Shown piece after piece: positions 1 to 64,000 of a stretch of DNA of 64,000 bases; positions within the stretch are counted from its first letter, which is position 1, and each line of letters begins with the position of its first letter. The translations under genes were made by a program, and so were the position numbers. The notes under the pieces were generated by a model, which did no database searches, was not told where the DNA came from, and saw nothing but the letters and a program-made list of their open reading frames with translations. This DNA comes from Spirochaetes bacterium ADurb.Bin133. Lineage in GTDB: Bacteria; Spirochaetota; GWE2-31-10; MWDO01. The stretch lies in NCBI GenBank assembly GCA_002070605.1, contig MWDO01000004.1, positions 8,184 through 72,183 of the forward strand, written 5' to 3'.

Positions 1-6
1 ATTTGT

Positions 7-2838
7 ATGAACTATGCCAACAGGGTAAAAGGGAATAGACGCGTCGGCGAGAAGGTTTTTATGCAAGGCGGGGTATGTTATAATAAAGCGGTGCCGGTCG
101 CAATGGCGGCTCTGACCGGCAAGGAGATAATCGTTCCGCCGGATCCGGGGCTTATGGGGGCTTTTGGAGTGGCGCTCGAAGCGAAAAAGCGTCTCGACAA
201 CAATCTTTTAGAGCCGGTCGAATTTGATCTCGACGCGCTTATTAATAGAGAGGTAACTTACGGTAAAAATTTCAAGTGCGCCGGCGGACAAGAGAAGTGC
301 GATATAGGCTGCGAAATTCTATCGATAATCATCGACGGCAAAACTTACGCATTTGGCGGCGCTTGCAATAAATATTACAATATTATCCATAAATTGAAAT
401 TTGACGAAGACAGATTAGATATAGTGTCGCGAAGGGAAAGACTGCTTTTCGGGAAATACGCTCCCGAATATCCCGTTTCAGAAAACAAGGTTATAGGTAT
501 AAACAGAAGTTTTTATACAAATACGTATTTTCCGCTATACTACAACTTTTTCAGCAAACTTGGTTTTAAAGTCATAGTATCGGAACATAGCGCAAAAGAG
601 GGGGAAGAGTCCCAACTATCTTCATTCTGTTATCCGATGCAGTTGGCTCACGGATTTTTCTGGGATCTCTTAGAAAAAAAGCCGGACTATATCTTTATGC
701 CGCACCTTGTTCAGATCGAGACGGACGGAGGATGCGACAATTGTTCTAAGCAAATCGGTTACCGTAAAGCGTGCGTATTCAATCAAGGCGAACCCTTTAC
801 GATGAAGGCGACCTTTAAGGATAAGATAGGTAATACCGAGATGCTTATACCGTTACTCGATTTTTCAAGAGGGATCGATAGGGAGAAGAAAGTTTTTATT
901 CGGCTTGCCGTCGACAAACTCGGGCGTAAAGCGTCGGACGCCGCCGCCGCTTTCGACGAAGCTCTAAAACTGCAAAGAGAGTTTTTTGCGGAAATGAAAA
1001 AAATCGGGGCGGATTTGCTTACCGAACTCGAGAAGAATCCCGATAAAATCGGAGTCGTTCTTTTTGGAAGGTCGTATAACGCTTTTACTGAAAAAGCGAA
1101 TCTCGGAATTCCCAGAAAATTTACGTCGCGCGGTATCGAGATATTTCCTTACGATATACTAAATTTTGAAGGGGAGACCTTCGAGCCGTTTATGCATTGG
1201 GGTATGGGGGAGACGATTCTCAAAGCCGTTCAGATAGTAAAAAGACACCCGCAATTGTTTGGAACTTTTATCACGAATTTCAGTTGCGGACCGGATTCTT
1301 TTATGGTCGAGCTTTTTAGAGAAGAGCTTGAAGGCAAGCCGTCGCTAACTTTGGAGCTTGACAGTCATAGCGCCGACGCCGGAGTCAATACCCGAATCGA
1401 AGCGTTCTTGGACGTCGTCAAATATTATAGAGAACTACAAAAAAACAATAAATTGGAAGAAAAAGAGAAGAGCGATTTCAAGCCGGCTTGGATAGAAGGG
1501 GAAGGGTTTAAAGCTAAGATTCATCTATCCGACGGAAAAACCGTTATATCCGCCAGATCCGATAAATACACCTTTATGTTTCCTTCTTTGTCGCGATACG
1601 TTATGGGACCTGCGAACGAATACCTCAATAAAATCGGGATCAAAGGGCGGCTCGTCCCGCCGACTACGATGGAGAGCATCAAACTTGGTCGTTCGCAGTC
1701 GTCGAGTAAAGAGTGTTTGCCGTTAGCTATAATGATGGGCAATATGATGACCTACATCCGGGATCATCACAAAAAGGGAGAGCCGTTGGTGCTTCTGCAC
1801 GCCACGGACACCTCCCCATGCCGATTGGAGCAGTATTACAACGGATTTAATAACTTTATCAAACGCAACAAGATAGAGAATTTTGCGGTTTTTAGACTCG
1901 ACGACCGAAAAGGTTACGCCGGATTTGGAACGGGACTTTTGTTGACGCTTTTTAAATCCTTTGTTCTCGGCGACGTTTTTGAGACTATAAAGAACGGCAT
2001 AATCGTTCTCGCCGAAGACAAAGAGTACGGCTTGAAAGTTATGGAGGAGGAGTTTGCCAAAATTACCGACAATTTCGGCGGGCGGGAAAAAATGTCTCTC
2101 AATAAACGCCTGAAACTATCGGCAAAACGAATCTCGGAGATCCCCAGAAAAATGGAGATAGACGACGCAAAATTCATAACTATAACGGGCGAAATATACG
2201 TCCGAAACGATCACTTTGCAAGAAGAAATATCGAGGGTTTTCTCGCCGAAAAGGGATTTATCGCCCATATTGTGCCGTTTATGGAAGTCCTGTTTTATAT
2301 CGATTATTGTCTTATGAACGATCTCACCGAAATAAACGTCAGTCCGTTTAAGAAGATCTACTTCTTCTTCAAGTCGTTTTTTCAACAAAAAATCGATAAA
2401 CAGATCAAAGATGTTTTTGCGAATTGCGGATTTTACAAACCGACTTATATAAATATTAAGGAGATAATAAATTCGTCGAGATTGATAGTAAGTCCCTATT
2501 TGAGAGGCGAAGTGCCGATAACGACCGGAGCGGCGTTGAAATATATCCTTAACGACGCGTGCGGAGTTATATCGATAGGACCTTTTGCGTGTCTTCCGTC
2601 TCGAATGGTAGAAAGTTTGTTAAAAACCAATATGAATCTTGTTCATAAGATCGCGCTTTCGCGTAAATATCCGCTTTACGAAGAGCTTGATAAAATGGGC
2701 GTTCGCAATCTGCCGTTTTTGCCGATAGAATCGGACGGCAACCCGTTTACGCAAGTTACGCAAGCGCAGATCGAAGTATTCTGTTTGCAAGCGGATAGAC
2801 TTCATAACAAGATGGTCGAAGCAAAGAAAAGGATATAA
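7..2838 (+). CDS. C-terminal ~940 aa of a giant activase-dehydratase fusion protein (BadF/BadG/BcrA/BcrD ATPase end followed by a 2-hydroxyglutaryl-CoA dehydratase D-component-like domain). The 5' end lies outside the window. Paralogue of 56668..60780.
   Basis: The ORF is open to the window edge. Its N-terminal visible stretch (GGVCYNKAVPVAMAALTGKEIIVPPDPGLMGAFGVALEA) is the characteristic end of an acetate/sugar-kinase-fold activase domain. The remainder aligns by eye with the C-terminal two-thirds of the 1370-aa protein at 56668..60780; the shared motifs include FCxP, GYxxxxxP and YDGxxxP. Confidence 0.75.
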   Translation: MNYANRVKGNRRVGEKVFMQGGVCYNKAVPVAMAALTGKEIIVPPDPGLMGAFGVALEAKKRLDNNLLEPVEFDLDALINREVTYGKNFKCAGGQEKCDIGCEILSIIIDGKTYAFGGACNKYYNIIHKLKFDEDRLDIVSRRERLLFGKYAPEYPVSENKVIGINRSFYTNTYFPLYYNFFSKLGFKVIVSEHSAKEGEESQLSSFCYPMQLAHGFFWDLLEKKPDYIFMPHLVQIETDGGCDNCSKQIGYRKACVFNQGEPFTMKATFKDKIGNTEMLIPLLDFSRGIDREKKVFIRLAVDKLGRKASDAAAAFDEALKLQREFFAEMKKIGADLLTELEKNPDKIGVVLFGRSYNAFTEKANLGIPRKFTSRGIEIFPYDILNFEGETFEPFMHWGMGETILKAVQIVKRHPQLFGTFITNFSCGPDSFMVELFREELEGKPSLTLELDSHSADAGVNTRIEAFLDVVKYYRELQKNNKLEEKEKSDFKPAWIEGEGFKAKIHLSDGKTVISARSDKYTFMFPSLSRYVMGPANEYLNKIGIKGRLVPPTTMESIKLGRSQSSSKECLPLAIMMGNMMTYIRDHHKKGEPLVLLHATDTSPCRLEQYYNGFNNFIKRNKIENFAVFRLDDRKGYAGFGTGLLLTLFKSFVLGDVFETIKNGIIVLAEDKEYGLKVMEEEFAKITDNFGGREKMSLNKRLKLSAKRISEIPRKMEIDDAKFITITGEIYVRNDHFARRNIEGFLAEKGFIAHIVPFMEVLFYIDYCLMNDLTEINVSPFKKIYFFFKSFFQQKIDKQIKDVFANCGFYKPTYINIKEIINSSRLIVSPYLRGEVPITTGAALKYILNDACGVISIGPFACLPSRMVESLLKTNMNLVHKIALSRKYPLYEELDKMGVRNLPFLPIESDGNPFTQVTQAQIEVFCLQADRLHNKMVEAKKRI

Positions 2839-2846
2839 ATTTGAGT

Positions 2847-2875
2847 CCTCAAAAAAGTCTTCAACTTTTTTGAGG
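2847..2875. terminator. Bidirectional intrinsic-terminator-like hairpin between convergent genes
   Basis: A perfect 12-bp inverted repeat, CCTCAAAAAAGT-cttca-ACTTTTTTGAGG, lies between the stop of the + gene (2838) and the stop of the - gene (2878). It is A/T-rich on both sides. Confidence 0.5.
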
Positions 2876-2877
2876 AA

Positions 2878-4758
2878 CTATTTGTATTTCTCTATAATAA
2901 CGTTTCGCTTCTTTTTCATCGTATTTGTAAGTTCGACGCCGACCTCAAAATCGTTTGGCAATAACGAAAAGTCTTTTATCAATTCGTGAAATAAAAATCC
3001 CCTCGAACTATTAACCTTGCTTTTTATCTCCTTTTTATAGAAATCGTTCACTTCGGCTTGTTTTAGTATTTCCGATAATATTCCCGGCGCTTTTTCATCA
3101 AATTTAAATACTTTTTTCAAATTATCTACGTTTGGAACTATCAGAGCGGATAGCCCCTCTTTGTCCTGTCCGCTTACCAGCGCGTATTTGATATATAGCG
3201 AATCTTCCAGCGCCATCTCTATCGGCTCCGGTTCGACGTTCTCGCCGTTAGCAAGCACAATTGTGTCTTTTGCTCGTCCGGTAAATACCAGATTGCCCGT
3301 CGCCGTTTCGCATACAAGATCGCCGGTATTAAAATACCCGTCTTTATCAAACGCTTTTTTAGTCGCTTCGTCGTTTTTATAGTATCCCATAAATATCTGG
3401 TCGCCTTTTACAAACAAAATTCCGGTCTCCCCAATTTTACATATTGTTCCGGTTTGCTCGTTTACGATTTTATAGGAAGTTCGAGGCGTAATTTTGCCGA
3501 TCGAATACTTGACGTCGTCGTCGCTTCGTATCGTTACTATAACGGCGGTCTCCGTAGAACCGTAGCCGTCTATTACGTCAAATCCGACTATTTCAAAAAA
3601 ATCGTCGCATTCGTTTTGAAGTTTTCCGCCGCCCGACGTAATCGTTCTGATATGTCCGCCGGTTTTAGCTCTGATTTTCGAATAAACTAAAGACGAGCCG
3701 AGTTTATGAAGAGGAAGATTTATCATCATTTTAAAAAAGGCGGAAATGTTTTCTGAAAATCCCGGTTTTTTAAACCTAATATCCTTTTTTCTGAGGACTC
3801 TTCGGGCTTTTATATAGCTTAAGCTTTTATTATAGAAAAAATGGAATATTTTACCTTTGCCGCTATCCTCTATCCCTTTGATAATCCCGTCCATACTTTT
3901 CTTCCAAACAAGCGGCGCTCCCGGTATAAGATGCGGCTTTTCTTTAATCATATCCTCTCGCATAGCGTAAATTGAAGATAAAATAAGCGTTACGCCGTGA
4001 ATAATCGCCATAAACTCAAAAAATCTCTCGCCGACGTGCCATATCGGAAGAATACTCATCCAGCGGTCGTCGTCGTAAGCGGTAACTCTCCCCGGGGTTT
4101 CGGTCGGCGAATAGGTTAGATTTTTATGCGAGAGCATTACTCCTTTTGGGGCGCCGGTTGTTCCGGACGTGTATATTATCGAACATAGATCGTCGGGTTT
4201 TACTTTTGAAAATCTTTCGATAAAAAAAGCGTCGTCGCCGTTCCTGATCTTCTTCCCGAGAGCGCAAACTTCGTCAAAAGTTATCTCGTTAGGTTTTAGC
4301 GTTATTCCGTCCGCGTTAAATATTATTCTTTTAAGGTTATTCCCGACGCCGTTTTTATTAAGTTTATCGTTTCCGTCTCTATTATGAACGGCGATAAAAT
4401 CTGCGTCGGCGTGATTTAAGATATATTTCAGTTCGCCGTCGGGGCAATTGAGCCCTCGAGGAACGTCCGTTCCTCCCAAGCCCATTGAGGCGATAACGGC
4501 TATCATCCACTCGACGCAATTGTCGGATATAATCGCCATTCGTTTGCCGTCGAGTTTCAAATCAATCAATCCTTGAGCAAAATCGCAGACCTTTTCGTAA
4601 AATTCGCCGTATTTTATAGAATTAAACTTACCCGACTTGTCTTTAAATCTGAAAATAATATGCTCGGGGTATTTTTTTACCGCTTCGTAAAAAAGCTGAA
4701 CGAGATTTTTATCCATTCTGTTAGAATACTCAAGTTTCATATAATCCTCCATGATCAA
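2878..4758 (-). CDS. Long-chain fatty-acid--CoA ligase (AMP-dependent synthetase/ligase family)
   Basis: Carries the AMP-binding signature IYTSGTTGAPKGV and the downstream GYGSTE and TGDL motifs. Length 626 aa. Confidence 0.85.
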   Translation of the reverse strand: MIMEDYMKLEYSNRMDKNLVQLFYEAVKKYPEHIIFRFKDKSGKFNSIKYGEFYEKVCDFAQGLIDLKLDGKRMAIISDNCVEWMIAVIASMGLGGTDVPRGLNCPDGELKYILNHADADFIAVHNRDGNDKLNKNGVGNNLKRIIFNADGITLKPNEITFDEVCALGKKIRNGDDAFFIERFSKVKPDDLCSIIYTSGTTGAPKGVMLSHKNLTYSPTETPGRVTAYDDDRWMSILPIWHVGERFFEFMAIIHGVTLILSSIYAMREDMIKEKPHLIPGAPLVWKKSMDGIIKGIEDSGKGKIFHFFYNKSLSYIKARRVLRKKDIRFKKPGFSENISAFFKMMINLPLHKLGSSLVYSKIRAKTGGHIRTITSGGGKLQNECDDFFEIVGFDVIDGYGSTETAVIVTIRSDDDVKYSIGKITPRTSYKIVNEQTGTICKIGETGILFVKGDQIFMGYYKNDEATKKAFDKDGYFNTGDLVCETATGNLVFTGRAKDTIVLANGENVEPEPIEMALEDSLYIKYALVSGQDKEGLSALIVPNVDNLKKVFKFDEKAPGILSEILKQAEVNDFYKKEIKSKVNSSRGFLFHELIKDFSLLPNDFEVGVELTNTMKKKRNVIIEKYK

Positions 4759-4828
4759 AATTATAACATAATTAAATAAGTTATGCTAATTGATTTTATT
4801 AACTTATATGTTATTATTTTATTTTTAA

Positions 4829-4970
4829 GCCCGTCGGTCTTTTGGGGTGGGGAAAATAAATTCGACACATATGCGTCGCTGTGTTTCATCTTATAGTTTG
4901 ACGCATATGTGTCAATTTGAAGGAACTGTCTCAAGAGTTCTCATTCCTCCCTAAAAAACCGGCGAGGGTA
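4829..4970. repeat. Copy of the MITE-like palindrome-bearing intergenic element
   Basis: Left end GCCCGTCGGTCTTTTGGGG, units TTCGACACATATGCGTCG and TTTGACGCATATGTGTCAA, right end CCCTAAAAAACCGGCGAGGG. Confidence 0.6.
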
Positions 4971-5051
4971 CATTTTTAAAATAAAAATTGTTGCAATAAT
5001 TTTTCATTTGTAATATATTAATTGTAACAATCTAAATTTTGGAGAAATAAT

Positions 5052-5825
5052 ATGATTTTAAAAGATAAAATAGCGCTTATAACGGGAATAACTAACGAGA
5101 ATTCAATCGCTTACCACATTGCGAAAGGATTTTCCAGAGAGGGGGCTAAATTAATATTGACATATCAAGGATCTCGGTTGAAAGAGACGCTTGATAAATT
5201 AAGCGAGAATCTTAATGCAGAGTTGACGATGGAGTGCGACGCGACTAACGACGATCATCTTCATCATTTATTTACTGAAATCGACAAGAAATTCGGCGGA
5301 TTGGATATATTTTTACATGGCATAGCTTTCGCAAATAAAAACGAACTCGCCGGCGGAATAACCAATTCTACTTCCGAGGGATTTAAATTGGCAATGGACG
5401 TATCATGCTTTACCTTAATTAAAATGTCCAAATATTGTATTCCTCTTATGGAAAAAAGAGGCGGCGGCTCGATTATGACGTTGACTTATATCGGTTCCGT
5501 TCGGGCTTTGCCGGCGTATAACGCTATGGGATGCGCAAAAGCCGCGCTGGAATCTTCTGTCAGATACCTTGCTTACGAAGTTGGCGAGAAAAATATACGA
5601 GTAAACGCCTTATCTCCGGCGCCGATGAGGACTGTGGCGGCTCGCTCGATACCGGGTTTTTTAGATATGTACAATAATTTTGTTAAAAATACGTTTATGA
5701 AAAGACACGTCGATGGAGAGGATATCGCCGGTTCGGCTATCTATCTCGGATCTGACTTAAGTAAAATGGTTACCGGAATGGTTATTTATATTGACGGCGG
5801 TTTTCACTGCTCGGCGCTTATGTGA
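5052..5825 (+). CDS. fabI: Enoyl-[acyl-carrier-protein] reductase (NADH), FabI
   Basis: N-terminus KIALITGITNENSIAYHIAK is typical of FabI. SDR fold. Active-site Y/K region AYNAMGCAKAALE. RBS GGAGAAATAAT precedes the ATG. Confidence 0.9.
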   Translation: MILKDKIALITGITNENSIAYHIAKGFSREGAKLILTYQGSRLKETLDKLSENLNAELTMECDATNDDHLHHLFTEIDKKFGGLDIFLHGIAFANKNELAGGITNSTSEGFKLAMDVSCFTLIKMSKYCIPLMEKRGGGSIMTLTYIGSVRALPAYNAMGCAKAALESSVRYLAYEVGEKNIRVNALSPAPMRTVAARSIPGFLDMYNNFVKNTFMKRHVDGEDIAGSAIYLGSDLSKMVTGMVIYIDGGFHCSALM

Positions 5826-5849
5826 TATATTGCGGAATATAAATTAATT

Positions 5850-6365
5850 TTAGGTAGAGTGGACGTATTTGGGATAATTTTCGATTACGAGGGCGTATAA
5901 TAGCCGTTTTTGAGCGGCGATACTCAACAGTTGTGTCATTTTACCCAAAAAGTCTTTTTCCACTTTATCAATCCTTAATTTCTTACCAACAAGCTCAAGA
6001 AATCCTTCCAACCCGTATTTCATAACGCCGTTATAAAAAAACAGTATGATATCGCGGACTATCGAAGCTATACAGAATTCGTTATACAAGGAATGCCATT
6101 TTTTTATTTTTAAATAGTCCGCTTCGCTAATTCTAAGGTATTTATCCAGCCTTTTATCGTCGGAGTTATCTATAACGGCGTATTCGGAGCGGCAATTTCC
6201 GATTATTCTTTTCATCTTTAGGACTTTTTTGTCAATAAGGCGAAACATAGTTTCAAACAGTTTGCTGAACGTATTAATTTTGAACTCTTTTAGTAGAAAA
6301 TCTATGACATTGGTATTCATAGATTCCGATACTATAAAATGGAACAAATGTTTTTTGTTTTTCAT
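5850..6365 (-). CDS. Hypothetical protein
   Basis: A 171-codon ORF with protein-like composition. No recognisable motif. Confidence 0.4.
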   Translation of the reverse strand: MKNKKHLFHFIVSESMNTNVIDFLLKEFKINTFSKLFETMFRLIDKKVLKMKRIIGNCRSEYAVIDNSDDKRLDKYLRISEADYLKIKKWHSLYNEFCIASIVRDIILFFYNGVMKYGLEGFLELVGKKLRIDKVEKDFLGKMTQLLSIAAQKRLLYALVIENYPKYVHST

Positions 6366-6445
6366 AAAATTTTCTCCTTTTTCTTTTATATATATAACAA
6401 TTAAAAGTAGAAAACGTTATACAAAAACTTGTATAAATTTTTAGA

Positions 6446-6527
6446 AAATAACAAATAATTTACTAATCAAAAATATTTTTCTCATATGTGTCAATTTTCT
6501 CTTCTACTACCAACAAACCGTTGGGGG
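6446..6527. repeat. Partial copy of the MITE-like element: internal conserved block plus one CATATGTGTCAA unit and a degenerate right end
   Basis: AATAATTTACTAATCAAAAATATTTTTCTCATATGTGTCAATTTT matches the conserved internal block seen at 12166, 16296 and 60881. It ends CAAACCGTTGGGGG. Confidence 0.5.
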
Positions 6528-6614
6528 TAAAAATATTAATTTAGTTTTTGATTGATTTTTTTTGAAGGTTATTGTAATTTACAGGATGTTAAAGTAGTAC
6601 ATGAGGTGGAAGTT

Positions 6615-6833
6615 TTGAGAAAAAATGTTGTCGTTATAAATAAAGAGAGATGCAAATCATGCTCGCTATGTATTCCCGAATGCAGCCGGGGAATAATTAA
6701 AATTAGTCCGGAAATAAACAAAATGGGCTACCATCCTATTTATATTGAAGATATGAGTAAATGTATAGGTTGTACGTTGTGCGCGATAATATGCCCCGAT
6801 TCGGTTATAGAAGTTTATAGGGAAGAGGATTGA
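6615..6833 (+). CDS. korD: 2-oxoacid:ferredoxin oxidoreductase delta (ferredoxin) subunit. Start uncertain: TTG at 6615 sits behind a GGAGGTGGA RBS, while the ORF track begins at 6552.
   Basis: Two CxxCxxCxxxCP motifs (CKSCSLCIPEC and CIGCTLCAIICP). It directly precedes the alpha, beta and gamma subunit genes. Confidence 0.7.
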   Translation: MRKNVVVINKERCKSCSLCIPECSRGIIKISPEINKMGYHPIYIEDMSKCIGCTLCAIICPDSVIEVYREED

Positions 6834-6834
6834 A

Positions 6835-7905
6835 ATGAAAGATAAAATATTGATGAAAGGTAACGAAGCGTTAGCTGAGGCGGCGATAAGAGGGGGATGC
6901 AGATACTATTTCGGTTACCCTATTACCCCTCAGAACGAGGTTCCGGCGTATATGTCGAAGCGGCTTCCCGAAGTCGGCGGGGTATTTATTCAGGCTGAGA
7001 GCGAAACGGCTTCAATTAATATGGTTTACGGGGCGTGCGCTTCCGGAGCCAGGGCTATGACGTCGTCGTCTTCCCCGGGTATATCATTAATGCAGGAGGG
7101 AATTTCGTATATCGCCGGTTCGGAAGTTCCCGCGGTTATTATAAACGTTATGAGGGGAGGTCCCGGTCTTGGAAATATATCCCCTTCGCAGGCGGATTAT
7201 TTGCAATCGGTAAAGGGGGGCGGTCACGGCGATTACAATGTAATAATATTTGCGCCGTCGACGGTTCAGGAGCTTGCGGATTATGCTTACGATTCGTTCG
7301 ACGTTGCGTTCAAATACAGGAATCCCGTTATGATTTTGGCGGACGGCGTATTGGGACAGATATCCGAAGGGGTAATTCTTCCGGAATTTAAAGAGATAAA
7401 AGACGCGCCGGAGTGGGCTTTGGGCAAAGGAAAGGAGAGAAATATTATCAGGTCGCTTTTTTTGAATCCTGAAGATAGATTGACAACGCACAATATACAT
7501 CTGCAAGAGAAGTACAGGCGGATTGAAAAAGAGATTCAATATTTTGAAGAGTACAAATGCGAAGACGCCGAATATCTGATCGTCGCTTATGGAACTACTT
7601 CCAGAATTTGCAAATCGGCGATTGATAATATGAGAAATAACGGAATTAAGATCGGACTTTTCAGACCCATCTCGTTATGGCCGTTTCCTTACGCAAAGCT
7701 TAAAGAAAACGCCGCGTCTAAAGAGACTCTGTTTGTCGTAGAGATGGCTTACAATCAGCTGGAGCAAGACGTTCGGATTGGCGTTGAGGGCGCCGCTCCC
7801 ATAGAAAGGCTAAACAAACTGGGCGGTTCGGTATTTAACGAAGAGGAGATAATTGATTTTATTTCAAATTCTATAACTTTAAAGGGAAATAAGTATGTCG
7901 GATAA
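6835..7905 (+). CDS. korA: 2-oxoacid (probably 2-oxoglutarate):ferredoxin oxidoreductase alpha subunit
   Basis: The N-terminus KGNEALAEAAIRGGCRYYFGYPITPQNEV is the typical KorA/PorA motif. Confidence 0.9.
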   Translation: MKDKILMKGNEALAEAAIRGGCRYYFGYPITPQNEVPAYMSKRLPEVGGVFIQAESETASINMVYGACASGARAMTSSSSPGISLMQEGISYIAGSEVPAVIINVMRGGPGLGNISPSQADYLQSVKGGGHGDYNVIIFAPSTVQELADYAYDSFDVAFKYRNPVMILADGVLGQISEGVILPEFKEIKDAPEWALGKGKERNIIRSLFLNPEDRLTTHNIHLQEKYRRIEKEIQYFEEYKCEDAEYLIVAYGTTSRICKSAIDNMRNNGIKIGLFRPISLWPFPYAKLKENAASKETLFVVEMAYNQLEQDVRIGVEGAAPIERLNKLGGSVFNEEEIIDFISNSITLKGNKYVG

Positions 7906-8647
7906 AAAATATTTATATAAAAAGACCGCCGTTTTGACAGACAAATCGTCTCATTATTGTCCGGGGTGTTCGCACGGCTTGGTTCATAAAATGCTTGCGG
8001 AGATTATTGAGGAGTTTGGTATTCAAAAAAAGACGATTTTTGTCGCTCCGGTAGGTTGCGCCGTGCTGTTGTACGATTATATAGATTGCGATACGTTGGA
8101 GGCGGCGCATGGCAGAGCTCCGGCGTCTGCGACGGGGATAAAAAGAAGCAATCCGGATAATGTCGTAATCGCTTATCAGGGGGACGGCGATCTTTTGGCT
8201 ATCGGAATGGCCGAAACCATACATGCCGCTAACAGAGGCGAGAATATTACGGTAATATTTATAAATAACGCTATATACGGGATGACCGGCGGGCAGATGG
8301 CTCCGACGACTCTGGTAGGGCAAAAAACTTTAACTACGCCTCTTGGGAGGAATCCGTCAAACGAAGGTTATCCTATAGGCGCTTGCGAATTGTTAAATAC
8401 TCTGACGGCTCCGTATTTTATAGAGAGATGTAAGGTAAACAGTTCGAAAACCGCCATATATACGAAGAAAGTTTTAAAAAAAGCCATAACAAATCAGATG
8501 AATAATAAAGGGTATTCGTTTGTGGAAATTTTGTCGAATTGCAATACTAATTGGGGCATGACTCCGTTAGACGCGAATAAATGGATAGACGAAAACGTTG
8601 AGAAGATATTTCCCGTTAAGAATTTCAGAGACGGCGACGCAAAATAA
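7895..8647 (+). CDS. korB: 2-oxoacid:ferredoxin oxidoreductase beta subunit (TPP-binding)
   Basis: CPGCSHG motif and a TPP-binding GDG region (YQGDGDLLAIG). Its start overlaps the korA stop. Confidence 0.9.
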   Translation: MSDKKYLYKKTAVLTDKSSHYCPGCSHGLVHKMLAEIIEEFGIQKKTIFVAPVGCAVLLYDYIDCDTLEAAHGRAPASATGIKRSNPDNVVIAYQGDGDLLAIGMAETIHAANRGENITVIFINNAIYGMTGGQMAPTTLVGQKTLTTPLGRNPSNEGYPIGACELLNTLTAPYFIERCKVNSSKTAIYTKKVLKKAITNQMNNKGYSFVEILSNCNTNWGMTPLDANKWIDENVEKIFPVKNFRDGDAK

Positions 8648-8664
8648 TAATTATCAGAGGAGCA

Positions 8665-9204
8665 TTGATGTTAAATAAAATAGTACTAGCCGGATTTGGC
8701 GGTCAAGGCATTATTGTTGCCGGCAAACTTTTGGCTATATCTGCGATGAATGAAAAAAAGGAGACGACGCATTATCCTTCGTATGGAGCGGAGATGAGAG
8801 GCGGGACTTGCTCTTGCTCCGTAGTAGTTGGAGACAATCTTATTGCGTCTCCTATCATAAAAAATCCAGATATTGCCTTGATATTTAATAAACCGTCTAA
8901 AGAAAAATACGAACCTCTTATGAGACATGGCGGAATCATGATTTTAAATAAATCTTTAATTGAAGATACAAATTTGAGAGGAGATATAAAAAAATATTTG
9001 ATCAAAGCGTCCGAAATTGCCGAACAACTTGGAAGCGTTAAATCGACAAATATGGTCATGCTTGGGGCTTTTGTCAAGGCTACTTCGATAATCAAACTTG
9101 ACGCTATTATTAATTCATTGACCATAGCTTTTCCAAACGCTAAAGAGAAGGCTATAGAGTTAAATATTAGAGCTCTTGAAGCGGGATATAATAATTTGGA
9201 GTGA
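8665..9204 (+). CDS. korC: 2-oxoacid:ferredoxin oxidoreductase gamma subunit
   Basis: AGFGGQGIIVAGKLLA is the gamma-subunit motif. Confidence 0.85.
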   Translation: MMLNKIVLAGFGGQGIIVAGKLLAISAMNEKKETTHYPSYGAEMRGGTCSCSVVVGDNLIASPIIKNPDIALIFNKPSKEKYEPLMRHGGIMILNKSLIEDTNLRGDIKKYLIKASEIAEQLGSVKSTNMVMLGAFVKATSIIKLDAIINSLTIAFPNAKEKAIELNIRALEAGYNNLE

Positions 9205-9208
9205 GAAA

Positions 9209-11155
9209 ATGGGAAAATCAGTTGCGCAAAAAATCTTAGAAATTCATATAGTCGAAGGGGAGTATAAATACGGCTCTGAAATAGGAATCAAAATCGATCA
9301 AACCTTGACTCAAGACGCTACGGGAACTCTCGCATATCTTCAATTTGAGGCGATGAACGTTCCAAAAGTACAGACTGAAATATCGGTAAGTTACGTCGAC
9401 CACAACACTTTACAGACGGATAATAGGAATATGGACGATCATCTTTATCTTCAATCGGTAGCTTCCAAATACGGCATATACTATTCGAGACCCGGCAACG
9501 GAATTTGTCATCAAGTACATCTTGAAAGATTTGCCAGACCCGGTTATACTCTTTTAGGATCCGACTCGCATACTCCGACTTCGGGGGGGATCGGAATGAT
9601 AGCGATCGGCTCCGGCGGACTAGACGTAGCTTGCGCTATGGCGGGCGAGCCGTTTTTCTTGAAAGTTCCAAAAGTTATTAATATAAAATTAACGGGCAAA
9701 CTCAAACCGTGGGCGTCGGCAAAAGATATAATTTTACGCATATTAAAGATCAAAAGCGTAAAAGGCGGCGTCGGCGCTATAATAGAATATTCGGGCGACG
9801 GGCTTAAAAATCTATCCGTTCCTGAAAGAGCCGTTATTACTAATATGGGCGCCGAACTCGGGGCTACGACTTCAATTTTTCCCTCCGACGAGATAACGCT
9901 GGATTTTATGAAAAGACAGGGAAGAGAACATCAATTTGTAGAGATAAAAGCGGACGAAGACGCGATATACGACGAAACGATAGAAATCGACTTATCCTCT
10001 ATCGTAACTTACGCGGCGGCTCCACACTCGCCCGATAACGTAAAAAAAATCTCGGATTTAAGCGCTGTCAAAGTAAATCAGGTTTCGATAGGAAGTTGCA
10101 CAAATTCAAGTTATAGAGACTTATGGATCGTCGGAAAAATCCTCGAAGGGAAAGTTATAGCAAAAAACGTCTCTCTGACTATATCCCCCGGATCAAAACA
10201 GGTTTTTTCTATGATATCGAGAGACGGAACGCTAACTAGACTAATAGACGCCGGAGCGAGAATATTGGAATGCGCTTGCGGACCCTGCATAGGAATGGGT
10301 CAATCTCCAAACAGCGCCGGAGTATCTCTTAGGACTTTCAACAGGAATTTTGAAGGACGAAGCGGAACTAAAGACGCCGAAATATATCTCGTCAGTCCCG
10401 AAGTAGCGGCGATATCGGCTCTTAACGGGTTCATATCGGATCCGATGGAACATCTGGGAATTATGCCGGAATTTAAGTTCCCCGACGAATTTGTTATCGA
10501 CGACAGGTTTATTATACCGCCCGCTATCGAGCCGGACAAAGTCCAAATTATCCGGGGACCGGGTATCAAACCGCTTCCCGAACAGAAACCCTTGCCGGAT
10601 TCGATCGAGGCAAAAGTTATAATAAAAGTCGGGGACAATATTACGACGGATCATATACTTCCGGCCGGAGCAAAAGTATTGCCGTATAGGTCTGATATAC
10701 CAAAAATAAGCGAGTTCGCATTCGGCTCTATAGACCCCGAATTTTACAAAAAAGCGTTGAAAGAAAAAACGGGCGTCATAGTCGGGGGTGAAAATTACGG
10801 TCAAGGTTCGTCGAGAGAGCACGCCGCTCTTGCGCCCAAATACCTCGGCATAGCCGTCGTAATTGCGAAATCCTTTGCCAGAATTCATAAAGCGAATTTG
10901 ATCAACTTCGGCATAGTTCCTATGACTTTTGAAAACCCTGGCGACTACGACTCGATCAAAGAGACCGACCTTGTAAAGATATCTTCAATCAAAAGCGATA
11001 TTCAAGGGTCTAAGAAATGCGAAGCGTATATAAACGATAAGAAAATTATTTTAAACGTCGATCTTTCAGAAAGAGATATACAAATACTCCTGGACGGCGG
11101 AACGCTTGCGAATATAAAAAATAAATTTAGCAAAATAAAGATAGTCGAAGGATAA
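9209..11155 (+). CDS. Aconitate hydratase of the short (~650 aa) type, aconitase/IPM-isomerase family
   Basis: Aconitase-family motifs GSDSHT, GSCTNSS and ACGPC(I)GMGQ, plus a swivel-domain SSREHAA. ATG at 9209 is chosen over the in-frame TTG at 9176 because it follows the korC stop at 9204. Confidence 0.85.
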   Translation: MGKSVAQKILEIHIVEGEYKYGSEIGIKIDQTLTQDATGTLAYLQFEAMNVPKVQTEISVSYVDHNTLQTDNRNMDDHLYLQSVASKYGIYYSRPGNGICHQVHLERFARPGYTLLGSDSHTPTSGGIGMIAIGSGGLDVACAMAGEPFFLKVPKVINIKLTGKLKPWASAKDIILRILKIKSVKGGVGAIIEYSGDGLKNLSVPERAVITNMGAELGATTSIFPSDEITLDFMKRQGREHQFVEIKADEDAIYDETIEIDLSSIVTYAAAPHSPDNVKKISDLSAVKVNQVSIGSCTNSSYRDLWIVGKILEGKVIAKNVSLTISPGSKQVFSMISRDGTLTRLIDAGARILECACGPCIGMGQSPNSAGVSLRTFNRNFEGRSGTKDAEIYLVSPEVAAISALNGFISDPMEHLGIMPEFKFPDEFVIDDRFIIPPAIEPDKVQIIRGPGIKPLPEQKPLPDSIEAKVIIKVGDNITTDHILPAGAKVLPYRSDIPKISEFAFGSIDPEFYKKALKEKTGVIVGGENYGQGSSREHAALAPKYLGIAVVIAKSFARIHKANLINFGIVPMTFENPGDYDSIKETDLVKISSIKSDIQGSKKCEAYINDKKIILNVDLSERDIQILLDGGTLANIKNKFSKIKIVEG

Positions 11156-11160
11156 ATGGG

Positions 11161-11318
11161 GGCTAGGGCGGGCGCTTTTGATCGTCCTGAACCAAGCCGA
11201 AGGACGACGCATATGATGTTCAAGGAGGGAATTGACACATATGCGCCGCGCTACGCCTTGATGAAAAAATTGACACATATGTAACAAATATTTTTTATTC
11301 CCCAAAAAAACCGACGGA
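11161..11318. repeat. MITE-like element copy with three CATATG units and a clear right end TTCCCCAAAAAAACCGACGG. It forms the left flank of the PIN cassette.
   Basis: Contains GACGCATATG and two TTGACACATATG units. The 44-bp block at 11238..11281 is identical to 12203..12246. Confidence 0.6.
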
Positions 11319-11502
11319 TTACGTCTGTTTTTTACTTTTTTATTGAATAAATAATATGTTTTTGTTAGTATATAACAGTTTATGTAAAATGGTAAAAATA
11401 TTTTAAAAGATGAGATTATAAGTATAATAAAGGAGTCGTTATGCTCGCAAAAAACCTTTTCAATGTAATCTCCAAGATAAAGGCGCAATTGGAGCGCAAT
11501 TT

Positions 11503-11949
11503 ATGAGTAAAATTAAAATTTATCTGGATAATTGCTGTTTTAACAGACCTTACGACGACCAGAAACAACATAAAATTTTTCTTGAAACGGAAGCTAAACT
11601 TTTTATACAGCAGAGAATTAAAAATGGGGAATTTGACCTTATCTGGAGTTTTATTCTTGATTATGAAAATTCTGCAAATCCTGATATTGAAGCAAAAAAA
11701 GCTATTCAATTATGGGAAAATATTGCAATTAAATCAATTTTATTGTCTCCTGAATTACAAAGTAATGCAAAAATTTTCAATAATAAAGGTTTTGGAATAA
11801 AAGATTCGCTACATATAGCCTGCGCTATCGAATCAGGAGCAAAATATTTTTTAACAACTGATAAGGGAATATTGAATAAAAAACATTTTATCAGTAAAAT
11901 AACAATATTAAATCCTGTGGATTTTATAGTATTGGAGGAAAACTTATGA
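11503..11949 (+). CDS. PIN-domain protein (VapC-like putative toxin ribonuclease)
   Basis: Carries a conserved N-terminal acidic residue in IYLDNCCF and the typical later motif DSLHIACAIESGAKYFLTTDKGI. Low GC relative to its neighbours. Confidence 0.75.
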   Translation: MSKIKIYLDNCCFNRPYDDQKQHKIFLETEAKLFIQQRIKNGEFDLIWSFILDYENSANPDIEAKKAIQLWENIAIKSILLSPELQSNAKIFNNKGFGIKDSLHIACAIESGAKYFLTTDKGILNKKHFISKITILNPVDFIVLEENL

Positions 11950-12155
11950 AAACAGATGCAATAATAAAACAAGTTGCTTTTAAGGCAATATTTGAAAAAC
12001 TTGATATTGTTGAAGCTGAAAGGTTTATAGCATTGATCAAAAGGGATAATTTTGATTATACAGAGTGGAGAAAAAATTTATGGGAAGATTTAACTATTGA
12101 AGAGTTGTCTAAAAATGCGATGGATTATTGCGATAAAAGGCAGGGATCCTGTTAG
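11946..12155 (+). CDS. Small protein translationally coupled to the PIN gene (ATGA overlap). Putative cognate partner or antitoxin.
   Basis: A 69-aa ORF with a 4-nt overlap. Its stop lies inside the degenerate left end of the next repeat element. Confidence 0.4.
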   Translation: MKTDAIIKQVAFKAIFEKLDIVEAERFIALIKRDNFDYTEWRKNLWEDLTIEELSKNAMDYCDKRQGSC

Positions 12156-12299
12156 TTTTTTAGGGAATAAAAAAATAATTTACTAATTTAAAATATTTGT
12201 TTCATATGCGCCGCGCTACGCCTTGATGAAAAAATTGACACATATGCGTCAAAAAAAATCGCCCATATGCGTCAAATTTCCAAAAAACCGACGGCGCGA
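12148..12299. repeat. MITE-like element copy forming the right flank of the PIN cassette
   Basis: Degenerate left end CCTGTTAGTTTTTTAGGG, a conserved internal block, three CATATG units, and right end TTCCAAAAAACCGACGGCGCG. Confidence 0.6.
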
Positions 12300-12395
12300 G
12301 CAAAAGGGATAATTAATTTGATTTTCAATAAAAAAGGATTATAATGTATGATAATAAAAATAAAATTCGAGGGAGAAAAGGAATTCTTTATATCT

Positions 12396-13094
12396 ATGAA
12401 AAAACTTGGGACGGTTATTTTTGCGTTATTTGTTAACGCTATAGTTTATTCTCAAAGTATTCCTTTAATTCTTGTCGAAAAATCCGGTATTGTAGATATA
12501 AAAACTCCCGACGATAAACTTGTCCCTTTAGATTTGAAGATAAACGATGAAATCCCGTCGGGAGTCGAAATTTTTACCGGAATTCATTCGCAAATATCGA
12601 TAAGAATAGGAGAGTCGAGTTATATAACCGCAAATCAGCTTACTCGTTTGGTTTTTGATCCCGTAATTTCTAAGGACGGCTTAAATAGAATCGGGGCGTA
12701 TCTTTTTGACGGATATGTCGTCGTTTTATCAAAAAGAGAAGGGAAAACAAAAAATAGGATTCTCATTTCATTCGATACGGGCAACGTAGCTTTTGAGAAT
12801 TCGAGCGGCGAGTTGTTTTTTAGAGTTGACAAAGGGACGATAATCAAAATCGGTTCGGGTTTTGCGCAGGTTAAATCTAAGATATTAAATTTTTATACTA
12901 TCGGTAAAAACGAAGTTTGCGGTATAAATGAATATGGCAAACTTATAGAAAGCGATTTCTTTTTGAGAAATAAGATCAATACGATATCGAATAATATGAA
13001 AGAACGCGAGATTGATCTGTTATTAAATTTAATAAGCGCCGGGTATACGGAAGAATTTGGTCGGAACGATTACGGCGATTATAATAAACCTTAA
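12396..13094 (+). CDS. Hypothetical secreted protein
   Basis: N-terminal signal-peptide-like stretch MKKLGTVIFALFVNAIVYSQ. No recognisable domain. Confidence 0.45.
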   Translation: MKKLGTVIFALFVNAIVYSQSIPLILVEKSGIVDIKTPDDKLVPLDLKINDEIPSGVEIFTGIHSQISIRIGESSYITANQLTRLVFDPVISKDGLNRIGAYLFDGYVVVLSKREGKTKNRILISFDTGNVAFENSSGELFFRVDKGTIIKIGSGFAQVKSKILNFYTIGKNEVCGINEYGKLIESDFFLRNKINTISNNMKEREIDLLLNLISAGYTEEFGRNDYGDYNKP

Positions 13095-13108
13095 CTAAGG
13101 GAACGTTT

Positions 13109-13513
13109 ATGATTTTTCCAAACTTTATTTCCGATTGGGACGACTCTCTGTTGCGGGACTCTGAAATTACTCTGTATATTAAAGACGATATTAGAAATTT
13201 TAACGAATTTTATAAAATATCGTCGGTAAATAACGTATGTTTTTTCAACGCGATAATTAATTCGAACGATAAAGAGAAGAAAATTTCGCTAAATGTTGAA
13301 AATAGCGTTTATAAAAACATTTGGTCAAAAATTTTAGAAGAAAAAACGTCTCTAATAAAAAGTATCTATGTTTTTTCATCGGGAGAAACGGTATCGTACT
13401 TATTTACGTTTAGATATTTTGATAAAATAAAAAAGTCGTCCGGTATTGGCAATATTTTCCAAAAAGATCTGTTGTTTTTATATAACTCTTTTAAAAAAAT
13501 CTCGGATATGTAA
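13109..13513 (+). CDS. Hypothetical protein
   Basis: A 134-codon ORF co-directional with the upstream gene. No motif recognised. Confidence 0.35.
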   Translation: MIFPNFISDWDDSLLRDSEITLYIKDDIRNFNEFYKISSVNNVCFFNAIINSNDKEKKISLNVENSVYKNIWSKILEEKTSLIKSIYVFSSGETVSYLFTFRYFDKIKKSSGIGNIFQKDLLFLYNSFKKISDM

Positions 13514-13625
13514 TTTTTTAGTTGATTTATCAGAATAAAAATTTTATCATAATTCCGCTTAAATTTGCTTAGATTTCTGTTAAAAAGAATTGCGTATTGG
13601 AATATAAATTCGGAGGAGAACTCAA

Positions 13626-14918
13626 ATGATATGGAATGAAAAATACGAGACTATGAAAAGCGCCGACATGAAAAAACATCAATCGGATAAACTTGTTAAT
13701 CTTGTAAATAAAGTTTACGACAAAGTTCCGTTTTATAGAGAAAAGATGGATACACTCGGGATTAAACCTTCGGATATCAAAAGCATCTCGGATATTGTCA
13801 AGCTCCCTTTTACCTCAAAAGACGATATGAGAGAAGTATATCCATACGGTTTATTGGCTTGCGATAAAAAAGATATTGTTGAAATTCATACGTCGTCCGG
13901 CACAACGGGCAAACCGGTTGTAGACGCATATACGTCAAACGACGTGGAGATATGGAGCGAAGTGATGGCTCGAACTTTTGCTATGGGAGGCGCAAATGAA
14001 GACGACGTCGTTCAGATAGCTTACGGCTACGGATTATTTACAGGAGGACTCGGCGCGCACTACGGCGCGAAAAAACTTGGGGCGATGGTTATTCCAATAT
14101 CTGCGGGCAACTCAAAAAGACAACTCAGTATAATGCGCGATTTTGGAACTACGATTTTGGCTTGCACCCCTTCTTACTCTTTATATATAGCGGAAATCGC
14201 CGCCGAGGAAAAAATCGAAATAAAAGGTCTAAAGGCGGGATTTTTTGGCGCCGAACCCTGGAGCGAAAGTATGCGAAAGGAGATAGAAGAAAAATTGAAA
14301 ATCAAAGCGTACGATATTTATGGATTAACTGAAATTATCGGTCCGGGCGTCGCTTCCGAATGCGAATGTCAAGATATGTTGCATATTAATGAGGATCACT
14401 TTTATCCGGAAATTATTAATCCTGAAACCGGCAAAGTTTTACCGGACGGAGAGAAAGGAGAATTAGTATTCACTACGCTTACAAAAGAGGGAACTCCGAT
14501 TATAAGATATAGAACCAGAGATATTACGTATCTCGATAGGTCTCCTTGTAAGTGCGGAAGAACTACGGTCAGGATGCATAGACTTCTTGGTAGAACGGAT
14601 GATATGTTAATTATAAGAGGAGTTAACGTATTTCCTTCTCAAATAGAAGAGGTTTTATTAAAACTGGAAAATATAGAGCCGCATTATCAATTACTGGTAA
14701 GCAGAAAAGATAAAATGGATTTTATAGAAGTCCAGATTGAGATGAACGAGAAATTATTTTCCGACGAGATGAAAAATCTTTCTCAAACCGAGAAAATGAT
14801 AGAACAGGAACTTTATAAAACGTTAAATATTCATACAAAAGTTAAACTCGTCGAACCAAAAAGTATCCCCAGAAGCGAAGGGAAAGCAAAAAGGATTATC
14901 GACCAAAGACAAATTTAA
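13626..14918 (+). CDS. paaK: Phenylacetate--CoA ligase family protein (PaaK / coenzyme F390 synthetase-like)
   Basis: 430 aa, with an N-terminus typical of PaaK (FYREKMDTLGIKPSDIKSISDIVKLPFTSKDDMRE ... HTSSGTTGKPVV). RBS GGAGGAGAA. Confidence 0.85.
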   Translation: MIWNEKYETMKSADMKKHQSDKLVNLVNKVYDKVPFYREKMDTLGIKPSDIKSISDIVKLPFTSKDDMREVYPYGLLACDKKDIVEIHTSSGTTGKPVVDAYTSNDVEIWSEVMARTFAMGGANEDDVVQIAYGYGLFTGGLGAHYGAKKLGAMVIPISAGNSKRQLSIMRDFGTTILACTPSYSLYIAEIAAEEKIEIKGLKAGFFGAEPWSESMRKEIEEKLKIKAYDIYGLTEIIGPGVASECECQDMLHINEDHFYPEIINPETGKVLPDGEKGELVFTTLTKEGTPIIRYRTRDITYLDRSPCKCGRTTVRMHRLLGRTDDMLIIRGVNVFPSQIEEVLLKLENIEPHYQLLVSRKDKMDFIEVQIEMNEKLFSDEMKNLSQTEKMIEQELYKTLNIHTKVKLVEPKSIPRSEGKAKRIIDQRQI

Positions 14919-14936
14919 AATAGAAGGAGCGTTAAT

Positions 14937-15368
14937 ATGTTGATGAAGCAAATATCTGTTTTTTTAGAGAATAAAAAAGGGAGATTAGCCGAGGTTACTC
15001 AAGTTCTCGCAGATGAAAAAGTTAATATTAGAGCTTTGTCGTTAGCGGACTCGAGAGACTTTGGCGTATTAAGAATTATTGTAGACGATCCGGATAGATG
15101 TTTAGACGTTTTGAAAGCAAAGAGTTTTATTGCCCAAACGACCGAAGTCGTAGGTATTGAAATTGAAGATAAACCGGGCGGATTAGATAAGGTGCTCGAT
15201 ATTATTGAAGCAAACGATATAAATATTGAATATATGTACGCAACGATAGATAGAAGGAAAGATAACGCTATTGTAATATTTAGAGTCGGCGATACAAAAA
15301 AAACTGTGGATGTTTTACATAAAAACGGCATAAATCTCAGCTCTACGGAAAATCTTGCCAAAAACTAA
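14937..15368 (+). CDS. ACT-domain protein, the usual PaaK partner
   Basis: Two ACT-like repeats (ISVFLENKKGRLAEVTQVLADEKVNIRAL and VVGIEIEDKPGGLDKVLDII). Immediately downstream of paaK. Confidence 0.75.
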   Translation: MLMKQISVFLENKKGRLAEVTQVLADEKVNIRALSLADSRDFGVLRIIVDDPDRCLDVLKAKSFIAQTTEVVGIEIEDKPGGLDKVLDIIEANDINIEYMYATIDRRKDNAIVIFRVGDTKKTVDVLHKNGINLSSTENLAKN

Positions 15369-15450
15369 GTTTATATGCAGGCTTTGCCAAAAAAAACTGG
15401 TAATAACAGGTTGAATTTGTGGAGATTCTACTATTAGCGGTTAAATACGG

Positions 15451-16197
15451 CTAATTGGATTGAAAATAATCCCTTTTTATCTCTTTGTGTATGTCTACGA
15501 CTTTACTCCAGCAGGCGTTGGCAAACTCTTCTTCGGAGCTAAAATCAGTCGGGTAAAGCGGTTCGGAATATTTAAGTATTACTCTCTGGAAAAATTTATA
15601 ATAAATACGGCCTCTTTGTATAACGTTCCTGCTTCCTTCTATTGCCGACGGTATTACCGGAACTTTGAGTTTATAGGCAAGTTTAACTAACGTTAGATTG
15701 GGCTCAAGCAACTCGCCGTCGACGCTTCTAGTGCCTTCCGGATAGTAACACATCGAATAGCCCTGTTTCAAGAACTCCATAACCTCTTTTATTATACCGA
15801 TTCTGGATTTTTTATCGTCTCTGTCAAAAAATATTCCCCCGGCGTAAATAGTCAAAATTCCAACCACAGGTATTCTGCGAACCTCGGATTTTGACAGAGC
15901 GGTAGACGGAGTATATCTAAGAAAAGCCGGAATATCTGCCCACGATTGATGATTGCATATAAATAAAGAATTCTTCTCTTTTGACAAATGCTCTTTACCT
16001 AAAACTTTAAGCCGCATACAGAACAAAAAATTATTGGCAATAATCGTCCAAGGAACGACTAGAAATTTACGCGCGACAAGATACCTTTTATTTCTTGGTA
16101 TAAAAAGCAGCCACCAGTCGATTAATACAAAAATAAGAGACATAAACAAAACAAGCATTCCTGAAATGAAAGAAAAAATTAAATTAATTAATATCAT
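15451..16197 (-). CDS. 1-acyl-sn-glycerol-3-phosphate acyltransferase family protein (PlsC-like)
   Basis: Acyltransferase motifs I (CNHQSWADIP) and III (YPEGTRS). N-terminal transmembrane segment. Confidence 0.75.
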   Translation of the reverse strand: MILINLIFSFISGMLVLFMSLIFVLIDWWLLFIPRNKRYLVARKFLVVPWTIIANNFLFCMRLKVLGKEHLSKEKNSLFICNHQSWADIPAFLRYTPSTALSKSEVRRIPVVGILTIYAGGIFFDRDDKKSRIGIIKEVMEFLKQGYSMCYYPEGTRSVDGELLEPNLTLVKLAYKLKVPVIPSAIEGSRNVIQRGRIYYKFFQRVILKYSEPLYPTDFSSEEEFANACWSKVVDIHKEIKRDYFQSN

Positions 16198-16271
16198 AAA
16201 TCATCCTGAAACATCTTTTTTTTTGTAATAGCATTATTTAATAAGAAATAAAAGGAATTTATCAAAAATTT

Positions 16272-16434
16272 GCGCGCCCCGTCGGTTTTTTGGGGGATAA
16301 AAAATAATTTGCTAGTTAAAAATATTTGTTTCATATGTGTCAATTTTAATAGGCGCCTCAATCCGACGCATATGTGTCAATTTATCCTTAGCTCCATATG
16401 TGTCAATTTTTCTCCCGCCCCAAAAAACCGACGG
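16272..16434. mobile_element. Complete MITE-like element with terminal inverted repeats and three CATATGTGTCAA units
   Basis: Left end GCGCGCCCCGTCGGTTTTTTGGGGG and right end CCCGCCCCAAAAAACCGACGG are inverted repeats of each other. The conserved internal block GATAAAAAATAATTTGCTAGTTAAAAATATTTGTTTCATATGTGTCAATTTT is present. Confidence 0.65.
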
Positions 16435-16447
16435 AGTATAAAATTTG

Positions 16448-17236
16448 CTAAATATCCGCTTTTACTTTCCACGCTTTTTGTATCGGGGTAAGTTTTCCTT
16501 GAGACCATAATAACAATAAATTTTTCAAGTCCTCGTTTTTAAAAGTTATTGATTCTCCTTTTTTTAATACGGAAATTTTATCTTCTATTGCTAAATAACT
16601 TTTCGGAATTAGGTCTCTAAACTCTTTGCTCTCGACAATGTCTTGCAACGGCTTGGCGGGAATCATTTTTTCATTATAGGCTATTTTATAAAATTCCTGC
16701 GAGATACCGTTGCCCTTGGTAATAGAATCTACAGCGACCGTTTTTAATTTAAGATTATTGATAAGGGCAAGACGATATTTATACTCTTCCGCCGATATAT
16801 ACTCTCCGTACGAGTGAAAGGATTGGTTTTTGGAAAAAACAAAACCGTTTGTTACGAGGCTTCCGTCTTTATTTATATTTGAAGTTCCCTCTTTAGAAAA
16901 TATTTTTGATTTATCCGCAACGTCGGTATTATTTACAGTTTTTGTTAAGGTTTTAGCTATCGTCGTCGCAGTCGAGATTATTTCGGAGGTCTCTTTAATA
17001 TCCGACAAATCTTTTTGGATTTTTTCAACGTCTATTATTTCATTTTTTATCTTTTTTAAGTCGTTATCTTTCAATACTTTGGACTCGATTACTTTATTTG
17101 GAAAATTTATAGAGTAGTTGTCGCCTTTGTTTAATCCGAACCAATTGAAAAAATATATTCCGACAATAAAAATAATCGACAATAAAACCGCGCCTAAAAG
17201 AGAAAGTATAATAAGAATAAAACGCTTTGATATCAT
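16448..17236 (-). CDS. Hypothetical membrane-anchored protein
   Basis: N-terminal transmembrane helix ILIILSLLGAVLLSIIFIVGIYFF. K/E-rich. Confidence 0.45.
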   Translation of the reverse strand: MISKRFILIILSLLGAVLLSIIFIVGIYFFNWFGLNKGDNYSINFPNKVIESKVLKDNDLKKIKNEIIDVEKIQKDLSDIKETSEIISTATTIAKTLTKTVNNTDVADKSKIFSKEGTSNINKDGSLVTNGFVFSKNQSFHSYGEYISAEEYKYRLALINNLKLKTVAVDSITKGNGISQEFYKIAYNEKMIPAKPLQDIVESKEFRDLIPKSYLAIEDKISVLKKGESITFKNEDLKNLLLLWSQGKLTPIQKAWKVKADI

Positions 17237-17352
17237 AATAAATCCTCTCTAAATTATTCTATAGTAATTTTCGGAAGTAAATTAATTATGTTTACCAAAT
17301 TTTCAAGGAAAACCGTAAACGGTCTCGAAATTTTAAGTAAAAGCCGTTAATA

Positions 17353-18072
17353 TTATAGCAAATCCGCTTCCAGTAAAGCTCTAAAAAAAGTAACGGCTCT
17401 GATTTTAGTAAATCCCGCCTCTTTTAATAATCGCGCGCCGTAATTAATTGTCGAACCGGTCGTAAAAATATCGTCGATGAGATATATTTCTCCGGAGTAT
17501 CTATTTTTATTTTCGGATGGGAGGTAGAATAAACTCTGTATTTCGTCCTCTCGTTTAAGTTTGTTTTTCATTTTTTGAGGAGTAAATTTAAAATTCTTTT
17601 TATAAATATCTTTATATACTATGAACTTCTCTTTTTTCAGCAGGCGCAAAAGGTAATATAGACTGCTTCTGCCTTTTTTAAACCGCTTAAATTTGGTATC
17701 CGGGACTATAGTTATAGGGATATTCTTATTTAAAATTCCTTTATATTTTAATAATTCAAAAAATAATTTTATAATCGTAAACTGTCCGTTAAGTTTTAAT
17801 TTTTTAAGCGCCGTCTGTAAAAAACCGCTATAATATTGGACAAATTGGTATGAATCAAAAAAAATCGGTCTCTCTTTGTTGCAAGACGGGCATCCCTCGT
17901 TTTTTAAAGGATGCCCGCAAATTTGACAAATATTATCAAAGGTAGTATTAAACGAATTAAAACACTTATTACAAATTAACCCGATTTTCTCGGATAAGTC
18001 TTTACTATCGCAAAGTATGCACCTTGAATCTAAAAAAATTTCTTTAATTCGCTTTAAATTACCCAAAAGCAT
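17353..18072 (-). CDS. ComF-family protein (phosphoribosyltransferase domain with N-terminal Cys4 zinc finger)
   Basis: CxxC pairs (CILCDS..CNKC..CQICGH..CPSC) and a C-terminal PRTase motif YLIDDIFTTGSTI. Confidence 0.6.
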   Translation of the reverse strand: MLLGNLKRIKEIFLDSRCILCDSKDLSEKIGLICNKCFNSFNTTFDNICQICGHPLKNEGCPSCNKERPIFFDSYQFVQYYSGFLQTALKKLKLNGQFTIIKLFFELLKYKGILNKNIPITIVPDTKFKRFKKGRSSLYYLLRLLKKEKFIVYKDIYKKNFKFTPQKMKNKLKREDEIQSLFYLPSENKNRYSGEIYLIDDIFTTGSTINYGARLLKEAGFTKIRAVTFFRALLEADLL

Positions 18073-18075
18073 AAA

Positions 18076-19545
18076 TTATACGGAAGTATTAATTAAACTC
18101 TCAATGTTAAAAACTTCATTTTTTCTTGACGGAGTATTCTTTTTAGCTTCTTTATTAAAAAAATTTATCCCGCTTTTTTCTAAAAAATTGAAAAAGTCTT
18201 CTTTGTTTTCATCGGGAATAATATAAACTTCGTCTTTTATTAATTCGTAAGCGGTTATTACGTCTTTTTCAATTAAATTTTTTATTAGTTTGCCTTTTTC
18301 CGCGCCGTTGCAAAAGAAGAGCGTTCCGGTTGAATAAAAATAGGAGCCGTATTTATCAAACCACTGCTTTATTGTCGTTTCAACGTTCTTTGGCAGATCT
18401 ATGCCGTTATTTTCAAAAAAATTCTGAAAATTATCGTAATTATATCCGGCGACTACGCTTCTTTTTATAGAGAGTTCGGAAATCTCAAATTCTACAAGTT
18501 TATTGTAGTTTAACATATCTCCAAAAAGCGCTATCTCATAATAATCTTTTTGCGTTGAATTTGCATTAACAAAAAAGGTAAAATTAGTCGAAATTGTTAT
18601 TCCGTTTCCGACCTCCTCGTCGTTTTTATAATAACAAATTATAAGAATTCTACCGTCGTCAAGCGTTCTTATCATACCGATTTTTTCCAGAAAAGATAAA
18701 ACTTCGTCGAAATCTTTTTTAATGGGGGGATAGGTATAGGTTTGGTTCATTAACGTAAGTTCCCATAATTTTTTTAAATCTTCTCTTTTAAAAGCGACAG
18801 ACTGTTTGTTTTTGTAATAAAACTTCAGAATAGAATAAAAATTTGGAAACGTTATTTCGACAAAATAGAGAATCCTTTCAAACATATTTTTTGAAAAAAA
18901 TATTTCGACCTTATTCAAAGAAATATTAAACTGTTCGTCGCAAAAAGCGTTGGAGAAAAAATAACTAATTGCGTTTAAATCGTCGTAATCAAAATTTGAG
19001 TAATTTGCAAATATCTGGTCTGAAGATATATTATCCTTTTTATATAAAGAGTATGAGTTTGAGAATTTAAATTCTTTTGTAATAAAATAAAGAATTATAT
19101 TATTAATGTCCGTAATCGATTTTGAACTGTAGATTTCGCCGGATATATCGACAATTTCATACGACGTAGAGTTGGCAACTTCATAGTATATTTGGGGTAT
19201 GATAATCAAATCTTCGCGTTGAAAAATGTAACTTTTCAATAAGAGATTAGATATGACTTTGTTGACTAAAAAAAGTTGCATATCAAGTATTATACTGATT
19301 TTTTCAATCAAGTAATGATTTGATAGCGCGTCAAAGTTTGTAATAAATTTTAATACTTTGAACTCGTCTCCGTTAAGTTTTTCAACAAACGAGCTGATAA
19401 CGTTCTCTTTTGACAAAACTGACAAAAGATTTTTACGATATGAGAAATCCTCTCTTTTCATCAATATCTTTCCAAGGAAAACCTCGTATAAACTTTTTAT
19501 CTCATCGTCGTTTAAATTATCAAGATTTATCAATTTTTCCGACAT
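18076..19545 (-). CDS. Hypothetical protein co-transcribed with the XPB-like helicase. Candidate XPB partner.
   Basis: 489 aa. Its start overlaps the helicase stop by 16 nt, and there is a 4-nt gap to the ComF-like gene. No motif recognised. Confidence 0.45.
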   Translation of the reverse strand: MSEKLINLDNLNDDEIKSLYEVFLGKILMKREDFSYRKNLLSVLSKENVISSFVEKLNGDEFKVLKFITNFDALSNHYLIEKISIILDMQLFLVNKVISNLLLKSYIFQREDLIIIPQIYYEVANSTSYEIVDISGEIYSSKSITDINNIILYFITKEFKFSNSYSLYKKDNISSDQIFANYSNFDYDDLNAISYFFSNAFCDEQFNISLNKVEIFFSKNMFERILYFVEITFPNFYSILKFYYKNKQSVAFKREDLKKLWELTLMNQTYTYPPIKKDFDEVLSFLEKIGMIRTLDDGRILIICYYKNDEEVGNGITISTNFTFFVNANSTQKDYYEIALFGDMLNYNKLVEFEISELSIKRSVVAGYNYDNFQNFFENNGIDLPKNVETTIKQWFDKYGSYFYSTGTLFFCNGAEKGKLIKNLIEKDVITAYELIKDEVYIIPDENKEDFFNFLEKSGINFFNKEAKKNTPSRKNEVFNIESLINTSV

Positions 19546-21230
19546 ATTAATTCCTCCTTTTTCCAGTAATCAATTTCATAACTATAACCTTGTTCGGTTA
19601 AAAATCTTTGTCTGTTATGAGCGTATTGTTCTTCTATAGAATCTTGAGTCGTCAACGTATAAAAGTAGGAGTTATTGTTTTTTTTGGGACGCAATATTCT
19701 CCCTAATCTTTGGGCTTCCTCCTGTCTGGAGCCGTACGTTCCGCTTAATTGTATAAGAACCGCCGCGTCCGGTAAGTCTATAGAAAAATTGGCTACTTTG
19801 CTGACGACTAAAATTCTTAATTCGCCCGCTCTGAATCTCCTATATAAATCTTCTCTTTTAAGATTTGGCGTTTTGCCGATTATAAGCGGCGCTTTAATAA
19901 TTTTAGCGACTAATTCTAATTGATCTATAAATTGCCCGATTACTAATATTAAAGAATTTCTATGTCTTAATAAAATATCGGATAAAACGTCGATTTTTAA
20001 CGGATTGGTGGCGGCTATAGCAAATTTAGCTTTTTGATCGGCGGCAAGATAATCCATAACAAGATCTTCCTGTAACGGAAGTTTTATTTCATAACATTTA
20101 GCTTCCGCTATCCACCCCTGCTTTTCCAGAACTTTCCACGGAGTATCGTATTTCTTAGGACCTATTAGGCAGAAAACGTCTTTTTCATGTCCGTCTTCCC
20201 TGATTAAAGTTGCGGTAAGTCCCAGTCTTCTAACGCTTTGTAACTCCGAGGTTATCTTAAAAATAGGGGCGGGCAAGAGATGCGCTTCGTCGTAAATAAT
20301 CAATCCCCACTCTTGAGACAGAAATATCCCAAAATGAGGGAAATCGCTCTCTTTTGTTTTTCTGTATATTAAAATTTGATACGTGCAAACCGTTATAGGT
20401 TTTATCTCTTTTTTATCTCCGGTATATTCTCCGATCATATCCGGAGAAATATCTGTTTTATCAAGAATTTCCCTTATCCATTGATGAACCGCCGCTACGC
20501 TGGTAGTAAGAATAAGAGCGTATCCCTTTACTTTTGTTATAACGTCTATACCGATTATTGTTTTACCCGAACCGCAGGGTAAAACAATAGTTCCATGACC
20601 GCCGAAGTTTGATCCCGCCTGATAAAAGGCTTCCGACGCCATCGTCTGATAATCTCTGAGTTTAAACGGTACCCGCGCGCTTGTTTCGGTTTTCAAATTA
20701 ATATCGAGGAATTTTGATTTTGCATATCCCGCAATGTCGTTTACAGGTATATTAAAATTAAAAAAATCGACTTTTAGTTCGCCCCTCAATAGCAACGGGA
20801 TCAAATAACGCTGCTCCGATATCTTATGCGTCACATATTTTTTTAATTTTGGAATAGATAAAATCTCTATTTCCAGATTTTTTTCCTTTATGAATAGTAT
20901 CAATTTTGTATTGTCGGCTTCGTATTTTAATATTTCGACTACCCCAAATCTACCGAAAATTGCTCTGATCTCCTCAAGAACGTTGTTGGGGACGTCAAAT
21001 TTAGAATAATTAATAAGACTATCCGTTATATATTTAACGTCTAAACCCATCGCCGCCGCATTCCAAAGGCTAAGAGTTGAAATTTTGTAAGTATGTATGT
21101 GTTCGGGCGATTTGACCAATTCTGCAAATTTGGTTAATTCGTTTCTGACGATCTCAAATTTATCGTTATGAACTTCTAAAAGCAGTGAGAAATCGCTCTG
21201 AACAATTAAAGGATTGCTGGTATCCGGCAC
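19530..21230 (-). CDS. XPB/ERCC3/Rad25-family SF2 DNA helicase
   Basis: Motif I LPCGSGKT, motif II DEAH, motif III LGLTATL followed by the XPB-specific RED motif (TATLIREDG), and motif VI QEEAQRLGRILR. Has an N-terminal XPB-type domain. Confidence 0.8.
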   Translation of the reverse strand: MPDTSNPLIVQSDFSLLLEVHNDKFEIVRNELTKFAELVKSPEHIHTYKISTLSLWNAAAMGLDVKYITDSLINYSKFDVPNNVLEEIRAIFGRFGVVEILKYEADNTKLILFIKEKNLEIEILSIPKLKKYVTHKISEQRYLIPLLLRGELKVDFFNFNIPVNDIAGYAKSKFLDINLKTETSARVPFKLRDYQTMASEAFYQAGSNFGGHGTIVLPCGSGKTIIGIDVITKVKGYALILTTSVAAVHQWIREILDKTDISPDMIGEYTGDKKEIKPITVCTYQILIYRKTKESDFPHFGIFLSQEWGLIIYDEAHLLPAPIFKITSELQSVRRLGLTATLIREDGHEKDVFCLIGPKKYDTPWKVLEKQGWIAEAKCYEIKLPLQEDLVMDYLAADQKAKFAIAATNPLKIDVLSDILLRHRNSLILVIGQFIDQLELVAKIIKAPLIIGKTPNLKREDLYRRFRAGELRILVVSKVANFSIDLPDAAVLIQLSGTYGSRQEEAQRLGRILRPKKNNNSYFYTLTTQDSIEEQYAHNRQRFLTEQGYSYEIDYWKKEELICRKN

Positions 21231-21310
21231 AATTCCTCCAAATCGGATTCTTCATGGGAAGGAAATTATATACCATTTTTAACTTAATTGCAAGATAATT
21301 CTTTACAAAT

Positions 21311-21392
21311 GGCGCCCCGTCGGTTATTTGGGGATTGAGAAATATTTGTTCCATATGCGTCAAATTTCTCTTCCCTAAAAAACCGCCGGGGT
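21311..21392. mobile_element. Short MITE-like element with inverted-repeat ends and a single CCATATGCGTCAA unit
   Basis: GGCGCCCCGTCGGTTATTTGGGG ... CCCTAAAAAACCGCCGGGGT. Confidence 0.6.
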
Positions 21393-21421
21393 AAAACAAA
21401 TGAGACTGTTTGAAAAGGTAG

Positions 21422-22390
21422 TTATATGCCAAATTTACTCTTTAACGCTTCGACGGCCGTTTGGAATCGGGTATCCCAATCGCCCGATATTAATGTAAAA
21501 TCAATTTTCCTATCGGTCAGCTCTTTCATAAACAGCCGTCTATGAATCTCTCTGAAATTTTGGCTGTCCCGTTGAACGTGCGGAACCCACGGTACGTCTA
21601 TATCGCAAAATAGATAGTGATCGTAATTGTGCGTCGCCTCCACCCATTTAGGTATTTTTGGATATTTGCCGAAATAATGCTCGGAATATATCTTAGAAGT
21701 AAATAAATCTGTATCGCAAAAAAGAATTTTCTCGGTAGTTTTTGACTTTTTCAATACTTCTTCCGCTTGTAAGACATAAATTTTCTCAAAATCGTCGTAA
21801 ACCACATGTCTATCGCCAAGATAAACGACCGCCATTTCCGGAACAAAGTCGGTATTATACCAATCGGCTAGTTTTTTGGTTAGCGTAGTTTTACCGGTAC
21901 TCTCAGGTCCGTATATGCACGTTTTTTTAAAATAATAGGGCTTAACTACTTCGGGTAAAAAGGACCAGTTTTTATACGGGTTTTTCCTTATTTCTGTCGC
22001 TGAAATTGGCAAGATATTTCTATCTATGTCGTAAACGACGTTTTCAATTTCCATATATCCGGACACATATTCGCCGTATTTTTCCGAAGAGAACAAAACC
22101 TTTACGTCGGGAAATCTTTTTATCAAATAATCCGCCCAAACTCGCGATACGTCTTTGGAAGGAACGCTTGATTCGGGTAGAAGTATATCGTTAGCTTCTA
22201 TTTTTATAGATTTATCGTCCCCAAATATTTTGTATAACCACCCGAGTCTTACCGTAATGTCTATGCAGTCGTCGGCGCCCTTATGAGCGAATACGATCAG
22301 TTCGTCGCATCTCTCTTTTGCGAAATTAATTAGGGATATATGCCCTTTATGTAGCGGTAAGAATTTACCGATAACAAGACCGCGTTTCAT
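21422..22390 (-). CDS. NadR-like bifunctional NMN adenylyltransferase / ribosylnicotinamide kinase
   Basis: N-terminal nucleotidyltransferase motif GKFLPLHKGH. C-terminal P-loop GPESTGKTTL. Confidence 0.7.
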   Translation of the reverse strand: MKRGLVIGKFLPLHKGHISLINFAKERCDELIVFAHKGADDCIDITVRLGWLYKIFGDDKSIKIEANDILLPESSVPSKDVSRVWADYLIKRFPDVKVLFSSEKYGEYVSGYMEIENVVYDIDRNILPISATEIRKNPYKNWSFLPEVVKPYYFKKTCIYGPESTGKTTLTKKLADWYNTDFVPEMAVVYLGDRHVVYDDFEKIYVLQAEEVLKKSKTTEKILFCDTDLFTSKIYSEHYFGKYPKIPKWVEATHNYDHYLFCDIDVPWVPHVQRDSQNFREIHRRLFMKELTDRKIDFTLISGDWDTRFQTAVEALKSKFGI

Positions 22391-22405
22391 AGATTACGAC
22401 CTCGA

Positions 22406-23377
22406 TCAATAAGCCGGGGAGGCGTCGACGTCAAGCGCGTCGAGAAATCGTTTTATTAGCGTATCAAAGTCAAACCTTTCATAATTTTTGATAATCCCGC
22501 CCGCCATATCGCTATGACCGCCGCCAAATCCTATACCGGATAAAACTTTTTGGATAACTCTTGCCGCATTCCAATCGTCCCGTTCGGAGCGAACGGATAG
22601 GTTAATATTGCTTTCGTTATTTGCCGCTAAAACCATAAAGTCTACCTCTCTTAACGATAGAAAAAAATCCCCTATGATTCCCAATAAATTTTGGTTGCAC
22701 CCGTCCGGAAAATAACAAAAACCGACTTTGTCGATAATTTTTAGATTATCTATCGCTTCTTTATAAAATCTTAGATCTTTTTGCTGAATGTAATTTCTAA
22801 GTATGGAGTTGACCATCTTGGAGTTGGCGTATGAATATAGGTAGGAATACGCCCCAATATCCTCCTCGCTGACTCCTCTAGTTAACAAAGCGGTATCCAT
22901 ATTCAAACCGATAAGCAAAGCGGTAGCCACGTCTTTAGGCATATCTTGTTTTAAAAGAATGTAATAAGAGAAAATTATGGTTGAACAGGCTCCATACTCC
23001 GGTCGTATATCCACATAGGCGACGTCTTCGGTTACTTTTACTTGGTGGTGGTCTATTACGGCTACCTCTTCGCCGATAAGATCTGTAACGTTTTTATTCC
23101 CTTTGCAGCCGTCTACAATAATTATTTTATCGCTCTCTTTTAGTTCGTAAGCGCTGGCATGTTTTATGTCTATATGAAGACCTTCTATCATTAATCTTAG
23201 CGAATCTCTTTGTATCTCCCCCTCGTAAATGATAGAAGTTTTGATGTTATAGTTTCTTAAAAGATATTGAAGGGCGAAAGCGGAAGCGACCGCGTCGTGG
23301 TCCGGGAAATTGTGCGTCTGAATATAGACGTTATCTGATCTCTTAAGATTGTTAATAAGCGCCATTAAGTCTTTCAT
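22406..23377 (-). CDS. DHH/DHHA1 phosphoesterase (NrnA-like oligoribonuclease/pAp phosphatase)
   Basis: DHH motif (HNFPDHDAV) and DHHA1 GGGH motif (GFGGGHSDMAGG). Confidence 0.75.
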   Translation of the reverse strand: MKDLMALINNLKRSDNVYIQTHNFPDHDAVASAFALQYLLRNYNIKTSIIYEGEIQRDSLRLMIEGLHIDIKHASAYELKESDKIIIVDGCKGNKNVTDLIGEEVAVIDHHQVKVTEDVAYVDIRPEYGACSTIIFSYYILLKQDMPKDVATALLIGLNMDTALLTRGVSEEDIGAYSYLYSYANSKMVNSILRNYIQQKDLRFYKEAIDNLKIIDKVGFCYFPDGCNQNLLGIIGDFFLSLREVDFMVLAANNESNINLSVRSERDDWNAARVIQKVLSGIGFGGGHSDMAGGIIKNYERFDFDTLIKRFLDALDVDASPAY

Positions 23378-23445
23378 AGAAATCTCCGTAATAATAACTG
23401 AATTCCGATTGTACTACTTTATTTGAAAATAATAAAATTTTATTT

Positions 23446-24780
23446 TCATAATTTGTTTTTTGCAAAATAATTTTTAATTTCAACGTCGTTTTTAATAATA
23501 ATTGAATAAATATCTTTTATCCATTTCTCCTGAAGATAGTTATAATTTTGTTTCGAACTTAATAAAATAATTTTTATATCAAAATCAGGCAAAAAATGAA
23601 CGCTCGAATTAAAACTAAATATACAGCCGTTATGGTTGATCGAAGATATACGTATATCGTCTATGTCGTAATCGTTAATCATAAATCCGTAACCGTAGCG
23701 CTTGTTTCCGGTTTCTACAAAGCTGTTAAAGAGCGTATCGACGCTCTCTTTTGAAAGTATCGAGTTGTCGGCAAAAGAAGAAAGCCATTTATTAAGATCC
23801 GCCGCCGAAGAATACGCGCTTCCCGCCCCGCCGGGCCAAAACGACATATCTATTTTTTGAGGAAGTTTTTCGTCGTAGTCCGTATAGCCTTCGATAAGCA
23901 AATTGCTTGAATTTTTATCGTATCCAAAACCGGAATTTACCATGCCAAGAGGTTCAAAAATATTTTTTCGGACAAAATCGTTATAATTCATACCGCCGGC
24001 TTTTTCAATTATTGAAGATAAAATAATATAACCGAAATTACTGTAACTATAACGGACTCCGGGATAAAATAACGCCTTTATCTTATCCCGCGCAATAGCC
24101 TCTTTCAACATAGAATCGACGTCGTAATTCAGGGTTTCGGATATGTAACAAGTAAGAAAAATAATGTTTAATATTTTCATACGGTTATTAAAGGAGACGG
24201 TTTTTTTTATAAGATATTTTTTTGACGCCGGATCATAGTAATAGCTGTTTGTAATAAATCTTAATTCATTTTTATTTAAAACGCGCTTAGTTATAAATTC
24301 GTCAAAATGAGCCTTATCAATCCGCTCTATCATATAGTCGTAAAAAGGATCTCTTTGCAAACCGGAGGTGTGATTTAATAAATTTTTTATTCGTATCATA
24401 TTCCCGTAAGGAAAATCCGGGAAATATTTGTCTATAGTATCGTCTACGCTCAACAGTTTCCTCTCTGCAAGAAGCAATATCGACGCGGCGGTAAACTGTT
24501 TTGTTACCGAACCTATCATAAATCTTGAGGATTTTGAAACGGCATAATCCTGCGACAGATCGTCGGTTAAATAAGAGTTTACATACGCCGGCGTTTGACC
24601 GACATATATTGCGGCTATTCCGTTAAAACCGGCGTCTTTAGCCTGTTTATCGAGATATTCGCCTAACTCTTTCGACGCTATATGCTTTTCCTGACTTTTT
24701 TTTACTTTATAAGATTGGCAGTTGTTTATTAGCGTTAGACATACGATTATCGACGCCGTTAATATTAAAAATCTATTCAT
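23446..24780 (-). CDS. Serine hydrolase of the beta-lactamase/PBP fold (class C-like), secreted
   Basis: Signal peptide and an SxxK motif (GSVTKQF). Confidence 0.75.
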   Translation of the reverse strand: MNRFLILTASIIVCLTLINNCQSYKVKKSQEKHIASKELGEYLDKQAKDAGFNGIAAIYVGQTPAYVNSYLTDDLSQDYAVSKSSRFMIGSVTKQFTAASILLLAERKLLSVDDTIDKYFPDFPYGNMIRIKNLLNHTSGLQRDPFYDYMIERIDKAHFDEFITKRVLNKNELRFITNSYYYDPASKKYLIKKTVSFNNRMKILNIIFLTCYISETLNYDVDSMLKEAIARDKIKALFYPGVRYSYSNFGYIILSSIIEKAGGMNYNDFVRKNIFEPLGMVNSGFGYDKNSSNLLIEGYTDYDEKLPQKIDMSFWPGGAGSAYSSAADLNKWLSSFADNSILSKESVDTLFNSFVETGNKRYGYGFMINDYDIDDIRISSINHNGCIFSFNSSVHFLPDFDIKIILLSSKQNYNYLQEKWIKDIYSIIIKNDVEIKNYFAKNKL

Positions 24781-24894
24781 TACTAAATCGAAACCTTTAT
24801 TTTATATTCTTAACTGTCATAATAAATTTCTTAAATATGATATGAACAATTAAATAACATATTTATTAATAATAGTAAATATAAAATAAAAATA

Positions 24895-25068
24895 ACGCCG
24901 CGCCCCCGGTTTTTTGCGGTAAAAAAATGACACATATGCGACTCCTTTCGTATAGGGACGTCCGGTCGTATGAGTTCCTGTGGGGGAAAAATTGACGCAT
25001 ATGTGTCATTATGGAAATCGACGCATATGAGCTGCATATATAACGCGCCGCGCGTCGATAAAAAGGGC
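24895..25068. repeat. MITE-like element copy with three CATATG units and degenerate ends
   Basis: Left end ACGCCGCGCCCCCGGTTTTTTGCGG, followed by TGACACATATGCGAC, TTGACGCATATGTGTCA and TCGACGCATATGAGC. Confidence 0.55.
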
Positions 25069-25085
25069 TTGATATAATATCGGCG

Positions 25086-25547
25086 TTACTTTTCTCTAAG
25101 AGCGACGTTTATCTCAATTCGTCCCATCGGCGTTTCTATTGGAACTATAAGAGCTTCTATTTCAGAGTCGGATATTTCCATATTTTGACCTGAAAAAACC
25201 GCCGGAGGCGTTACGTCAAATTTATACCCCATTTCGGATAATTTTGTTACCGCTCTTCCGGTAATCATATTGCCAAGTTCCGTTATCGTAGCCTTTGCTA
25301 ATTCGTCGAATTCCGAAATTTTTTCGCCGTTCATATTGGAAGCTATCTTTAACGCCGTCTCTCTTTTCATATCAAAAAGGACTCGTCCTTCGACTTGACC
25401 TACAAGACCTACTATTACCGCAACGTCTAGAATAGGAACCGCTTTTGACTTTAAGGTTATCTGCTCTCTTTTTACCTCAACGCCGAGAGTCTCTCTTATA
25501 ACGCTAACGGACGATTCAACAAAAGGGTTAATATACTCCACTCTCAT
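25086..25547 (-). CDS. cheX: Chemotaxis protein CheX (CheC/CheX-family CheY-P phosphatase)
   Basis: 153 aa. N-terminus MRVEYINPFVESSVSVIRETLG resembles CheX. Immediately downstream of cheY. Confidence 0.7.
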   Translation of the reverse strand: MRVEYINPFVESSVSVIRETLGVEVKREQITLKSKAVPILDVAVIVGLVGQVEGRVLFDMKRETALKIASNMNGEKISEFDELAKATITELGNMITGRAVTKLSEMGYKFDVTPPAVFSGQNMEISDSEIEALIVPIETPMGRIEINVALREK

Positions 25548-25563
25548 AGTTTTTCTCCAAAAA

Positions 25564-25977
25564 TTATTTCTTTAGAACAGTCTCAATTCTCGATAAAACC
25601 TTATCTCTATCTAACGGCTTGACTATATAATTTTTTGCTCCGCTAATAAGCGCTTTTTTTACTAAATCTTCTTTTCCAAGGGCGCTAATCATAATTATTT
25701 TAGCGTTTTTATCAAACTCTATAATTTTTTCCAGCGTAGATATGCCGTCCATTTTGGGCATAGTAATATCCAACGTAACTATATCTACATTTGGATGAAG
25801 TTCTTTATACTTTTCAAATCCTTCGATGCCGTCGTTAGCGGATCCAAGGATCTCAAACTTTTCCGATTGCAAAATCTGGCTAAGTTGCTTAACGACAAAA
25901 ACCGAATCGTCGATGATTAGCGCTTTAAAAAAAGTCCCGTCGCCTTTAGAGCCAACCGGCGTTTTATTATCTGACAT
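25564..25977 (-). CDS. cheY: Chemotaxis response regulator CheY (receiver domain only)
   Basis: Receiver motifs: the acidic pair in LIIDDS, the phospho-acceptor in TLDITMP, and a conserved K in YIVKP. Confidence 0.8.
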   Translation of the reverse strand: MSDNKTPVGSKGDGTFFKALIIDDSVFVVKQLSQILQSEKFEILGSANDGIEGFEKYKELHPNVDIVTLDITMPKMDGISTLEKIIEFDKNAKIIMISALGKEDLVKKALISGAKNYIVKPLDRDKVLSRIETVLKK

Positions 25978-26088
25978 ACTTAATCTCCATACATAAATTA
26001 ATCTAAATTTATTTTAGATTTTCTTCTCAAGAAAATAGTATAACAGAAAATAATTAAAATTCAAGAATTTATATAAAAATATTTAAAC

Positions 26089-28173
26089 CTATTCTGATTT
26101 TTCAAGAACAATCGGAATATTAATCGAATGTTCGACCTCTAATAAATTTTTTCTAAACTGTTTATATTCGTTTACGTTTACTACCGTTTTTTTTCTAACA
26201 AACTCGTCTGTAAATTTCAAAACGTTATTTTCTAGACTATAATTCGATACGTAGTCCAAAATATCGCTTTTAATCGACAATCCCTCGGGAATTCCTCTTA
26301 CTTTATAACCTTCCGGCAACTCAAGCGTAACCGAGCGGATTTCTGCGGAAGTCGTATTGTATTTCAAAGGATATTTTCTGCTTTCAAACGAGGTAAAGCT
26401 AAAAGAATATTTTATAGGCAGAGTGAAAATATAGTATTCCCCCGATTTTTTTAAAACTTGCGAAGAGGCAAAATTATATTTTATCGAAAAATCGCTTTTA
26501 TAATCTGATAGCGCCGAATATTCGTATCCCTTCAATTTACTGCCGGGATAATCTCTGCCCGATAGAGAAACAAAAAGACTCTCTATCTCCTTATCTTTCA
26601 TAGATAAAAAATATTGTCTCAGTCCGGCGTCCAACTCCCCTTTATAGATATTCTCTTTAAATATTTCGGCAGAATTATCGTTTTTCAGGTTTATCCTTGT
26701 ATTAAATACCTGCTTGTTAAACTCCGGGTCCGGCGGATCGATCTCTCTTACCGTGTTCAATATCGGATTCCATACCGGTATACCGTGATTGTCGCTTCTG
26801 AAATTCGGGTATTTATAAGTTACGCTGGTCGAATCGAGATATATAATTTTGTTTCCATTCTGCTTCAAATGAATTTCATTAATAGCGTGATTGCCGCTTA
26901 TAACTCCCAGTTCGCCGTATAACGGTCTCGGCTGATCGTTTGTTCTGACAATAACAGGATAAGCCTCCACGCCGACTAATCCTAAAATCGTAGCAAAAAA
27001 AATGGATTTGTCGATACAATCGCCGTATCTGTTCTCAAAAGTCTCGGTCGCCGGATGCCCCGCCAAACCGGACGATATGCTCGTCTTTATCGATCTGTAA
27101 TGTATAAACTCCTGAGTAAATCTATATAACGCCGCTACTATCTCTTCCTCCGTCCGGGCGCCGCTATTTTTGACAACCTCGTCTACCGTCGCCTTTATTT
27201 TATCGTTTGACCTCATCCTTTCCTTGAAAAATCCCGCAAGCCATTGAGATAAATAAGTTTGATCCTTATACGTACTGCCAAAAACAAACGGAATCAACTC
27301 CCACATAGGAGGGGATTGCGGTTCGGCTACAAAGGGGGGACATTCGCCTCTGCTAAACTTGTAAATTTTATATCCCTCTTTTTTTGAAATCTCCGGAGAG
27401 GGGTCGTAAGGGTCAAAATTTTTAGCGACCCAATAAAATTCTCTATTTTCCGGAACTATATAACTAACTTTTGATTCGAAGACCGGGTCGTCCCCTCCAA
27501 AATACCAATGAGTATAAAACTGGTTTTTATCTTCCGGTTTGAGATCGAGAGTCTCCCATTCAAAATCTATAATCGATCCGACCTTTACGTTCGGGATTAC
27601 CGCCTTTATTATCTTCGTATCTTTTTTTCCGCTAAAATATTCTAATCCCTGACTGGGACTCGCGTACGTTACGTCGTCAAGCGATAGATAACTTACTTCG
27701 CCGTTTTTATCTATCGAACGAGCCATTATTATTCGGCTCTCGTATTCGCCGGGTTGCGAATAAAACGACAAATTTGCTTCGTTTAAATCTTTTTCGCTAT
27801 TTATTTTTAGCGAATATCTTGAGCGAGAATATTGCGAGCCGTCGATATTCATTCTTTGGTATCCCTCGTCAAGTAAAATAAGCTTAGCGTTGTCCGGATA
27901 TTTTTCTTGAAGAATATCGGCTCTTCTTTTCAATTCGTTCGGAGTTACCTCGCCGATTATATCTGATTTCTCCGACTCAACCGGCTCTTTTAAATTAAAT
28001 TTTATCAGAGATACCTCCGACCGATCTATTATGTCCCCCTCTTTTGAAATAAATTTCCCGTCTTGGAAAATAATCGTCTCGGAAGTCTTAACGGATTTAT
28101 CCCACTTGATAATCTGATCGAACGAGTATAAAAACGGCGCCGTAATCAACAAAAATATTAAAATTTTTTTCAT
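26089..28173 (-). CDS. Secreted DUF3857-like / transglutaminase-like cysteine protease domain protein
   Basis: Signal peptide. Transglutaminase core with Cys (YGDCIDKSIFFATILGLVGVEAYPV), His (GNHAINEIHL) and Asp (IYLDST). Confidence 0.55.
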   Translation of the reverse strand: MKKILIFLLITAPFLYSFDQIIKWDKSVKTSETIIFQDGKFISKEGDIIDRSEVSLIKFNLKEPVESEKSDIIGEVTPNELKRRADILQEKYPDNAKLILLDEGYQRMNIDGSQYSRSRYSLKINSEKDLNEANLSFYSQPGEYESRIIMARSIDKNGEVSYLSLDDVTYASPSQGLEYFSGKKDTKIIKAVIPNVKVGSIIDFEWETLDLKPEDKNQFYTHWYFGGDDPVFESKVSYIVPENREFYWVAKNFDPYDPSPEISKKEGYKIYKFSRGECPPFVAEPQSPPMWELIPFVFGSTYKDQTYLSQWLAGFFKERMRSNDKIKATVDEVVKNSGARTEEEIVAALYRFTQEFIHYRSIKTSISSGLAGHPATETFENRYGDCIDKSIFFATILGLVGVEAYPVIVRTNDQPRPLYGELGVISGNHAINEIHLKQNGNKIIYLDSTSVTYKYPNFRSDNHGIPVWNPILNTVREIDPPDPEFNKQVFNTRINLKNDNSAEIFKENIYKGELDAGLRQYFLSMKDKEIESLFVSLSGRDYPGSKLKGYEYSALSDYKSDFSIKYNFASSQVLKKSGEYYIFTLPIKYSFSFTSFESRKYPLKYNTTSAEIRSVTLELPEGYKVRGIPEGLSIKSDILDYVSNYSLENNVLKFTDEFVRKKTVVNVNEYKQFRKNLLEVEHSINIPIVLEKSE

Positions 28174-28275
28174 AATTCCCTCTCTATTTTTTTATCATAA
28201 TCCATTAATTTTGCAACTTCTTTCGATTCATATTTTAACGGGAGCGCTAAAATTGGATTTGAATTTAAGGAATAT

Positions 28276-28533
28276 TTAGATATCATTATATACATTTCTT
28301 CGATGACCAATTTTATAAATACATACAATTTGATTAATTTCATCGACGGTATAAATAACTCTGTAATCTCCAATTCTTATTCTATAACCGTCGGCATTAA
28401 CTAATTTTGTAGAAGTAGCCGGAATCGGATTCTCGGATAAATTTCCAATCTTCTCAATTATCTTCTTCAATTGATCTTTAGGAATGGTTCTGGTTTCTTT
28501 ATCAATTTTATTGTCAAATATTACCTCATACAT
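28276..28533 (-). CDS. Type II toxin, RelE/ParE family
   Basis: C-terminal hallmark GYRIRIGDYRVIYTVDEINQIVCIYKIGHRRNVY. 85 aa. Confidence 0.8.
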   Translation of the reverse strand: MYEVIFDNKIDKETRTIPKDQLKKIIEKIGNLSENPIPATSTKLVNADGYRIRIGDYRVIYTVDEINQIVCIYKIGHRRNVYNDI

Positions 28534-28725
28534 TTAAATTCGATTTTCTTGTTTTAATTTTTTTACAAAATCATTGTACTTTATAAATCCTGAAGCGTCG
28601 CGCTCTGCTTTTAATAATTCAAGAGAATCTTCTAAGTCTTCAAAATAATCATAATCCAATATAACCCCTTTTCTGTTACCGGATTTATCAGTTATATAAG
28701 TCGGATTTTCTATTGTTTCTATCAT
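28534..28725 (-). CDS. Putative cognate antitoxin, upstream of the toxin and immediately abutting it (no gap)
   Basis: A 63-aa acidic protein. Its stop abuts the toxin start. Confidence 0.55.
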   Translation of the reverse strand: MIETIENPTYITDKSGNRKGVILDYDYFEDLEDSLELLKAERDASGFIKYNDFVKKLKQENRI

Positions 28726-29054
28726 TTATTTTTCCTATATTTATTTTTACTTTATTAAAATTTACCCAAAATTTATGAAATTGTCAAAGGAAATGTTTTT
28801 TAGAATAAGCCCTTATCAAGTTTTACTTCCGCCCTAATGATTAACTTCTTTTGTTTTTATCTCTCGCAACGGTCTCAACTTCAACAACTGCATTTTGCCG
28901 TCTTTCGCCGTCTCGGTTTTAACTTTAACAAATATATTCTACAGCTATTCTAAGTATAAAATTAAAATAAAAAATTATATTTTTCAATAATTTTTGACTT
29001 ATAACTAAAATTATAATATGATATTTAATATTCTATCAATCAAGGAAAAGTTAT

Positions 29055-29984
29055 ATGGCTCTAAATTATAAAAACCCCGCTATAATATGCAATCCAAACG
29101 CCATGGGCGGTAAAGTTAAGCTCCTGTTCGACAACTATTACTATAAGCTTAAAGAATCAAATTTATTCAACGATATAGCCGTATTCGTATCGGAAAGTAA
29201 GGAGGGGGCTATTAAAGCCGTCGATACTATTTGCGCTAGTAAGGAGCGGGATCTTATTATTACCGTAGGAGGCGACGGCACGATTTCTACCGTAGTCAAC
29301 GCTCTTATGAAGTTAGATAAGAGTAAGCGGCTCCCCATATTTCCCCTGCCGTCCGGTTCGGGCAATTCGCTTTTAAGAGATTTTAACGTTTTAACGTTAG
29401 AGGACGCTATAAATAATTATAAAAAAGCCGAAGCTCCGGAAAAATTTGATCTCCTTTTTGTGGAGGAGATTGAAGGAAATTTCAAGTATTACTGTATAAA
29501 CGTTCTTGGTATGGGTTTTATATCGGACGTCGTAGTAACCGTTTTAAAATTTAATAAGAGGTTCGGCGCGTTATCGTATTTTATCGGCATCTTCTCGTCG
29601 CTGGGCAAATTCAAGCCTTACGATACAAAGATCGTCTACGACGGCGGAACTAACGAGTACAAATCAAGTAAAGTTTTTTTTCTTACCGTTTCAAACACAA
29701 AACGGTCGGGAGGCAAGATTCTTGTAGCTCCCGAAGCCCATCATAACGACGGCTTTATGGATGTCGTAGCTCTTCACGATATAGGAAGATTTAGATTTCT
29801 TAAAGGATTTTTGAAAGCTTTTAGAGGCAAGCGGATAAAAGATAAAGGGCGTAAATATATCAGAACCGATTCGCTCGAAATATATGCGTCCCCAAAATTT
29901 TATCTTATGCCCGACGGCGAATTGGAGGGAACTTCGCCGGTTAGAGTTTCTGTAATAAGGAACGAAGTGGAACTAATTGTTTAA
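29055..29984 (+). CDS. Lipid kinase of the diacylglycerol-kinase catalytic-domain family (YegS/BmrU-like)
   Basis: DAGK_cat signature ITVGGDGTISTVVNAL, with PSGSGN downstream. Confidence 0.7.
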   Translation: MALNYKNPAIICNPNAMGGKVKLLFDNYYYKLKESNLFNDIAVFVSESKEGAIKAVDTICASKERDLIITVGGDGTISTVVNALMKLDKSKRLPIFPLPSGSGNSLLRDFNVLTLEDAINNYKKAEAPEKFDLLFVEEIEGNFKYYCINVLGMGFISDVVVTVLKFNKRFGALSYFIGIFSSLGKFKPYDTKIVYDGGTNEYKSSKVFFLTVSNTKRSGGKILVAPEAHHNDGFMDVVALHDIGRFRFLKGFLKAFRGKRIKDKGRKYIRTDSLEIYASPKFYLMPDGELEGTSPVRVSVIRNEVELIV

Positions 29985-29985
29985 T

Positions 29986-30705
29986 ATGAAAAAAATATTG
30001 TTAGCGCCGTTATCGATAATTCTCTGGATAAATTTCTGGACGTTATCGACGCTATCTATATCTTTACTAATATTTTTAGCCTTATTTATCCCTAAAAAAT
30101 ATTATAATCCATTGGTAAGGCTTGTCTGCCGTATTTTATCCTATTCTGTTCTAATATTTCCCGTTTTAAAAACAGACGTTTCAAAAGATTTTCCATTTCC
30201 GGTAATATATGTCGCTAATCACGTTAGTTTTTTCGATTTATTTATTTCCGGGACGGCGCTCCCCGGATACCCCAGAGGACTCGAACTAAAAGAGCATTTC
30301 AGCAAGCCCATATACGGCTGGTTTATAACAAAATTCGGGCAAATACCTATCGACAACAAAAATCCCGCTAAAACAAGGACGTCGCTAAACGAAGCGTCGA
30401 ACATTTTACTAAGAAAAGAGAGAAATCTGTTAGTCATGCCCGAAGGAACAAGGACTAAAACCGGACGTCTCGGTAAATTTAAATTCGGCGCCTTTTTTAT
30501 CTCCAAAAAAACCGGCGTTCCGATTATACCGGTAATATACAAAAATTTGTATGAATTAAACAATCGCAATAGTTTGATAATAAAGCCCGGTATTTTAAAG
30601 GTATATCTTTTAGAGCCCGTCTATCCAGAAAAGTTTGACAGCGAAGACGAAATGGCCGAATATGTCAGAACGATTATGCAAAATAAATTGGATGAAAAAA
30701 TATGA
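29986..30705 (+). CDS. 1-acyl-sn-glycerol-3-phosphate acyltransferase family protein (PlsC-like)
   Basis: Motif I (VANHVSFFD) and motif III (MPEGTRT). Its start overlaps or abuts the lipid kinase stop. Confidence 0.75.
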   Translation: MKKILLAPLSIILWINFWTLSTLSISLLIFLALFIPKKYYNPLVRLVCRILSYSVLIFPVLKTDVSKDFPFPVIYVANHVSFFDLFISGTALPGYPRGLELKEHFSKPIYGWFITKFGQIPIDNKNPAKTRTSLNEASNILLRKERNLLVMPEGTRTKTGRLGKFKFGAFFISKKTGVPIIPVIYKNLYELNNRNSLIIKPGILKVYLLEPVYPEKFDSEDEMAEYVRTIMQNKLDEKI

Positions 30706-30968
30706 GATTGGATAAATTTTTAAAAATATCGCTGATTTTTAAAACAAGGAGTTCTTCAGATAAATATTTTGATGAAAATAAGATATTTATCAATGAAAAA
30801 GTCGCTAAACCTTCCGCTACTGTAAAAATAGGAGATGTTTTAAAGATTTTTTTTCCCGAATCTACTAAAACTTACAAGATTATAGATATTCAAGAGAAAA
30901 ATGTTTCTAAAAAAGAGGCGAAAAAATTATACGAACAGATAGGGGAAGAGAAAATTGAGATCTTTTGA
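30702..30968 (+). CDS. S4-domain RNA-binding protein (Hsp15/YabO-like)
   Basis: MRLDKFLKIS ... VKIGDVLKI is the S4 fold motif. Confidence 0.7.
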   Translation: MRLDKFLKISLIFKTRSSSDKYFDENKIFINEKVAKPSATVKIGDVLKIFFPESTKTYKIIDIQEKNVSKKEAKKLYEQIGEEKIEIF

Positions 30969-33036
30969 TAAAAAAATAGAATTAGCGGCTCCGGCGGGTT
31001 CGCCTGAGGCTCTCAACGCCGCGATAGGCGAAGGCGCGGACGCGGTATATCTCGGTCTTAAAGATTTTAACGCGAGAATTAGAGCTAAAAACTTCTCTTA
31101 TAAAGAGCTTGAATCTATTACCGATAGACTTCATCGGTTAGATAAAAAGGTCTACGTAACGGTTAATACCGTAATCGAGGAGTGGGAGTTAGACAGAGTT
31201 TACAATCTTTTAAAATTTCTCTCGCAAATAAACGTCGACGCCGTAATTGTTCAAGATATCGGACTTATTAAAATAATAGGGGATTTTGTTCCAAATCTAA
31301 AAATTCACGCGTCGACTCAGATGAATATTTCATCGGCTAGAGCGGTAAATGCGCTATCAAAATACAACGTTAAAAGAGTCGTTTTATCGAGAGAACTAAC
31401 TCTTTCTGAAATAAAAAATATTACGGCAAATACAAGTTCGGAAATAGAAATATTTTGCCACGGAGCTATATGTATATCGGCGTCGGGATTGTGCCTTTTT
31501 TCCAGTTATTTTGGCGGCAGGTCGGCTAACAAGGGGCAGTGTACTCAGGCGTGCAGACGAATATATAAAGACGCAAATGGGGTCGGAAAATTTTATTTCT
31601 CGCCAAAAGATCTCAGTTTAATCCGTAATATTCCGGACATTATTGAAAGCGGAGTCTCGAGTCTAAAAATCGAGGGGAGAATGAAGTCCGAGGGATACGT
31701 AGCTGTCGTAGTAAAAGCGTATAGATATATGATAGATAACTACCAAAATAACGATTTTGAAGAGGTCGCTAGGCGAGCCGAAAGTATCTTACTCGACGAT
31801 CTGGCGAGAAAAAAGACGACGCTGTTTTTCCTTGATAAAAACAACAGAGATTTTATCGACAACGCGTCGTCCGGCGAAACCGGCTCGAAAATAGGTCAAG
31901 TCGACGACGTGGAAAAAAATGGAAATACCAATATAATCTATTTTCAATCAAAATCCTCTCTGGAAGACGGAGATAAAATTAAGATTCGAAGCGCTAAAAA
32001 CGATTTTACCAAAATATTAAAATTATTAACGTCCAAAAAAGAAAACGATCTATATAAAGTCGAGACGGAAGACTCCTTTGAAAAAGGGGATGAAATATTT
32101 TTATACAAAAAACGCTCTCTTATGGGGAGCTATAAATCTATTATTCCAAATAACCTTGCGCCGTATAGAGCGCATCCGGGGATTCAAAAAATTCCGGCGG
32201 CGCAATCGGCAAAGATAAACAATAAAAGTAGATTGAAAGAGGGCGTTTATATAAAAATCAATAAATTCAGCCAACTCTTTTTATTACAGAGTTATAAACC
32301 TGAAAAAATTATATTTGAATTGTCGTATAAGAATTTACGCGAATTTAAAGATAATATCAACAAAATTCCTTTTAATAAAGAAAACATAATTTTGTCTCTT
32401 CCGCCCTTTCATAGAGAAGACGAGGATTTGTCTATAATTGAAGAGACGAATTTTATAATTGGTAAAGGATTTATATATTTTATTATAAATAATGTAGCTC
32501 AATTAAATTTTTTTAAAAACAATCCGGATATTACTGTTATTTGCGGCTCAAATTTGTATGCGTTTAACAGTTATTCTATAAATTTTTTATTTGCAAACGG
32601 GATCGATTACATAATTCCTCCGCTTGAGACGAGCAAAAAAAATTTTTTAGAATCTACTCAAACTTTTAACGCAAGAAACTTTATTATTACTATCTTTTCG
32701 TTCCCAAAACTGTTTAATATTAATTATCCGTTTTCAAATTATCCCGATTACTTGACGGATAACAGAGATAACGGTTTTTTCCTTATAAAAAATTCCAAAA
32801 CTATGGAAGTAATACCCGAAAAACCTTTTTCTATTATGGATAAAGTTCCGTTCTTATCTAAAAAAGGATTTAACAGGTTTTTAATAGATTTGAGCGACGT
32901 CAATCTTTCAAAAAATTTATATAAAAACTTGGTTAAAATTCTCCAACGATCGGGCAACGTCGACAAATTCGAGCGCTTTAACTGGAAAGACGGTTTTTTC
33001 AGAAGTAAAGAGGTTTACCGGAAAAAAGAGGAGTGA
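30955..33036 (+). CDS. Peptidase U32 family protein (collagenase-like), long form with C-terminal extension
   Basis: N-terminus ELAAPAGSPEALNAAIGEGADAVYLGLKDFNARIRAKNF is the canonical U32 start. Carries a Cys-rich motif CHGAICISASGLC. Confidence 0.85.
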   Translation: MRSFDKKIELAAPAGSPEALNAAIGEGADAVYLGLKDFNARIRAKNFSYKELESITDRLHRLDKKVYVTVNTVIEEWELDRVYNLLKFLSQINVDAVIVQDIGLIKIIGDFVPNLKIHASTQMNISSARAVNALSKYNVKRVVLSRELTLSEIKNITANTSSEIEIFCHGAICISASGLCLFSSYFGGRSANKGQCTQACRRIYKDANGVGKFYFSPKDLSLIRNIPDIIESGVSSLKIEGRMKSEGYVAVVVKAYRYMIDNYQNNDFEEVARRAESILLDDLARKKTTLFFLDKNNRDFIDNASSGETGSKIGQVDDVEKNGNTNIIYFQSKSSLEDGDKIKIRSAKNDFTKILKLLTSKKENDLYKVETEDSFEKGDEIFLYKKRSLMGSYKSIIPNNLAPYRAHPGIQKIPAAQSAKINNKSRLKEGVYIKINKFSQLFLLQSYKPEKIIFELSYKNLREFKDNINKIPFNKENIILSLPPFHREDEDLSIIEETNFIIGKGFIYFIINNVAQLNFFKNNPDITVICGSNLYAFNSYSINFLFANGIDYIIPPLETSKKNFLESTQTFNARNFIITIFSFPKLFNINYPFSNYPDYLTDNRDNGFFLIKNSKTMEVIPEKPFSIMDKVPFLSKKGFNRFLIDLSDVNLSKNLYKNLVKILQRSGNVDKFERFNWKDGFFRSKEVYRKKEE

Positions 33037-33324
33037 TTACCAATAAAACTTTATTCCCTCTTTTAACATTTTTTCATAGAATATTTCTGCTCTTTTAAGA
33101 TACTCTTCCTTTGTAAAGCTATCGATTTCGCCCAGATCCCGGAGATTTGGATCGCATTTTCTGCAGTGAATAAGATCGGAGTTTTTAAGAATATCTTCGT
33201 TATCTCCGCTTTTTTCATAAACCGGACACTTTTCAGGGAGATGGTATCCCTCTTTGATTCTCTCTTCGATCCAAAGATCGCGTAATATCGAAGCAAGAAT
33301 ACTAATAATTTTTTCTTCATCCAT
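33037..33324 (-). CDS. Small hypothetical protein (Cys/His-containing)
   Basis: A 95-codon ORF, preferred over the overlapping frame at 33063..33356 because its composition is more protein-like. Confidence 0.3.
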   Translation of the reverse strand: MDEEKIISILASILRDLWIEERIKEGYHLPEKCPVYEKSGDNEDILKNSDLIHCRKCDPNLRDLGEIDSFTKEEYLKRAEIFYEKMLKEGIKFYW

Positions 33325-33367
33325 ATCGTTTCCTTAACGAAAAAAATTAAACTCAAAAAATTACCGT

Positions 33368-34447
33368 TTATTTTAAAGCTTTCAGCAACTTTTCCGCTTC
33401 CTCCGGAGTAATCTTCCCCTCTTTTAGCAGAGATATTATCTCCATTTTTTCATTAGCCGCGTTAGTTTTATTATCCGTTTTATCTTTATTGTCTGTTTTA
33501 TCCTTATTACTATCGTCGCCTTTTTTATCCGTAATATTGCTAAACAATTTTTCTAAAAAACTTTTCCCCGATTTGATCGCTTGTTCTCCTATGCCTTCCA
33601 ATTTTAGCGCAAGTTTTTTTAGATCTTTGCTCAGTTGTTCGTCCAATTCTTGAAATATTTTGTCAAAATCCGGCGATATTCGATCGACGTCTTCCTTGTA
33701 AGCGACTAAAACTTTGTTCGTTGCGCTAAAAGCCGTAATGTTTTTAGAGCCGTCCCCGTTTTTAATTTGAGAAGGGCTTCCAAGCGATTCTCCGGTAATC
33801 TTTGTAAGATAACTTACTACGTCCTGTCCTCTTGCGATAATTGAGCAACCTGCGTTTTTATTTAGCCCAAGGACTAATTTGCCGTATTTAGATTTAACGT
33901 CTAGAGAATTGTTAATCGACTCTATATTGATCAAAATTTGCCCGTTTTCGCTTTCAACGTTTCCTCCGGATTTCTCAAACGAACCGATCTTAATAGCCCC
34001 GTTTGCCGTTTTTACGGAGGCGGTTCCTATAACTTTATCGATTTTTATATCTCCGTCTAAAACCGATACGTTAAGTCCGACCGGAGCTTTCTCTATATAA
34101 GCGTTCCCTTTGGTAAGAGTAATATCCAAATACGCTTCGCAATTATTAACGGCAATGTTGCCGGCGTCTAAAACTATCGAAATTTTTTTTATCTCTTTTG
34201 GGATAGTCAGCGAAACGTCGGTAGTCGCCAGATCGGAATTCTTTAATATAATTTTATTTACTTCGTCGACCGTTAACTCCGCCTCCGGCTCAATATTTCC
34301 AAACTTTTCGCTGTTATACTCGATCTTGGACCTCTCCCCAACATTTAAAAAAATATTGCCCTTTATACCTTTAAAAACAACGTCCTTTGAAACGTCCAAA
34401 TTCAAATCCATCGACTTTGCGCTCATCTTATCCTCCGATTTTTCCAT
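33368..34447 (-). CDS. DUF4097-like putative adhesin-repeat protein with a C-terminal SHOCT-like tail
   Basis: Repetitive G/N/V-rich beta-strand repeats. C-terminus LLKEGKITPEEAEKLLKALK resembles a SHOCT motif. Confidence 0.45.
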   Translation of the reverse strand: MEKSEDKMSAKSMDLNLDVSKDVVFKGIKGNIFLNVGERSKIEYNSEKFGNIEPEAELTVDEVNKIILKNSDLATTDVSLTIPKEIKKISIVLDAGNIAVNNCEAYLDITLTKGNAYIEKAPVGLNVSVLDGDIKIDKVIGTASVKTANGAIKIGSFEKSGGNVESENGQILINIESINNSLDVKSKYGKLVLGLNKNAGCSIIARGQDVVSYLTKITGESLGSPSQIKNGDGSKNITAFSATNKVLVAYKEDVDRISPDFDKIFQELDEQLSKDLKKLALKLEGIGEQAIKSGKSFLEKLFSNITDKKGDDSNKDKTDNKDKTDNKTNAANEKMEIISLLKEGKITPEEAEKLLKALK

Positions 34448-34469
34448 TAATTGAAAAAATTACCTATAA

Positions 34470-34579
34470 CGGCGCCCGTCGGTTTTTTGGGAGAGGGGAA
34501 TTGACACATATGACGTTAAAGATAAAATTGACACATATGGAGCAAATATTGTTATCCCCCAAAAACCGACGGGGCGCCC
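34470..34579. mobile_element. Prototype ~110-bp MITE-like element with perfect terminal inverted repeats and two TTGACACATATG units
   Basis: CGGCGCCCGTCGGTTTTTTGGG ... CCCCCAAAAACCGACGGGGCGCC. The ends are reverse complements over about 20 bp. Confidence 0.7.
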
Positions 34580-34712
34580 TATTATATAGATAATACCAAA
34601 ATTTATTATTTTTAAATAGTTATTTTTATAACATTTTGTATAAATAAAATTTGTTGATATATTTATTGTCGTAAAGTAATATTTTATTTATTATAAGCGA
34701 AAGAGGGCGCTT

Positions 34713-35837
34713 GTGAAAGTTTATTTACATTTATTGCCGCTATCGCTTTTTTTTGTAGCAAATTTAATACTCTTTCTATCGGCTATTATTTTGTATATCA
34801 AATCTAAAAACAACTCTACGGTAAATATTTCGGAAAGAAAAAAGACGGAAGAGGCTTTTTTAGATAGCGAAAGAAAACTTAGAAAAATAGTCGAGACTTC
34901 AAACGAAGGAATATGTTTTGTAAACTCAGACGGGAGTTTGATTTTTGTTAATGAAAAACTCGCAGAAATTATTGGGCGCGATGCGCAAGAGATTCTCGGA
35001 AAGTCTTTGTTCGACTTTATGGACAAAGAAAGTATGGAAAAAGCTAAAGAAAAATTTAAAGATCGAAAAAACGACGTTAAAGAGATTTTTGACTCTAAAT
35101 TTATCAAAAAAAACGGAGAAGAAGTTTGGACTATTGTATCCGCAACGCCGTATTTTGACGACAATAAAAAAAATTACGGCTCTATCGCAATTGTGTCAAA
35201 TATTACTCCAATAAAACTTTTTGAACTACAATTAAAAGAAAAAGAGGCTCTCATTAAAGAGATACATCATAGAGTTAAAAATAATCTGGCAATAATATTA
35301 AGCGTTATCGGCATACAATATCGTAAATGCGATAACGAGGAGGTCAAGACGGCGCTGGAGGAGACAAGAGGAAGGATAAAATCGATTTCTTATATTCATG
35401 AAAATTTATGCCGCTCCGACGATTGCGTAAATATAAATATAAAAAAATATCTAAACGATCTGGCAAGTTATCAATATAAAAATTATATTTCGAAAAATAA
35501 AAATATCGCGCTAAAAACAGATATTGACGACGAAAAAATAAATATCGAACGGAGTATTCCTATAGGATTAATAATTAATGAGCTTCTCACAAATTCTTTA
35601 AAATACGCCTTTCCCTCCGCGCCAAACGGAGAAATTTTTATCTCTTTCAAAAACCGAAAGGAGGAGTACAATCTTATAGTTAAAGATAACGGCGTCGGGT
35701 ATCGTTACGATTTGGATATTGATAACGTAGAAACGACCGGATTTAAAATAGTCTCTCTCTTAGCTAATCAGCTGAACGGTAAAATTTTTCTTAATACCAA
35801 AAACGGTTTTGAAACGGTAATTACTTTTCCAAAATAG
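34713..35837 (+). CDS. PAS-domain sensor histidine kinase, HisKA_2 type; no adjacent response regulator
   Basis: N-terminal transmembrane segment and a PAS block. H-box IHHRVKNNLAII is typical of HisKA_2. ATPase G-boxes are present. Confidence 0.75.
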   Translation: MKVYLHLLPLSLFFVANLILFLSAIILYIKSKNNSTVNISERKKTEEAFLDSERKLRKIVETSNEGICFVNSDGSLIFVNEKLAEIIGRDAQEILGKSLFDFMDKESMEKAKEKFKDRKNDVKEIFDSKFIKKNGEEVWTIVSATPYFDDNKKNYGSIAIVSNITPIKLFELQLKEKEALIKEIHHRVKNNLAIILSVIGIQYRKCDNEEVKTALEETRGRIKSISYIHENLCRSDDCVNINIKKYLNDLASYQYKNYISKNKNIALKTDIDDEKINIERSIPIGLIINELLTNSLKYAFPSAPNGEIFISFKNRKEEYNLIVKDNGVGYRYDLDIDNVETTGFKIVSLLANQLNGKIFLNTKNGFETVITFPK

Positions 35838-35945
35838 TCCAAAAAATTAAATTTGACTTTATCGTTCAAATATATTATTTTCGATTTGATCCTTGATAGT
35901 ATTTATGCAATAAAGTCAGATTAATAAATTGGAATAATAATATAT

Positions 35946-36767
35946 ATGGCGCAAAATTCTTTAGGGCAAAAAACAACATATGTTTCAAATTACGATCCTT
36001 CCGTATTGTACGCTATTCGCAGGTCTGAGAGTAGAAAAAAAAACGGCGTCGACGAATCCGGTTTTTATGGATACGACAGGTGGAATTGTTACGAATTTAG
36101 TTTTTTAAATAACAACGGCAAACCGATTCAAAAAGTTTTGCGTTTTGCCTACGGTTCCGATTCTCCAAATATTGTGGAATCAAAATCTCTAAAACTTTAT
36201 CTGTACGGATTTTCTGCGACGCGTTTTTTTGACGAAAAAGACGTGATTTTGACAATTAAGACCGATTTGGAAAATATTATACTTTCGCCGATCGAATACG
36301 TCGATTTATACGATCACAACTATTCTTATTCGATTGAAAAAATTAGTAATAAAAATCTTTTAGACAATCTTGAAGTAGAGGTAAACGGTTATAAACCGGA
36401 CAGATCCCTTTTGAAAACGGAGAAAATTGATAGTTTTAAAAAAATTGAACGATTTTCTTTTTTATTTAAGACTAATTGCCCGGTAACAGGTCAACCGGAT
36501 TGGGCTACCGTCCATATAAAATATATATCAAATAATATAATAGAGGATTCGTCGCTATTAAAATATATCGTCTCTTTCCGCAATCATGCCGATTATCACG
36601 AATCCTGTTGCGAAAAAATTTATTCGGACGTCTACGCGATCTCTTCTCCCCGATACCTTCTTGTCGAGTGTTTTTTTACTCGAAGAGGCGGAATAGATAT
36701 AAATCCGATGAGAGTCAATCAACCGATAGAGAGTCTTGAGTTGGAAAAACGTTATTGGAGACAGTAA
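35946..36767 (+). CDS. queF: NADPH-dependent 7-cyano-7-deazaguanine reductase QueF, bimodular type II (YqcD-like)
   Basis: QueF motif ESKSLKLYL and active-site Cys region FKTNCPVTGQPDW. Also LLKYIVSFRNHADYHESCCEKIY and TRRGGIDINP, which align with E. coli QueF from memory. Confidence 0.9.
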   Translation: MAQNSLGQKTTYVSNYDPSVLYAIRRSESRKKNGVDESGFYGYDRWNCYEFSFLNNNGKPIQKVLRFAYGSDSPNIVESKSLKLYLYGFSATRFFDEKDVILTIKTDLENIILSPIEYVDLYDHNYSYSIEKISNKNLLDNLEVEVNGYKPDRSLLKTEKIDSFKKIERFSFLFKTNCPVTGQPDWATVHIKYISNNIIEDSSLLKYIVSFRNHADYHESCCEKIYSDVYAISSPRYLLVECFFTRRGGIDINPMRVNQPIESLELEKRYWRQ

Positions 36768-36770
36768 AAA

Positions 36771-38096
36771 ATGAAAGTATTAATGTTAGCTTTAAACAGA
36801 GAAAAATTCCCGGATCCGGTTTTTCCGTTGGGGGCAAGTTATATAGCGGGAGCTTTGTCTAAAGCCGGGCATATTGTCGACGTTTTCGACGCCTGTTTTC
36901 TGGAAAATCCTCAAATCGAACTTGAGAACTTTCTTAAAGGAAAGAGTTACGATTCGATCGGAGTATCGATTCGAAACGTGGATAACAACAGTTTTCCGAT
37001 AGCAGAAAACTACCTTAACTATTATAAAAGCATGGTCGATATATGCAGAAAATATTCGAAAGCGCCTATTACTCTCGGCGGATCGGGTTTTTCAATATTT
37101 CCCGAACTCTATATGAAAGAACTCGGAGCCGACTACGGCATTAAAGGGGAGGGGGAGTACGCTTTTCTCGAACTTTTAAAAAAAATTGAGACCGGGGATC
37201 CTCCGACCGAAAAACTTTTTTATTCCGAGACTATAAAAGATATTAACTTTGATACGTTTCCCGATAGAAAAGGATTCGATATTGATAAATATTATAAGTA
37301 TTCCGGTTGTATTAATATTCAAACGAAAAGAGGATGCGCATACAATTGCTCTTACTGCACGTATCCCGTATTGGAAGGGAGATCCTATCGATTTCGCTCT
37401 GCAAAAAATGTTGTAGACGAGATCGAATTTTGGAACAAATCAAAAGGGATCGACTATATTTTTTTTGTAGATAACGTATTCAATCATCCTGAAAATTACG
37501 CGCTGGAAATTTGTAACGAAATAATCAGAAGAAAATTAAAAATCAAATGGACGGGATTCTTCACGCCGACGTTGTCCGATAATGAATTTATCGGCAAATG
37601 TTTGGAGTCGGGATTAACCAGCGCTGATTTTGGAACCGACGCCTTTTCGCCTGAAACTCTCAAAGGGTATAACAAATCGTTTACGGTTGAAGATATATTT
37701 AGAAGTTGCGAGATATGCAAAGAGAGAGGTATAAAATTTAATCATAGTTTGATATTCGGCGGACCAAACGAAACTATGGATACCTTAAAAGAGACTCTGG
37801 CAAACGTCGAACTAACCGCCCCAACTTCCGTTATAGGATTTATCGGAGTTAGATTATACGCCGGCACTCAGATTGCGGAGACGTTTAAAGACTTGGATAT
37901 AGGCATAACGCCGGTATTTTACATATCCGAAGCGGTTAGAGACGAGATATTGGATTATTTAGCGGAATATGTTAAAGACAAACGAAACTGGATTATTCCC
38001 GGACTGGAAAAGGGGACAAATTTAAGTTTAATAAACCGCATACGAAACAAAGGGGTTAAAGGACCTCTTTGGGAATTGCTTGTTAATTTAAAATAA
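36771..38096 (+). CDS. B12-binding-domain radical SAM protein
   Basis: N-terminal cobalamin-binding-like fold (VLMLALNREKFPDPVFPLGASYIAGAL) and radical-SAM cluster motif CAYNCSYC. Confidence 0.85.
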   Translation: MKVLMLALNREKFPDPVFPLGASYIAGALSKAGHIVDVFDACFLENPQIELENFLKGKSYDSIGVSIRNVDNNSFPIAENYLNYYKSMVDICRKYSKAPITLGGSGFSIFPELYMKELGADYGIKGEGEYAFLELLKKIETGDPPTEKLFYSETIKDINFDTFPDRKGFDIDKYYKYSGCINIQTKRGCAYNCSYCTYPVLEGRSYRFRSAKNVVDEIEFWNKSKGIDYIFFVDNVFNHPENYALEICNEIIRRKLKIKWTGFFTPTLSDNEFIGKCLESGLTSADFGTDAFSPETLKGYNKSFTVEDIFRSCEICKERGIKFNHSLIFGGPNETMDTLKETLANVELTAPTSVIGFIGVRLYAGTQIAETFKDLDIGITPVFYISEAVRDEILDYLAEYVKDKRNWIIPGLEKGTNLSLINRIRNKGVKGPLWELLVNLK

Positions 38097-38152
38097 ATAT
38101 GTTTATACAGATTTTTCTTTAATTATATCAAAAAAAAGCGTATAAATATAGT

Positions 38153-39277
38153 ATGAACTGTCAAGATATAGGCGATTTTATTTTATCCCGCAATAATATT
38201 TTTTATGCGATAATAAAAGATGATTTTAGTTTAGTTTTTCCGGATAATTCTCTGTTATCGTATCTAGGCGTCGATATTCCGCAAGATTCTTCAAGTCTCG
38301 AAAACGTTTTTCCTGAATTATTCGGAATGGACGAAGAAATTCAGGATATTTTAAACGGCAACAACGGCGAAATAACCATTCCTTTAATAAACAGAAAGCT
38401 GCCGGATAAAACAATATTTTTTGATTTAAGCGTTTTAAATAATCCCGCCGATCGCAAAACGGCTCTTTTGGTCGTTAAAGATACGACGCTTATCGGAGAG
38501 GATATTCAAAAACTCCAACAAAGCAGAAACGACGTCGATCTACTGCAGAAACAAATTAATAAAATTAACGAAGAACTAAAAGAATCAAACGCGACTAAGG
38601 ATAAATTCTTTTCGATAATCGCTCACGATTTGCGCTCGCCGATAAGTTCCTGTATCAGCTATTTAGACTTGCTAAACCATCATAAAGAGTTTTCAGAGCA
38701 ACAAAAAAACAACGTCTATCTCAATTTAAATAAATATCTGAAAAACACCTTAAGTTTGCTTGAAAATTTACTTTTGTGGGCTAGAAGTCAAAAGGAACTT
38801 TTAAATTTTGAGATATCCGACTTTGATCTGTATGGAATAGCGTTAGAAAACGTCGAAATTTTTCAAAACAACTTAAATCAAAAAAACATTCAAATCTCAA
38901 ACAACATACCCGAAGGAGTTATTGTTAACGTCGATTATGAAATGTTTAACACCATAGTAAGAAACATTTTATCAAACGCGATTAAGTTTACAAAATCGGG
39001 CGGTAAAATTATAATAGATTACTCGTCTAACGATGAATTTCACAATTTGATAATTATCGATAACGGAATAGGTATGGAACAAGCTAAAATAGACAATCTT
39101 TTTAAGATCGATAAAGTCTCTTCGACTCCGGGAACCAACGGGGAAATGGGAAGCGGACTTGGATTAACGTTGTGTCATGAATTTATAAAGAAGCATAATG
39201 GGAACATATCTGTAGAAAGCGAACTAAACGTCGGAACAAAATTTATTATTTCAATACCAAAAGGAAAGTCTGTATGA
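38153..39277 (+). CDS. Cytoplasmic sensor histidine kinase (HisKA + HATPase_c); no adjacent response regulator
   Basis: H-box FSIIAHDLRSPIS, N-box NAIKFT and G-boxes DNGIGM and GSGLGL. Confidence 0.85.
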   Translation: MNCQDIGDFILSRNNIFYAIIKDDFSLVFPDNSLLSYLGVDIPQDSSSLENVFPELFGMDEEIQDILNGNNGEITIPLINRKLPDKTIFFDLSVLNNPADRKTALLVVKDTTLIGEDIQKLQQSRNDVDLLQKQINKINEELKESNATKDKFFSIIAHDLRSPISSCISYLDLLNHHKEFSEQQKNNVYLNLNKYLKNTLSLLENLLLWARSQKELLNFEISDFDLYGIALENVEIFQNNLNQKNIQISNNIPEGVIVNVDYEMFNTIVRNILSNAIKFTKSGGKIIIDYSSNDEFHNLIIIDNGIGMEQAKIDNLFKIDKVSSTPGTNGEMGSGLGLTLCHEFIKKHNGNISVESELNVGTKFIISIPKGKSV

Positions 39278-39600
39278 AATTATCAATAAATCAAAAACAA
39301 AGATTAACTTCGATAATGTTGCAATATGCGATTATTTTCGGATACGGTCTTTTCGAGGAAAATATGGAAATTCTTATAGAATCTAACAGATTAATAGACG
39401 TAATAAACGACTCCCACCCTAACGACGACGAAGTGTCAAAATTGTTATCAATCGTTAGGCAAAGACAGCTTCTGTTTGGGAGCGGTATAGTTTCGACGGA
39501 CTCCTACGTCCACAAAGAGTGCGAACAACTAATTAGAGCGCTTAAAAATTTAAATAAACCAAAGCTTTATATCGGCGACTTAAAATACAAAAGACGTTAG
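39274..39600 (+). CDS. Hypothetical protein, start overlapping the HK stop (ATGA)
   Basis: A 108-codon ORF translationally coupled to the kinase gene. Confidence 0.35.
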   Translation: MKLSINQKQRLTSIMLQYAIIFGYGLFEENMEILIESNRLIDVINDSHPNDDEVSKLLSIVRQRQLLFGSGIVSTDSYVHKECEQLIRALKNLNKPKLYIGDLKYKRR

Positions 39601-39603
39601 AGA

Positions 39604-39732
39604 GCCCGCCGGTTTTTTTGGGGGAGGAGAAATTGACGCATATGCGACGGCGTCGATAACGCGCGACAATTGTTGCATAAAAATTCGACGCATATGTGTC
39701 AATTGTTTTTTTATCCCCAAAAAACCGACGGC
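39604..39732. mobile_element. MITE-like element with inverted-repeat ends and two palindrome units
   Basis: GCCCGCCGGTTTTTTTGGGGG ... TCCCCAAAAAACCGACGGC, with TTGACGCATATGCGAC and TTCGACGCATATGTGTCAA inside. Confidence 0.65.
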
Positions 39733-39756
39733 TTACGGCGCTAAATTAAAATATTC

Positions 39757-39787
39757 TTGACAAAAATATTTTAATTTGTAGTATAAT
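39757..39787 (+). promoter_or_regulatory. Sigma-70-like promoter (TTGACA-N19-TATAAT) for the OmpA-like gene, directly abutting the MITE-like element
   Basis: TTGACA at 39757 and TATAAT at 39782. The 19-nt spacer is longer than optimal. Confidence 0.35.
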
Positions 39788-39867
39788 ACGTTTTAACGGA
39801 GAATATATGAATAACATTTCATTTGATTTATCGTTAGGGATCAAATTATAATTAAATCGAGCGAATT

Positions 39868-41403
39868 ATGGATGATAAAAAACAGTATTTATCTTACGAA
39901 CCGTTAGACTCAAAACTTGAAAACTTGGAAAATTTAGAACTCACTCAATTAAAAAAACTTCAACGGGCGTTAAAGTATGAAAGTTTAAATGCGGAAATTG
40001 TCAGCGAAGTTTTACCTCAATCAATCTCGATGAGAAATCAAGTTGATTCTATGCTTCCCATATCTTTAGTAGATTCGACGGAGGAAGCGATAAAGTATTC
40101 GGTAAAAAACGATTCTGAAGTTTTAAGTTCCGCGCTCTCTCCGATACTTGGACCTATGATTACAAAGTCGGTTTCGACTCTATTTAAAGAGTTTTTAGAA
40201 TCTATAAATAATAAAATAGAAAAGAGCGTATCTTTTCAAGGACTGAGGTGGAGACTCGAAGCTAAAAAAACCGGCAAGAGTTACGCCGAGATCTTATTTA
40301 TGCATACGCTCCTTTATCGCGTAGAACATATTTTTTTAATTCACAAAAAAACCGGATTGCTGATCAATGAGGTCAAATCTATCGAATCGACTATCGTCGA
40401 CTCCGACTTGGTAACGTCGATGCTGGTCGCTATTAAAGATTTTGTTAAGGAATCTCTAAGAATTTCTAAAGAAAAAGACGTCGACGCGCTTGAAGTCGGA
40501 GAATACAATATATGGCTGGAATCGACGTCCGAGTTAACGCTTGCTTGCGTAATAAAAGGAATTCCTAATGTTGAATTACGAAAAAAAATGAGAGAAACAA
40601 TTTCGATAATTCGTTATAAATACGATACTGAACTGGAAAAGTTTGAAGGAAATATGGAGCCTTTCAAAACTTCTTCGATCTATCTGGAAGCCTGCTTATT
40701 ATCTGAAAATAAAACTTTGAAAAAAAAGAAATTCCCGATATTTGCCGTTGTTTTTATTTTAATTATTTTGTCGATATGCGGTTTCTTGGCGTCGATTCCT
40801 ATAGCGCGTAACGTAAGATTTCGCAAGTTTGTTAACGCTCTCGACGCGCTGGACGGAACCAGAGTAACCAGAATTGTTAATAAAAATTTTAAGAAGCATA
40901 TTTATGGAATCAGAGTTACTCAATCTGAAGACCTTGAAGAACTTCAGAAAAAATATTTATTAGACGGTTCAAAAATAGTATATCATTGGGAATCGTTAAC
41001 CGGTACGGATAATACGGAAATTGAAAAAATTAAAGAGAGTATCGAGACTCTATACGTCAACTTCAGCGCGAATTCTGAAGAGTTAAATCCCGATCAAATA
41101 AAAGCGCTGAACAATATGATTGTGGATTTTAAGAAGCTTAAAAAACTTGCCGTAAATCAAAAAAAGAAATTTAAAATAAACGTTGAAGCGCGATCGATGA
41201 GTATAGGGAATGCAAATTTGGAACTACTTACAAGCGAAAGGAGAGCAAATACCGTTGTGAATTTCTTATTATCAAACGGATTTTTACGGGAAGACTGCGA
41301 GATTTTTGCCCTCGGTTCCTCCAAACCAATCTCAACCGGCAATATAGAGAAAGACTCTATACTAAACAGAAGCGTAATATTCAGCGTTATTATGGAAGAT
41401 TAA
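39868..41403 (+). CDS. OmpA/MotB-domain protein with a central transmembrane helix
   Basis: C-terminal OmpA-like peptidoglycan-binding motif (LSNGFL.. / TSERRANTVVNFL). Transmembrane segment FPIFAVVFILIILSICGFLASI. Confidence 0.55.
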   Translation: MDDKKQYLSYEPLDSKLENLENLELTQLKKLQRALKYESLNAEIVSEVLPQSISMRNQVDSMLPISLVDSTEEAIKYSVKNDSEVLSSALSPILGPMITKSVSTLFKEFLESINNKIEKSVSFQGLRWRLEAKKTGKSYAEILFMHTLLYRVEHIFLIHKKTGLLINEVKSIESTIVDSDLVTSMLVAIKDFVKESLRISKEKDVDALEVGEYNIWLESTSELTLACVIKGIPNVELRKKMRETISIIRYKYDTELEKFEGNMEPFKTSSIYLEACLLSENKTLKKKKFPIFAVVFILIILSICGFLASIPIARNVRFRKFVNALDALDGTRVTRIVNKNFKKHIYGIRVTQSEDLEELQKKYLLDGSKIVYHWESLTGTDNTEIEKIKESIETLYVNFSANSEELNPDQIKALNNMIVDFKKLKKLAVNQKKKFKINVEARSMSIGNANLELLTSERRANTVVNFLLSNGFLREDCEIFALGSSKPISTGNIEKDSILNRSVIFSVIMED

Positions 41404-41410
41404 TTATAGA

Positions 41411-42781
41411 TTAAATATCCGCTCTTTTTTGAATATATTTGATAGGCTTGACGTAATGAAGAGCGAACCTCAAATAATTTGCTACTCCTCTCCACAATTC
41501 GTCTAAAAATATTCCTATTAAAAGACCGGCTATTCCCAGATTAAATATAAACATAAAAATATAACAAAAAAATACAAGCAGTATAGTTCCGGGTATCTGG
41601 GTAATAAGCATCCACATAGTATCTCCTCTCCCTCTAATTGCGTTGCCGCCGACGACGTTTAGCGCCGTTGGAAAGGTAATAATCGCCATAATGTAAAGCA
41701 GTTTGTAGTATTGGTCAATAATGGTTTTATCGTTAGTAAATATCGACAAAATTTCCTTAGGAAACAGCGCAAATAAAAACGACGCTATGACGCAAATTAT
41801 TAATGCGTAAAATATCGACAAGTTGCCCGCTCTATACGCTTCGTTTTTGTCGTCGGCTCCGGTAGCCTTACCGACCAGATTTAGCGCCGCGATAGATATT
41901 CCCATATAAAGATTTACGGTAAGATTTAAAATTACGCCAAATATTCCGAACAATCCCGCGGCAAGCGAATCGTATCTGTTTAGTATGAAGACCAAAGCGT
42001 TTTGTCCCAAAACCCATAACATAAAGTCAAGTCCGACGGGTATTCCGAGTTTAAACGATTTTAAATATATGATAAAATTAGGTCTCATAATGCCCCTAAA
42101 CCGTAAAATAAAATCTTTTTTTATCAAAAAAACAAAAATCATAAGTATAACGTCGCCGACTAAGGAACTTATCAAAGTGGCTATTGCGGCTCCTTCTATC
42201 CCCAATTCCGGAAAACCAAGCTTCCCAAAAATTAAAACCCAATCTAAAAAAACATTTAACAAAGTTTTAATTATTGAACTAATCATAATCGGAGAAGTTA
42301 TCCCTTTTCCTTCCAATGTCGAATTTCCCCCTAAAACAAAGCCCAATACAAGAAAGCGAAAAGAAATAATTTTTACATAATTATAGGACATCTCAAGAAT
42401 ATCGTCTCTGGCGCCAAGCAAATGAATAATACTTTTACCGAAAATAAACCATATTATAAAATAACTGCATGAAATAATTTGATTAAAAACAAACGATACT
42501 TCGGCGTATCTTCTCGCTTCTTTAAAATTTTTAGCGCCTATAGATTGGGATATAAGAATCGTCGTTCCTTTTGAAGTGGCGAACATCAGCGACATAAATA
42601 TAGATAAGGGGTATATAGCGTTAGTAATAGCCGTTACCCCTCTTATATCGTAATGACCTATGAAAGCGGTATCCGTTAGATTTAACAGATATTCCACAAT
42701 CATTTGTATCGTTATGGGTATCGATATAACAAATATCTTTTTGCTTAATTCGGTATTTTTTTGTATTAATTTTCTTATCAT
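41411..42781 (-). CDS. MATE-family efflux transporter
   Basis: 12-transmembrane pattern and the N-terminus typical of MATE (KKIFVISIPITIQMIVEYLLNLTDTAFIGH). Confidence 0.85.
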   Translation of the reverse strand: MIRKLIQKNTELSKKIFVISIPITIQMIVEYLLNLTDTAFIGHYDIRGVTAITNAIYPLSIFMSLMFATSKGTTILISQSIGAKNFKEARRYAEVSFVFNQIISCSYFIIWFIFGKSIIHLLGARDDILEMSYNYVKIISFRFLVLGFVLGGNSTLEGKGITSPIMISSIIKTLLNVFLDWVLIFGKLGFPELGIEGAAIATLISSLVGDVILMIFVFLIKKDFILRFRGIMRPNFIIYLKSFKLGIPVGLDFMLWVLGQNALVFILNRYDSLAAGLFGIFGVILNLTVNLYMGISIAALNLVGKATGADDKNEAYRAGNLSIFYALIICVIASFLFALFPKEILSIFTNDKTIIDQYYKLLYIMAIITFPTALNVVGGNAIRGRGDTMWMLITQIPGTILLVFFCYIFMFIFNLGIAGLLIGIFLDELWRGVANYLRFALHYVKPIKYIQKRADI

Positions 42782-42910
42782 AAATTTATTTGTTCAGAAT
42801 TTAATAATTATTTTCTTTACGTACAGTAATATATAGAATTTATACAGATTTACTCAAATATTTATTTTATTCTTTACAAATTAATTATATATTGTTATAC
42901 AATTCAGGAT

Positions 42911-43825
42911 ATGGTTAGTTATTTAAAAATTGAAAACAATAAATTGGTAGAATCCAACTTAGAAGAGTCAAAGGTAATAATTTATAAAAAGCCGGACAGA
43001 GATGAGATGAACTATTTGGTCGGCGCTTACGGGATGGACGAGCATAACGTAATCTCTTCTATAGATCCGGACGAATTGGGAAGAATCGAGTTTGAAGAGG
43101 ATCATATTATGTTTTTGTTAAAAAGACCCAAGGACTACTCTAATGAAGACAATCTATTATTTAAAGTAACTTCCGTCGGCGTATTCATTTTTAAAGATAA
43201 AATGATAATTATTATGCCGGAAGATATTCAAATATTTGAGGGGAGGCAATCTTTCAAACTTAATTCTCTTTTGGACGTTTTATTAAAACTGCTGTTTGGC
43301 ACAATTTCTCATTTTCTCGGTCATTTAAAAGTAATTAATATGATATCGGATTCGTTGGAGCAAAAAATAAATACGTCGATGGAGAATAAATTTCTAATTA
43401 ATATGTTTACTCTTGAAAAGAGCTTGGTTTACTTCCTAAACGGTATTAATTCTAATTCGGTATTATTTGAAAAAATGAAAGCCGCCGCCGCAAGGATCGG
43501 ATTCACCCCCGACAATTTATCTCTACTGGACGATATAATAATCGAGAATACTCAGTGTTACAAACTGGCGGAAATCTACGCTAACGTCTTGTCGGGGATT
43601 ACCGCCGCAAGAGCCGCTATTGTGAGCAACAATCTTAACGTCCTTATGAAAACCTTAAATATTATAACTATTTCGATAATGGTGCCTACTTTTGTAGTCA
43701 GCGTTTTTTCTATGAACGTAGGCATTCCTATGCAAGACAAACCGTTTGCGTTTTGGGTCATTATGGGACTCTCCGCCGTATCGATTATTTTAACGTCCAT
43801 TTTTTGGAAATTAAAGAGATGGTGA
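42911..43825 (+). CDS. CorA-family divalent-cation transporter with a variant S-M-N loop
   Basis: Two C-terminal transmembrane helices with FSMNVG between them, in place of the canonical YGMN motif. Size about 300 aa. Confidence 0.6.
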   Translation: MVSYLKIENNKLVESNLEESKVIIYKKPDRDEMNYLVGAYGMDEHNVISSIDPDELGRIEFEEDHIMFLLKRPKDYSNEDNLLFKVTSVGVFIFKDKMIIIMPEDIQIFEGRQSFKLNSLLDVLLKLLFGTISHFLGHLKVINMISDSLEQKINTSMENKFLINMFTLEKSLVYFLNGINSNSVLFEKMKAAAARIGFTPDNLSLLDDIIIENTQCYKLAEIYANVLSGITAARAAIVSNNLNVLMKTLNIITISIMVPTFVVSVFSMNVGIPMQDKPFAFWVIMGLSAVSIILTSIFWKLKRW

Positions 43826-43979
43826 TTTTTAGCGTAAAATTTTACTTCAAACGGCGTTTGTTACTCTGAATTTATATCGGTTGTAGCGGGTTTTGCGTTT
43901 TTTGAACTAGCTATTTGCCGGTTTTTAAGATCAACGGTTTGCGCCGAATATAATCATATAATTTTAAAAAGGAGATTCT

Positions 43980-45650
43980 ATGAAAAGCGTAAAATATACG
44001 CCAAAATTAATTACGGTTTTTAAAGAGGGATACTCTTTTAAAACTTTTACAAAGGACTTATCCGCCGGAGTTATTGTCGGGATTGTGGCTCTCCCGTTAT
44101 CAATAGCTTTTGCTATCGCATCCGGAGTCAAACCGGAGCAGGGGTTATACACCGCGATTGTCGCCGGAATAGTTATATCCATACTCAGCGGCAGCCGCGT
44201 TCAGATAGGGGGACCTACCGGAGCTTTTATTGTAATGCTTTACGGTATTGTACAAAAATACGGCTACGACGGATTAGCCGTCGCCGGAATGATGGCCGGA
44301 ATACTTTTGGTCATAATGGGTATAGCGGGGCTGGGCTCCGTTATCAAGTTTATCCCGTATCCCGTAACGGTCGGATTTACGACGGGTATAGCTCTAATAA
44401 TATTTACGACTCAGATTAAAGACTTTTTAGGATTGCAAATAGACAAAGTTCCGGCGGAATTTATTAATAAAATTATAGCATATTCGCAAAATATACTTAC
44501 CGTCAATCCTTACGCTCTATTAATTGGAGGGGTATCTATCGTTATTATGATATTGTGGAAAAAAGTTTCTCTCAAAATTCCCGGTTCTCTAATTGCGATT
44601 ATCGTATCCACCCTGATAGTTTTGATATTCAAACTACCGGTCGATACGATCGGAAGTAAATTTGGATCCGTTCCAAATATGCTGCCTCTACCCAAGTTTC
44701 CTCATATAGACTTTAAAGTACTGCCGGAACTTTTTCAACCGGCTCTATCGATCGCGCTTCTAGCGGGTATAGAGAGTCTTCTCTCCGCGGTAGTCGCCGA
44801 CGGTATGACCGGCGGGAAACATAGATCGAATATGGAGCTAATCGCTCAAGGGGCGGGAAATATAGTATCTCCGTTATTCTGCGGAATCCCCGCGACCGGA
44901 GCGATTGCCCGAACGGCGACAAATATTAAAAACGGGGGAACGACTCCGATAGCCGGCATTATACACTGCGTTACTTTATTATTAATTATGCTTTTTTTCG
45001 GCAAACTGGCGGCTCTGATTCCTATGCCCGCGTTATCGGCAATTTTAATTATGGTTGCATATAATATGAGCGAAATTCATATTTTTGTTAAGATTTTTAA
45101 AAGCACAAAGAGCGACGTTATTGTTCTTTTAGTAACATTTTTATTGACGGTAATTTTAGATTTAACGGTGGCGATACAAGTCGGAGTCGTTCTTGCTTCT
45201 CTACTTTTTATGTATAGAATGTCAAACGTATCTCAAGTCGGAAAGATGATTGTCGACGACGAAAACGAAACGGACGCAAATTCAATTAAAAATAAAAACG
45301 TTCCCGCCGGCGTAGAAGTCTATGAAATATACGGTTCATTCTTCTTTGGGGCGGCTGAAAAATTTAAGGACCAAATAAAATCCATAGAAAAAAAGCCAAA
45401 GATCTTAATACTTAGAATGAGGAACGTTTTAATGATAGACGCGACCGGTTTGACGGCTCTTGAAACGATTATCGTAGATAGTCAGAAACAGGGGATCAAA
45501 GTTGTTCTTTCCGGAGTTAGAACTCAGATGTTTTTAGTTTTACAAAAATCCGGTTTGGTTAAAAAACTTGGCGAAGAAAATGTAGCGGCAAACATAGACC
45601 TAGCTTTAGCCAGAGCTAATGAAATATTATCTGAAGAAGCTGAAATTTAA
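43980..45650 (+). CDS. SulP-family anion transporter with C-terminal STAS domain
   Basis: Sulfate-permease signature region and a STAS domain at the C-terminus. 556 aa. Confidence 0.9.
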   Translation: MKSVKYTPKLITVFKEGYSFKTFTKDLSAGVIVGIVALPLSIAFAIASGVKPEQGLYTAIVAGIVISILSGSRVQIGGPTGAFIVMLYGIVQKYGYDGLAVAGMMAGILLVIMGIAGLGSVIKFIPYPVTVGFTTGIALIIFTTQIKDFLGLQIDKVPAEFINKIIAYSQNILTVNPYALLIGGVSIVIMILWKKVSLKIPGSLIAIIVSTLIVLIFKLPVDTIGSKFGSVPNMLPLPKFPHIDFKVLPELFQPALSIALLAGIESLLSAVVADGMTGGKHRSNMELIAQGAGNIVSPLFCGIPATGAIARTATNIKNGGTTPIAGIIHCVTLLLIMLFFGKLAALIPMPALSAILIMVAYNMSEIHIFVKIFKSTKSDVIVLLVTFLLTVILDLTVAIQVGVVLASLLFMYRMSNVSQVGKMIVDDENETDANSIKNKNVPAGVEVYEIYGSFFFGAAEKFKDQIKSIEKKPKILILRMRNVLMIDATGLTALETIIVDSQKQGIKVVLSGVRTQMFLVLQKSGLVKKLGEENVAANIDLALARANEILSEEAEI

Positions 45651-45661
45651 TAAGAGATACG

Positions 45662-46000
45662 ATGAAGATTGTTATACCTATTATACTGCTATTAATTTCA
45701 AACGTTTTTATGACCTTTGCCTGGTACGGTCATCTAAAATTTAAAAACAAACCGCTACTGATAGTTATCGTAGTAAGCTGGCTTATCGCGTTTCTTGAAT
45801 ACTGCTTTCAAGTCCCGGCAAATAGAATAGGACACGGGCAATTTAGCGCGGCGCAATTAAAAACCATACAGGAGATTATAACTCTTTCGGTTTTTTCCGT
45901 ATTTTCTGTTCTCTACCTTGGAGAGGAGATAAAATGGAATTATATCGTAGGTTTTATTTTGATTGTAGCCGCCGCATTTTTTATCTTCAAAAAGTGGTAA
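45662..46000 (+). CDS. Small DMT-superfamily-like membrane protein (DUF486-like)
   Basis: 112 aa with four predicted transmembrane segments. Confidence 0.5.
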   Translation: MKIVIPIILLLISNVFMTFAWYGHLKFKNKPLLIVIVVSWLIAFLEYCFQVPANRIGHGQFSAAQLKTIQEIITLSVFSVFSVLYLGEEIKWNYIVGFILIVAAAFFIFKKW

Positions 46001-46024
46001 ATAATTAGCAAATAATATTTTTTC

Positions 46025-46051
46025 TAAATCAAAATTCCAAAATTCCGATAA
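46025..46051 (+). promoter_or_regulatory. Sigma-28 (FliA)-type promoter upstream of flgG
   Basis: TAAA-N15-tCCGATAA matches the flagellar sigma-28 consensus TAAA-N15-GCCGATAA. It lies 27 nt upstream of the flgG ATG, with a GCGAGG RBS in between. Confidence 0.45.
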
Positions 46052-46077
46052 TAATTATATAGCAAAGCGAGGTAATT

Positions 46078-46929
46078 ATGTTAAGAGGAATTTATACGGC
46101 GGCTTCAGGTATGGCGGCGATGGAAAAAAAATTAGACATTATATCTAATAATCTGGCGAACGTAGATTTAGTGGGATTTAAGCAGGATATGGCTATTATG
46201 AAAGCTAACCCGGATATGCAAATAAGGCGTCTCGACGACGACGGAAAATTGTCGTTTCCTTTGGGCAGTTACGACGAAGCTCCTTTTGTCGGGAAACTCG
46301 GAACCGGAGTCGAGCTTAACGAGTCGTACACTATTTTTAATCAAGGTTCGCTTAAAGAGACCGGCAACGATTTCGATCTGGCGCTGGACGGAAAAGGATT
46401 TATAGCGATAGAAACTGAAAAAGGGGAGAGATATACCAGAAACGGAGCTTTTACTATCGACAAAGAGGGATACTTAGTTACAAAAGACGGATTGAAAGTT
46501 TTAACGGAAACCGGTCCGATAAAAATAAAGAGCAATAATTTCGTTATAGATAAAGAGGGGAATATATATCAAAATAACGAGTTTGCGCAGGATGAGAATC
46601 GTTTGGTTTTAAAAGAAGAAAACGAGTGGAAAGCGACCGAGTTTATCGGAAGATTAAAAATTGTCAGATTCCCTAGAGAACGCGAGTTGAGAAGAGAGGG
46701 AAACTCGTTTTTCTACGAGGATCAATTTACCGGAGAACCGTTTATAGCGGAAGGGAATCTGCGCCCGAACGTTTTACAAAACTTCGTCGAGGCGGCGAAC
46801 GTTAATCCCGTTACGGAAATGACAATGATGATAGAAGTTCAAAGGTCTTACGAAGCGAATCAAAAATCTATACAATCCCACGACCAACTTCTCGGAAAAT
46901 TAATTAATGAAGCGGGAATAGTTAGATAA
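46078..46929 (+). CDS. flgG: Flagellar basal-body rod protein FlgG/FlgF
   Basis: N-terminal rod motif MLRGIYTAASGMAAMEKKLDIISNNLANV and the conserved C-terminal rod domain. Confidence 0.85.
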   Translation: MLRGIYTAASGMAAMEKKLDIISNNLANVDLVGFKQDMAIMKANPDMQIRRLDDDGKLSFPLGSYDEAPFVGKLGTGVELNESYTIFNQGSLKETGNDFDLALDGKGFIAIETEKGERYTRNGAFTIDKEGYLVTKDGLKVLTETGPIKIKSNNFVIDKEGNIYQNNEFAQDENRLVLKEENEWKATEFIGRLKIVRFPRERELRREGNSFFYEDQFTGEPFIAEGNLRPNVLQNFVEAANVNPVTEMTMMIEVQRSYEANQKSIQSHDQLLGKLINEAGIVR

Positions 46930-46937
46930 TCTTAAAC

Positions 46938-47948
46938 CTAGTTATATTTTCTAAAAAATATCTCGGGGCGGTATTCAAAGTGCATAAGATCGTATCTTTT
47001 CCACTTGCCGCCCCAGCAAAATCCGTGTTTCTCGAAGATCTCGATTATCTTTTGAGGAAAGCGCGCTTTATCCTCTTCGGGGATAGTCCACCAATAGTCG
47101 CGAAATTTGGAAGTCCAATACCAATATAACTCTTTGCCGTATGTTCTAGGGGATATATCTATCGCAATCGCCCACGAGTGTAACGACGGTCTTTTTTGAT
47201 AAGCGACCTCGCGACGGGAATACGACGAAACCGATCTTAAGTTTTTAAACCAAAGTTTAATATCCTCGTTCCCGTCAATCTCTCTATTAATTTCCGACAA
47301 CGCTTTGCTAAACCGATAAGCGCATTTATTTTTACCGTTTATCTGGAATTTAAATTTATTTATTTTAAAGTAGTTGAAATTTTCTTCAATTTCTCTCTTA
47401 TCTTTGCCGTATATCGAGTCAAAAAAAGCGTAATTAGTAAATCTGTCGATTACAAAAGTCGAGAAAAAGAGCGGATACTCTTCGAAAACCAAATCCGACT
47501 TGATATATTCGTAATATAAATAGCCCAAAAAATGTTCGTCCGCGGAAACGTCCTTTTCGGGAAGCATTAAACTCTCTTTAAAAAAGAATTTCTCTCCGTT
47601 TTTCAGGAAAAATATTATATCCCGGCTATTTTCGTCGTATAACAATCGGGCTTTACTAAAATTATACCTATAAGACAGATACATAGCGTTTGCTTTATCG
47701 ATCCATCTGATTTTGGAATATTCGTCCGGAAAAATCTCGTTAGGATAAAATTTGTCCAAAATATTTTCAAAATCCGGACTAATATTTAACGCGCCGGATA
47801 TATCGCTAAAATAAACTAATTTGGAAGAATTAAACTTATCGGCGCTCTTAGGTTTGCCGCTCTCTTCTAAAAATAAATACGCCAAGTGAGACGCAACGGC
47901 AAGATAGAGTAAAATAACGAAAATAAGCGCAAAATATTTTGGTTTCAT
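46938..47948 (-). CDS. Peptidase M15-family (VanY/D-Ala-D-Ala carboxypeptidase-like) protein, secreted
   Basis: Zinc-ligand motifs SLHSWAIAIDI (SxHxxGxAxD-like) and LMHFE. N-terminal transmembrane or signal segment. Confidence 0.55.
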   Translation of the reverse strand: MKPKYFALIFVILLYLAVASHLAYLFLEESGKPKSADKFNSSKLVYFSDISGALNISPDFENILDKFYPNEIFPDEYSKIRWIDKANAMYLSYRYNFSKARLLYDENSRDIIFFLKNGEKFFFKESLMLPEKDVSADEHFLGYLYYEYIKSDLVFEEYPLFFSTFVIDRFTNYAFFDSIYGKDKREIEENFNYFKINKFKFQINGKNKCAYRFSKALSEINREIDGNEDIKLWFKNLRSVSSYSRREVAYQKRPSLHSWAIAIDISPRTYGKELYWYWTSKFRDYWWTIPEEDKARFPQKIIEIFEKHGFCWGGKWKRYDLMHFEYRPEIFFRKYN

Positions 47949-48001
47949 AGATTTGATAAAAAAAGAGACCGTCTAATCGACGGCCCCTTTATTATTAAAA
48001 G

Positions 48002-48166
48002 TTACTGACTAATTGCATTAACGGGGCATACCGCCGCGCAACTGCCGCAGTCGGTACATTTTTCTTCGTCGATTTTGTATGGACTTCCCTCGGATATAGC
48101 GTCAACCGGACACTCCGACATGCAAGTCCCGCACTCGATACAGTCGTCAGAAATCTTATAAGCCAT
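48002..48166 (-). CDS. 54-aa 2[4Fe-4S] ferredoxin, absent from the ORF track (below its size cutoff)
   Basis: The reverse-strand translation is MAYKISDDCIECGTCMSECPVDAISEGSPYKIDEEKCTDCGSCAAVCPVNAISQ. It contains two CxxCxxCxxxCP motifs. The overlapping track ORF at 47995..48261 is in a different frame and low-complexity. Confidence 0.8.
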   Translation of the reverse strand: MAYKISDDCIECGTCMSECPVDAISEGSPYKIDEEKCTDCGSCAAVCPVNAISQ

Positions 48167-48254
48167 CTTAATAGCCTCCTAATAAATATTTCATTATAAT
48201 ATACAAAAAAAAATCGATTTGGTAAATATATTTTATCATTATTTTTTACCAAGA

Positions 48255-48465
48255 GACGCATATGCGTCAGACCAAAACCGCATATGCGTCAAATTACTCT
48301 TAACATCATATGTGTCAATATTTCTTTCTACGACAATTGTCGCGCGTTATCGACCCGGCGCGTATGTCAAATTCTCTCGGGGAGCATGGCGTCTCATATG
48401 TGTCAATTTTTGTCGAGGAGCGACGCGGCGTCGCATATGCGTTGATTTATTTTGACACATATGCG
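48255..48465. repeat. Array of six 18-bp palindrome units (CATATG-centred, TTGAC/GTCAA arms) with variable spacers
   Basis: CATATG centres lie at 48259, 48281, 48307, 48396, 48434 and 48458. Sub-repeat TCGAGGAGCGACGCG-N-CATATG. Confidence 0.65.
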
Positions 48466-48576
48466 ACGATTTTTTCATCGGGGAGCGACGGGGCGCAAAA
48501 TACCGATTAAAAAGATAGAAAACAATTCAATTTAAGTGTATAATATAGGTTAAATAAAAAAAAGCAAGGCGTATAG

Positions 48577-50076
48577 ATGAAAAAACATTTGATTTTGGCG
48601 CTGTTAATTGCCGTCATGGCAGATATGTATCCGGTAAAAATTAAGATCGACCAAAAGGATAAAACGAAAGAGCCGATTATCTTACAGGCGATATTAGATA
48701 CCGGTTTCGGAATTGTCGGGGTAAACGACGGCGTTGGGGTAACGGATTATCAATCTTATTTTATCAAGACCGCTTTTCATATTAATGATTTTGGGATCGG
48801 TTTGGATTTTACTATCAGGTTTAAAATATTCTCTTTGGAACCCGAGTTCCGTTTTCGCGATTGGTATATCGAAGGGGATCCGTTGGCGACCGTTTTTTTA
48901 TATCTCGACAGGATAGATTATATACGATACGGGAACGCGCAAAGCCCGATTTTTTTTACGACGGGCAAGATTCCTTATACGACTTTCGGATCGGGGACGC
49001 TTGTAAACAATTTTCATAATAACTTTTTTGTCCCGATTAATAAAGAAAACGGCGCGTATTTTCGCCTCGACGGAGAGTATTTTGAAAAATATAAGATAAA
49101 AAACATCCCTATCAATTTTACTTTTTTTTGCCCGGATTTACTGGATCCCGACATATTTGGATTTGATTTCAATATAAACCCCCTTGGATTTGCTAAATTC
49201 AAAGATATTTTCAAATTATCGTTAGGCGTTACTTTTATGTCGGATCTTGATACTTTTGAGAGAAACAGGCTGAGCGCTCTCAAAGGGCAATATTTTCAAA
49301 GCCATAGAAATTTTCACGTTAACGGATTTAGTTCGGCGTTGATTAGCGGATCCGTTCCGATATCTTTTGTATATTTTAAAAAGGATTACGTCAAAGTATC
49401 TGTAATCGACGAAGTAGCTTTTGCATACAACGGAGCCAATCCGTCCGATCCGGATAAGTCCGATTTTGGGATTGCCAATAATCTTGAAGTGGAAGCGAGA
49501 TTCTTAAACGTTAAGAATTCCGGATTGCTTTTAGGATTAAGCTCCGGATTTATCGTTCAAGGCAAAGATTTTTTTATAAATTATTTTTCCTCTAACTACC
49601 AGATAGTCAGGCAGAAGCAGTATAGCGGGCAGAGCGAAGATTATAATTTATACGTATCTGCGGGATTTGGTCTGTACGCTTTAAACGACAATTTGCATTT
49701 CAAATTTAAGATACTAATGCCGTTAATAACGGACGTATTCAAATCTAAATACGCGATGGAATTTAGATTGTCCGAATTTGCCGTTAAAGGGTTGACGATA
49801 GACGTTTTTTATGAAACGGGATGTACCGATCTGCACATATCCGGATCAAACGGGGGACACTTTCTCGAGTCGATAACGGAGAATTTCAGATTTTACGCCG
49901 AAGTAAGCTATAAGATTTATTCCGCTAAGATAAGTTTTATTATCGGGCTTCAAACTCCCGGTTGGATAGTCGAGGAAGACTATTTGCCGCCGGAAAATCC
50001 TAACGAGTTTTATATAGAGAGATATGGCGCTGATATTCAAAAATTTGTCGGAGTGGGGGTGTCTTTTGTTTTATAA
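48577..50076 (+). CDS. Hypothetical secreted / outer-membrane-like protein
   Basis: Signal peptide MKKHLILALLIAVMA. Aromatic-rich alternating pattern. C-terminus ends in a hydrophobic residue. No domain recognised. Confidence 0.5.
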   Translation: MKKHLILALLIAVMADMYPVKIKIDQKDKTKEPIILQAILDTGFGIVGVNDGVGVTDYQSYFIKTAFHINDFGIGLDFTIRFKIFSLEPEFRFRDWYIEGDPLATVFLYLDRIDYIRYGNAQSPIFFTTGKIPYTTFGSGTLVNNFHNNFFVPINKENGAYFRLDGEYFEKYKIKNIPINFTFFCPDLLDPDIFGFDFNINPLGFAKFKDIFKLSLGVTFMSDLDTFERNRLSALKGQYFQSHRNFHVNGFSSALISGSVPISFVYFKKDYVKVSVIDEVAFAYNGANPSDPDKSDFGIANNLEVEARFLNVKNSGLLLGLSSGFIVQGKDFFINYFSSNYQIVRQKQYSGQSEDYNLYVSAGFGLYALNDNLHFKFKILMPLITDVFKSKYAMEFRLSEFAVKGLTIDVFYETGCTDLHISGSNGGHFLESITENFRFYAEVSYKIYSAKISFIIGLQTPGWIVEEDYLPPENPNEFYIERYGADIQKFVGVGVSFVL

Positions 50077-52828
50077 CAAAAGAAATCTTCCGATTATTGT
50101 AGTTTTCTTGTTTTTTTTTGCGCGGTTTTCTGTAAACGCCGGCGAAGCATTTTTACAACTGATCGATACTTCCGATAGCTCGTCGGACTATTTTTTTTAC
50201 GACAAAGATTCTAAGGAAAATCTTATAAAAATTAACGATTATCTCTATTCCGGATCGACCTTTCTGACGCTTGAGAAACAGAGAGCGGAATTTGTCATAA
50301 TTAAGGACTATACGCCTATCGGTTCTATAGTATTAAGCGAAAATAGCGATTTTTATTTTTACAACGCTGGCGCTAAAAACAAAATTTACTTAAAAATGAA
50401 TTACGGTAGAATAAGGAGCGTTATAGACGAGGGAAACCAAATTGAGATAGAGCTAAAATCTGTAAAACTATACAATAACGGCGGCGATTTTGGCGTAACG
50501 ACTATATTAAACGAAGAAAAAGATCTCGTCGGTTATACGATCGTTTTTAACGGAGTAGTGGAGAATTATTTGATCAAAGATAATAGATCGGTAAAACTTG
50601 AAAAATGGGATAAGGCGGGCTTTAACGAAAATACCCTTGAAGAGATAGAGAAATTTACTCCGGAAGATCTGGAAATATGGCAAGAAAAGATGTCTTTTAA
50701 CTCTTACTATATTTCTAAAACGACGCCGATAGTTTTAGAGAGCTTATCGTTTGATACGATTGAACAATTTTCCGACCCGACCGGCGATTTATTAATGATA
50801 AGCGACTTAACGGAGGATATTCCCGACCAAAACGACCCGACGGAAGACTTAACGGCTCCGGAATTTAAGCGAGATGAAACCGAGGAAACAGATAAAACGG
50901 AACTAATGCCTCCTAAAGAGGAGATTTTTGCAGAATTAGCCAAAATTAAGCCGAAAAACTTCGTTTTAGACGAAGATTCCGATAGAGATTATACTTACGC
51001 CCCCGAATCTAAACTAAAAGAGCCGCTTTATCCCGTTATAGAAGATAAATTGATCCCAATTATGTTTATAAGCAAAACCGGCGAGGTAGACGAAGATATC
51101 GAGTCGGAGAAGGAGAGTCCGCTTAAAGAATATATCGAAGACGCTGAGCCTATTTTTAGCGATACGGACGACTCAAACGACGTTTTCGACGATATTGCTT
51201 TGCTTGACGAAACTTCGGATGCGGAAGTTCCGGACGCCGACGAGTCGGCCGACAGCGTTGTTATCGAGCCGAAAATTGAAAGCAAGATCGTCGTTAAAGA
51301 TCAAACGTCGGACTTGAAAGCGATAAAACTGCTGAGATTTTTTTCGTCGTTTTTCGCTAATGAAACGGGATTTTATAGTTACGATAAAAAGACCTGCGTA
51401 AAATTTGTATGGAAACCGGGCGTCGCGCTGGAAAAAGAAAAATTTGAATTTAGTTTTTATTTTCCCGTATTTTTCTCCGTAGACAAAATGTTTGCAAATA
51501 ATATGTTGTTGCCCGTCAATAATACCAATAACGAGTGGTCGTTTGGGTCGGATCAAAACGGCTCGACGGTAAAAATCGTTCTCGACGCCGTCGACGACGC
51601 TTTGTTAAAATTGAGAATACTCAGATACAATAACATAAACGATAATTTCTTCTTTCAGATGGGGGAGTTGAACAATTTTTCAGACTCCTCGAGATTTTCG
51701 CTGGTAAATTTTTGTTCTAAAATATTCTTCCCTATGTATAGAAAAACCTCGTTCATAATAAAAGGAGAGTCTAATATATTTGAAGGATTTTTCTATGCGG
51801 AAGATATTCTGCCGAAAGGGCTTTACGGACTGTCGTTGAAATTTATGACGCCGTATTCGAGTTTTAAATTCAAGTTTGGAATAGATATATTTGCCGACGG
51901 CTACGATTTTATGAATTTTGACAAGGGGCGCGAGCTGTATTTTCCGACGCAAGTCAATCTTATTTCGGAATTCAACGCCTTCAATATACCGTCGTTTAGT
52001 TTCTCTATATTCTTGAATATGGGGGCGCTATTTCCGTTGTCTTACAATTTCGGATCGAATAGTTCGCTCGCCATTAATACTATAAAAACTAATCCCCTTA
52101 TGCTAGTCGATAATATCTCCGCCGCTATGGGGCTGTCGATCAGGATTAAGAAACTGCAGTTTATCGGGGAGATAATCGCCGATTCGGGGTTGAACAAAAT
52201 CGGACTTTTCGATCTATCCTATTCGGCAAAAAGAGACCAAAGGATGACCGACTCGATAAATTGGTTGACCTCTACCGGCGCAAAACCGATCTCCATATCT
52301 AATTACAATTTTGGGGCGAGAGTAAGTTTCCTGATAGATATAGATAAATATCTCTATATGGAAACTTCATATCAAGCGACTTTTACTTACTATAAGACGA
52401 TAATTTTTTCAAAGAGTTATTACGACAAATTTTTCTTTAAGTTCTCGGCGGATTCGCGAGACAAATTAAAGATAAATCTTAAACTCTACCTCGAATGGCA
52501 GATAGAAAATCTAGCGGTAAGCATAATCGATACGATAGATCAAAAATACGAAACTATTTTCGATAACAATATTTTCTATCTGGGCTTCTCGATCAAGCCG
52601 CATAATATTGTCGATATAAATATCCGCGGCGGCTTGTATCCCGACTTCTACAATACGACGACCGATATGAAACTGCTATTCGACTGCTACGTCTCGATAA
52701 ACCCCGAGCCGCTTCCGCTAAAAAAGACGCCGCCGAAAAAACCGATTGAAACAAAAACAACAAAAACAACAAAGACAAAGAAAACAACGACAAAAAAATC
52801 GGAAAATAAACCGCCGCCGGCTAAATAA
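50066..52828 (+). CDS. Large hypothetical secreted protein with an acidic disordered region and a basic KTT-repeat C-terminus
   Basis: Signal peptide follows the TTG at 50066 (MFYNKRNLPIIVVFLFFFARFSVNA). The track start at 50024 overlaps the upstream gene by 53 nt. D/E-rich segment around 50760-51290. C-terminus KTTKTTKTKKTTTKK. Confidence 0.5.
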   Translation: MFYNKRNLPIIVVFLFFFARFSVNAGEAFLQLIDTSDSSSDYFFYDKDSKENLIKINDYLYSGSTFLTLEKQRAEFVIIKDYTPIGSIVLSENSDFYFYNAGAKNKIYLKMNYGRIRSVIDEGNQIEIELKSVKLYNNGGDFGVTTILNEEKDLVGYTIVFNGVVENYLIKDNRSVKLEKWDKAGFNENTLEEIEKFTPEDLEIWQEKMSFNSYYISKTTPIVLESLSFDTIEQFSDPTGDLLMISDLTEDIPDQNDPTEDLTAPEFKRDETEETDKTELMPPKEEIFAELAKIKPKNFVLDEDSDRDYTYAPESKLKEPLYPVIEDKLIPIMFISKTGEVDEDIESEKESPLKEYIEDAEPIFSDTDDSNDVFDDIALLDETSDAEVPDADESADSVVIEPKIESKIVVKDQTSDLKAIKLLRFFSSFFANETGFYSYDKKTCVKFVWKPGVALEKEKFEFSFYFPVFFSVDKMFANNMLLPVNNTNNEWSFGSDQNGSTVKIVLDAVDDALLKLRILRYNNINDNFFFQMGELNNFSDSSRFSLVNFCSKIFFPMYRKTSFIIKGESNIFEGFFYAEDILPKGLYGLSLKFMTPYSSFKFKFGIDIFADGYDFMNFDKGRELYFPTQVNLISEFNAFNIPSFSFSIFLNMGALFPLSYNFGSNSSLAINTIKTNPLMLVDNISAAMGLSIRIKKLQFIGEIIADSGLNKIGLFDLSYSAKRDQRMTDSINWLTSTGAKPISISNYNFGARVSFLIDIDKYLYMETSYQATFTYYKTIIFSKSYYDKFFFKFSADSRDKLKINLKLYLEWQIENLAVSIIDTIDQKYETIFDNNIFYLGFSIKPHNIVDINIRGGLYPDFYNTTTDMKLLFDCYVSINPEPLPLKKTPPKKPIETKTTKTTKTKKTTTKKSENKPPPAK

Positions 52829-52904
52829 ATTTTCGGAATTTACCGCTCTCCGCTATCTTTATTTTTAAAAAAAGATCGACAAGCGCTTGAAATTATGTCG
52901 CAGT

Positions 52905-53075
52905 CTGTCGGCGTTTTGGGGCTAAAAATTTTTGACACATATGCGTCGCATAATAATTCGACGCATATGTGTCAATTTCTTCATCGAGAAGCGGCGCGTA
53001 TCATATGTGTCAATTTCTCATCGAGGAGCGACGCGTATCATATGTGTCAAATTCTATCAAGACGCGTCGAGGCGC
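52905..53075. repeat. Array of four to five palindrome units with left end TGTCGGCGTTTTGGGG
   Basis: CATATG centres lie at 52939, 52964, 53002 and 53039. Tandem sub-unit TCATCGAGGAGCGACGCGTATCATATGTGTCAATTTC. Confidence 0.65.
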
Positions 53076-53256
53076 ATAATATATCTAAAAAATATTTGAC
53101 AATTTTTCAATTTAGTTTATACTCGTTCGATATTGAAAAAATATTTCTATCGCCCGATTGAAAACTACGGACGGCGAAAGCGCGAAGCGTTTTCAGCGGG
53201 ATATACGGCATTCTTTGAAACGCAATATTTAACAACTTAATTAAGGAGATTTTGGC

Positions 53257-54558
53257 ATGGCATATCCAAAAAGAATTGTAATAACCGGAATGGGAATAAA
53301 CGCGCCTAACGGCGATACTCCCGAAACTTTTTATAATAATCTTATAGCAGGGAAGTCCGGTATAAAAAAAATGACGAGCGTTAACACCGATAGAATCAGA
53401 TGTAAGATCGGAGGCGATCTGGGAGACTACGACGTTAGAGGAAAGTTGGACTCGTTGAAAGATAATATTCCGGAAGACGTTTTAAAAAGAGCTAAAAAGA
53501 TCATAAAGACCGCCCCTTTTTCGACAAAGCTTACGCTTCTAGCCGCTTTGGACGCTTACAAAGACGCCGGATTATTTAAAAACGCCCCCGATCCGGACAG
53601 AATGGCGGTAGTTTTGGGGGGACACAATTTCCACGACAACTACATTGTAAAGAACGTAAGGCAATTTGAAGAAGAGCCGGAGTATATAGACGGATTGATG
53701 GGTATCTGCGTTTTTGATAGCGACGTTGCGGCAAGTATAACGGAATCCTTACAAATATATGGGCCTATGTACATAACCGGCGGCACTTGCGCAAGCTCGG
53801 GTATGGCGATGAAAAACGGCATAATGGAGATATTGTACAACGATTGCGATATTGCTATGATCGGCGGGGGGCTTTTGGATTATTCAGACGTAGGATATCA
53901 AGCTCTTATTTTAGTAAGCGCGATTTCGTATAAAAGTTTTAACGACGAGCCGGAAAAGTCCTCCAGACCGTACGACGTTAGAAGAGAGGGATTTGTTCCG
54001 TCCCACGGAACCGGTATAATGATTATCGAGGAGTTGGAACATGCGTTAAAGCGAGGAGCTCATATCTACGCCGAGATACTGTCCGTCGAGTCAAACTGCG
54101 ACGGCAACCACTTATCAAATCCATCGGTAGAGGGGCAGACTAAAGTTATGAAAAGAGCCATTCAAAAAGCCGGGATTAAAGTTGAGGATATAAGCTACGT
54201 TAATTGTCACGCTACTTCTACTCCTCTTGGAGACGAGGTAGAGCTTACGACTATAAAAAACGTTTTTGGCGAACACGCTAAGAATATTAAGGTCAACGCC
54301 ACAAAATCGATGATAGGTCATACCGGCTGGACTTCTAATACGGTAGAATTAATTGGAGCGATTATGCAGATGAATAACTCGACTCTGCATCCTTCTATAA
54401 ATATCGAAAATCTTGATCCGAAAATTGCCGCTTTGGGGATAGACGTTTGCGCCAATAAAAAAGTTGAAAATTATAATATTGACTATTTGTTGAAAAACTC
54501 TTTTGGTTTCGGCGGCATAAACTGCTGTTCGATAATAAAAAAATGGAAGGGAAAATAG
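53257..54558 (+). CDS. Beta-ketoacyl synthase (FabF/FabB-like KAS). Cys-His-His triad retained; GH-box divergent.
   Basis: N-terminus RIVITGMGINAPNGDTPETFYNNLIAGKSGI. Cys in GGTCASSGMA, His in NCHATSTPLGDEVE, and His in KSMIGHTGW, which departs from the canonical GHLLGAAG. Confidence 0.85.
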   Translation: MAYPKRIVITGMGINAPNGDTPETFYNNLIAGKSGIKKMTSVNTDRIRCKIGGDLGDYDVRGKLDSLKDNIPEDVLKRAKKIIKTAPFSTKLTLLAALDAYKDAGLFKNAPDPDRMAVVLGGHNFHDNYIVKNVRQFEEEPEYIDGLMGICVFDSDVAASITESLQIYGPMYITGGTCASSGMAMKNGIMEILYNDCDIAMIGGGLLDYSDVGYQALILVSAISYKSFNDEPEKSSRPYDVRREGFVPSHGTGIMIIEELEHALKRGAHIYAEILSVESNCDGNHLSNPSVEGQTKVMKRAIQKAGIKVEDISYVNCHATSTPLGDEVELTTIKNVFGEHAKNIKVNATKSMIGHTGWTSNTVELIGAIMQMNNSTLHPSINIENLDPKIAALGIDVCANKKVENYNIDYLLKNSFGFGGINCCSIIKKWKGK

Positions 54559-54562
54559 AGAG

Positions 54563-55702
54563 ATGGATTTCTTAGATAAATATTTAATTGATCAATTGGT
54601 TAAAGACGCGGAAGACGTTTGGCCGAAAAGGTGGAGCGAGATTGAAAGTTCTTTTCAGAAAATTACGCTGTCGGCCGCCGTCGACATTATTATTTGGGAT
54701 TTATCGCTTTTTTCAAAAAAGGGCGATACCGGAACTTATTCTGATATGAAAAATACGGTAGGCATAACGCCGGACAATGAATACGTATTTAAAAAACTTT
54801 TAGATATCCTTGTCGAAGAAAATATTTTATCGCGCGAGGGCGAAGTTTACGTATGCGTCGATAACGATCCGGAGATTCATTCTCCGATAGAGTATATAGC
54901 GGAGGCGGTAAGAGACATTCCGGAAGAGTGGGCCGCTTTCCAATGGCTGGCTAGAGGTATCGGCGGATTGAAGAGATTTATCAAAGGAAAACTATCCGGC
55001 GAAGAGGCGATGTTTGGTCCGTGGGGCGATTTTACCTTAGTAGGTCAAGTATATTATACCAGCGAAGTTTACGGTTATTGGTCTAAGCTCGCCGGTAAAA
55101 CTGTAACGCGGCTTATAAACAACGTTTTTGATAGAAAAATAACCGTTTTGGAGATTGGAGCGGGAACCGGCGGAGGAACGACCGATTTGTTTAAAAGTTT
55201 GGGCGAACCTAGAAACAAAATCGAGAAATATATTTTTACCGATATTCATAAAAGATTGGTAAAAAAGTCTTCCAAAAATTTTGAGGAATATTTCGATTTT
55301 ATGGAATTTAAGGGATTAGACGTAACTCTTCCGCTTGAAGAGCAGGAGGTCGATCTTGAAAGCGCCGATCTGTTATACGCCGTAAACGTCATGCACGCGA
55401 CAAACAATATACTATCGGCTTGTTCCGCAATGTATAAGCTTATTAAAAAAGGGGGGTATGCCGTTCTTGGCGAAATAGCCCCGCCTAAAGATAAACTTTA
55501 CAGGTATATGGAGCTTACGTTTGGGTTATTATCAAGCTATTCGTATTACGAAGATAAAGAGTTGCGACCGCTGTCTCCGATCTTAAGACCCGAACAGTGG
55601 ATAGAATATTTTAAAAAAGCGGGCTTCAGAGACGCTATTGCGATACCGGGAGATAGATTGCCCGGTTGCGACAGGGGCGGAGCGATTATTGCGATAAAAT
55701 AG
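54563..55702 (+). CDS. Class I SAM-dependent methyltransferase, polyketide/O-MT-like
   Basis: Motif I VLEIGAGTGGGT. 379 aa. Begins 5 nt after the KAS stop. Confidence 0.6.
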   Translation: MDFLDKYLIDQLVKDAEDVWPKRWSEIESSFQKITLSAAVDIIIWDLSLFSKKGDTGTYSDMKNTVGITPDNEYVFKKLLDILVEENILSREGEVYVCVDNDPEIHSPIEYIAEAVRDIPEEWAAFQWLARGIGGLKRFIKGKLSGEEAMFGPWGDFTLVGQVYYTSEVYGYWSKLAGKTVTRLINNVFDRKITVLEIGAGTGGGTTDLFKSLGEPRNKIEKYIFTDIHKRLVKKSSKNFEEYFDFMEFKGLDVTLPLEEQEVDLESADLLYAVNVMHATNNILSACSAMYKLIKKGGYAVLGEIAPPKDKLYRYMELTFGLLSSYSYYEDKELRPLSPILRPEQWIEYFKKAGFRDAIAIPGDRLPGCDRGGAIIAIK

Positions 55703-55738
55703 TCCTGTTTCAATAATTATAATTCGGAGAAATATCTT

Positions 55739-56596
55739 ATGAGTAATTTTAGAGTCGCGTATTTACTTATCGTTTTGGTTTTGTTATTTGGCTGTTCGGT
55801 GAAAAAAGATGCAAAATATTATAAAAAGGTTGAAAATCTTTTTATTGACAATAAAATAGACAAAATATTAAAAATAGCGGGAAAAAATGAAAATAAGATC
55901 GACGTGAATTTAATTTTTTTTTCCATAAGACATAACAAACCGGAATTACTAAAAAGATTTATTCCGCGCTCGCTGACCTCCGATTACGCCAAAAATGATC
56001 TTTTCAAATCTGCGATTATATCCGAAGCGATTGATTCCGGGAGCGTTGAAATGTTTAAGATCGTCGACGATCAAATAATCAACGACGACGATTTCTACAT
56101 AAAATATAATAATTTTGAAGGGACAAAACTTGATAAAGCGGTTCAATGCGGCGACAAGGAGATGATCGACTATCTGCTAAGTAAAAATTCGAAAGGAGTA
56201 TGGACTCTCTGCTATGCGGTACAGAAGAATGATATCGAACTTGTCGATAAAGTGTTTCATACAGGCTCGGGTAAAACCTGGGATTTTGCTCTGGTGGTCG
56301 CGGTACAACAGGGCAGTTTTGATATTATCAAATATTTTATCGAACAAAAAAAAATATCGCCAAATATATATTTTGAATGGAAGCCGGATTACCCGCCGTT
56401 TGTGAGAGAATTTTACGAACTATACCAGGTAGATCCCGGCGGCGGTTATACGGAAACGGCTACCGGAGAAGCGTTGAGATTTATGAATATGATGGTAGTC
56501 GATTATTTAAGATCCAAAGGGGGAAAGTCCATGAAAGAACTTGGATTTACTCCGCCTAAACCTTCCGAAGAATTTCATAGCGACCATACGCATTAA
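55739..56596 (+). CDS. Lipoprotein with ankyrin-like repeats
   Basis: Lipobox LLFGCS. Repeated helix-pair motifs (DKAVQCGDKEMIDYLLSKN, CYAVQKNDIELVDKVF, ALVVAVQQGSFDIIKYFIEQ). Confidence 0.4.
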   Translation: MSNFRVAYLLIVLVLLFGCSVKKDAKYYKKVENLFIDNKIDKILKIAGKNENKIDVNLIFFSIRHNKPELLKRFIPRSLTSDYAKNDLFKSAIISEAIDSGSVEMFKIVDDQIINDDDFYIKYNNFEGTKLDKAVQCGDKEMIDYLLSKNSKGVWTLCYAVQKNDIELVDKVFHTGSGKTWDFALVVAVQQGSFDIIKYFIEQKKISPNIYFEWKPDYPPFVREFYELYQVDPGGGYTETATGEALRFMNMMVVDYLRSKGGKSMKELGFTPPKPSEEFHSDHTH

Positions 56597-56667
56597 AAAG
56601 AAACCGTGTTTCAGACGTAAAACGATAGATATGGATAGATACAAGCGCATAAATTTGATTCATACGG

Positions 56668-59600
56668 TTACGATTTACTTTTATTCCTTAGATAATACAG
56701 TTGCGGAATAATTATTTTATTAGGTTTGTTATTTCCGTCGTAAAAAATATCGATGATCGGTATATTGAAGTCCTTTTGAATTTTTCTAAAAATTGACGCG
56801 GAAACTACCCCGGGACAGCAGAATAACGGATTGAGATGGACCATAGCGTCTACGGTATTATGTTTTATATAATAGAGCGCTCGTCCGACGTTCATCGAGG
56901 TTTCGCCGGCTATAAAATTATTTATCCCAAACTCTTCCATTAGTTTAACCTGCTCCTCCATCGGCGGTTCGAACGAATCCTCAAGTAACTCTTTAAAAAC
57001 ATTCTCATATCGCCTTTCAAAGAGCGATAAGCCGCGTTTGTATTTGATATCAAGCCCGTTATCTCTATAATCGGCGTCCAAAAAGTGAGCCGCGGTTTCC
57101 GTAAAGGAAGGAACTAGAACTTCGCCGTCAAGTTCTTCTATTAGAGAGTATATATCGTCGTTAAGAATAAAGTTATATTTTGCGTAAAGATCGCCGAGTA
57201 CTGCGATACGGGGCTTTCTAACGCTCATATCGACTTGAAGGTTTTGAAATAAATTTTTAATTTCTTTAGCGGCTTCCATTAATGGCTTTTTGTTAGTCAG
57301 ATTGGTTTTGATTAACTCCATCGATCGATTTAGCGCGTCGTCTATATCGGGCGGGTTCTTCGTATAAGGGCGGAATTTATAATATAGTTTATATAAAATT
57401 GATCCCAAAATGTTTACTTCGAGAATATTAACGTTCAACTCTTTTGGAAGTTCGTCGATATGCTTCATTGAGTTGCCGTTGGCGATTTTTATCTTATCGT
57501 AGCCGGCTTTCTCCGAAGCCAATTCGAGAAGTATTGAATATTGATTAAAGTTGCACGCCATACATAGAGTAGGGAGATAGACTATACAATTTTCAGGATT
57601 TAAAGAATATTTTTCTATCGATTCAATTAAGGAACCCGAGATAGCGACGTTCGGCATACACTCCCCGCCCGAAGCGTATCTATATCCTTTGTTTATAATT
57701 TTTTGATCGAGAGGCATTACTATGGCGTTATATCCGTAAGCGGTAAATACAGATTTTTGAAGTTCGCTGATAATGGGACTTACATAAGGTATGAGAACGG
57801 TATCGTTCGGTTCGATAGAATCGTTTTTATACGACTTTATCTCTATGTTTTTGGGAGCGGCGGATTTATGATTTTTGAAGGTCTCAATCGCCGCTTCTAT
57901 TCGAGTTTGATAACCGACGTCGCTGGAGTGTTCGTCGAGCTGAATTATGAGATACGGTTTGTTGTAGCGATTCATAATATCTTTGAAATAACTTATGAGA
58001 TACGAGTCGGGACTGCATCTAAAGCATGTCAGAAATACCGGAAAAAGATTTTCGGTTTTGGCGGCAAATTCGGCCGCGCATATTATCTCTTGTCCGAAAA
58101 TCCAGTGCGCTTTATCAATGAATCTTTTAGCGTAATCGAGTTCTTGAGGTTTAAGTTCTAGCATCGATTGATAAAGAATATCAAATCCGTAATTTTCAAA
58201 CGTTTTTGGGATATTTAAATTTACGACGTTATCAAAAAAAGTATACGGACGCCCGAGAAAGAGAATTTTACTTTTATCGACGTTTTTTAGTATATTCTCG
58301 CCGGCTCTCCTAAATTTCTTTTTGTTTTCAAGGAATTTGTTATAAGAATCTAAAAACATCTCTCTGAGTTTTTCAGAGTCGATATTTGTTATTTTGGAAG
58401 TTATATCGATCAATTCTACGGAAATATCGTTGGTATTAGATTTGTTAAACTTCATTTTTGGCGAGATTAATTTATCTTTAATATTAAGAGCGGTTAGATT
58501 ATCTATAATCGTTGCGGCGTATTCCGAGTAGTAACAATAATACCCGTCGTTGATTTTATCGATGAAATACTCCGTTTCAACCTCATTTTTTATCAAACTT
58601 TTATTGTTGATAATCGTCGGAAAAAAAATGTAGTCGACTTTTTTGTTTTGCAACGACTCGACGAGACCGTGAGCGAGCAGCATAGGCGCGCAAAAGTCGG
58701 AATTGACCAATTTAGAGCCGTTTTTCATCTTTGCTTGGGAGGGCTCCTCTATTATTACTTCAAAACCCGCTTTTTCAAAAAAACTTTTAAATAGCGGATA
58801 GAATTCCGTTAAATAGAGCGTTTTTGGAATTCCGATAATTTTTCCGTTTTTTTCAACTCCGGAAATATTTTCGATAAACGTCGAATTAAATATCTTATCG
58901 ATCGCCGTTTTGGTCTCTTTAACTTTTACTTTATGATCTTCGTATTCTCTGCCGCATTTTAGCCCCCACGCGACTTTGTTTCCGCGAACTTCGTATATCG
59001 AAAGGGCGCATTTGTTTACGCACAGTTCGCAAACTTCCGTAGATAATTTAAATTCAAAGTCTATTCCTGAAAACTTAGACTTTTGATAATTTCTCTCTTT
59101 CAAAATGACCGCGATTCCCAGAGCGCCGGTCAGATGACAATATTTCGATACAAATATCGGCTTTTTGATCTCCTTCTCAAATACGGCGACAAGAGCTTTA
59201 TTTCGCGCGGTGGCTCCCTGAAAAAATATTTTATCTCCAAGATTTTCCCGACCCGCCACTTTAGAGAGGTAGTTGTCTCTTACGCTGTAAAGAACGGCGG
59301 TTATTATCTCTTCTTTGGAATAGCCCTCTGAAAGAAACAAATTTAGATCTCTTTCCATATACACTGTACATCTATCCGAGGTATATGGGGCTTTTCTTCC
59401 AAGCGCCATTTTTGATATATCGTCGAGCGTTATGTCCAGGCGTTTCGCTTGCTCCTCGATAAACGAGCCGGTGCCGGCCGCGCAAACGTAATTCATCGTC
59501 GAACTTACGACGTTTCCATTTTTTAAAAGAGTGAATTTTGAGTCCTGTCCGCCGATCTCGATAATTGTGTCGACGTCGTTGGAAAGAAAGGTCGCGCCTC

Positions 59601-60780
59601 TCGCGTGAGCAGTTATCTCGTTTATTTCCAGATCCGCGTTAATTATCTCTTTGACTAATTTTCTGCCGGAGCCGGTCGTTCCGACTCCTAATATGTTTAT
59701 CTTTTTCCCTGAAAATATTTTTTTAACCTTTTGAAAAATATTTTGAGTCGCTTTTACCGGATCGCCCGCGGTTTTTGTATATAATCCGTATAGGATTTCA
59801 TTATTTTCGTCCGTAATTATCGACTTTGTGCTGGTAGAGCCGATATCAATCCCGATATAAACGTCGGCGACCTCTTTTACTTCCGAATATTTTGTTATCT
59901 CAATGTTGTCTTCGATATAAAACTCGTCCTCGTAAAAATTTGGGTAGTCGGTCGACTCGAGTTTTAGTTCGTCTCTTATCTCTCTTTTGGTAGAGATATT
60001 AGATATAACATTTTTTAAATTCAGGTCTTTTTCTTTACCCAAAAGCGCCGCGCCGATAGCGTTAAAATATGCGCTTTCAGGTATAATTTTGACGGGGCTT
60101 CCCAAAATTTTTGAAAGTTCGGAAACGATTTTTTTATTCTTGCTCACTCCGCCCGCAAATAAAACTCCGCCTTTTAACGTCCTCCCTTTCAACAAATTTG
60201 CAAGAACTCCGCGAGCCATACCTTCGCAAAGTCCCGCGGCGATCGCCTCTTTAGTAAAGCCCTCGGCTTGCGAGTGTATAATATCGGATTTTGCAAAAAC
60301 GGCGCATCTGGTAGCGATAACCGGAGTTTTCCCTTGAAATTTATACGATAATTCGCCTAACTCCTCGCTGGTAAGTCCTATTCTTTCCGCTTGTTGATCG
60401 ATAAAACTTCCGGTGCCCGAAGCGCATAAAGGATTGATAGCGTGTTCTATATAGTTAAAATTTTCGTCAAGAATAATTAACGAATAAGATTCGCAACCGA
60501 TAGTGAGAATATTTCGGCAACCGGTCGATAAATACCTATTTGACTCAACGCTCGCAAGTATCGTATCTATAGTTTTAATTCCTTTTAGATCGACGCTCCC
60601 GCAAATTCCGTAAGATTCAATATCTTTTAAGCTAAATTTTTGAAGCAAAATCTCGATTTCTTCTATTAAGTTCTTGAAAATATTGCCGTTATGAGGAAAA
60701 GTTTTATGAAAAACTACGCCTGAATCTTCCAAGAGAACTATCGAAATATTTTTTGAGCCTATATCGATTCCTAATTTCAT
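56668..60780 (-). CDS. Giant 1370-aa fusion protein: two BadF/BadG/BcrA/BcrD-type (activase-like) ATPase domains plus a 2-hydroxyglutaryl-CoA dehydratase D-component-like domain. PlsA/PlsR (anaerobic plasmalogen synthase)-like architecture.
   Basis: Two N-terminal actin-fold ATPase modules (LGIDIGSKNISIVLLE.. and YIGIDIGSTSTKSII..) with conserved Cys pairs. C-terminal HgdB-like module with FCAPMLLAHG and CPGVVSA motifs. Confidence 0.8.
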   Translation of the reverse strand: MKLGIDIGSKNISIVLLEDSGVVFHKTFPHNGNIFKNLIEEIEILLQKFSLKDIESYGICGSVDLKGIKTIDTILASVESNRYLSTGCRNILTIGCESYSLIILDENFNYIEHAINPLCASGTGSFIDQQAERIGLTSEELGELSYKFQGKTPVIATRCAVFAKSDIIHSQAEGFTKEAIAAGLCEGMARGVLANLLKGRTLKGGVLFAGGVSKNKKIVSELSKILGSPVKIIPESAYFNAIGAALLGKEKDLNLKNVISNISTKREIRDELKLESTDYPNFYEDEFYIEDNIEITKYSEVKEVADVYIGIDIGSTSTKSIITDENNEILYGLYTKTAGDPVKATQNIFQKVKKIFSGKKINILGVGTTGSGRKLVKEIINADLEINEITAHARGATFLSNDVDTIIEIGGQDSKFTLLKNGNVVSSTMNYVCAAGTGSFIEEQAKRLDITLDDISKMALGRKAPYTSDRCTVYMERDLNLFLSEGYSKEEIITAVLYSVRDNYLSKVAGRENLGDKIFFQGATARNKALVAVFEKEIKKPIFVSKYCHLTGALGIAVILKERNYQKSKFSGIDFEFKLSTEVCELCVNKCALSIYEVRGNKVAWGLKCGREYEDHKVKVKETKTAIDKIFNSTFIENISGVEKNGKIIGIPKTLYLTEFYPLFKSFFEKAGFEVIIEEPSQAKMKNGSKLVNSDFCAPMLLAHGLVESLQNKKVDYIFFPTIINNKSLIKNEVETEYFIDKINDGYYCYYSEYAATIIDNLTALNIKDKLISPKMKFNKSNTNDISVELIDITSKITNIDSEKLREMFLDSYNKFLENKKKFRRAGENILKNVDKSKILFLGRPYTFFDNVVNLNIPKTFENYGFDILYQSMLELKPQELDYAKRFIDKAHWIFGQEIICAAEFAAKTENLFPVFLTCFRCSPDSYLISYFKDIMNRYNKPYLIIQLDEHSSDVGYQTRIEAAIETFKNHKSAAPKNIEIKSYKNDSIEPNDTVLIPYVSPIISELQKSVFTAYGYNAIVMPLDQKIINKGYRYASGGECMPNVAISGSLIESIEKYSLNPENCIVYLPTLCMACNFNQYSILLELASEKAGYDKIKIANGNSMKHIDELPKELNVNILEVNILGSILYKLYYKFRPYTKNPPDIDDALNRSMELIKTNLTNKKPLMEAAKEIKNLFQNLQVDMSVRKPRIAVLGDLYAKYNFILNDDIYSLIEELDGEVLVPSFTETAAHFLDADYRDNGLDIKYKRGLSLFERRYENVFKELLEDSFEPPMEEQVKLMEEFGINNFIAGETSMNVGRALYYIKHNTVDAMVHLNPLFCCPGVVSASIFRKIQKDFNIPIIDIFYDGNNKPNKIIIPQLYYLRNKSKS

Positions 60781-60861
60781 AAGAATTTCCTTAACAAAAA
60801 GATGTATTTATAAATATTTATATTTAATTACTATATAAATGTCAAATTAATATTATTTGTA

Positions 60862-60930
60862 TCCCGTCGGGTTTTTTGGGAATTAAAAATATTTGTTTCA
60901 TATGTGTCATTTTATTTGACACATATGCGA
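60862..60930. repeat. Truncated MITE-like element (left end plus conserved block plus two units) with no right inverted repeat
   Basis: TCCCGTCGGGTTTTTTGGG-AATTAAAAATATTTGTTTCATATGTGTCATTTTATTTGACACATATGCGAC. Confidence 0.55.
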
Positions 60931-61039
60931 CTGTTTCGACATGCGGGTCAAGGGCGTTTCGCCCTTGCGCTGTCCGAGTAGGACAAGATCTTGACTTTTT
61001 ATAAAATTTAACTTATATTTAGAATAAGAGGTAAATAAT

Positions 61040-61249
61040 ATGAGAACAATAATAATAAAAACTACCGATAAATCCTATAATCAAGTTATTAGTTTAATAA
61101 AAAAAATTCCGGATATTAAATATTACGACGACGAAGACGATGTTTTTACTGAGGAAGATGAAAAAGCGTATATTGAAGCAAAAAAAGAATTAGAAAATGG
61201 CGAAACAAAATCATGGGATGAATTAAAAAAGGAACTAAATCTTGTATAA
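61040..61249 (+). CDS. Putative antitoxin of a RelE/ParE module
   Basis: A 69-aa acidic protein overlapping the toxin start by 8 nt. AT-rich. Confidence 0.45.
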   Translation: MRTIIIKTTDKSYNQVISLIKKIPDIKYYDDEDDVFTEEDEKAYIEAKKELENGETKSWDELKKELNLV

Positions 61250-61511
61250 GATTGAAATTTCAAAAAGCGTTGAGAAGTTCTTAAAATCTAGAAATAGAAA
61301 TGTTCAAATAAAAATTAGTAAAATGATAGATGTTATTTCAGTTAATCCATTTATTACTAATCTTGATATAAAAGAGCTTAAAGGTAATAAAAATCATTAT
61401 AGACTAAGAGTTGGTAAATATCGCATTTTATATGAAATAATCGACGAAAAGATATTAATATATTTTTATAAAGCAGATTCAAGAGGCGATATTTATAAAA
61501 AGTCTGGTTAG
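61242..61511 (+). CDS. Type II toxin, RelE/ParE family; paralogue of 28276..28533
   Basis: HYRLRVGKYRILYEIIDEKILIYFYKADSRGDIY is the RelE/ParE C-terminal hallmark. Confidence 0.75.
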   Translation: MYKIEISKSVEKFLKSRNRNVQIKISKMIDVISVNPFITNLDIKELKGNKNHYRLRVGKYRILYEIIDEKILIYFYKADSRGDIYKKSG

Positions 61512-61513
61512 TC

Positions 61514-62470
61514 TTAAAAAACCGTTACTCTCATGGGATTGATAATAGCGCCGTATCTTCTGACTTCAAAATGAAGGTGGCTTCCCGTAGATCGTCCGGT
61601 CGAGCCCATAAGCCCGATTATTCTTCCCGCTTCTACCCATGTTCCGTTTTTTACTAGGAATTTGCTCAGATGCCCGTAGTAGGAGACGTAACCGGAAGTG
61701 TGCTGAATTTTTATGGCGTTGCCAAGAGGCCAGTAAGAACCTACAAAAATCACTTTACCCGGAGCCGCGGCGTATATATACGAACCGGCGCTATTTGCTA
61801 TATCTACTCCCGAATGGTACGACCTAAGTTTAGTCCACGGGTCTTTTCTATAGCCAAAATACGAAGTAAAGCGCCCGTAGCAAGGTCTTCTAAAATATTC
61901 CCCAAGAAGGAGTTGTTTTGAGATGTTGTCGTGATGAATACCGGGGATAAAAACGGTCTTAACGTCCGACGAAGCGTCGCAATTATTAACTCTTAAGATT
62001 TCCTCTTTTTCTACGCCGTACTTATCGGAAATTTTTTCAAGAGTGTTGTTTTTTGTTACGTTTTCTACGATACCGTCTTGATTGGGAATCATAACTTTGG
62101 TTCCGAGAACTATCTTTGAAGGTATGGCAATATTGTTGTATTTGATTATCGTTACTTCGTCTATTCCAAATTTACCCGCTATGCTGTGAATAGAGTCGCC
62201 TATTTTGACGTAATAATCGAGATGCGATAGCGGAGCGGATATCGTATCGGGCGTATACGCTCCTCCGACCCCCTCGCTGTTTGAGTTATTGTCGTCGTAT
62301 AAACTTTTTACAGATTTTAGATTTCTCTGTTTGATAAGGATATTGTTATTCTCAAAGAAGCCCAGCGAAAATATCGCAAAAAGCATTAGAAAGAGCGTTA
62401 GAGCGCTAACCAGGTATAGTATAATAAAATTATTCTTGTAGTCTTTGTCCATTTTTCTTCTTCTGATCAT
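61514..62470 (-). CDS. LysM-domain M23-family metallopeptidase
   Basis: LysM motif (YVKIGDSIHSIAGKFGI) and M23 motifs HSGVDIA and GSTGRSTGSHLHFEV. Confidence 0.85.
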   Translation of the reverse strand: MIRRRKMDKDYKNNFIILYLVSALTLFLMLFAIFSLGFFENNNILIKQRNLKSVKSLYDDNNSNSEGVGGAYTPDTISAPLSHLDYYVKIGDSIHSIAGKFGIDEVTIIKYNNIAIPSKIVLGTKVMIPNQDGIVENVTKNNTLEKISDKYGVEKEEILRVNNCDASSDVKTVFIPGIHHDNISKQLLLGEYFRRPCYGRFTSYFGYRKDPWTKLRSYHSGVDIANSAGSYIYAAAPGKVIFVGSYWPLGNAIKIQHTSGYVSYYGHLSKFLVKNGTWVEAGRIIGLMGSTGRSTGSHLHFEVRRYGAIINPMRVTVF

Positions 62471-62487
62471 AGTAATTTTATCGGATT

Positions 62488-63690
62488 TTACAACATTATC
62501 TTTAACGGGTCAACTAATTTCCCATCTTTTCTTATCTCAAGGTGAAGATGAGGTCCGGTGCTTCTCCCCGTCGATCCTACTTTTCCGATAACCGCCCCCT
62601 GATTTACAAAGTCTCCTTTCTTGACGTCGACTTTATTCAGATGGGCGTATAATAAGATTATATCATCATTATATTTAATTTCAATATAATTTCCATAAAC
62701 TTTATTTTTTCCGACAAAAGAGACTTCTCCGCTAGTTACCGCGAGAACTTTTGCGTTGAGATCGTCTTTAATGTCTATTCCCGTATGAAAACTGTACGCC
62801 TTTGTGAAAGGGTCTATTCTAGGTCCGTATTTTGAAGTTATCTTTCTGCTTTTCAAGGGCCAAAGATAAATTTCCGAATAGAACCGTTTTTTTTCATAAT
62901 CCGTCATTTTTGATCCAGGGATAAATAAAGAGTCTCCCTCTACGATCAGAGAAGATTCTATTCCGTTAGCGTCGGCTATATTTTCCCATTTTACGCCGTA
63001 ACGATTGGCTATCTTAAATATAGAGTCGTTTTTGCCGACTTTTATTGTTCTACCGTCGCGGTTTGGAATTTTAAGGAGCATCCCGGACTTAACCGAGTTA
63101 GTATTTTTAAGGTTGTTTACAAGAATTATTGTGTCTTTAAGAAGACCAAATTTTTTCGAGATAGAATTTAGATTCTCGTTATTTACGACTCTGTATTTTG
63201 AATATTCGACTTTGCCCGTTACAAACTGCGTTATTTGACCGGGATCGCTCTCTTCTTTATCGTTTTCATCGTCTTCAAAAAAAACGTAGCTTTCGAGGTA
63301 TTTATCGGGATTATCTTCTCTCATAACGTCAAATTCTATATCTCCTCTTTTTTTAGTATTAAGATTTGAGGCGGAACTGATAGAGATTGACAAAAAAAAT
63401 AGGGTTATAAATATACAAAGAAACGACGCGGTATAAATTATTTTATACTTCGCAAGAAAGTTTGAACCGCTTTTGGCTCGTCTCCTTTTGGTTTGTTTTA
63501 AAGTAGAATTCAAAGCAGAAATAGAATAGGAGTTAATACTCTTTTTATTAACGACGGCTTTTTTTCTTATATTGACGGCCGGCGATTTGGGAGCGTATTC
63601 CCACGTTATTCCAAGCAAGTTTTTATTTTTATTATTCAATATGACTCTCCGATATTTTCTATTTCGACAATATAGATTTTTCTTTAACAA
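62488..63690 (-). CDS. M23-family metallopeptidase with two LysM domains
   Basis: Two LysM blocks and M23 motifs HTGIDIK and GSTGRSTGPHLHLEI. Confidence 0.85.
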   Translation of the reverse strand: MLKKNLYCRNRKYRRVILNNKNKNLLGITWEYAPKSPAVNIRKKAVVNKKSINSYSISALNSTLKQTKRRRAKSGSNFLAKYKIIYTASFLCIFITLFFLSISISSASNLNTKKRGDIEFDVMREDNPDKYLESYVFFEDDENDKEESDPGQITQFVTGKVEYSKYRVVNNENLNSISKKFGLLKDTIILVNNLKNTNSVKSGMLLKIPNRDGRTIKVGKNDSIFKIANRYGVKWENIADANGIESSLIVEGDSLFIPGSKMTDYEKKRFYSEIYLWPLKSRKITSKYGPRIDPFTKAYSFHTGIDIKDDLNAKVLAVTSGEVSFVGKNKVYGNYIEIKYNDDIILLYAHLNKVDVKKGDFVNQGAVIGKVGSTGRSTGPHLHLEIRKDGKLVDPLKIML

Positions 63691-63783
63691 AAAATTTTAA
63701 AATTCATACAAATTATTAATTAAACTTTTTTCGGATATATAAGATAATTAATAATATATTTAACAATTTCTCGGAGACAAAAT

Positions 63784-64000
63784 TTGAAAAAAAAGATATT
63801 AACGACTTTCGCTATATTAGCTCTATCCGGAATGTTTCTAAACTCTGAAGATAAAACCGTAAAATGGAACGTATCGGATAATATCGCCGATTTTATTTAT
63901 AAACAAAAAAACGTGGAAAAAATTTATTACGGGGATAAACCGGTCGGCTACGGTTTGTCGAAAAATATTTACGGAGTAAAGAGCGACGTCGAGCTCTACC
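63784..64000 (+). CDS. 5' part of a secreted protein gene (TTG start, signal peptide), running off the window
   Basis: An open frame LKKKILTTFAILALSGMFLNSEDKT runs to the window end. Confidence 0.3.
   Translation, partial: MKKKILTTFAILALSGMFLNSEDKTVKWNVSDNIADFIYKQKNVEKIYYGDKPVGYGLSKNIYGVKSDVELY

Follow-up and report, generated by a model that had tools for sequence, protein, structure and literature searches.

The question raised by this locus is why its repeats all lie beside gene starts, and whether they act there as promoters or operators. In the window, the 64-kb stretch of 'Spirochaetes bacterium ADurb.Bin133' DNA analysed here, the motif CATATGYGTCAA occurs 26 times against 0.00 in shuffled sequence, far above chance, and all 26 copies are confined to 12 named repeat loci (about one per 5 kb). 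The initial annotation had placed all 12 in intergenic gaps containing a gene start and none in a convergent gap, and had proposed that they are promoter-associated. The placement is correct. An ORF-based gap table gives matching gaps, with elements in 5 of 8 divergent, 7 of 40 co-directional and 0 of 8 convergent gaps, and the ordinary hairpin reported in the convergent gap 2839-2877 is present. The statistical support, which had been called modest, is weak indeed. The roughly eight convergent gaps total 188 bp; with the elements subtracted, divergent spacer amounts to 1,500 bp and co-directional spacer to 2,202 bp. By arithmetic on the gap table, 12 elements placed by spacer length have a chance of about 55% of leaving the convergent gaps empty. 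Convergent gaps in the window have almost no room for elements, and the co-directional gaps are uninformative on promoter association, since each contains a gene 3' end besides a start.

The 12 loci are best read as insertions and decayed remnants of a single lineage-specific family of non-autonomous transposable elements, a reading to which we give a probability of about 85%. Terminal inverted repeats of 22 bp (GTAWYCCGTCRGTTTTTTGGGG; the family's terminal ends are also given as GTAWYCCGTCRG) are found at both ends of at least 48 unique complete copies. The short copies are 99-484 bp long, have no ORF and carry one to eight internal CATATGYGTCAA units, and more than 100 metagenome contigs bear elements. 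The elements insert, with a 9-bp AT-rich target-site duplication. The 9-bp match between the two flanks is maximal exactly 5 nt beyond the repeat core (mean 4.44 of 9; shuffled pairings give 3.02 +/- 0.20). Flank pairs reach 7 of 9 matches or more in 13 of 48 copies, and pairs at this level average 82% A+T in a wider set of 53 copies. One locus is available in both states, with contig L042 carrying a 111-bp copy between two TAAAAATTT and contig L056 having one TAAAAATTT at the same position, the flanks being otherwise identical.

Terminal inverted repeats, a target-site duplication with an empty site, small size, many copies and the lack of a transposase gene are shared with bacterial MITEs such as the Correia elements of Neisseria and RUP of Streptococcus pneumoniae, which are likewise almost all intergenic and form RNA hairpins. 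The duplication is 9 bp here, whereas for Correia elements a TA duplication is reported. Internally the family also differs from both; its body consists of a 12-nt unit repeated a variable number of times, and this unit stems from sequence ahead of a gene for a DNA-binding protein, not from the ends of a known insertion sequence. A mainly intergenic location is described for MITEs in PMC3184786 and PMC11602168.

The number of units changes by recombination between them. Contigs L023 and L105 differ by an 88-bp insertion/deletion exactly between two GACGCATATG units, and there are other size differences between strains. Unit spacings group at 24-28, 36-40 and 45-52 bp; helical phasing was considered as a cause and set aside, since the spacers belong to a few sequence families and the clustering mainly reflects common descent. 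The palindrome TTGAC-N8-GTCAA, proposed earlier as the site recognised by a dimeric regulator, does exist (n = 2 in the window) but makes up 12% of units, and the conserved form is one-sided, with CATATGYGTCAA in 83%. CATATG occurs 33 times in the window, 32 of them within repeats. Avoidance of this hexamer through a restriction system was set aside as a main explanation, as many palindromic hexamers containing CA/TG are also depleted and the depletion of CATATG outside elements is only about two-fold (740 kb). Modular, variable internal units between conserved end modules, with copy number varying between strains, are also known from BOX in pneumococci and BIMEs in enterobacteria. These differ in having neither demonstrated target-site duplications nor a family-specific protein gene, and their sequences are unrelated to this family.

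The loci in the window range from complete copies to remnants. The copy at 4829..4971, in the divergent gap 4759-5051, is complete, with left terminal repeat GCCCGTCGGTCTTTTGGGG, right terminal repeat 4949-4971 and two units, one at 4868 and one, a full palindrome, at 4904. By eye, ATTTTTAA stands on each side of it (4821-4828 and 4972-4979), in an uncertain register. A second complete copy, 16274..16439, has three units and two terminal repeats without a mismatch in the 17-nt core, and its 9-bp target-site duplication, AAAATTTGC at 16265-16273 and 16440-16448, is perfect as well; this copy is present in every strain contig retrieved. The minimal copy at 21312..21394 (about 83 bp) has a single unit between its left and right terminal repeats, with ACAAATG on both sides. 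Complete copies also lie at 34471..34578, with two units, in the divergent gap 34448-34712, and at 39601..39736, beginning at the first base past the stop codon of gene 39274-39600; the latter is present in six of six strain contigs retrieved.

Other loci are truncated or decayed. The copy at 11156..11323 lacks its left end and begins right after the stop of gene 9176-11155, and it keeps three units and, at 11301-11323, the right terminal repeat. At 12144..12299 a degenerate left terminal repeat lies over the stop codon of the 69-aa ORF 11946-12155, followed by three units and a right repeat at about 12280-12299. The remnant at 24898..25060 has left terminal repeat GCGCCCCCGGTTTTTTGCGG and three units, its right terminal repeat being no longer recognisable, and the six-unit array at 48250..48495, in a divergent gap, has no recognisable terminal repeats. 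A degenerate left terminal repeat and four units, including two tandem 37-nt units, make up the remnant at 52905..53075, and a left terminal repeat with two units makes up that at 60859..60950, in the divergent gap 60781-61039. All 12 loci of the earlier list are real, but the one at 6438-6530 does not stand alone as a repeat; an element with a gene, the minus-strand ORF 5850-6365, has its upstream end there.

It is unlikely that the elements control adjacent host genes, as promoter donors or as host operator arrays, and are retained near gene starts on that account. Such a role would fit the TTGACA or TTGACG found in the units and a promoter-like module (TTGACA, a 17-bp spacer, then TTTAAT or TTTTAT) that adjoins one terminal repeat and faces outward. 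Four free-standing copies of this module in the window face gene starts (11270 and 34528 on the plus strand, 16343 and 60910 on the minus strand), and a promoter scan finds TTGACA-based promoter-like sites within the copies 4829-4971 and 16274-16439. Divergent gaps also have the highest occupancy per gap in about 740 kb of related contigs, 62% compared with 17-19% for the other gap types; these contigs were selected for carrying elements and their genes come from a simple ORF caller. However, the comparison of element positions with gene 5' and 3' ends that the initial annotation called for, run on the same contigs, goes against its promoter hypothesis. Elements are present in 16 of 85 convergent gaps (examples checked by eye), and their density per kb of spacer is no lower there (3.3) than in co-directional (2.2) or divergent gaps (3.1). 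Within co-directional gaps 49 elements are nearer to the upstream stop codon and 16 to the downstream start (p = 5e-5). The module has no preferred orientation, with 5 copies in co-directional gaps pointing with the flanking genes and 10 against them (n = 15) and 6 more lying in convergent gaps, and position 2 of its -10 hexamer is not the A that the promoter scan demands. The good promoter reported at 39757, TTGACA-N19-TATAAT, is present, but it does not follow its element immediately; it stands about 20 bp beyond the right end at 39736 and, being outside the element, belongs to the native promoter region.

Proximity to stop codons raises another possibility, that the elements act in RNA, where transcribed terminal repeats would form a long hairpin by pairing and thereby stabilise or terminate the upstream mRNA. 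Long terminal-repeat hairpins are predicted in six of six strands tested from four complete copies (z = -3.7 to -8.1), among them 21312..21394 (z = -6.1), 34471..34578 (z = -6.4) and 39601..39736 (z = -8.1), and co-directional elements abut stop codons (11156, 39601), in line with the overall bias toward them. Any terminal inverted repeat gives such a hairpin automatically, however, and a T-run does not consistently follow it. Divergent gaps, which have no 3' end at all, hold many copies, and Rfam has no match. An RNA-level role could be a side effect and would leave the origin and spread of the family unexplained; as the basis of the family it appears quite unlikely.

The transposable-element reading accounts for the placement through insertion tolerance. 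Selection would purge insertions in genes and in the stretch between promoter and start, and the target is AT-rich, which together leave the elements between genes. A link to promoters then becomes unnecessary.

The gene at 5850..6365 (minus strand) is the sole ORF of the putative parent element and encodes a 171-aa protein. This element in the window is 88% identical in DNA, over 638 bp, to a complete element at 6090-6818 of contig L017, where both terminal repeats bound the gene, as they do in seven further copies; the L017 element has a target-site duplication with 7 of 9 matches. The parent is 0.7-1 kb long. At least 25 copies of the gene were found, with a terminal repeat 148-466 bp upstream in nearly all of them and a terminal repeat or its remnant beginning about 15 bp past the stop codon, so that there is no space for a second gene. 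The short copies align to positions 627-745 of the parent and, judging from this alignment, are internal-deletion derivatives of it. Many paralogues are annotated in single MAGs (at least nine in one). A distant paralogue, P0114, is present at one locus only. Fifteen intact copies have a median dN/dS of 0.13, indicating purifying selection.

In the upstream region of the gene (6366..6535, minus strand, in the gap 6366-6614), a conserved leader is accompanied by a proximal unit (6483-6494) and by a terminal repeat, CCAACAAACCGTTGGGGGT, that has degenerated. When 12 upstream regions were aligned, the proximal unit was conserved ahead of every gene copy, and TGACACATATG precedes the start codon of a 43%-identical homologue from a related species by about 100 bp. 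The units derive from this upstream region, and they are probably binding sites of the 171-aa protein. The suggestion that the repeats are operator arrays holds to the extent that the units come from the upstream region of a gene for a predicted DNA binder; this candidate binder is encoded by the element and not by the host.

The 171-aa protein has no sequence match in Pfam, NCBIfam or the PDB. Structure prediction with close homologues only was unusable (pLDDT 45); an AlphaFold2 model of moderate confidence (pLDDT 74) has two beta-alpha-alpha repeats, and the top Foldseek matches are TraY chains of the F-plasmid relaxosome and single-chain Arc, the best E-value being only 0.12. Comparison with CopG was weak. 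Two distant relatives within the family hit the PHROG 'Arc-like repressor' (E = 4e-6); for the protein of the window no family match is significant. The model points to a tandem ribbon-helix-helix DNA binder resembling TraY, the relaxosome accessory protein, which has two ribbon-helix-helix motifs in one chain. TraY is a monomer with the whole dimer fold and binds several adjacent direct and inverted sites in the processing region of its mobile element (PMC12117103). Sequence similarity is undetectable, the 171-aa protein has in addition a long C-terminal helix, its surroundings contain no relaxase, oriT or conjugation genes, and the family inserts with a target-site duplication instead of undergoing conjugative nicking.

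A small multi-copy gene between repeats, with copies close to gene 3' ends, is also what would be expected of REP/BIME-type repeats mobilised by RAYT, in which the unit would be the REP hairpin and the 171-aa protein the transposase. The units are short, palindromic and intergenic with both orientations mixed, and some have GACG...CGTC, resembling the CGTC-tagged REPs of PMC3733652. Most units (83%) are nevertheless one-sided and non-palindromic. The predicted fold is no transposase fold, and the protein matches no Pfam or NCBIfam model, transposase families included. The His-hydrophobic-His motif of an HUH/Y1 transposase (RAYT) is absent as well, a candidate HLFHF having the wrong spacing and a first His that is not conserved. 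HUH-type single-strand transposition yields, to our knowledge, neither terminal inverted repeats nor a target-site duplication, and REP/RAYT systems are not known to have either, while this family has 22-bp repeats, a 9-bp duplication and a clean empty site. A REP/RAYT origin is highly improbable.

For the preferred transposable-element reading, insertion proceeds through a cut with a 9-bp stagger, as the duplications indicate, and the cutting enzyme would be a transposase from elsewhere that recognises the terminal repeats. The terminal repeats might stem from the IS66 family (ISfinder), in which the ends start with GTAA, duplications are 8-9 bp and the genes are tnpA/B/C. The ends of the present elements (GTAAT, GTAAC, GTATC) and their 9-bp duplication fit that pattern; no IS66-type genes were seen. 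Among the matches listed in metagenomes, where contigs break at repeats and a rare autonomous copy could escape, none joins these terminal repeats to a transposase. The autonomous partner expected of a MITE, a parent insertion sequence with a transposase and the same ends, is missing among those matches. In about 0.9 Mb of related DNA, from fragmented assemblies, no multi-copy ORF other than the 171-aa gene was found, and pairs of terminal repeats 0.6-4 kb apart enclose no transposase, only host genes between two short copies or the 171-aa gene.

The ribbon-helix-helix protein would bind the units as side-by-side monomers, like TraY, and the CATATG dyad core of the units may reflect that each monomer mimics a dimer. 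Such binding could serve for self-repression, could help as an accessory factor to bring the element ends together when they transpose, or could do both. The parent element also resembles mobile insertion cassettes (MICs), which are passenger genes within inverted repeats of insertion-sequence type and have no transposase, in that it has terminal repeats, a target-site duplication and one non-transposase gene. Unlike what is expected of a passive passenger, the gene is under strong purifying selection in at least 10 copies, which counts against our preferred reading, is repeated at least nine times in one MAG, and has its own upstream sites forming the body of the short copies. A doubtful alternative is that the 0.7-1 kb element is self-sufficient or semi-autonomous, with the 171-aa protein not a passenger but needed in cis, where it would use the unit arrays to bring the ends together and would recruit a nuclease of host or foreign origin. 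Such an element would be of a new, insertion-sequence-like kind, and its protein would coat hundreds of intergenic arrays genome-wide.

All finds of the family come from a single group of spirochaetes of sludge digesters, that of 'Spirochaetes bacterium ADurb.Bin133'. A scan of a genome collection for unit pairs gave one fragmented spirochaete MAG and one Roseobacter match, apparently due to chance; two of the unit-pair matches in the MAG were Thr-rich coding repeats and were rejected. Scans of viral contigs and searches of plasmid and phage proteins gave no match, neither Rfam at its gathering thresholds nor a tRNA scan found anything in the window, and a literature search for the unit sequence gave only cloning primers. 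In practical terms, the repeats fragment metagenome assemblies of the lineage, many contigs of which terminate inside a repeat.

Placement beside gene starts is ordinary MITE behaviour, and the observation that raised the question is mostly deflated. The family itself is notable for being dense, insertion-polymorphic between related strains and built around an array of probable protein-binding sites. Its parent has no recognisable transposase and encodes only a DNA binder predicted to be TraY-like, of which selection keeps many intact copies. Should the 171-aa protein aid transposition or keep the elements silent, the family would represent a new small-transposon design, and hundreds of binding arrays for one protein would be scattered between the genes of an uncultured digester spirochaete.

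The repeat is genuine: the window (G+C about 37%) has 26 occurrences of the 12-mer CATATGYGTCAA, always inside the 12 repeat loci, against none across 100 shuffles. The loci are more than a palindrome, as terminal inverted repeats, in full GTAWYCCGTCRGTTTTTTGGGG, bound the complete copies. Relatives of the window's proteins come from anaerobic-digester metagenomes and from MAGs labelled Spirochaetota or 'Spirochaetes bacterium ADurb.Bin133'. A metagenome scan with the terminal repeat and the unit, a short internal repeat centred on CATATG, matched at least 114 contigs; among the matches listed, about 89 are low-GC relatives (about 740 kb in total), and these hold at least 48 unique complete copies. 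A wider search gave at least 53 copies of 99-1,025 bp. Immediately outside the terminal repeat lies a 9-bp direct repeat. In the 48-copy set the flank match is maximal exactly 5 nt past the 17-nt core (4.44/9 vs 3.02 +/- 0.20 for shuffled pairings), with 13 of the 48 flank pairs matching at 7/9 or better; target-site duplications at this level of match average 82% A+T in the 53-copy set. The window copy at 16274-16439 has a perfect AAAATTTGC at both flanks. On the related contig L042 a 111-bp copy lies between two TAAAAATTT, and the corresponding locus of L056, identical in its flanks, has one TAAAAATTT and lacks the element; the two form a textbook filled/empty site pair.

Searching for widely spaced terminal repeats recovered a recurring 171-aa ORF, with 25 copies among the fetched loci. 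This parent element keeps one layout: terminal repeat, units plus conserved leader (150-460 bp), the ORF, a gap of about 15 bp, and the other terminal repeat. In none of the 25 copies could a second gene fit. The window copy comprises the ORF at 5850-6365 and the 'repeat' at 6438-6530 (minus strand), and along 638 bp is 88% identical to the complete element of L017 (6090-6818). What the short copies share with the L017 element is its final ~120 bp alone, so they are internal-deletion derivatives.

The 171-aa protein has no sequence match in Pfam, NCBIfam or PDB. All close relatives are hypothetical proteins from the same lineage, one MAG having at least nine paralogues, and the family forms only 13 clusters (50% identity) in 1.8 billion representative proteins. 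An AlphaFold2 model with distant homologues in the alignment (pLDDT 74) has a strand at 5-13 with helices at 14-28 and 33-43, a strand at 72-80 with a helix at 81-93, and a long helix from 99, suggesting that the protein is likely to contain two ribbon-helix-helix (RHH) motifs in one chain. The best Foldseek matches, which are weak (best E-value 0.12, target TM-score 0.63), are single-chain Arc and three F-plasmid relaxosome chains, which we take to be its three TraY molecules. F TraY is described as a monomer that contains the entire dimer fold and binds three adjacent sites, of which one is inverted and two are direct (PMC12117103). Two distant members of the 171-aa family match the PHROG 'Arc-like repressor' family (4e-6), and weak matches to Pfam RHH models come from several members; a profile comparison with CopG has the expected register, but is not significant.

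The units are probably sites for the element's own protein, judging from where they are retained. Every aligned gene copy has the gene-proximal unit and a leader of about 115 bp conserved upstream. In a related species, a homologue with 43% identity lacks the terminal repeats and has TGACACATATG some 100 bp before its start codon, and a single-copy paralogue, still more distant, is preceded by a terminal repeat and GCGCATATGTGC. The initial annotation had proposed operator arrays for a regulator of TTGAC-N8-GTCAA. The operator idea survives in altered form, as probable sites of the element's protein, but the symmetric site does not: the full palindrome occurs only twice in the window and in 12% of 453 unique units, whereas 83% have YGTCAA on one side only of CATATG, which makes CATATGYGTCAA(T)TT the conserved site. 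Distances between units cluster at 24-28, 36-40 and 45-52 bp. The spacers fall into few sequence families, so these clusters mostly reflect descent, and they were dropped as independent evidence of helical phasing. Unit number varies between strains: an 88-bp difference between L023 and L105 falls exactly between two GACGCATATG units, and size differs at four further loci. Recombination between units therefore expands and contracts the arrays.

The homologue in the related species (L125 2501-3004) lies tail to tail with a 285-aa gene that is 83% identical to its window counterpart; the syntenic window position is a 71-bp convergent gap (56597-56667). This homologue may represent an older version of the gene that is immobile. 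Two 190-aa ORFs (MKYDFS...YE.I.W; L032 1250-1822 and L035 6828-7403) in the same contig set look like further distant relatives of the 171-aa family.

The MAG Go_SlDig_bin_318 is the only GTDB genome match for the motif, and has it in two other forms (L008 93-200; L007 5230-5531; L010 1680-1760): upstream of a gene, a tandem array of five 22-bp copies (TTTTACTTTGACACATATGTTG), and, possibly by chance, Thr-rich repeats in lipoprotein-coding sequence, in which GACGCATATGTGTCAAC encodes DAYVST. In the window 32 of the 33 CATATG (NdeI) sites are inside the 12 loci. The lone outside site (35977) compares with expectations of about 21 (base composition) and 8.4 (5-mer Markov model); across the 740 kb of related contigs, with 523 sites in elements and 114 outside, depletion is only about two-fold. 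Hexamer palindromes in the window are strongly skewed, with ACTAGT, CACGTG, GCATGC, GCTAGC, TGGCCA and others absent, and TCCGGA and GCCGGC over-represented 6-fold and 7-fold. Restriction-modification pressure or dinucleotide bias (few CA/TG and CTAG) may account for this.

The initial annotation placed all loci in gaps with a gene start and none in convergent gaps. An ORF-based gap table reproduces this layout, with elements in 5 of 8 divergent, 7 of 40 co-directional and 0 of 8 convergent gaps (1,500, 2,202 and 188 bp of spacer after element removal). Under spacer-length-proportional placement, 12 elements avoid every convergent gap in about half of cases, so the absence carries little weight, in agreement with the modest statistical support already conceded. 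It does not extend beyond the window. In related contigs among the matches listed (own ORF caller, copies de-duplicated by flanking sequence), elements occupy 16 of 85 convergent, 65 of 379 co-directional and 43 of 69 divergent gaps, or 3.3, 2.2 and 3.1 elements per kb of spacer. By eye, L067 has a complete copy between convergent genes of 275 and 711 aa, and L097 a 355-bp copy between convergent genes of 946 and 288 aa.

The elements had also been proposed as promoter donors. A module adjoining one terminal repeat is promoter-like and directed outward (TTGACA, 17-bp spacer, TTTAAT or TTTTAT), and its four free-standing window copies all point at gene starts. Its -10 hexamer lacks A at position 2, and a promoter scan does not call it. 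Across the larger set, 5 co-directional gaps have it in the orientation of the genes and 10 have it opposed, and six copies are in convergent gaps. In co-directional gaps the element is closer to the upstream stop codon in 49 cases and to the downstream start in 16 (p = 5e-5); all seven window cases are closer to the stop, and copies 11156 and 39601 directly abut it. These orientations and positions, with the convergent density, do not support promoter donation as a general property. The TTGACA-N19-TATAAT at 39757 is present and strong, but lies outside the element, which ends at 39736. Placement instead most likely follows from selection removing insertions into genes and promoter-to-start-codon stretches, from an AT-rich target, and from how little convergent spacer the window offers. 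Transcribed copies are predicted to form long hairpins (z = -3.7 to -8.1), as expected from the terminal repeats; these may affect neighbouring mRNAs, but are not evidence of selection for such an effect.

At L042 6897-6940, the recent insertion is directly upstream of an apparent native promoter (TTGACA, 17-bp spacer, TATTAT). Insertion may therefore favour AT-rich stretches upstream of promoters, which would add to the divergent-gap excess. At 11503-12155 in the window, the end of a 148-aa ORF is overlapped by a 69-aa ORF, and this two-gene cassette is possibly a toxin-antitoxin pair, judged on size and arrangement. The stop codon of the 69-aa ORF falls within the degenerate left terminal repeat (CCTGTTAGTTTTTTAGGG) of the element at 12144. 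At L053 476-1420, a 194-aa ORF, by eye resembling a Uma2-type endonuclease, has a complete element upstream and a partial one downstream, and the pair could act as a composite unit. At L130 2815-3774 (compared with L128 and L129) the 171-aa gene is followed on the right by a 77-aa ORF and a Memo-family gene, unlike the ferredoxin and PFOR genes of the window, and many other contigs stop where L130 diverges. Either element copies have recombined here or the assembly is chimeric.

No transposase-like multi-copy ORF was found in about 0.9 Mb of related DNA, nor anything related in viral, plasmid or phage collections. Sampling was biased and incomplete, so an autonomous copy may exist at low frequency. 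That a gene with many copies is under strong purifying selection (median dN/dS = 0.13, 15 intact copies) is the single result left unexplained by a plain 'passenger gene' account, and a requirement for the protein in cis for transposition is therefore a possibility.

The family has the defining structure of MITEs and the parent element that of mobile insertion cassettes; a REP/RAYT assignment was rejected, as the family fails the tests for it. Unlike described MITEs, the family has an internal array of protein-site-like units and a parent predicted to encode only a TraY-like DNA binder, with no transposase found. Placement next to gene starts is thus ordinary, and it is the underlying element family that is of moderate interest.

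Follow-up and report, generated by a model that had tools for sequence, protein, structure and literature searches.

The PIN-domain gene and the small gene coupled to it on this contig, from an uncultured spirochaete of anaerobic digesters, form a horizontally acquired two-gene cassette, which occupies a cargo hot spot with an aconitase gene on one side and a conserved hypothetical operon on the other. We consider it likely, with a probability of about 0.6, that the repeat elements flanking this acquired cassette are its neighbours rather than its vehicle, and that the 44-bp block shared by both elements is a local copy of a repeat module. The analysis concerned a window of 64,000 nucleotides, the whole stretch of DNA available for study. 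A sequence-only reading had described the genes as a passenger cassette carried between, or inserted into, members of the repeat family. The acquired insert stands, being supported by the alignment breakpoints, the alternative cargo of sister taxa, the lowest GC3 and an intact active site, whereas carriage by, or insertion into, the repeats does not. For the claim of a repeat-borne passenger, the result is therefore largely deflationary.

Empty and alternatively occupied versions of the junction were found via homologs of the downstream 248-aa protein, in sister taxa with 84-88% nucleotide identity in the flanking genes. In L113-115, the aconitase gene is followed by a 47-aa ORF and then hyp232, with no cassette; in L110, an MNT-HepT pair takes the place of the PIN cassette; and in L111, the junction contains a beta-lactamase-family gene and a 258-aa gene. 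Hence the cassette-free junction that the earlier reading had proposed seeking in relatives does exist, and it lacks the repeats as well. Homology with the sister taxa ends at the last aconitase codons (~11131) and restarts at ~12303, at the promoter of the next gene, where all three sister taxa share AAAG(G/A)(G/T)ATAATTAATTTGATTTTCAA. This promoter (TTGATT-16-TATAAT, 12318-12345) is the best promoter match of the region, at 10/12 positions. The spacer that follows the left breakpoint has no match in the window, nor in 931 kb of other family-bearing DNA. A scan of a genome collection with the aconitase protein was useless for finding an empty site, because it returned distant relatives (at most 77% identity) without synteny on either side, and the only close match (96%) stops within the aconitase gene. 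Here, a chromosomal cargo hot spot can be seen in clean natural form: in taxa that have diverged by only ~13%, the same junction is empty in some, and is occupied in others by the PIN module, by MNT-HepT or by a gene pair of the beta-lactamase family.

Table. Features of the cassette locus, in window coordinates, with the basis of each assignment
Feature	Position	Strand	Basis or remark
Left breakpoint, variable 3' tail of aconitase gene	11131..11155	+	Sister alignment good to AAATTTAGC, then breaks
Unique GC-rich spacer, 7-bp stem TCGTCCT/AGGACGA	11156..11204	.	No family homology
Left repeat element, type-1 to type-2 polarity, outer inverted repeat missing	11205..11323	+	Aligns with complete elements at 34.5 and 39.6 kb
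44-mer copy 1, native family orientation	11238..11281	+	Single internal module bounded by CATATG palindromes
Cassette leader	11324..11502	+	Sequence reading and promoter scan
PIN-domain nuclease (putative toxin), 148 aa	11503..11949	+	PF01850 match, acidic residues, AF2 model
69-aa partner (putative antitoxin)	11946..12155	+	Translationally coupled; final codons and stop inside right element
Right repeat element, complete, polarity opposite to left element	12144..12301	-	Reverse complement aligns with left element, E34 and E39
44-mer copy 2, inverted relative to its own element's polarity	12203..12246	+	1/63 junctions
23-bp unit CATATGCGTCAAAAAAAATCGCC, present or absent between strains	12241..12263	+	Deleted in L108
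Right breakpoint and conserved promoter of next gene	12302..12345	+	Homology with all three sister taxa restarts

Both of the ORFs originally claimed are present, and they overlap by the 4 nt of an ATGA. Their AT-richness was confirmed quantitatively against the 48 long ORFs of the window (mean GC 37.2%, sd 4.0; mean GC3 39.0%, sd 5.4), among which the PIN gene has both the lowest GC (27.3%) and the lowest GC3 (19.5%). The 69-aa gene is too short for inclusion in that set, and its GC3 (25.7%) falls ~2.5 sd under the window mean. GC3 is the discriminating measure, because the downstream hypothetical gene at 13109-13513 is low in total GC (27.9%) but ordinary in GC3 (33.3%). The leader upstream of the PIN gene matches neither the sister taxa nor other repeat-family loci; it contains a promoter-like site at 11362-11390, identified by a promoter scan, and a 21-codon upstream ORF (11441-11506), with a strong ribosome-binding site, AAAGGAG. 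The TGA of this ORF overlaps the ATG of the PIN gene. As a candidate antitoxin remnant it was set aside, being too short to judge, and no conserved gene lies 5' of PIN in homologous loci.

The first gene encodes a VapC-like PIN protein with an intact acidic active site, and is predicted to be a nuclease. It passes the PF01850 threshold narrowly, at 27.0 bits relative to a cut-off of 23.6 (residues 6-123). The earlier reading had made the presence of catalytic acidic residues a check on this assignment, and all four are intact, with D9, E28, D101 and D120 being invariant in an alignment of 30 sequences sharing 49-63% identity with the query. The AF2 model has a pLDDT of 85, and its 16 best Foldseek matches in the PDB are all PIN or VapC proteins, at a weak level of similarity (E 3e-3 to 0.1, TM ~0.5). 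The protein has 4652 homologs, distributed across many phyla and on plasmids, the closest being 65% identical. Neither cassette protein had any match in PADLOC, PHROGs or NCBIfam, the PADLOC search assigning the cassette to no defined defence system. Profile searches of the PDB found no solved structure resembling the PIN protein or its partner by sequence, and an Rfam search returned no match above chance.

The 69-aa partner is a four-helix protein without a recognised fold. It matches no Pfam model, and has neither a known DNA-binding domain (RHH, AbrB, Phd/YefM or HTH) nor a known antitoxin fold. Hence the label of antitoxin derives solely from gene coupling and co-conservation. The closest relative of the partner is 77-80% identical, and 1494 representatives (50% identity level) match the partner profile. 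Residues conserved in the partner include R26, R33, D37, Y38 and W41. A homolog of the partner lies directly downstream of the PIN gene at all four of the distant metagenome loci compared, overlapping it by 4 or 11 nt, and a same-sized gene occupies this position at both of the plasmid loci read, from Planktothrix and Butyrivibrio. Therefore the gene order, previously described as atypical, is so relative to canonical VapBC, but not within its own PIN family, where toxin-first is the conserved arrangement. Judged from these sequences, PIN-first order is a fixed rule of a large, uncurated family, of which we found neither a characterised member nor a published study of the pair.

The gene pair can best be described as a toxin-antitoxin-like module, in which the small protein would most likely bind and neutralise the nuclease. 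Its likeness to VapBC systems of the PF01850 type lies in the small PIN nuclease with four acidic active-site residues, the two-gene operon with a 4-nt ATGA overlap, and the scattered, horizontally mobile distribution that includes plasmids and hot spots for defence genes and other cargo. It differs in placing the toxin gene first, whereas canonical VapBC has the antitoxin gene upstream; in a partner without RHH, AbrB, Phd, HTH or any detectable relative of known structure; and in a PIN protein that barely clears the Pfam threshold and matches no NCBIfam model. Toxins are also encoded upstream of their antitoxins in the reversed-order families HigBA, HicAB and MqsRA. The toxins of these families have RelE-like or HicA folds, and their antitoxins bind DNA through HTH or zinc-ribbon domains; here, the likeness is in the order, and the difference in the toxin being a PIN domain. 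The pair thus departs from canonical VapBC twice, in its gene order and in a partner without a known antitoxin fold, and if it is a real toxin-antitoxin system, it would represent a new class of antitoxin for PIN toxins.

The same two departures also favour a reading outside toxin-antitoxin biology, in which a PIN RNase is joined by a small specificity or regulatory subunit, and serves in defence or RNA processing without poisoning its own cell. Genomic context offers this reading some support: the downstream gene of the Planktothrix plasmid is located between hsdS and hsdR, within a type I restriction-modification operon, and other PIN homologs adjoin restriction-modification or MNT-HepT genes. 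Additionally, a published classification of PIN domains places some PF01850 subgroups in non-toxin-antitoxin contexts with function unknown (PMC5499597). However, tight coupling through a 4-nt overlap, strict co-inheritance of both genes across phyla, a scattered and mobile spread, and a hot spot that also hosts MNT-HepT are all typical of toxin-antitoxin systems, and the lack of PADLOC matches gives no link to a defined defence system. We therefore treat the alternative as unlikely, while giving it appreciable weight.

The repeats that flank the cassette belong to a lineage-specific, modular and mobile MITE-like family. Its members have inverted ends, CCGTCGGTTTTTTGGGG, and internal TTGACACATATG boxes, of which the window contains 39, relative to 0.05 expected. 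These boxes are distributed over ~12 element loci in 64 kb, the elements being short, non-coding and multi-copy, and digester and sludge metagenomes yielded more than 118 further family-bearing stretches. By contrast, the syntenic DNA of sister taxa has no boxes over 12.7, 11.7 and 7.4 kb. Mobility is demonstrated by the copy at 16274-16439, a clean filled site flanked by an 8-9 bp duplication, AAAATTTG(C), where three sister taxa have the site empty and uninterrupted. The copy at 34.5 kb has terminal inverted repeats, GGCGCCCGTCGGTTTTTTGGG paired with CCCAAAAACCGACGGGGCGCC. Elsewhere, a unit of ~46 bp (46-47 bp), to which the 44-mer is homologous, builds tandem arrays that are kilobases long, and the region upstream of a multi-copy 171-aa gene matches the type-2 end sequence of the repeat. 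This gene product has no match in Pfam, NCBIfam or the PDB, and no recognised transposase was found for the family. The element at 6438-6505 was also compared with L110, as a second empty site, and the divergence was too great to read.

Such elements invite comparison with the BOX elements of pneumococci, which have the structure boxA-boxB(n)-boxC, and with the Correia elements of Neisseria. In each case the elements are short, non-coding and intergenic, occur in many copies, and have inverted ends, promoter-like ends and internal units that vary in number; their presence or absence varies among close relatives. The family described here differs in being unrelated in sequence, in having its ~46-bp unit also arranged in kilobase-long tandem arrays, and in having one end that matches the upstream region of the 171-aa gene. 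As a young modular family in an uncultured spirochaete, the flanking repeats are useful for strain typing and for studies of promoter remodelling.

The two copies beside the cassette have opposite polarity, such that the promoter-like type-2 ends of both face the cassette, that of the left element being TTGACA-17-TTTTAT. The left copy had been described as supplying only a right-type end, and this end, CCCCAAAAAAACCGACGG, is intact, placed here at 11300-11318; family-like sequence nevertheless begins only at ~11205, the CCGTCGGTTTTTTGG end having been replaced by unrelated sequence, and neither a left end nor a target duplication was identified for this element. The right copy had likewise been credited with a degenerate left end overlapping the stop codon of the small gene. 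That end, GGATCCTGTTAG (12144-12155), is where it was said to be, but the element is in fact complete, with both of its ends. It shares its architecture with the mobile copy at 16274-16439, and its type-2 end, which faces the cassette, is degenerate, with CCTGTTAG replacing CCCGTCGG. A candidate target duplication, AAAAGG at 12135-12140 and 12302-12307, is short and lies 2 nt out of register relative to the reference copy.

The exact 44-mer, CATATGCGCCGCGCTACGCCTTGATGAAAAAATTGACACATATG, occurs exactly twice, with both copies on the forward strand, as had been reported, and shuffled sequences gave 0.00 expected matches, even with three mismatches allowed. Direct orientation is only part of the description, as the elements that hold the two copies run in opposite polarity. 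Hence one copy is inverted within its own element: among 63 box-to-linker junctions, only that of the right element has GCGCGGCG instead of TTGACR before CATATG. With the module inverted, the outward promoter-like end loses TTGACA, its -35-like hexamer. The 32-mer core of the 44-mer was found at this locus alone among 235 loci fetched, and in none of 118 other family-bearing stretches; the best other match to the full block, in 931 kb containing 1040 boxes, was 37/44. A scan of a metagenome collection for the core also returned zero, which is a false negative, since contigs of samples in that collection carry it.

Since the right copy alone has the 44-mer reversed with respect to the polarity of its element, we favour a module copy made locally and at a later time. 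Most likely, the module would have been copied from the left element into the right one, box to box, once both elements were in place, probably through gene conversion or template switching. It is unusual for gene conversion to cross 32 nt of heterologous sequence when only 6-12 nt of homology flank it; an enzyme that works at the boxes may have taken part. A bolder version of this idea, which we regard as quite unlikely, has the family's enzyme acting at TTGACACATATG boxes to shuffle modules between nearby copies, with the 44-mer as a fresh footprint of this activity, and the inverted pair of elements as a unit that is, or was, mobilisable. If true, the family would capture, move and supply promoters to small accessory operons in this lineage. 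The cassette may have come first and the repeats later.

Models in which the repeats were the vehicle, whether as a composite transposon or through Campbell-type integration, are disfavoured: sister taxa swap cargo at this site despite lacking the repeat family altogether. Inverted copies of insertion sequences, as in Tn5 and Tn10, are the model for the composite version, which holds that the left element, the cassette and the right element arrived together, mobilised in trans by a transposase of the family, and that the outer left end later decayed. This would account for two family copies of inverted polarity flanking cargo in a family that is demonstrably mobile, and a weak direct repeat does lie near the outer borders (AAGGATAA at 11148-11155 and AGGGATAA at 12305-12312, matching at 7/8 positions), the left border itself being undefined. 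Yet the left element lacks its outer inverted repeat and is separated from the aconitase gene by a unique spacer of 49 nt, while occupied neighbouring intergenic spaces are common in a window with 12 element loci in 64 kb. The two elements differ in linker and end subtype, and the direct 44-mer would still require a separate event. Furthermore, in all 21 contigs read the exact PIN protein has this same context, and neither 931 kb of family loci nor the protein databases yielded a further copy of the cassette or of the composite. MITE-bounded cargo units are known, as exemplified by TIME-COMP (PMC4133298) and the MITE-flanked integrons of Acinetobacter (PMC3934969), in which two non-autonomous element copies similarly flank cargo genes. 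In such units both outer ends are intact and a target duplication encloses the entire unit, whereas here one outer end is missing, with no demonstrable duplication and no second copy. We therefore regard a composite origin as quite unlikely.

The exact 44-bp direct repeats that bracket the cassette would be explained if a circle carrying the cassette and one element recombined through this module with a resident element, the reverse reaction being excision. In L110, the MNT-HepT pair that occupies this site likewise lies between direct copies of a local sequence (69 nt, 86% identity, spacing 852). However, such a crossover demands parental elements with type-1/type-1 or type-2/type-2 ends, and the latter are without precedent among 60 type-2 ends in ~1 Mb, whereas the left and right elements both have the canonical one-of-each architecture; neither a deletion allele nor another location of the cassette was seen. 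Integration of this kind is therefore very unlikely. The least probable alternative is that of two independent insertions from one master copy, with the identity of the 44-mers reflecting descent within a subfamily. The density of elements is high, and both copies carry typical family ends, but 931 kb with 1040 boxes yielded no further copy of the exact module, the two elements differ in linker length and subtype outside a block of 44-51 nt, and the orientation of the module relative to polarity is opposite in the two copies, the inverted arrangement occurring at 1/63 junctions. An acquired cassette in a hot spot, with the repeats as neighbours and the 44-mer as a local module copy, remains the preferred reading.

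In the population sampled, the cassette is fixed. It was present in every contig extending beyond the aconitase stop: three look-ups that overlap gave 21, 20 and 22 such contigs, ~60 contig reads in all, from 15 samples or assemblies. Digester metagenomes containing this population include JGI 3300010365, 3300010347 and 3300025737, and ENA ERZ795027. No deletion allele was found among the contigs, including those retrieved by exact matches to the aconitase or the 248-aa protein, although assembled contigs cannot reveal rare excision events. The direct 44-bp repeats had been proposed as a ready substrate for excision; a rare RecA-type deletion is possible in principle, and there is no sign of it in assembled contigs. 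The predicted deletion junction is GGAATTGACA, the 44-mer and CGTCAAAAAAAA (the right flank also being given as CGTCAAAAAAAATCG), and the predicted circle junction is ATATTTGTTT, the 44-mer and TAACAAATATT. The sole structural variant among the cassette-bearing contigs is the indel of the 23-bp unit, which is missing from strain L108, whose flanking genes are ~99% identical. The same strain has a 5-bp indel at the 3' tail of the aconitase gene, giving an aconitase of 644 aa instead of 648 aa.

Comparison with relatives shows that the cassette is an insert: the aconitase/hypothetical junction is a cargo hot spot, with the PIN gene and its 69-aa partner as the cargo of the window lineage, since sister taxa hold differing cargo there and the 1.17 kb between the breakpoints has no counterpart in them. 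The organism is an uncultured member of the Spirochaetota, recurrent in metagenomes of anaerobic digesters and sludge (GCA_029567835.1 is one of its MAGs), and every same-population contig extending beyond the aconitase stop codon (21, 20 and 22 contigs in three overlapping look-ups; 15 samples or assemblies) carries the cassette at the identical position. In a same-species strain whose flanking genes are about 99% identical, just two differences occur: a repeat-unit indel of 23 bp, and one of 5 bp in the tail of aconitase. Aconitase relatives at 77% identity or below have lost synteny and are of no use for comparing the junction, and the three sister taxa, reached through homologs of the downstream 248-aa protein, share 84-88% nucleotide identity with the window across aconitase and three downstream genes. 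Their homology ends at the final aconitase codons and restarts at the next gene's conserved promoter, with junctions that are empty or differently filled, which bears out the sequence-only reading of a passenger cassette.

Features of the cassette, its flanks, the repeat family and compared loci (window coordinates unless a locus is named)
Feature	Coordinates	Description
Left breakpoint	~11131	sister homology ends
L	11205-11323	left repeat; polarity opposite to R; type-2 end intact; no outer inverted repeat
44-mer, copies	11238-11281; 12203-12246	same strand
21-codon ORF	11441-11506	MLAKNLFNVISKIKAQLERNL
PIN ORF	11503-11949	148 aa; ATGA overlap with 69-aa ORF
69-aa ORF	11946-12155	starts within end of PIN ORF via ATGA
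R	12144-12301	right repeat; complete; architecture as in 16.3-kb copy; type-2 end degenerate
23-bp unit of R	12241-12263	CATATGCGTCAAAAAAAATCGCC
Right breakpoint	~12303	sister homology restarts
Next-gene promoter	12318-12345	TTGATT-16-TATAAT, conserved
Type-1 end		inverted repeat + GGGAGAGGGGAATTGACA
Type-2 end		inverted repeat + GGGGATAAAAAATA...AAATATTTGTTTCATATG
Sister junction, L113-115		only a 47-aa HARE-HTH-like ORF fragment
Sister junction, L110		47-aa HARE-HTH-like ORF + MNT-HepT toxin-antitoxin pair
Direct repeat, L110	4946-5014; 5798-5866	852 bp apart
Sister junction, L111		beta-lactamase-family gene + 258-aa gene
Tandem arrays	L124 1-1140; L195 6600-7595; L182 8931-9663	unit CATATGTGTCAATTTTTCATCAAGGCGCGACGCGGCGCATGTAGCTC

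All the features first described from sequence (both ORFs, their ATGA overlap and the two 44-mer copies) are present, and the AT-richness ascribed to the cassette is that of a compositional outlier. Across the 48 long ORFs of the window GC is 37.2 ± 4.0% and GC3 39.0 ± 5.4%; the PIN gene is the minimum for both (27.3% and 19.5%), and the 69-aa gene has a GC3 of 25.7%. The hypothetical genes adjoining the cassette also have low overall GC, with ordinary GC3. The aconitase 3' end itself (window 11126-11155; 2300-2320 in the same-species locus L108) is polymorphic between strains, the 5-bp indel giving C-termini of ...KFSKIKIVEG or ...KFSKKS (648 or 644 aa); sister-taxon aconitases end in ...KKFSR. 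Separately, GATCAAAAGGGATAATT (12035-12051, conserved IKRDNF codons of the 69-aa gene) agrees at 16 of 17 positions with GAGCAAAAGGGATAATT (12298-12314), which lies at the right breakpoint and the promoter of the next gene. That promoter copy also occurs in sister taxa, and the match could reflect coincidence in AT-rich sequence, microhomology or a relic.

The PIN protein narrowly passes the PF01850 cut-off (27.0 bits against 23.6) and has 4652 homologs in many phyla, the nearest merely 65% identical. The acidic catalytic residues, whose absence would have counted against the sequence-only reading, are in place: D9, E28, D101 and D120 do not vary across a diverse alignment of 30 members. The top PDB matches of the predicted structure (pLDDT 85) are PIN/VapC proteins, though weak ones; sequence search detects no solved structure. 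The partner comes from a conserved family, which has the motif AERFIALIxRxxFDYTEWR and a variable C-terminal tail (141 matches in a word-indexed search; a full profile scan, at the 50% identity level, gave 1494 representatives); it is predicted to form four helices (pLDDT 83) and matches nothing in Pfam, PDB sequences or known folds. A PIN gene followed by a partner homolog, with a 4- or 11-nt overlap, recurs at four loci of unrelated genomic context (one in another Spirochaetota, one in a Deltaproteobacterium, one in a Leptospiraceae MAG and one on an unbinned contig), and distant PIN homologs carried by Planktothrix and Butyrivibrio plasmids precede an overlapping gene about 69 aa long, which RefSeq annotates as 'hypothetical protein'. 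Hence the gene order, earlier called atypical, is the rule of this PIN family rather than a local oddity. The cassette represents a PIN module with toxin-first order that is widespread and uncurated and whose partner has a fold matching no known one; coupling, co-inheritance, mobility and hot-spot residence suggest a putative type II-like toxin-antitoxin function; both the hot spot and this uncharacterised PIN-partner family merit a note. On the Planktothrix agardhii plasmid NZ_LR882945.1 (L116 1501-2137) the distant pair separates hsdS from hsdR in a type I restriction-modification operon, and in another locus, L011, the PIN pair is immediately 3' of an MNT-HepT pair and an MmeI-like methyltransferase. 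In the window a 21-codon ORF with a strong AAAGGAG ribosome-binding site ends in a TGA that overlaps the start codon of PIN (ATGA); no conserved gene precedes PIN in the homologous loci.

The flanking repeats belong to a young modular MITE-like family. Its internal box, GACRCATATG, is found 39 times in the window, where 0.05 occurrences are expected, and the matches cluster at about 12 intergenic loci. Complete copies span 97-166 bp and have inverted ends (core CCGTCGGTTTTTTGGGG) in a fixed asymmetric layout, with one to several box-bounded units between a type-1 end and a promoter-like type-2 end. The 166-bp copy at 16274-16439 is a textbook clean insertion (site 16265-16448, target duplication AAAATTTG(C)) into a site uninterrupted in the three sister taxa, and neither box nor end motif occurs in the 7-13 kb of syntenic DNA compared in them; thus the family is mobile, or was so until recently, and is lineage-specific. 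Beside the cassette, the type-2 ends of L and R both face inwards, 49 nt of unique GC-rich sequence lies upstream of L, and the degenerate end of R encodes the final codons and stop codon of the 69-aa gene. Given the element density, with similarly occupied neighbouring spaces at 4.8/6.4 kb and 48.3/52.9 kb, occupation of both spaces is not remarkable. The 23-bp unit of R is present or absent between same-species strains, so unit number is still changing. A candidate target duplication of R (AAAAGG at 12135-12140 and 12302-12307) is short, 2 nt out of register and not relied on; if true, R inserted after the cassette, and the 69-aa ORF once ended ...CDKRDN at a chromosomal TAA.

That the repeats carried the cassette, or received it, as the sequence-only reading proposed, finds no support and is unlikely. 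A composite transposon of L, cassette and R, which would require both outer ends, a duplication flanking the unit and, preferably, another copy, is a minority reading: the outer end of L is missing, near the borders there is only a weak match at 7 of 8 positions, and no second copy was found. A Campbell-type crossover inside the 44-mer, for which one parent element would need two type-1 ends and the other two type-2 ends, likewise commands minority weight. None of the 60 type-2 ends in the listed family DNA belongs to a double type-2 element, and L and R are both canonical in their present form, although a direct repeat of local sequence (69 nt, 86%) likewise encloses the MNT-HepT pair of L110. 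Flanking of cargo by direct repeats may therefore be characteristic of the hot spot. The L110 repeat derives from the 3' part of the 47-aa ORF fragment, and its right copy has diverged about as far as sister species have from each other.

L and R are instead adjacent copies of the family that appear to have exchanged one unit. The 44-mer, a single repeat unit bounded by CATATG palindromes, has exactly two copies, with none expected from shuffles. Its 32-nt core is absent from all 118 other family-bearing stretches listed; without gaps, the 44-mer is matched at best at 37/44 positions among those stretches and at 35/44 elsewhere in the window (83% over 52 nt by alignment), so the two copies are by far each other's nearest relatives. 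L and R run in opposite polarity while both copies of the 44-mer point the same way on the chromosome, so one of the two elements holds the unit inverted with respect to its own polarity. The L junction is canonical (TTGACA-CATATG-linker), whereas that of R, GCGCGGCG-CATATG-linker, is the sole exception among 63 junctions in about 1 Mb of listed family DNA, and beyond the shared block the two elements differ in linker length and subtype. The simplest history would be non-reciprocal copying of the unit from L to R, in direct chromosomal orientation, once both elements were in place. As a side effect R would have lost the TTGACA hexamer at its outward promoter-like end, which would otherwise point antisense into the cassette; any functional effect is speculation.

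A two-box pattern scan of a metagenome collection returned at least 118 stretches, those listed comprising 931 kb and 1040 boxes. Negatives of the metagenome-contig scan are unreliable for absence, as it missed an exact 32-mer present in contigs of represented samples (e.g. Ga0208694). Three other loci contain kb-long tandem arrays of the repeat unit, with at least 22 copies at a 46-47 bp period, and the cassette's 44-mer is one such unit. The window segment 5830-6505 (~670 bp) is also multi-copy, combining a 171-aa ORF (5853-6365, minus strand) with a box and linker (6438-6505). This protein, which matches nothing in Pfam, NCBIfam or PDB, may be an autonomous or box-binding component of the family. 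Among the 118 stretches listed it has 27 full-length copies (81-89% amino acid identity), 25 of them with a TTGACACATATG box no more than 200 nt upstream, and the upstream regions inspected run into type-2-end linker sequence with a promoter-like TTGACA-17-TTTAAT.

Follow-up and report, generated by a model that had tools for sequence, protein, structure and literature searches.

The window analysed here, a stretch of 64,000 nucleotides from Spirochaetes bacterium ADurb.Bin133 (contig MWDO01000004.1), carries three open reading frames that run in one direction on the minus strand: 19530-21230 (566 aa), 18076-19545 (489 aa) and 17353-18072 (239 aa). The first encodes an XPB helicase, the second a protein that sequence and predicted structure relate to the TFIIH subunit p52/Tfb2, and the third a ComF-like protein. 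These genes and the features in and around them are as follows:

21311..21392, no strand assigned: copy of a dispersed palindromic intergenic repeat (arm motif counts, fold)
21265..21293, minus strand: sigma-70-like promoter match, TTGCAA-17-TATAAT, ~35 nt upstream of the XPB start
19530..21230, minus strand: XPB (ERCC3/Rad25-type) SF2 helicase/translocase, 566 aa, with a GTG start and a GGAGG ribosome-binding site
20820..21209, minus strand: N-terminal domain of XPB (aa 8-137; Pfam PF13625 at 84.6 bits)
20193..20201, minus strand: RED motif of XPB (R344-E345-D346), directly after motif III (TATLI)
19530..19545, minus strand: 16-nt overlap between the XPB stop region and the partner start (ORF coordinates)
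18076..19545, minus strand: predicted p52/Tfb2-like XPB partner, 489 aa (AF2 model, Foldseek against the PDB, family profile)
18331..18618, minus strand: predicted XPB-NTD-like clutch domain of the partner (PF13625 at aa 318-405, profile alignment, hhalign)
18166..18330, minus strand: predicted C-terminal beta-beta-alpha-beta-beta-alpha domain of the partner (~aa 406-460; secondary structure of the AF2 model)
17353..18072, minus strand: ComF-family-like protein, 239 aa, with double zinc ribbon and phosphoribosyltransferase domains (Pfam DZR_2, Pribosyltran)

The identity of the helicase is clear-cut. It scores 778.8 bits against the NCBIfam model NF045503 (repair_heli_XPB; aa 7-553 on model positions 1-547), for which the curated equivalog cut-off is 610 bits. 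Pfam finds ERCC3_RAD25_C, ResIII, Helicase_C and Helicase_C_3, the two RecA domains of the SF2 core being covered by ResIII, Helicase_C and ERCC3_RAD25_C. The SF2 motifs and the RED triad that the earlier note had read from the sequence are all there: the translation contains the Walker A motif LPCGSGKT, the DEAH box within IYDEAHLL, TATLIRED and QRLGRILR. When aligned, TATLIRED matches TATLVRED of yeast Ssl2 and human XPB, with RED conserved residue for residue, and R344, E345 and D346 are invariant across an alignment of 12 bacterial XPBs.

The N-terminal domain had been likened to the damage-recognition domain of XPB. An XPB N-terminal domain (NTD) is indeed present, but of another type: over aa 4-137 it is the eukaryote-type PF13625 domain, not specifically the damage-recognition domain of archaea. 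Residues 4-101 align with the NTD of human XPB (E 8e-9) and also with residues 128-226 of yeast Ssl2. In TFIIH this is the domain that binds the clutch of p52 (PMC6422496). The protein also resembles eukaryotic XPB far more than archaeal XPB, scoring 260 bits against the human and yeast proteins and 128 bits against the archaeal one. It is without the N- and C-terminal extensions of eukaryotic XPB. Its sequence marks the helicase as a canonical bacterial XPB whose NTD is of the eukaryotic type. Actinobacterial XPB (Rv0861c/Ercc3 of M. tuberculosis), for which DNA-dependent ATPase and 3'-5' helicase/translocase activities have been demonstrated (PMC3353954), is a member of the same equivalog family.

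The 489-aa protein was earlier said to have no recognizable motif. It does carry one, a PF13625 match at aa 318-405 (E 7.5e-6) that, at 26.4 bits, lies under the gathering score of 34.2 bits; PF13625 is also precomputed for the database cluster to which the protein belongs. A profile built from 11 family members and searched against 177,635 PDB sequences returned six matches even at E <= 10, all of them p52/Tfb2 (yeast, human and Chaetomium), with E-values of 1.4e-3 to 1.6e-2 and all on the clutch region, profile positions 310-382 aligning with residues 331-403 of Tfb2 and 303-370 of human p52. Comparison of the partner and XPB profiles by hhalign gave E 3e-4 at a probability of only 39%. The Pfam Tfb2 model (PF03849) does not match the 489-aa protein itself, which unlike eukaryotic p52 falls under its threshold; for one close family member such a match is precomputed. 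Similarity to p52 at the level of sequence is limited to the clutch.

The predicted structure extends the resemblance beyond this domain. The AF2 model of the partner (pLDDT 85.9, pTM 0.82) places a helical/winged-helix region over the N-terminal two thirds, followed by the clutch and then by a small C-terminal domain. Its best 18 Foldseek matches in the PDB are all p52/Tfb2 chains (E 1e-8 to 1.7e-5), aligned over 320-520 columns and mostly over ~500; next come XPB chains, aligned through their NTD. Global TM-scores against p52 amount to only 0.16-0.27, low values that a flexible protein of several domains would be expected to give, and the match over the full length therefore stands on the local scores of Foldseek. 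The C-terminal domain sits where p52/Tfb2 has its p8/Tfb5-binding C-terminal domain. Modelled separately, a C-terminal fragment (pLDDT 67.6) gave 19 p52 matches, spanning the clutch and C-terminal domain over ~155 columns of the p52 chains, and reached TMt 0.52 against both 3dom_C (one chain of the Tfb5-Tfb2C complex) and 5of4_D, at E 0.25-0.38. The fragment model is mediocre, which makes this match a weak one, and the predicted domain only weakly resembles the Tfb2 C-terminal/Tfb5 fold.

Sequence profiles and modelled structure together identify the 489-aa gene product as a homologue of TFIIH p52/Tfb2. The two are co-linear and nearly equal in length (489 aa here, 462 and 513 aa for p52/Tfb2). 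In both, a winged-helix/helical region at the N terminus is followed by the clutch, which is homologous to the NTD of XPB, and then by a small alpha/beta domain at the C terminus.

The arrangement of the genes points to a dedicated pair. The 16-nt overlap of the XPB and 489-aa genes (19530-19545), already reported in the earlier note, holds, and six related spirochaete loci keep an overlap of 13-19 nt. Overlaps or small gaps were also found in many other phyla. Among 80 XPB loci sampled from other bacteria of many phyla, 37 have a p52-like ORF directly after XPB, in the same orientation, and 2 more have one before it; paired loci come from Spirochaetota, Chloroflexota, Planctomycetota, Gemmatimonadota, Latescibacterota, Sumerlaeota, Bacillota and Verrucomicrobiota, among others. 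The proposed check of gene-neighbourhood conservation thus came out in favour of the pair: usually with overlapping genes, it recurs in all six related spirochaetes and at about one in two of the 80 loci. Among 40 partners encoded next to XPB in other phyla, PF13625 is present in 39, and sub-threshold Tfb2 (PF03849) matches occur in 7 (best E 3.6e-6, model positions ~240-358 only). The pair is also found in RefSeq-annotated Deinococcus, Acaryochloris and Tsukamurella, where, as here, the neighbour of XPB is a PF13625 'helicase-associated domain-containing protein'. In M. tuberculosis, Rv0862c, which adjoins Rv0861c, is presumably the same kind of PF13625-bearing neighbour. Bacterial relatives of the partner range from 430 to 940 aa, some with added WYL or SWIM domains, and most, at 600-800 aa, extend further at the C terminus; the compact spirochaete form of ~490 aa is found in only about 20 representative clusters. 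Co-occurrence with XPB is strongly conserved, and the overlapping gene is a dedicated XPB partner. About one in two of the bacterial XPB loci examined has no p52-like gene beside XPB, its place taken in some by an AddB-like nuclease or by unrelated genes, so that the partner is there either encoded elsewhere or dispensable.

The third gene does not share this conservation. It abuts the partner gene after 3 nt (18073-18075), not 4 as first stated, and the earlier call of a ComF-like protein is borne out by its domains: N-terminal zinc ribbon(s) (DZR_2, 27.9 bits against a cut-off of 27) and a C-terminal type-I phosphoribosyltransferase (PRT) domain with a PRPP loop (Pribosyltran, 26.2 bits against 26.3), the translation carrying the motif YLIDDIFTTGST and the PRT motif IYLIDDIFTTGST. 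ComF, ComFC and GntX likewise combine a double zinc ribbon with a type-I phosphoribosyltransferase and a PRPP-binding motif. Unlike their curated members, however, this protein is far under the cut-offs (56.7 against 233.55 bits for TIGR00201; 52.7 against 304 bits for the GntX model NF008616). ComF proteins have a known link with the uptake of DNA by competent bacteria, and the tight co-directional spacing in the window would suit a module in which all three genes serve to take up or process DNA. Synteny makes such a module very improbable: the ComF-like gene is beside the pair in none of the six related spirochaete loci (0/6), and phmmer found no ComF-like ORF in the 80 XPB loci of other bacteria. 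In the closest relative, whose partner is 90% identical, two hydrolase genes separate the partner from the ComF-like gene, which lies 2 kb downstream, and the genes beyond it (a 261-aa protein, an acyltransferase, an ACT protein and an AMP-ligase) follow in the order of the window. The ComF-like gene is an unrelated housekeeping neighbour placed beside the pair by a local indel. Of the three-gene operon that had been proposed, the three co-directional ORFs remain but the conserved unit does not.

What kind of partner the 489-aa protein is had been guessed by analogy with archaea, where XPB pairs with the nuclease Bax1 (PMC13024598) and, as here, the gene for an XPB-family helicase adjoins that for a dedicated partner. 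A nuclease of Bax1 or PD-(D/E)xK type, forming a helicase-nuclease with XPB, is nevertheless the least probable reading and can be given hardly any weight. Some bacterial XPBs do have a nuclease partner, since at three Hydrogenedentota loci XPB is followed by the gene for an AddB-like PD-(D/E)xK helicase-nuclease. The protein in the window, by contrast, matches no nuclease family in Pfam, NCBIfam or PADLOC and no Bax1 family in Pfam or NCBIfam, and the invariant residues of its family are mostly hydrophobic or aromatic, with no prominent catalytic acidic motif. The AlphaFold model and Foldseek search that had been suggested as a check of the Bax1 analogy returned p52/Tfb2 instead of a Bax1 or nuclease fold: every match of the partner models with E < 1e-3 is a TFIIH p52/Tfb2 or XPB chain, Bax1 is not among the matches listed, and the only nuclease-type entries there are LAGLIDADG meganucleases at E 0.27-0.46 and probability 0.08-0.14. 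Bax1, moreover, binds the thumb and HD2 of XPB, whereas p52 binds the XPB NTD, a domain missing from archaeal XPBs.

Two further readings were weighed. The XPB/p52-like pair might be an anti-phage or anti-plasmid defence system instead of a housekeeping factor of DNA metabolism; the WYL or SWIM domains of some partner relatives would fit this, as would the fast evolution of the partner (38-43% identity, against 68-71% for XPB), the presence of some XPB genes on megaplasmids, one of them beside transposase and integrase genes, and the weak, partial similarity of XPB to PADLOC models of PbeA (63 bits over ~170 aa) and of Cas3/DinG-type helicases. PADLOC-DB v2, however, assigned no defence-system membership: the partner has no match, those of XPB cover part of the helicase core and those of the ComF-like protein the PRT domain only. 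The flanking genes here and in the relatives are housekeeping genes (NadR-like, DHH, acyltransferase, ACT, AMP-ligase) and not defence islands, tblastn did not find partner homologues on plasmids, and the high conservation of XPB across Spirochaetota is consistent with vertical inheritance. We regard a defence role as improbable. Slightly less so, but still unlikely, is that the partner shares with p52 just generic winged-helix repeats and one XPB-NTD-like domain, through convergence or domain shuffling, and acts as an independent DNA-binding regulator. The confinement of sequence similarity to the clutch and the low global TM-scores would allow this, and so would the variable length and accessory domains of the relatives; against it stand co-linearity with p52 over ~500 columns, the lack of any competing PDB family and a strict gene coupling with XPB that parallels the p52-XPB relationship.

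We therefore favour, as the likely reading, a locus for an XPB translocase of two subunits, in which the p52-like protein serves as regulator or adaptor. By analogy with the XPB-p52(-p8) module of TFIIH (human XPB/GTF2H4, yeast Ssl2/Tfb2/Tfb5), whose helicase likewise has a RED motif and this type of NTD, the clutch of the partner would pair with the NTD of XPB as a pseudo-symmetric dimer, and its C-terminal domain would contact RecA2. Through this contact the partner may anchor XPB and tune its DNA-dependent ATPase/translocase, probably by stimulation. The conserved coupling of the two genes lends indirect support to binding and stimulation of this kind. The N-terminal winged-helix region could provide DNA binding or recruitment, and translational coupling may keep the synthesis of the two proteins at a fixed ratio. 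Such a machine might serve to repair damage that is bulky or blocks transcription, or it might open DNA for some other task. Unlike in TFIIH, the two proteins come from an overlapping gene pair in a bacterium, and a separate p8/Tfb5-like gene was not identified here. The N terminus of p52 binds p34/p44/p62 proteins in TFIIH; to our knowledge, the rest of TFIIH (p34, p44, p62, XPD in the complex and CAK) has not been reported in bacteria.

On this reading, bacteria would possess the XPB-p52 module of TFIIH in a form made up of two proteins. We found no paper describing a bacterial XPB with a p52-like partner. Published work on M. tuberculosis XPB studied the helicase alone, and in the same 2012 paper homologues of p52 were stated to be absent from bacteria and p44 was reported as not found there (PMC3353954).

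Finally, two elements precede the XPB gene. The promoter match agrees with the sigma-70 consensus at 10 of 12 positions and is a consensus match only, the region holding 29 such matches where 20.8 are expected. The repeat noticed earlier directly upstream of the genes is real. It is a hairpin-forming palindrome (fold -33.8 kcal/mol, z -2.9). Its arm motif was counted 8 times in the window, where 0.02 occurrences would be expected, and further copies of the repeat lie at 16277-16436 and 34471-34578. The upstream repeat is a member of a dispersed family, not specific to the XPB locus.

Three genes on the minus strand make up the locus in the window:

19530-21230, minus strand, XPB helicase (566 aa), with a GTG start and GGAGG a few bases upstream
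18076-19545, minus strand, partner (489 aa), overlapping the XPB gene by 16 nt
17353-18072, minus strand, ComF-like protein (239 aa), 3 nt from the partner gene

The ORF coordinates bear out the overlap reported in the earlier note and correct its 4-nt gap between the partner and ComF-like genes to 3 nt. The flanking genes are ordinary housekeeping ones: a NadR-like gene, a DHH phosphoesterase and a beta-lactamase-family gene upstream, and a 262-aa membrane-anchored protein, an acyltransferase, an ACT protein and an AMP-ligase downstream. The G+C content of the partner and ComF-like genes (0.30-0.32) is somewhat below that of the flanks (about 0.38).

By sequence, the helicase is a standard bacterial XPB of the kind already known. 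It matches NCBIfam NF045503 ('DNA repair helicase XPB') end to end, scoring 779 bits against a cut-off of 610, as well as the Pfam models ERCC3_RAD25_C, ResIII and Helicase_C, with PF13625 at residues 8-137. The RED motif that had been read from the sequence holds, since TATLIRED in the window pairs with TATLVRED in the alignment to PDB XPB sequences. The helicase core scores about 260 bits to yeast Ssl2 and human XPB but only about 128 bits to archaeal XPBs. Resemblance to the XPB damage-recognition domain had also been proposed; an N-terminal domain (NTD) is indeed present, but residues 4-101 match that of eukaryotic XPB (E 8e-9) and not specifically the archaeal damage-recognition domain. 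Within TFIIH, the eukaryote-type NTD binds p52 (PMC6422496).

The partner had been described as having no recognisable motif. It carries a sub-threshold match (26 bits) at residues 318-405 to PF13625, the Pfam model that also matches the NTD of XPB, a domain sharing its fold family with the clutch of p52. Word-index searching recovered only 12 relatives among 5.8 billion proteins, all from Spirochaetota metagenome bins, one of which has a precomputed match to Tfb2 (PF03849). When an 11-member partner profile was compared with all PDB sequences, only six matches were returned even at E <= 10, and all six were TFIIH p52/Tfb2 (yeast, human and Chaetomium), aligned on the clutch region. Profile-profile comparison placed partner residues 335-464 on XPB residues 29-165 (E 3e-4, probability 39%), echoing the homology between XPB NTD and p52 clutch described for human TFIIH. 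A stretch common to the three proteins is visible by eye, reading EISELSIKRSVVAGYNYDNFQNFFENNGIDLPKNVETTIKQW in the partner and KISTLSLWNAAAMGLDVKYITDSLINYSKFDVPNNVLEEIRAI in XPB and spanning 26 letters in Tfb2. The partner misses the Pfam Tfb2 sequence threshold and is therefore not filed as a PF03849 member.

The AlphaFold model of the partner, built on an 11-member alignment, is confident (pLDDT 85.9, pTM 0.82). In a Foldseek search of the PDB its 18 best matches were p52/Tfb2 chains (E 1e-8 to 1.7e-5, most over about 500 aligned columns), followed by XPB chains matched through their NTD; besides these two families, nothing in the PDB fell below E 1e-3. Global TM-scores against p52 were only 0.16-0.27, low values of the kind that a flexible chain of small domains is expected to give. 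Residues 296-489 modelled separately gave a poorer model than the full-length one (pLDDT 67.6); it had 19 p52 matches across the clutch and C-terminal domain, and chains carrying the Tfb2 C-terminal/Tfb5 fold were matched weakly (TMt 0.52). The partner behaves like p52 in its predicted architecture, in the homology of its clutch and in its linkage to XPB. The earlier note had suggested that it may be an analogue of Bax1, the nuclease paired with XPB in archaea. In domain scans, a defence-model scan and fold searches, the partner showed neither a nuclease domain nor similarity to Bax1, and matched no defence-system model; the domain and fold searches rule out a Bax1-type or nuclease partner, and the model and its Foldseek matches place the protein with p52/Tfb2, unlike archaeal Bax1.

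The neighbourhood of XPB and partner proved to be conserved. Six related loci from spirochaetes, with partners 38-90% identical, have XPB and partner adjacent and their genes overlapping by 13-19 nt, a predicted translational coupling that is conserved with the pairing. An exhaustive HMMER search with the partner against 1.84 billion representatives returned about 20 close clusters of the compact form of about 490 aa and about 150 more distant proteins of 450-850 aa; PF13625 was found in all 20 relatives scanned with Pfam, starting mostly at residues 320-385. We then examined 80 XPB loci from species-representative genomes, iterating the partner against six-frame ORFs with jackhmmer; iteration was needed, the narrow partner profile alone detecting partners in only about 10 of the 80. 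A p52-like ORF directly follows XPB on the same strand in 37 of these loci, often overlapping it, and lies directly upstream in two more. Carriers of the pair include members of Spirochaetota, Chloroflexota, Planctomycetota, Gemmatimonadota, Latescibacterota, Sumerlaeota, Bacillota, Verrucomicrobiota and 'delta-proteobacterial' bins. Among XPB-adjacent p52-like neighbours, PF13625 was present in 39 of 40, sub-threshold Tfb2 in seven of 40, a WYL domain in two and a SWIM domain in one. About 10 of the remaining loci end at contig edges, and in loci without a p52-like neighbour the gene beside XPB is unrelated (DUF4015, kinase). RefSeq records add Acaryochloris marina, with a 622-aa PF13625 'hypothetical protein' directly upstream of XPB; Tsukamurella, with a helicase-associated protein 3.5 kb upstream; and Deinococcus sp. 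QL22, in which XPB is followed by a 99-aa ORF and then by an 811-aa 'helicase-associated domain-containing protein'.

Several of these loci have features of their own. The 99-aa hypothetical ORF between the XPB and p52-like genes of Deinococcus sp. QL22 (L092:6753-7052) has no Pfam match and is a candidate p8/Tfb5-like small subunit. Chloroflexota often carry two tandem p52-like paralogues of about 640-820 aa each downstream of XPB (loci L003, L046, L051, L058 and L066), an arrangement reminiscent of the way p52 and p8 pair via C-terminal domains that are related, which points to a possible heterodimer. Certain large ORFs lying downstream of XPB had been suspected of being divergent partners and proved to be DUF4015 hydrolases, AddB-like nucleases, a kinase and a histidine kinase. 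In three Hydrogenedentota genomes an AddB-like helicase-nuclease of about 1050 aa (ADDB_N plus PD-(D/E)xK) directly follows XPB (L029:8668-11811, L032:3337-6513 and L061:8646-11861) and may represent an alternative bacterial XPB-nuclease pairing. One short contig of 4954 bp binned to an archaeon, in a Candidatus Methanolliviera MAG (L079), carries an XPB of bacterial type with 54% identity to the query alignment, through either a binning artefact or horizontal transfer.

The ComF-like protein combines a double zinc ribbon with a type-I phosphoribosyltransferase domain containing a PRPP loop, and falls far below curated ComF/GntX cut-offs. It had been grouped with XPB and partner as a possible three-gene module for DNA repair, DNA uptake or action against foreign DNA. 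In the closest relative (L089/L090, partner 90% identical), genes for a PGAP1/abhydrolase (273 aa) and a Peptidase_S9-like protein (338 aa) at 7491-9452 separate the partner from the ComF-like gene; both are missing from the window at 18073-18075. Beyond ComF the gene order is the same in both, and it is this clean indel of about 2 kb that creates the apparent three-gene operon. The tight partner-ComF spacing in the window is hence a product of the local indel, ComF not being adjacent in relatives. In other relatives the partner is followed by a PGAP1-type hydrolase, a DUF362 protein, a radical-SAM protein or a convergent GDE_C gene, and the 80 distant XPB loci yielded no ComF-like ORF. Synteny rules out the three-gene module, and a false lead is removed: ComF, DNA uptake and a Bax1-like nuclease play no part at this locus.

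We rate the window pair as a stand-alone bacterial XPB-p52-type pair, a simple two-protein bacterial model of the clutching and regulation of XPB by p52. In vitro studies of bacterial XPB alone may have missed its activator, much as human XPB is weak when p52 and p8 are absent. By analogy with TFIIH structures (PMC6422496), the partner's clutch would pair with the XPB NTD as a pseudo-symmetric dimer and its C-terminal domain would help to cradle RecA2; the partner would thereby anchor XPB and modulate its ATPase/translocase, and the partner's N-terminal winged-helix region could provide DNA binding or recruitment.

In archaea the partner of XPB is an unrelated nuclease, and the bacterial pair therefore has a bearing on how the TFIIH translocase module arose. 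We consider it possible, if rather doubtful, that the XPB/p52-like pair represents a two-subunit DNA translocase, ancient and widespread in bacteria, and the direct evolutionary counterpart, conceivably the source, of the XPB-p52 'bottom lobe' of TFIIH. Such an ancestry would account for bacterial XPB, which has the NTD, being closer to eukaryotic XPB than archaeal XPB-Bax1 is, and the bacterial complex could then act on transcription-associated DNA opening or damage besides repair. Mtb ercc3 mutants are hypersusceptible to rifampicin (PMC10534295), which agrees with a role for XPB linked to transcription but proves nothing.

Studies of bacterial XPB have treated it as a lone helicase whose function is 'elusive' (PMC13024598). 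The p52-like partner is a family-wide insight, not peculiar to the window; it contradicts a published statement, the one detailed biochemical study having stated that bacteria have no p52 homologue (PMC3353954), and yields a hypothesis, open to direct testing, about bacterial XPB and about the ancestry of TFIIH's translocase module. In the literature searched, coverage of which was incomplete (mostly without subscription journals), no account of a p52 homologue or counterpart in bacteria was found, and an earlier one may exist. The database label 'helicase-associated domain-containing protein' is already in use for relatives via PF13625; the cluster names of ten distant relatives are only this or 'hypothetical protein'.

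About 35 nt upstream of the XPB start there is a sigma-70-like match (TTGCAA-17-TATAAT), such matches being common in this AT-rich DNA. The best match in the region (TTGAGA-18-TATAAT, 11/12; 18075-18104, minus strand) falls within the end of the partner gene, just upstream of where the ComF-like gene starts; if functional it may give the ComF-like gene its own promoter, and it could equally be a chance occurrence in AT-rich DNA.

The repeat noted upstream of the operon is present as a hairpin-forming palindrome (-33.8 kcal/mol, z -2.9), but it is not locus-specific, being one of several copies in the window:

21311-21392, full copy
16277-16436, full copy
34471-34578, full copy
near 4859-4967, partial copy
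near 25189-25207, partial copy
near 39604-39704, partial copy

An Rfam scan of the whole window gave no match, and the repeat upstream of the operon is thus no known RNA. It is a dispersed intergenic element that looks REP/MITE-type, not an operon-specific signal. Eight occurrences of its arm motif were counted in the window, where 0.02 would be expected; the approximate sequences of the terminal inverted arms are GGCGCCCCGTCGGTTTTTTGGGG and CCCCAAAAAACCGACGGGGCGCC, and some copies contain an inner AATTGACGCATATG module.

Follow-up and report, generated by a model that had tools for sequence, protein, structure and literature searches.

Does the short intergenic segment at positions 34470-34579 belong to a family of mobile elements and, if so, from what did the family derive and what moves it? 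In the original prediction the segment, with its inverted ends and internal palindromic units, was read as the prototype of a MITE-like, non-autonomous transposable element that recurs throughout the window (by which we mean the whole stretch of DNA analysed, 64,000 nt). We arrive at a related answer: most probably the repeats are a MITE family with a parent element that carries a gene for a predicted ribbon-helix-helix (RHH) DNA-binding protein.

Repeat loci in the 64-kb window

The segment at 34470-34579 was found to be as described, and the enrichment of its motifs was confirmed. The core TTGACACATATG (with at most one mismatch) has 31 matches in the window versus 0.09 expected from dinucleotide-preserving shuffles of the window, the end motif CCGTCGGTTTTTTGGG (with at most two mismatches) has 12 matches versus 0.05 expected, and the two-unit pattern occurs eight times versus 0 expected. 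The core matches fall between long ORFs, with the single exception of a match at 35977 (one mismatch) situated within an ORF. There are 12 family loci within the 64 kb (Table 1); they occupy ~2.5 kb, or 3.9% of the window, and the family is present in 12 of the 14 intergenic regions with a length of at least 150 nt.

Table 1. Copies of the repeat family in the window, in order of position (TIR, terminal inverted repeat)
Feature	Coordinates	Strand	Description
Short element	4827..4971		Three cores, one of them a full 18-bp dyad; possible 8-bp duplication ATTTTTAA
Copy of full-length type	5826..6540		ORF171 gene, A block upstream of the gene, one core (6483); both TIRs eroded, the left lost and the right degenerate (CCAACAAACCGTTGGGGG)
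ORF171	5850..6365	-	171-aa orphan, predicted single-chain tandem ribbon-helix-helix DNA-binding protein
Truncated copy	11156..11322		Two cores; right TIR only (CCCAAAAAAACCGACGGATTAC)
Copy	12144..12299		Degenerate left TIR, A block, one dyad and one core, right TIR
Short element, 166 bp	16274..16439		Three CATATGTGTCAA cores and A block; exact 9-bp target-site duplication AAAATTTGC at 16265-16273 and 16440-16448
Minimal element, ~84 bp	21312..21395		One core; ACAAATG (7 bp) at both flanks
Degenerate copy	24896..25075		Left TIR-like end, three cores (ATGACA variants), no right TIR
Prototype short element, 107 bp	34471..34577		Bounds drawn after considering tips and flanking duplication; left TIR GGCGCCCGTCGGTTTTTTGGG, right TIR CCCCCAAAAACCGACGGGGCGC; TTGACACATATG cores at 34501 and 34528; flanks CCTATAAC / CCTATTAT, a degenerate 8-bp duplication (6/8)
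Short element	39601..39736		Two inverted cores
Array	48262..48500		Four cores in GC-rich units of ~40-60 nt; no recognisable TIRs
Degenerate left end, then four cores	52900..53075		Three of the cores in tandem units with a 37-38-nt period
Copy	60859..60990		Left TIR (GTATCCCGTCGGGTTTTTTGGG), A-block remnant, two cores; no right end

The loci listed in the original prediction are real members of the family, but the array at 48262-48500 had been missed, and what had been taken for a partial copy at 6446 is the region upstream of the 171-aa gene of a full-length element. Some details of the described architecture had to be corrected as well. The ends of the prototype, described as exact reverse complements, differ by two single-base length differences (CCC versus CCCC and T6 versus T5), seen as bulges in the fold. 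The internal block said to be common to all loci is present in its long form (the A block) in only four window copies (6438, 12158, 16287 and 60854), while the window copies without the long block keep just its last ~15 nt.

The 12-nt core CATATGTGTCAA makes up two-thirds of an 18-bp dyad, TTGACACATATGTGTCAA, and every 12-mer core contains one complete dyad half-site, ATGTGTCAA. The 18-bp dyad TTGACRCATATGYGTCAA occurs at window positions 4898, 12235 and 24992. As a separate observation, the window contains 33 CATATG hexamers, 31 of them within the 2.5 kb of elements and two in the other 61.5 kb; the latter number compares with 6.6 expected under a Markov-1 model, and in the rest of the window this NdeI-type hexamer is possibly avoided.

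A JGI contig from an anaerobic-digester metagenome (3300010365, Ga0116251_10000470) matches the window at 100% identity. Its gene content is of the housekeeping type only (PFOR, aconitase, FlgG, CheX, OmpA-like proteins and HgdC-like activators); no transposase, RAYT or integrase was found among the window genes, and Rfam and tRNA scans of the window gave no match. Two genes that adjoin, or sit between, repeat-bearing intergenic regions code for a toxin-antitoxin-like PIN-domain protein (11503-11949, in region 11443-11949) and for a homolog of the ParE toxin (28276-28533, detected by Pfam on the identical locus L001).

Family anatomy and marks of transposition

Further copies of the family were sought in a sample of related DNA (875 kb) from anaerobic-digester Spirochaetota metagenomes. 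Scanning for the pattern CATATGYGTCAA-N10-40-CATATGYGTCAA gave at least 115 metagenome loci (811 kb), and 59 non-redundant bounded copies were obtained. Since the metagenome loci were selected for two adjacent cores, the proportions of copy types in the sample, which also includes redundant strains, are biased. Viral contigs and plasmid and phage collections produced no match to the family. A scan of genome collections with the 17-mer end motif hit chance singletons in unrelated phyla only, none with a core, and a literature search for the motif returned unrelated primer sequences only and no paper mentioning the motif in bacteria.

In the window and the metagenome loci there are 82 pairs of ends facing each other, 70 of which enclose at least one core. 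Element sizes fall into two groups, 98-320 bp (most copies) and 700-1020 bp. The TIRs bounding the 59 non-redundant copies are ~22 bp long, 5'-GTAAYCCGTCRGTTTTTTGGGG, with the consensus 5'-G(T/C)(A/G)NYCCGTC(A/G)GTTTTTTGGGG. If the short copies are aligned by their ends, the left part consists of a 5-nt tip, CCGTC(A/G)G, T6, GGGG and a AATAAAAAATAT-TTGTT spacer; the right part consists of CATATGTGTCAA, variable units, CCCC, A6, C(T/C)GACGG and a 5-nt tip. The copies hold from one to many 12-nt cores. The nearest core lies ~18 nt inward of one end and ~10 nt inward of the other, in the same absolute orientation, and in the aligned short copies the core is conserved to the same degree as the TIRs, unlike the internal sequence beside it.

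The largest number of units was seen in locus L089 (82-1127), with 22 tandem copies of a ~47-nt unit, ATGTAGCTC-CATATGTGTCAA-TTTTTCATCAAGG-CGCGACGCGGCGC; such long arrays have shorter counterparts in the window at 48.3 and 52.9 kb. A CRISPR-like reading of the arrays was rejected because the units are repeated entire, with no unique spacers. Long arrays of the ~47-nt unit were also observed in L163, L187, L121, L190 and L153 (4070-4620); usually the long arrays stop just upstream of a sigma70-like promoter, and often one or both TIRs are absent. In L163 (60-230) a version of the core with a 33-nt period (CATATGCGTCAA) is situated within a coding region on the minus strand, where it specifies the 11-residue repeat STTTSTIDAYG of a probable secreted protein; it might have arisen there by chance or been exapted.

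Target-site duplications were sought around the 59 non-redundant bounded copies, with a control in which left and right flanks from different copies were paired. Exact flanking repeats of at least 8 bp were found in 15 of the 59 copies (1.2% in the control) and those of at least 9 bp in nine (0.4% in the control). The modal duplication length is 8-9 bp, as in L176 (AAAATAGCC / GTAACCTGTCAG...CTGACGGATTAC / AAAATAGCC), and 33 of the 59 copies have no flanking duplication of 6 bp or longer. Insertion of IS630/Tc1 elements leads to a TA duplication and insertion of IS200/IS605 elements to none; thus, both transposase types suggested in the original prediction are excluded by duplications of 8-9 bp.

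An empty site was sought as well, and a clean filled/empty pair was identified in two near-identical strains. The 153-bp element at L121 661-813 is absent in L144, the flanks are 97-99% identical, and the 9-bp target CCTTAAGTA is duplicated in L121 with one mismatch (CCTTAAGTA/CCTTAAATA). The unit number also differs at shared sites: L156 and L151 differ by 63 nt, and L128 and L146 by 266 nt between repeated units.

The window element at 39.6 kb is missing from two strain contigs, L002 and L003, which have 12 nt instead. The downstream flank there is a diverged allele, with no clean duplication, and we did not count this absence as a clean empty site because the haplotype has diverged. When window positions 39540-41403 are compared with positions 1-900 of the two contigs, similarity stops exactly at the element, and divergence climbs over the last 60 nt of the gene upstream of it, which suggests a recombination boundary at the repeat. 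The OmpA-like gene 3' of this element is a diverged allele in the two strains (511 aa versus 497 aa).

The longer element and its ORF171 gene

Window positions 5830-6500 have counterparts with 86-89% nucleotide identity at 16 or more other loci, whose ends are the same and whose flanks are unrelated. Alignment of 15 of these copies together with their flanks reveals a discrete element of 0.7-1.0 kb. It begins with the left end and ~30 nt, followed by a 171-codon ORF on the opposite strand (ORF171, the single gene that the TIRs enclose), the A block upstream of it, one to five cores and the right end. In the short copies (e.g. 16274-16439) GGGG-GATAAAAAATAATTT is joined straight to GCTAGTTAAAAATATTTGTTTCATATG, the junction being a deletion between two ATAATTT microhomologies with removal of the ORF. 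Comparison of the aligned copies shows the short ones to be internal-deletion derivatives of the 0.7-1.0-kb element with the same ends.

The reading of the family as MITEs is supported: the proposal of a non-autonomous transposable element agrees with the additional copies, the target-site duplications, the filled/empty pair and the longer parent with the same ends. The structural features that define a MITE are present, a known transposase-bearing partner excepted. A cognate transposase was sought, and the parent was found to encode the RHH gene instead; neither the 875 kb sampled nor the window yielded a transposase gene with these ends on either side. No other long repeat is abundant in the sample; a pair of paralogous chemoreceptor genes was the one further repeat detected.

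Apart from host genes and paralogous chemoreceptors, the search for a transposase with the same ends yielded one IS110-family element; it is an invader of the repeat and was rejected as the mobiliser. This element (L153 ~2650-4070; ORF 2684-3844 on the minus strand; Pfam Transposase_20, E 9e-22) sits inside a repeat unit, splitting the core between CAT and ATG. A ~420-bp IS110 deletion derivative with the same termini (TATGGTAAAAGTCAACG...CTTTTACCTTAGCATCAT) is located at the same core position in L127 (~730-1150) and is absent from the strain contig L179. Given the identical position in L153 and L127, the IS110-family element appears to use the 12-mer as a specific target.

ORF171 has no match in Pfam, NCBIfam and PDB sequence searches. 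At E <= 0.001, 100 homologs were found, all of them 'hypothetical proteins' with 76-100% identity from this Spirochaetota lineage; the homologs listed are from Spirochaetota MAGs only, and 'Spirochaetes bacterium ADurb.Bin133' accounts for at least 10 locus tags. These source names put the host among digester Spirochaetota. Only 15 relatives turned up when 1.84 billion representatives were searched with a profile. One representative, P0106 (4344 aa, 14 matched stretches), is perhaps a gene call that wrongly spans several repeats. Several homologs with 42-47% identity (L192 5860-6510 and L193 5880-6510) come from a second, more AT-rich species (ENA ERZ2931789). They share a conserved leader of ~110 nt, including ATTGTTATATATAT, that is also present in the window copy; one of them has a TIR-like tip, GTAACTCGTCAGTTTT, and no 12-mer units were found at the ORF171 homologs of this species.

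All 13 complete ORF171 copies in the sample are intact, with 171 codons. The median dN/dS is 0.127 at a median dS of 0.47, which indicates that ORF171 is functional and that its copies are old; the gene is under purifying selection, and its intact paralogs number in the dozens. Many insertions are old, since the prototype copy is identical across five strain contigs, one of them 3.5% diverged overall, and one ORF171 copy is fixed in many samples and in three NCBI MAGs. With respect to present-day activity of the family, then, the copies are old (dS ~0.47), many have no detectable duplication, and some are fixed across strains.

The distant homolog P0113 matches Pfam RHH_3 with 24.4 bits (cutoff 21.6; E 2.8e-5), weaker RHH matches were observed in P0110 and P0115, and weak matches fall at the N-terminus and near residue 70 of the distant homologs. 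The hhalign comparison of ORF171 to CopG gave a probability of 18%. An AlphaFold model built from a shallow alignment was unusable (pLDDT 48); distant homologs were added for the final model (pLDDT 75, pTM 0.68), in which the diverse alignment produced two beta-alpha-alpha modules. The predicted structure has the arrangement characteristic of the RHH fold, beta-alpha-alpha with paired beta-strands as a DNA-reading ribbon. In a Foldseek search against PDB, TraY chains ranked at the top, at a level that is not significant (E ~0.8). From the Pfam matches of the distant homologs and the modelled modules we conclude that ORF171 is a predicted single-chain tandem RHH DNA-binding protein, TraY-like and with no transposase fold.

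TraY of the F-plasmid relaxosome, VirC2, AvtR and single-chain Arc are single-chain tandem RHH proteins. ORF171 is similar to them in predicted fold only; the identity is 8-12%, with no detectable sequence similarity. Unlike the TraY group, it has ~45 extra C-terminal helical residues and is encoded in a transposon-like cassette, with no conjugation locus.

Mobilisation, rival readings and related systems

We propose that the elements would be inserted via cuts staggered by 8-9 bp, made by a DDE-type transposase acting in trans, and that the internal units would grow and shrink by recombination or slippage between repeats, thus producing the variation in unit number and the long arrays. By analogy in the ends and in the duplication length, the transposase could be an IS66-like enzyme, an assignment that we regard as tentative and on balance doubtful. 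The IRs of IS66 elements are 20-30 bp long and start with GTAAGCG, and the direct repeats are 8 bp long (PMC11946415); the IR of ISPsk01, a member of the IS66 family, is GTAAGCGTCCGG (PMC12888890). The family tips are GTAAY, GTATC or GCGCC, then CCGTCRG, and make a partial match to GTAAGCGTCCGG, in which ~8 of the first 12 bases agree with the tips GTAAYCCGTCRG; the 8-bp repeats are likewise close to the 8-9 bp observed here. Unlike IS66, however, the elements have no tnpA, tnpB or tnpC (TnpC being the DDE transposase), and ORF171 did not match the IS66 accessory models of NCBIfam and Pfam.

The RHH proteins (omega, MetJ, CopG, TraY) typically read short direct or inverted repeats. The core nearest to the ORF171 gene overlaps a promoter-like site, TTGACA-N17-TTTAAT. 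We think the chances evenly divided that ORF171 binds the 12-mer, with one pseudo-dimer per ATGTGTCAA half-site, and would thereby regulate its own promoter and perhaps assist in assembling the ends for transposition; we infer the binding from co-location and the predicted fold. If ORF171 does bind the 12-mer, the element would be a natural transposon spreading a regulator together with its binding sites through the genome, and perhaps one encoding only the specificity factor for its own mobilisation. A further extension, which we consider rather unlikely, is that of a minimal transposon: a TraY-like tandem-RHH protein seated on the subterminal 12-mers would draw to the TIRs a nuclease or transposase encoded by the host or by a distant single-copy gene. 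Specificity would then come from the element, catalysis would be outsourced, and the hundreds of binding sites scattered beside promoters would also form a genome-wide RHH network.

Alternatively, the ORF171 element might be autonomous. The tandem-RHH protein would then be the mobility factor, either as a novel catalyst or in the manner of TraY, conferring specificity by binding to the subterminal 12-mers and bringing in a nuclease or transposase of the host, and the short copies would be strictly non-autonomous derivatives. The intactness of the only gene between the TIRs in every complete copy (dN/dS 0.13) fits a cis-acting protein over dead cargo; Y61, Y83 and K87 are invariant across the distant homologs, with H90 and R103 at 90% or more; and TraY and VirC2, nearest to ORF171 in fold, act as accessory proteins that bind beside a DNA-processing site. 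The fixed subterminal distances of the cores from both ends would agree with this reading, but are explained equally well by common descent. We hold it to be improbable: no catalytic fold, conserved acidic triad or HUH motif was found in ORF171 and its homologs, 171 residues are fewer than in any cut-and-paste transposase known to us, and the ORF171 copies are old and diverged, with no recent amplification.

The repeats might also be dispersed operators of a host or ORF171-type regulator, kept by selection, with mobility ancient and now irrelevant; arrays and single cores would make a regulon-wide network of binding sites beside promoters. The contrast in conservation between the 12-mer and the internal sequence next to it is in line with this reading, as are the promoters just downstream of the arrays, the occupancy of 12 of the 14 large intergenic regions (with none between convergent genes) and the 100% conservation of the 34.5-kb copy in the strain that is 3.5% diverged overall. 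Still, that the sites arrived by transposition follows from the empty site, the TIRs and the target-site duplications; no shared function unites the neighbouring genes, and the elements show no orientation bias with respect to them (10/17 versus 12/18). As a separate explanation, operators are distinctly improbable; they complement the MITE explanation and do not replace it. An outward promoter (TTGACA-N17-TTTTAT, through the nearer end into the next gene) was also considered, and was rejected on the same absence of orientation bias.

Folding of the elements, proposed as a check in the original prediction, did give long hairpins, with z-scores from -5.4 to -7.6 that inverted repeats trivially produce, but no compensatory covariation was found between the arms. 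At the tip positions, the arms match each other no more frequently than shuffled pairs do. The sole arm-correlated position is the A/G of CCGTC(A/G)G (72% versus 47%), which marks two subfamilies. A selected hairpin with compensatory covariation at the ends was rejected on the tip test; the ends therefore behave like two copies of a recognised sequence and not like a selected stem. That the family consists of structured repeats of the REP/BIME or BOX type, dispersed through recombination or a Y1 (RAYT-type) transposase and working as RNA or ssDNA hairpins that stabilise or terminate mRNA, is very improbable and largely refuted by the duplications and the missing covariation: the hairpins, the intergenic location and the modular structure with variable unit numbers, as in BOX and BIME, would suit it, but Y1 transposases do not make 8-9-bp duplications, neither the window nor the surroundings of the elements contain a RAYT/Y1 gene, and there is neither an Rfam match nor a T-tract after the stem.

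The family, read as MITEs with an RHH-gene parent, is similar to the Correia/NEMIS elements of Neisseria and the RUP elements of S. pneumoniae, which are short, non-coding, intergenic and abundant, and have TIRs and target-site duplications. Common to bacterial MITEs are also polymorphism between strains and derivation from a longer element by internal deletion; the size here is ~80-320 bp. Correia and RUP elements give TA duplications, in contrast to the 8-9 bp observed here, and differ from the family in that its interior has a hyper-conserved 12-mer in variable copy number and its longest member an RHH gene. The BOX (S. pneumoniae), BIME (enterobacteria) and MIRU-VNTR (mycobacteria) sequences are modular interspersed repeats that resemble the family in their variable units and in strain-variable arrays of 40-60-nt units at many intergenic sites; they lack classical TIRs and 8-9-bp duplications, whereas the arrays described here are part of a transposon with TIRs or descend from one.

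The form with the ORF is comparable to a mobile insertion cassette (MIC). In MICs, such as MIC231 of Bacillus cereus, IS-type inverted repeats surround a passenger gene as they do here, and MICs are mobilised in trans. Unlike in MICs, the passenger here codes for a small predicted DNA-binding protein that purifying selection has preserved in dozens of diverged copies, and the putative binding sites of this protein lie within the same element. The 'transporter' IS tIS66 (PMC12888890) likewise has a passenger gene between IS-type inverted repeats; across these two kinds of element the passenger takes the place of a transposase or accompanies one.

A new MITE family in an uncultured spirochaete is by itself unsurprising, because MITE families are common. 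What is likely to be new is a MITE/MIC family whose coding member has a predicted RHH gene along with the likely binding sites. It is unusual that the sole coding member carries such a small gene, held under purifying selection in dozens of old copies, that an internal 12-nt motif is conserved like the ends and can be expanded into long arrays, and that a second mobile element, of the IS110 family, appears to target this 12-mer. The family also offers VNTR-like markers for strain typing, and it fragments the metagenome assemblies of its lineage: the contigs of NCBI MAGs stop dozens of times within an ORF171 homolog and leave a 'partial' protein, from which it follows that the repeat family breaks these assemblies.
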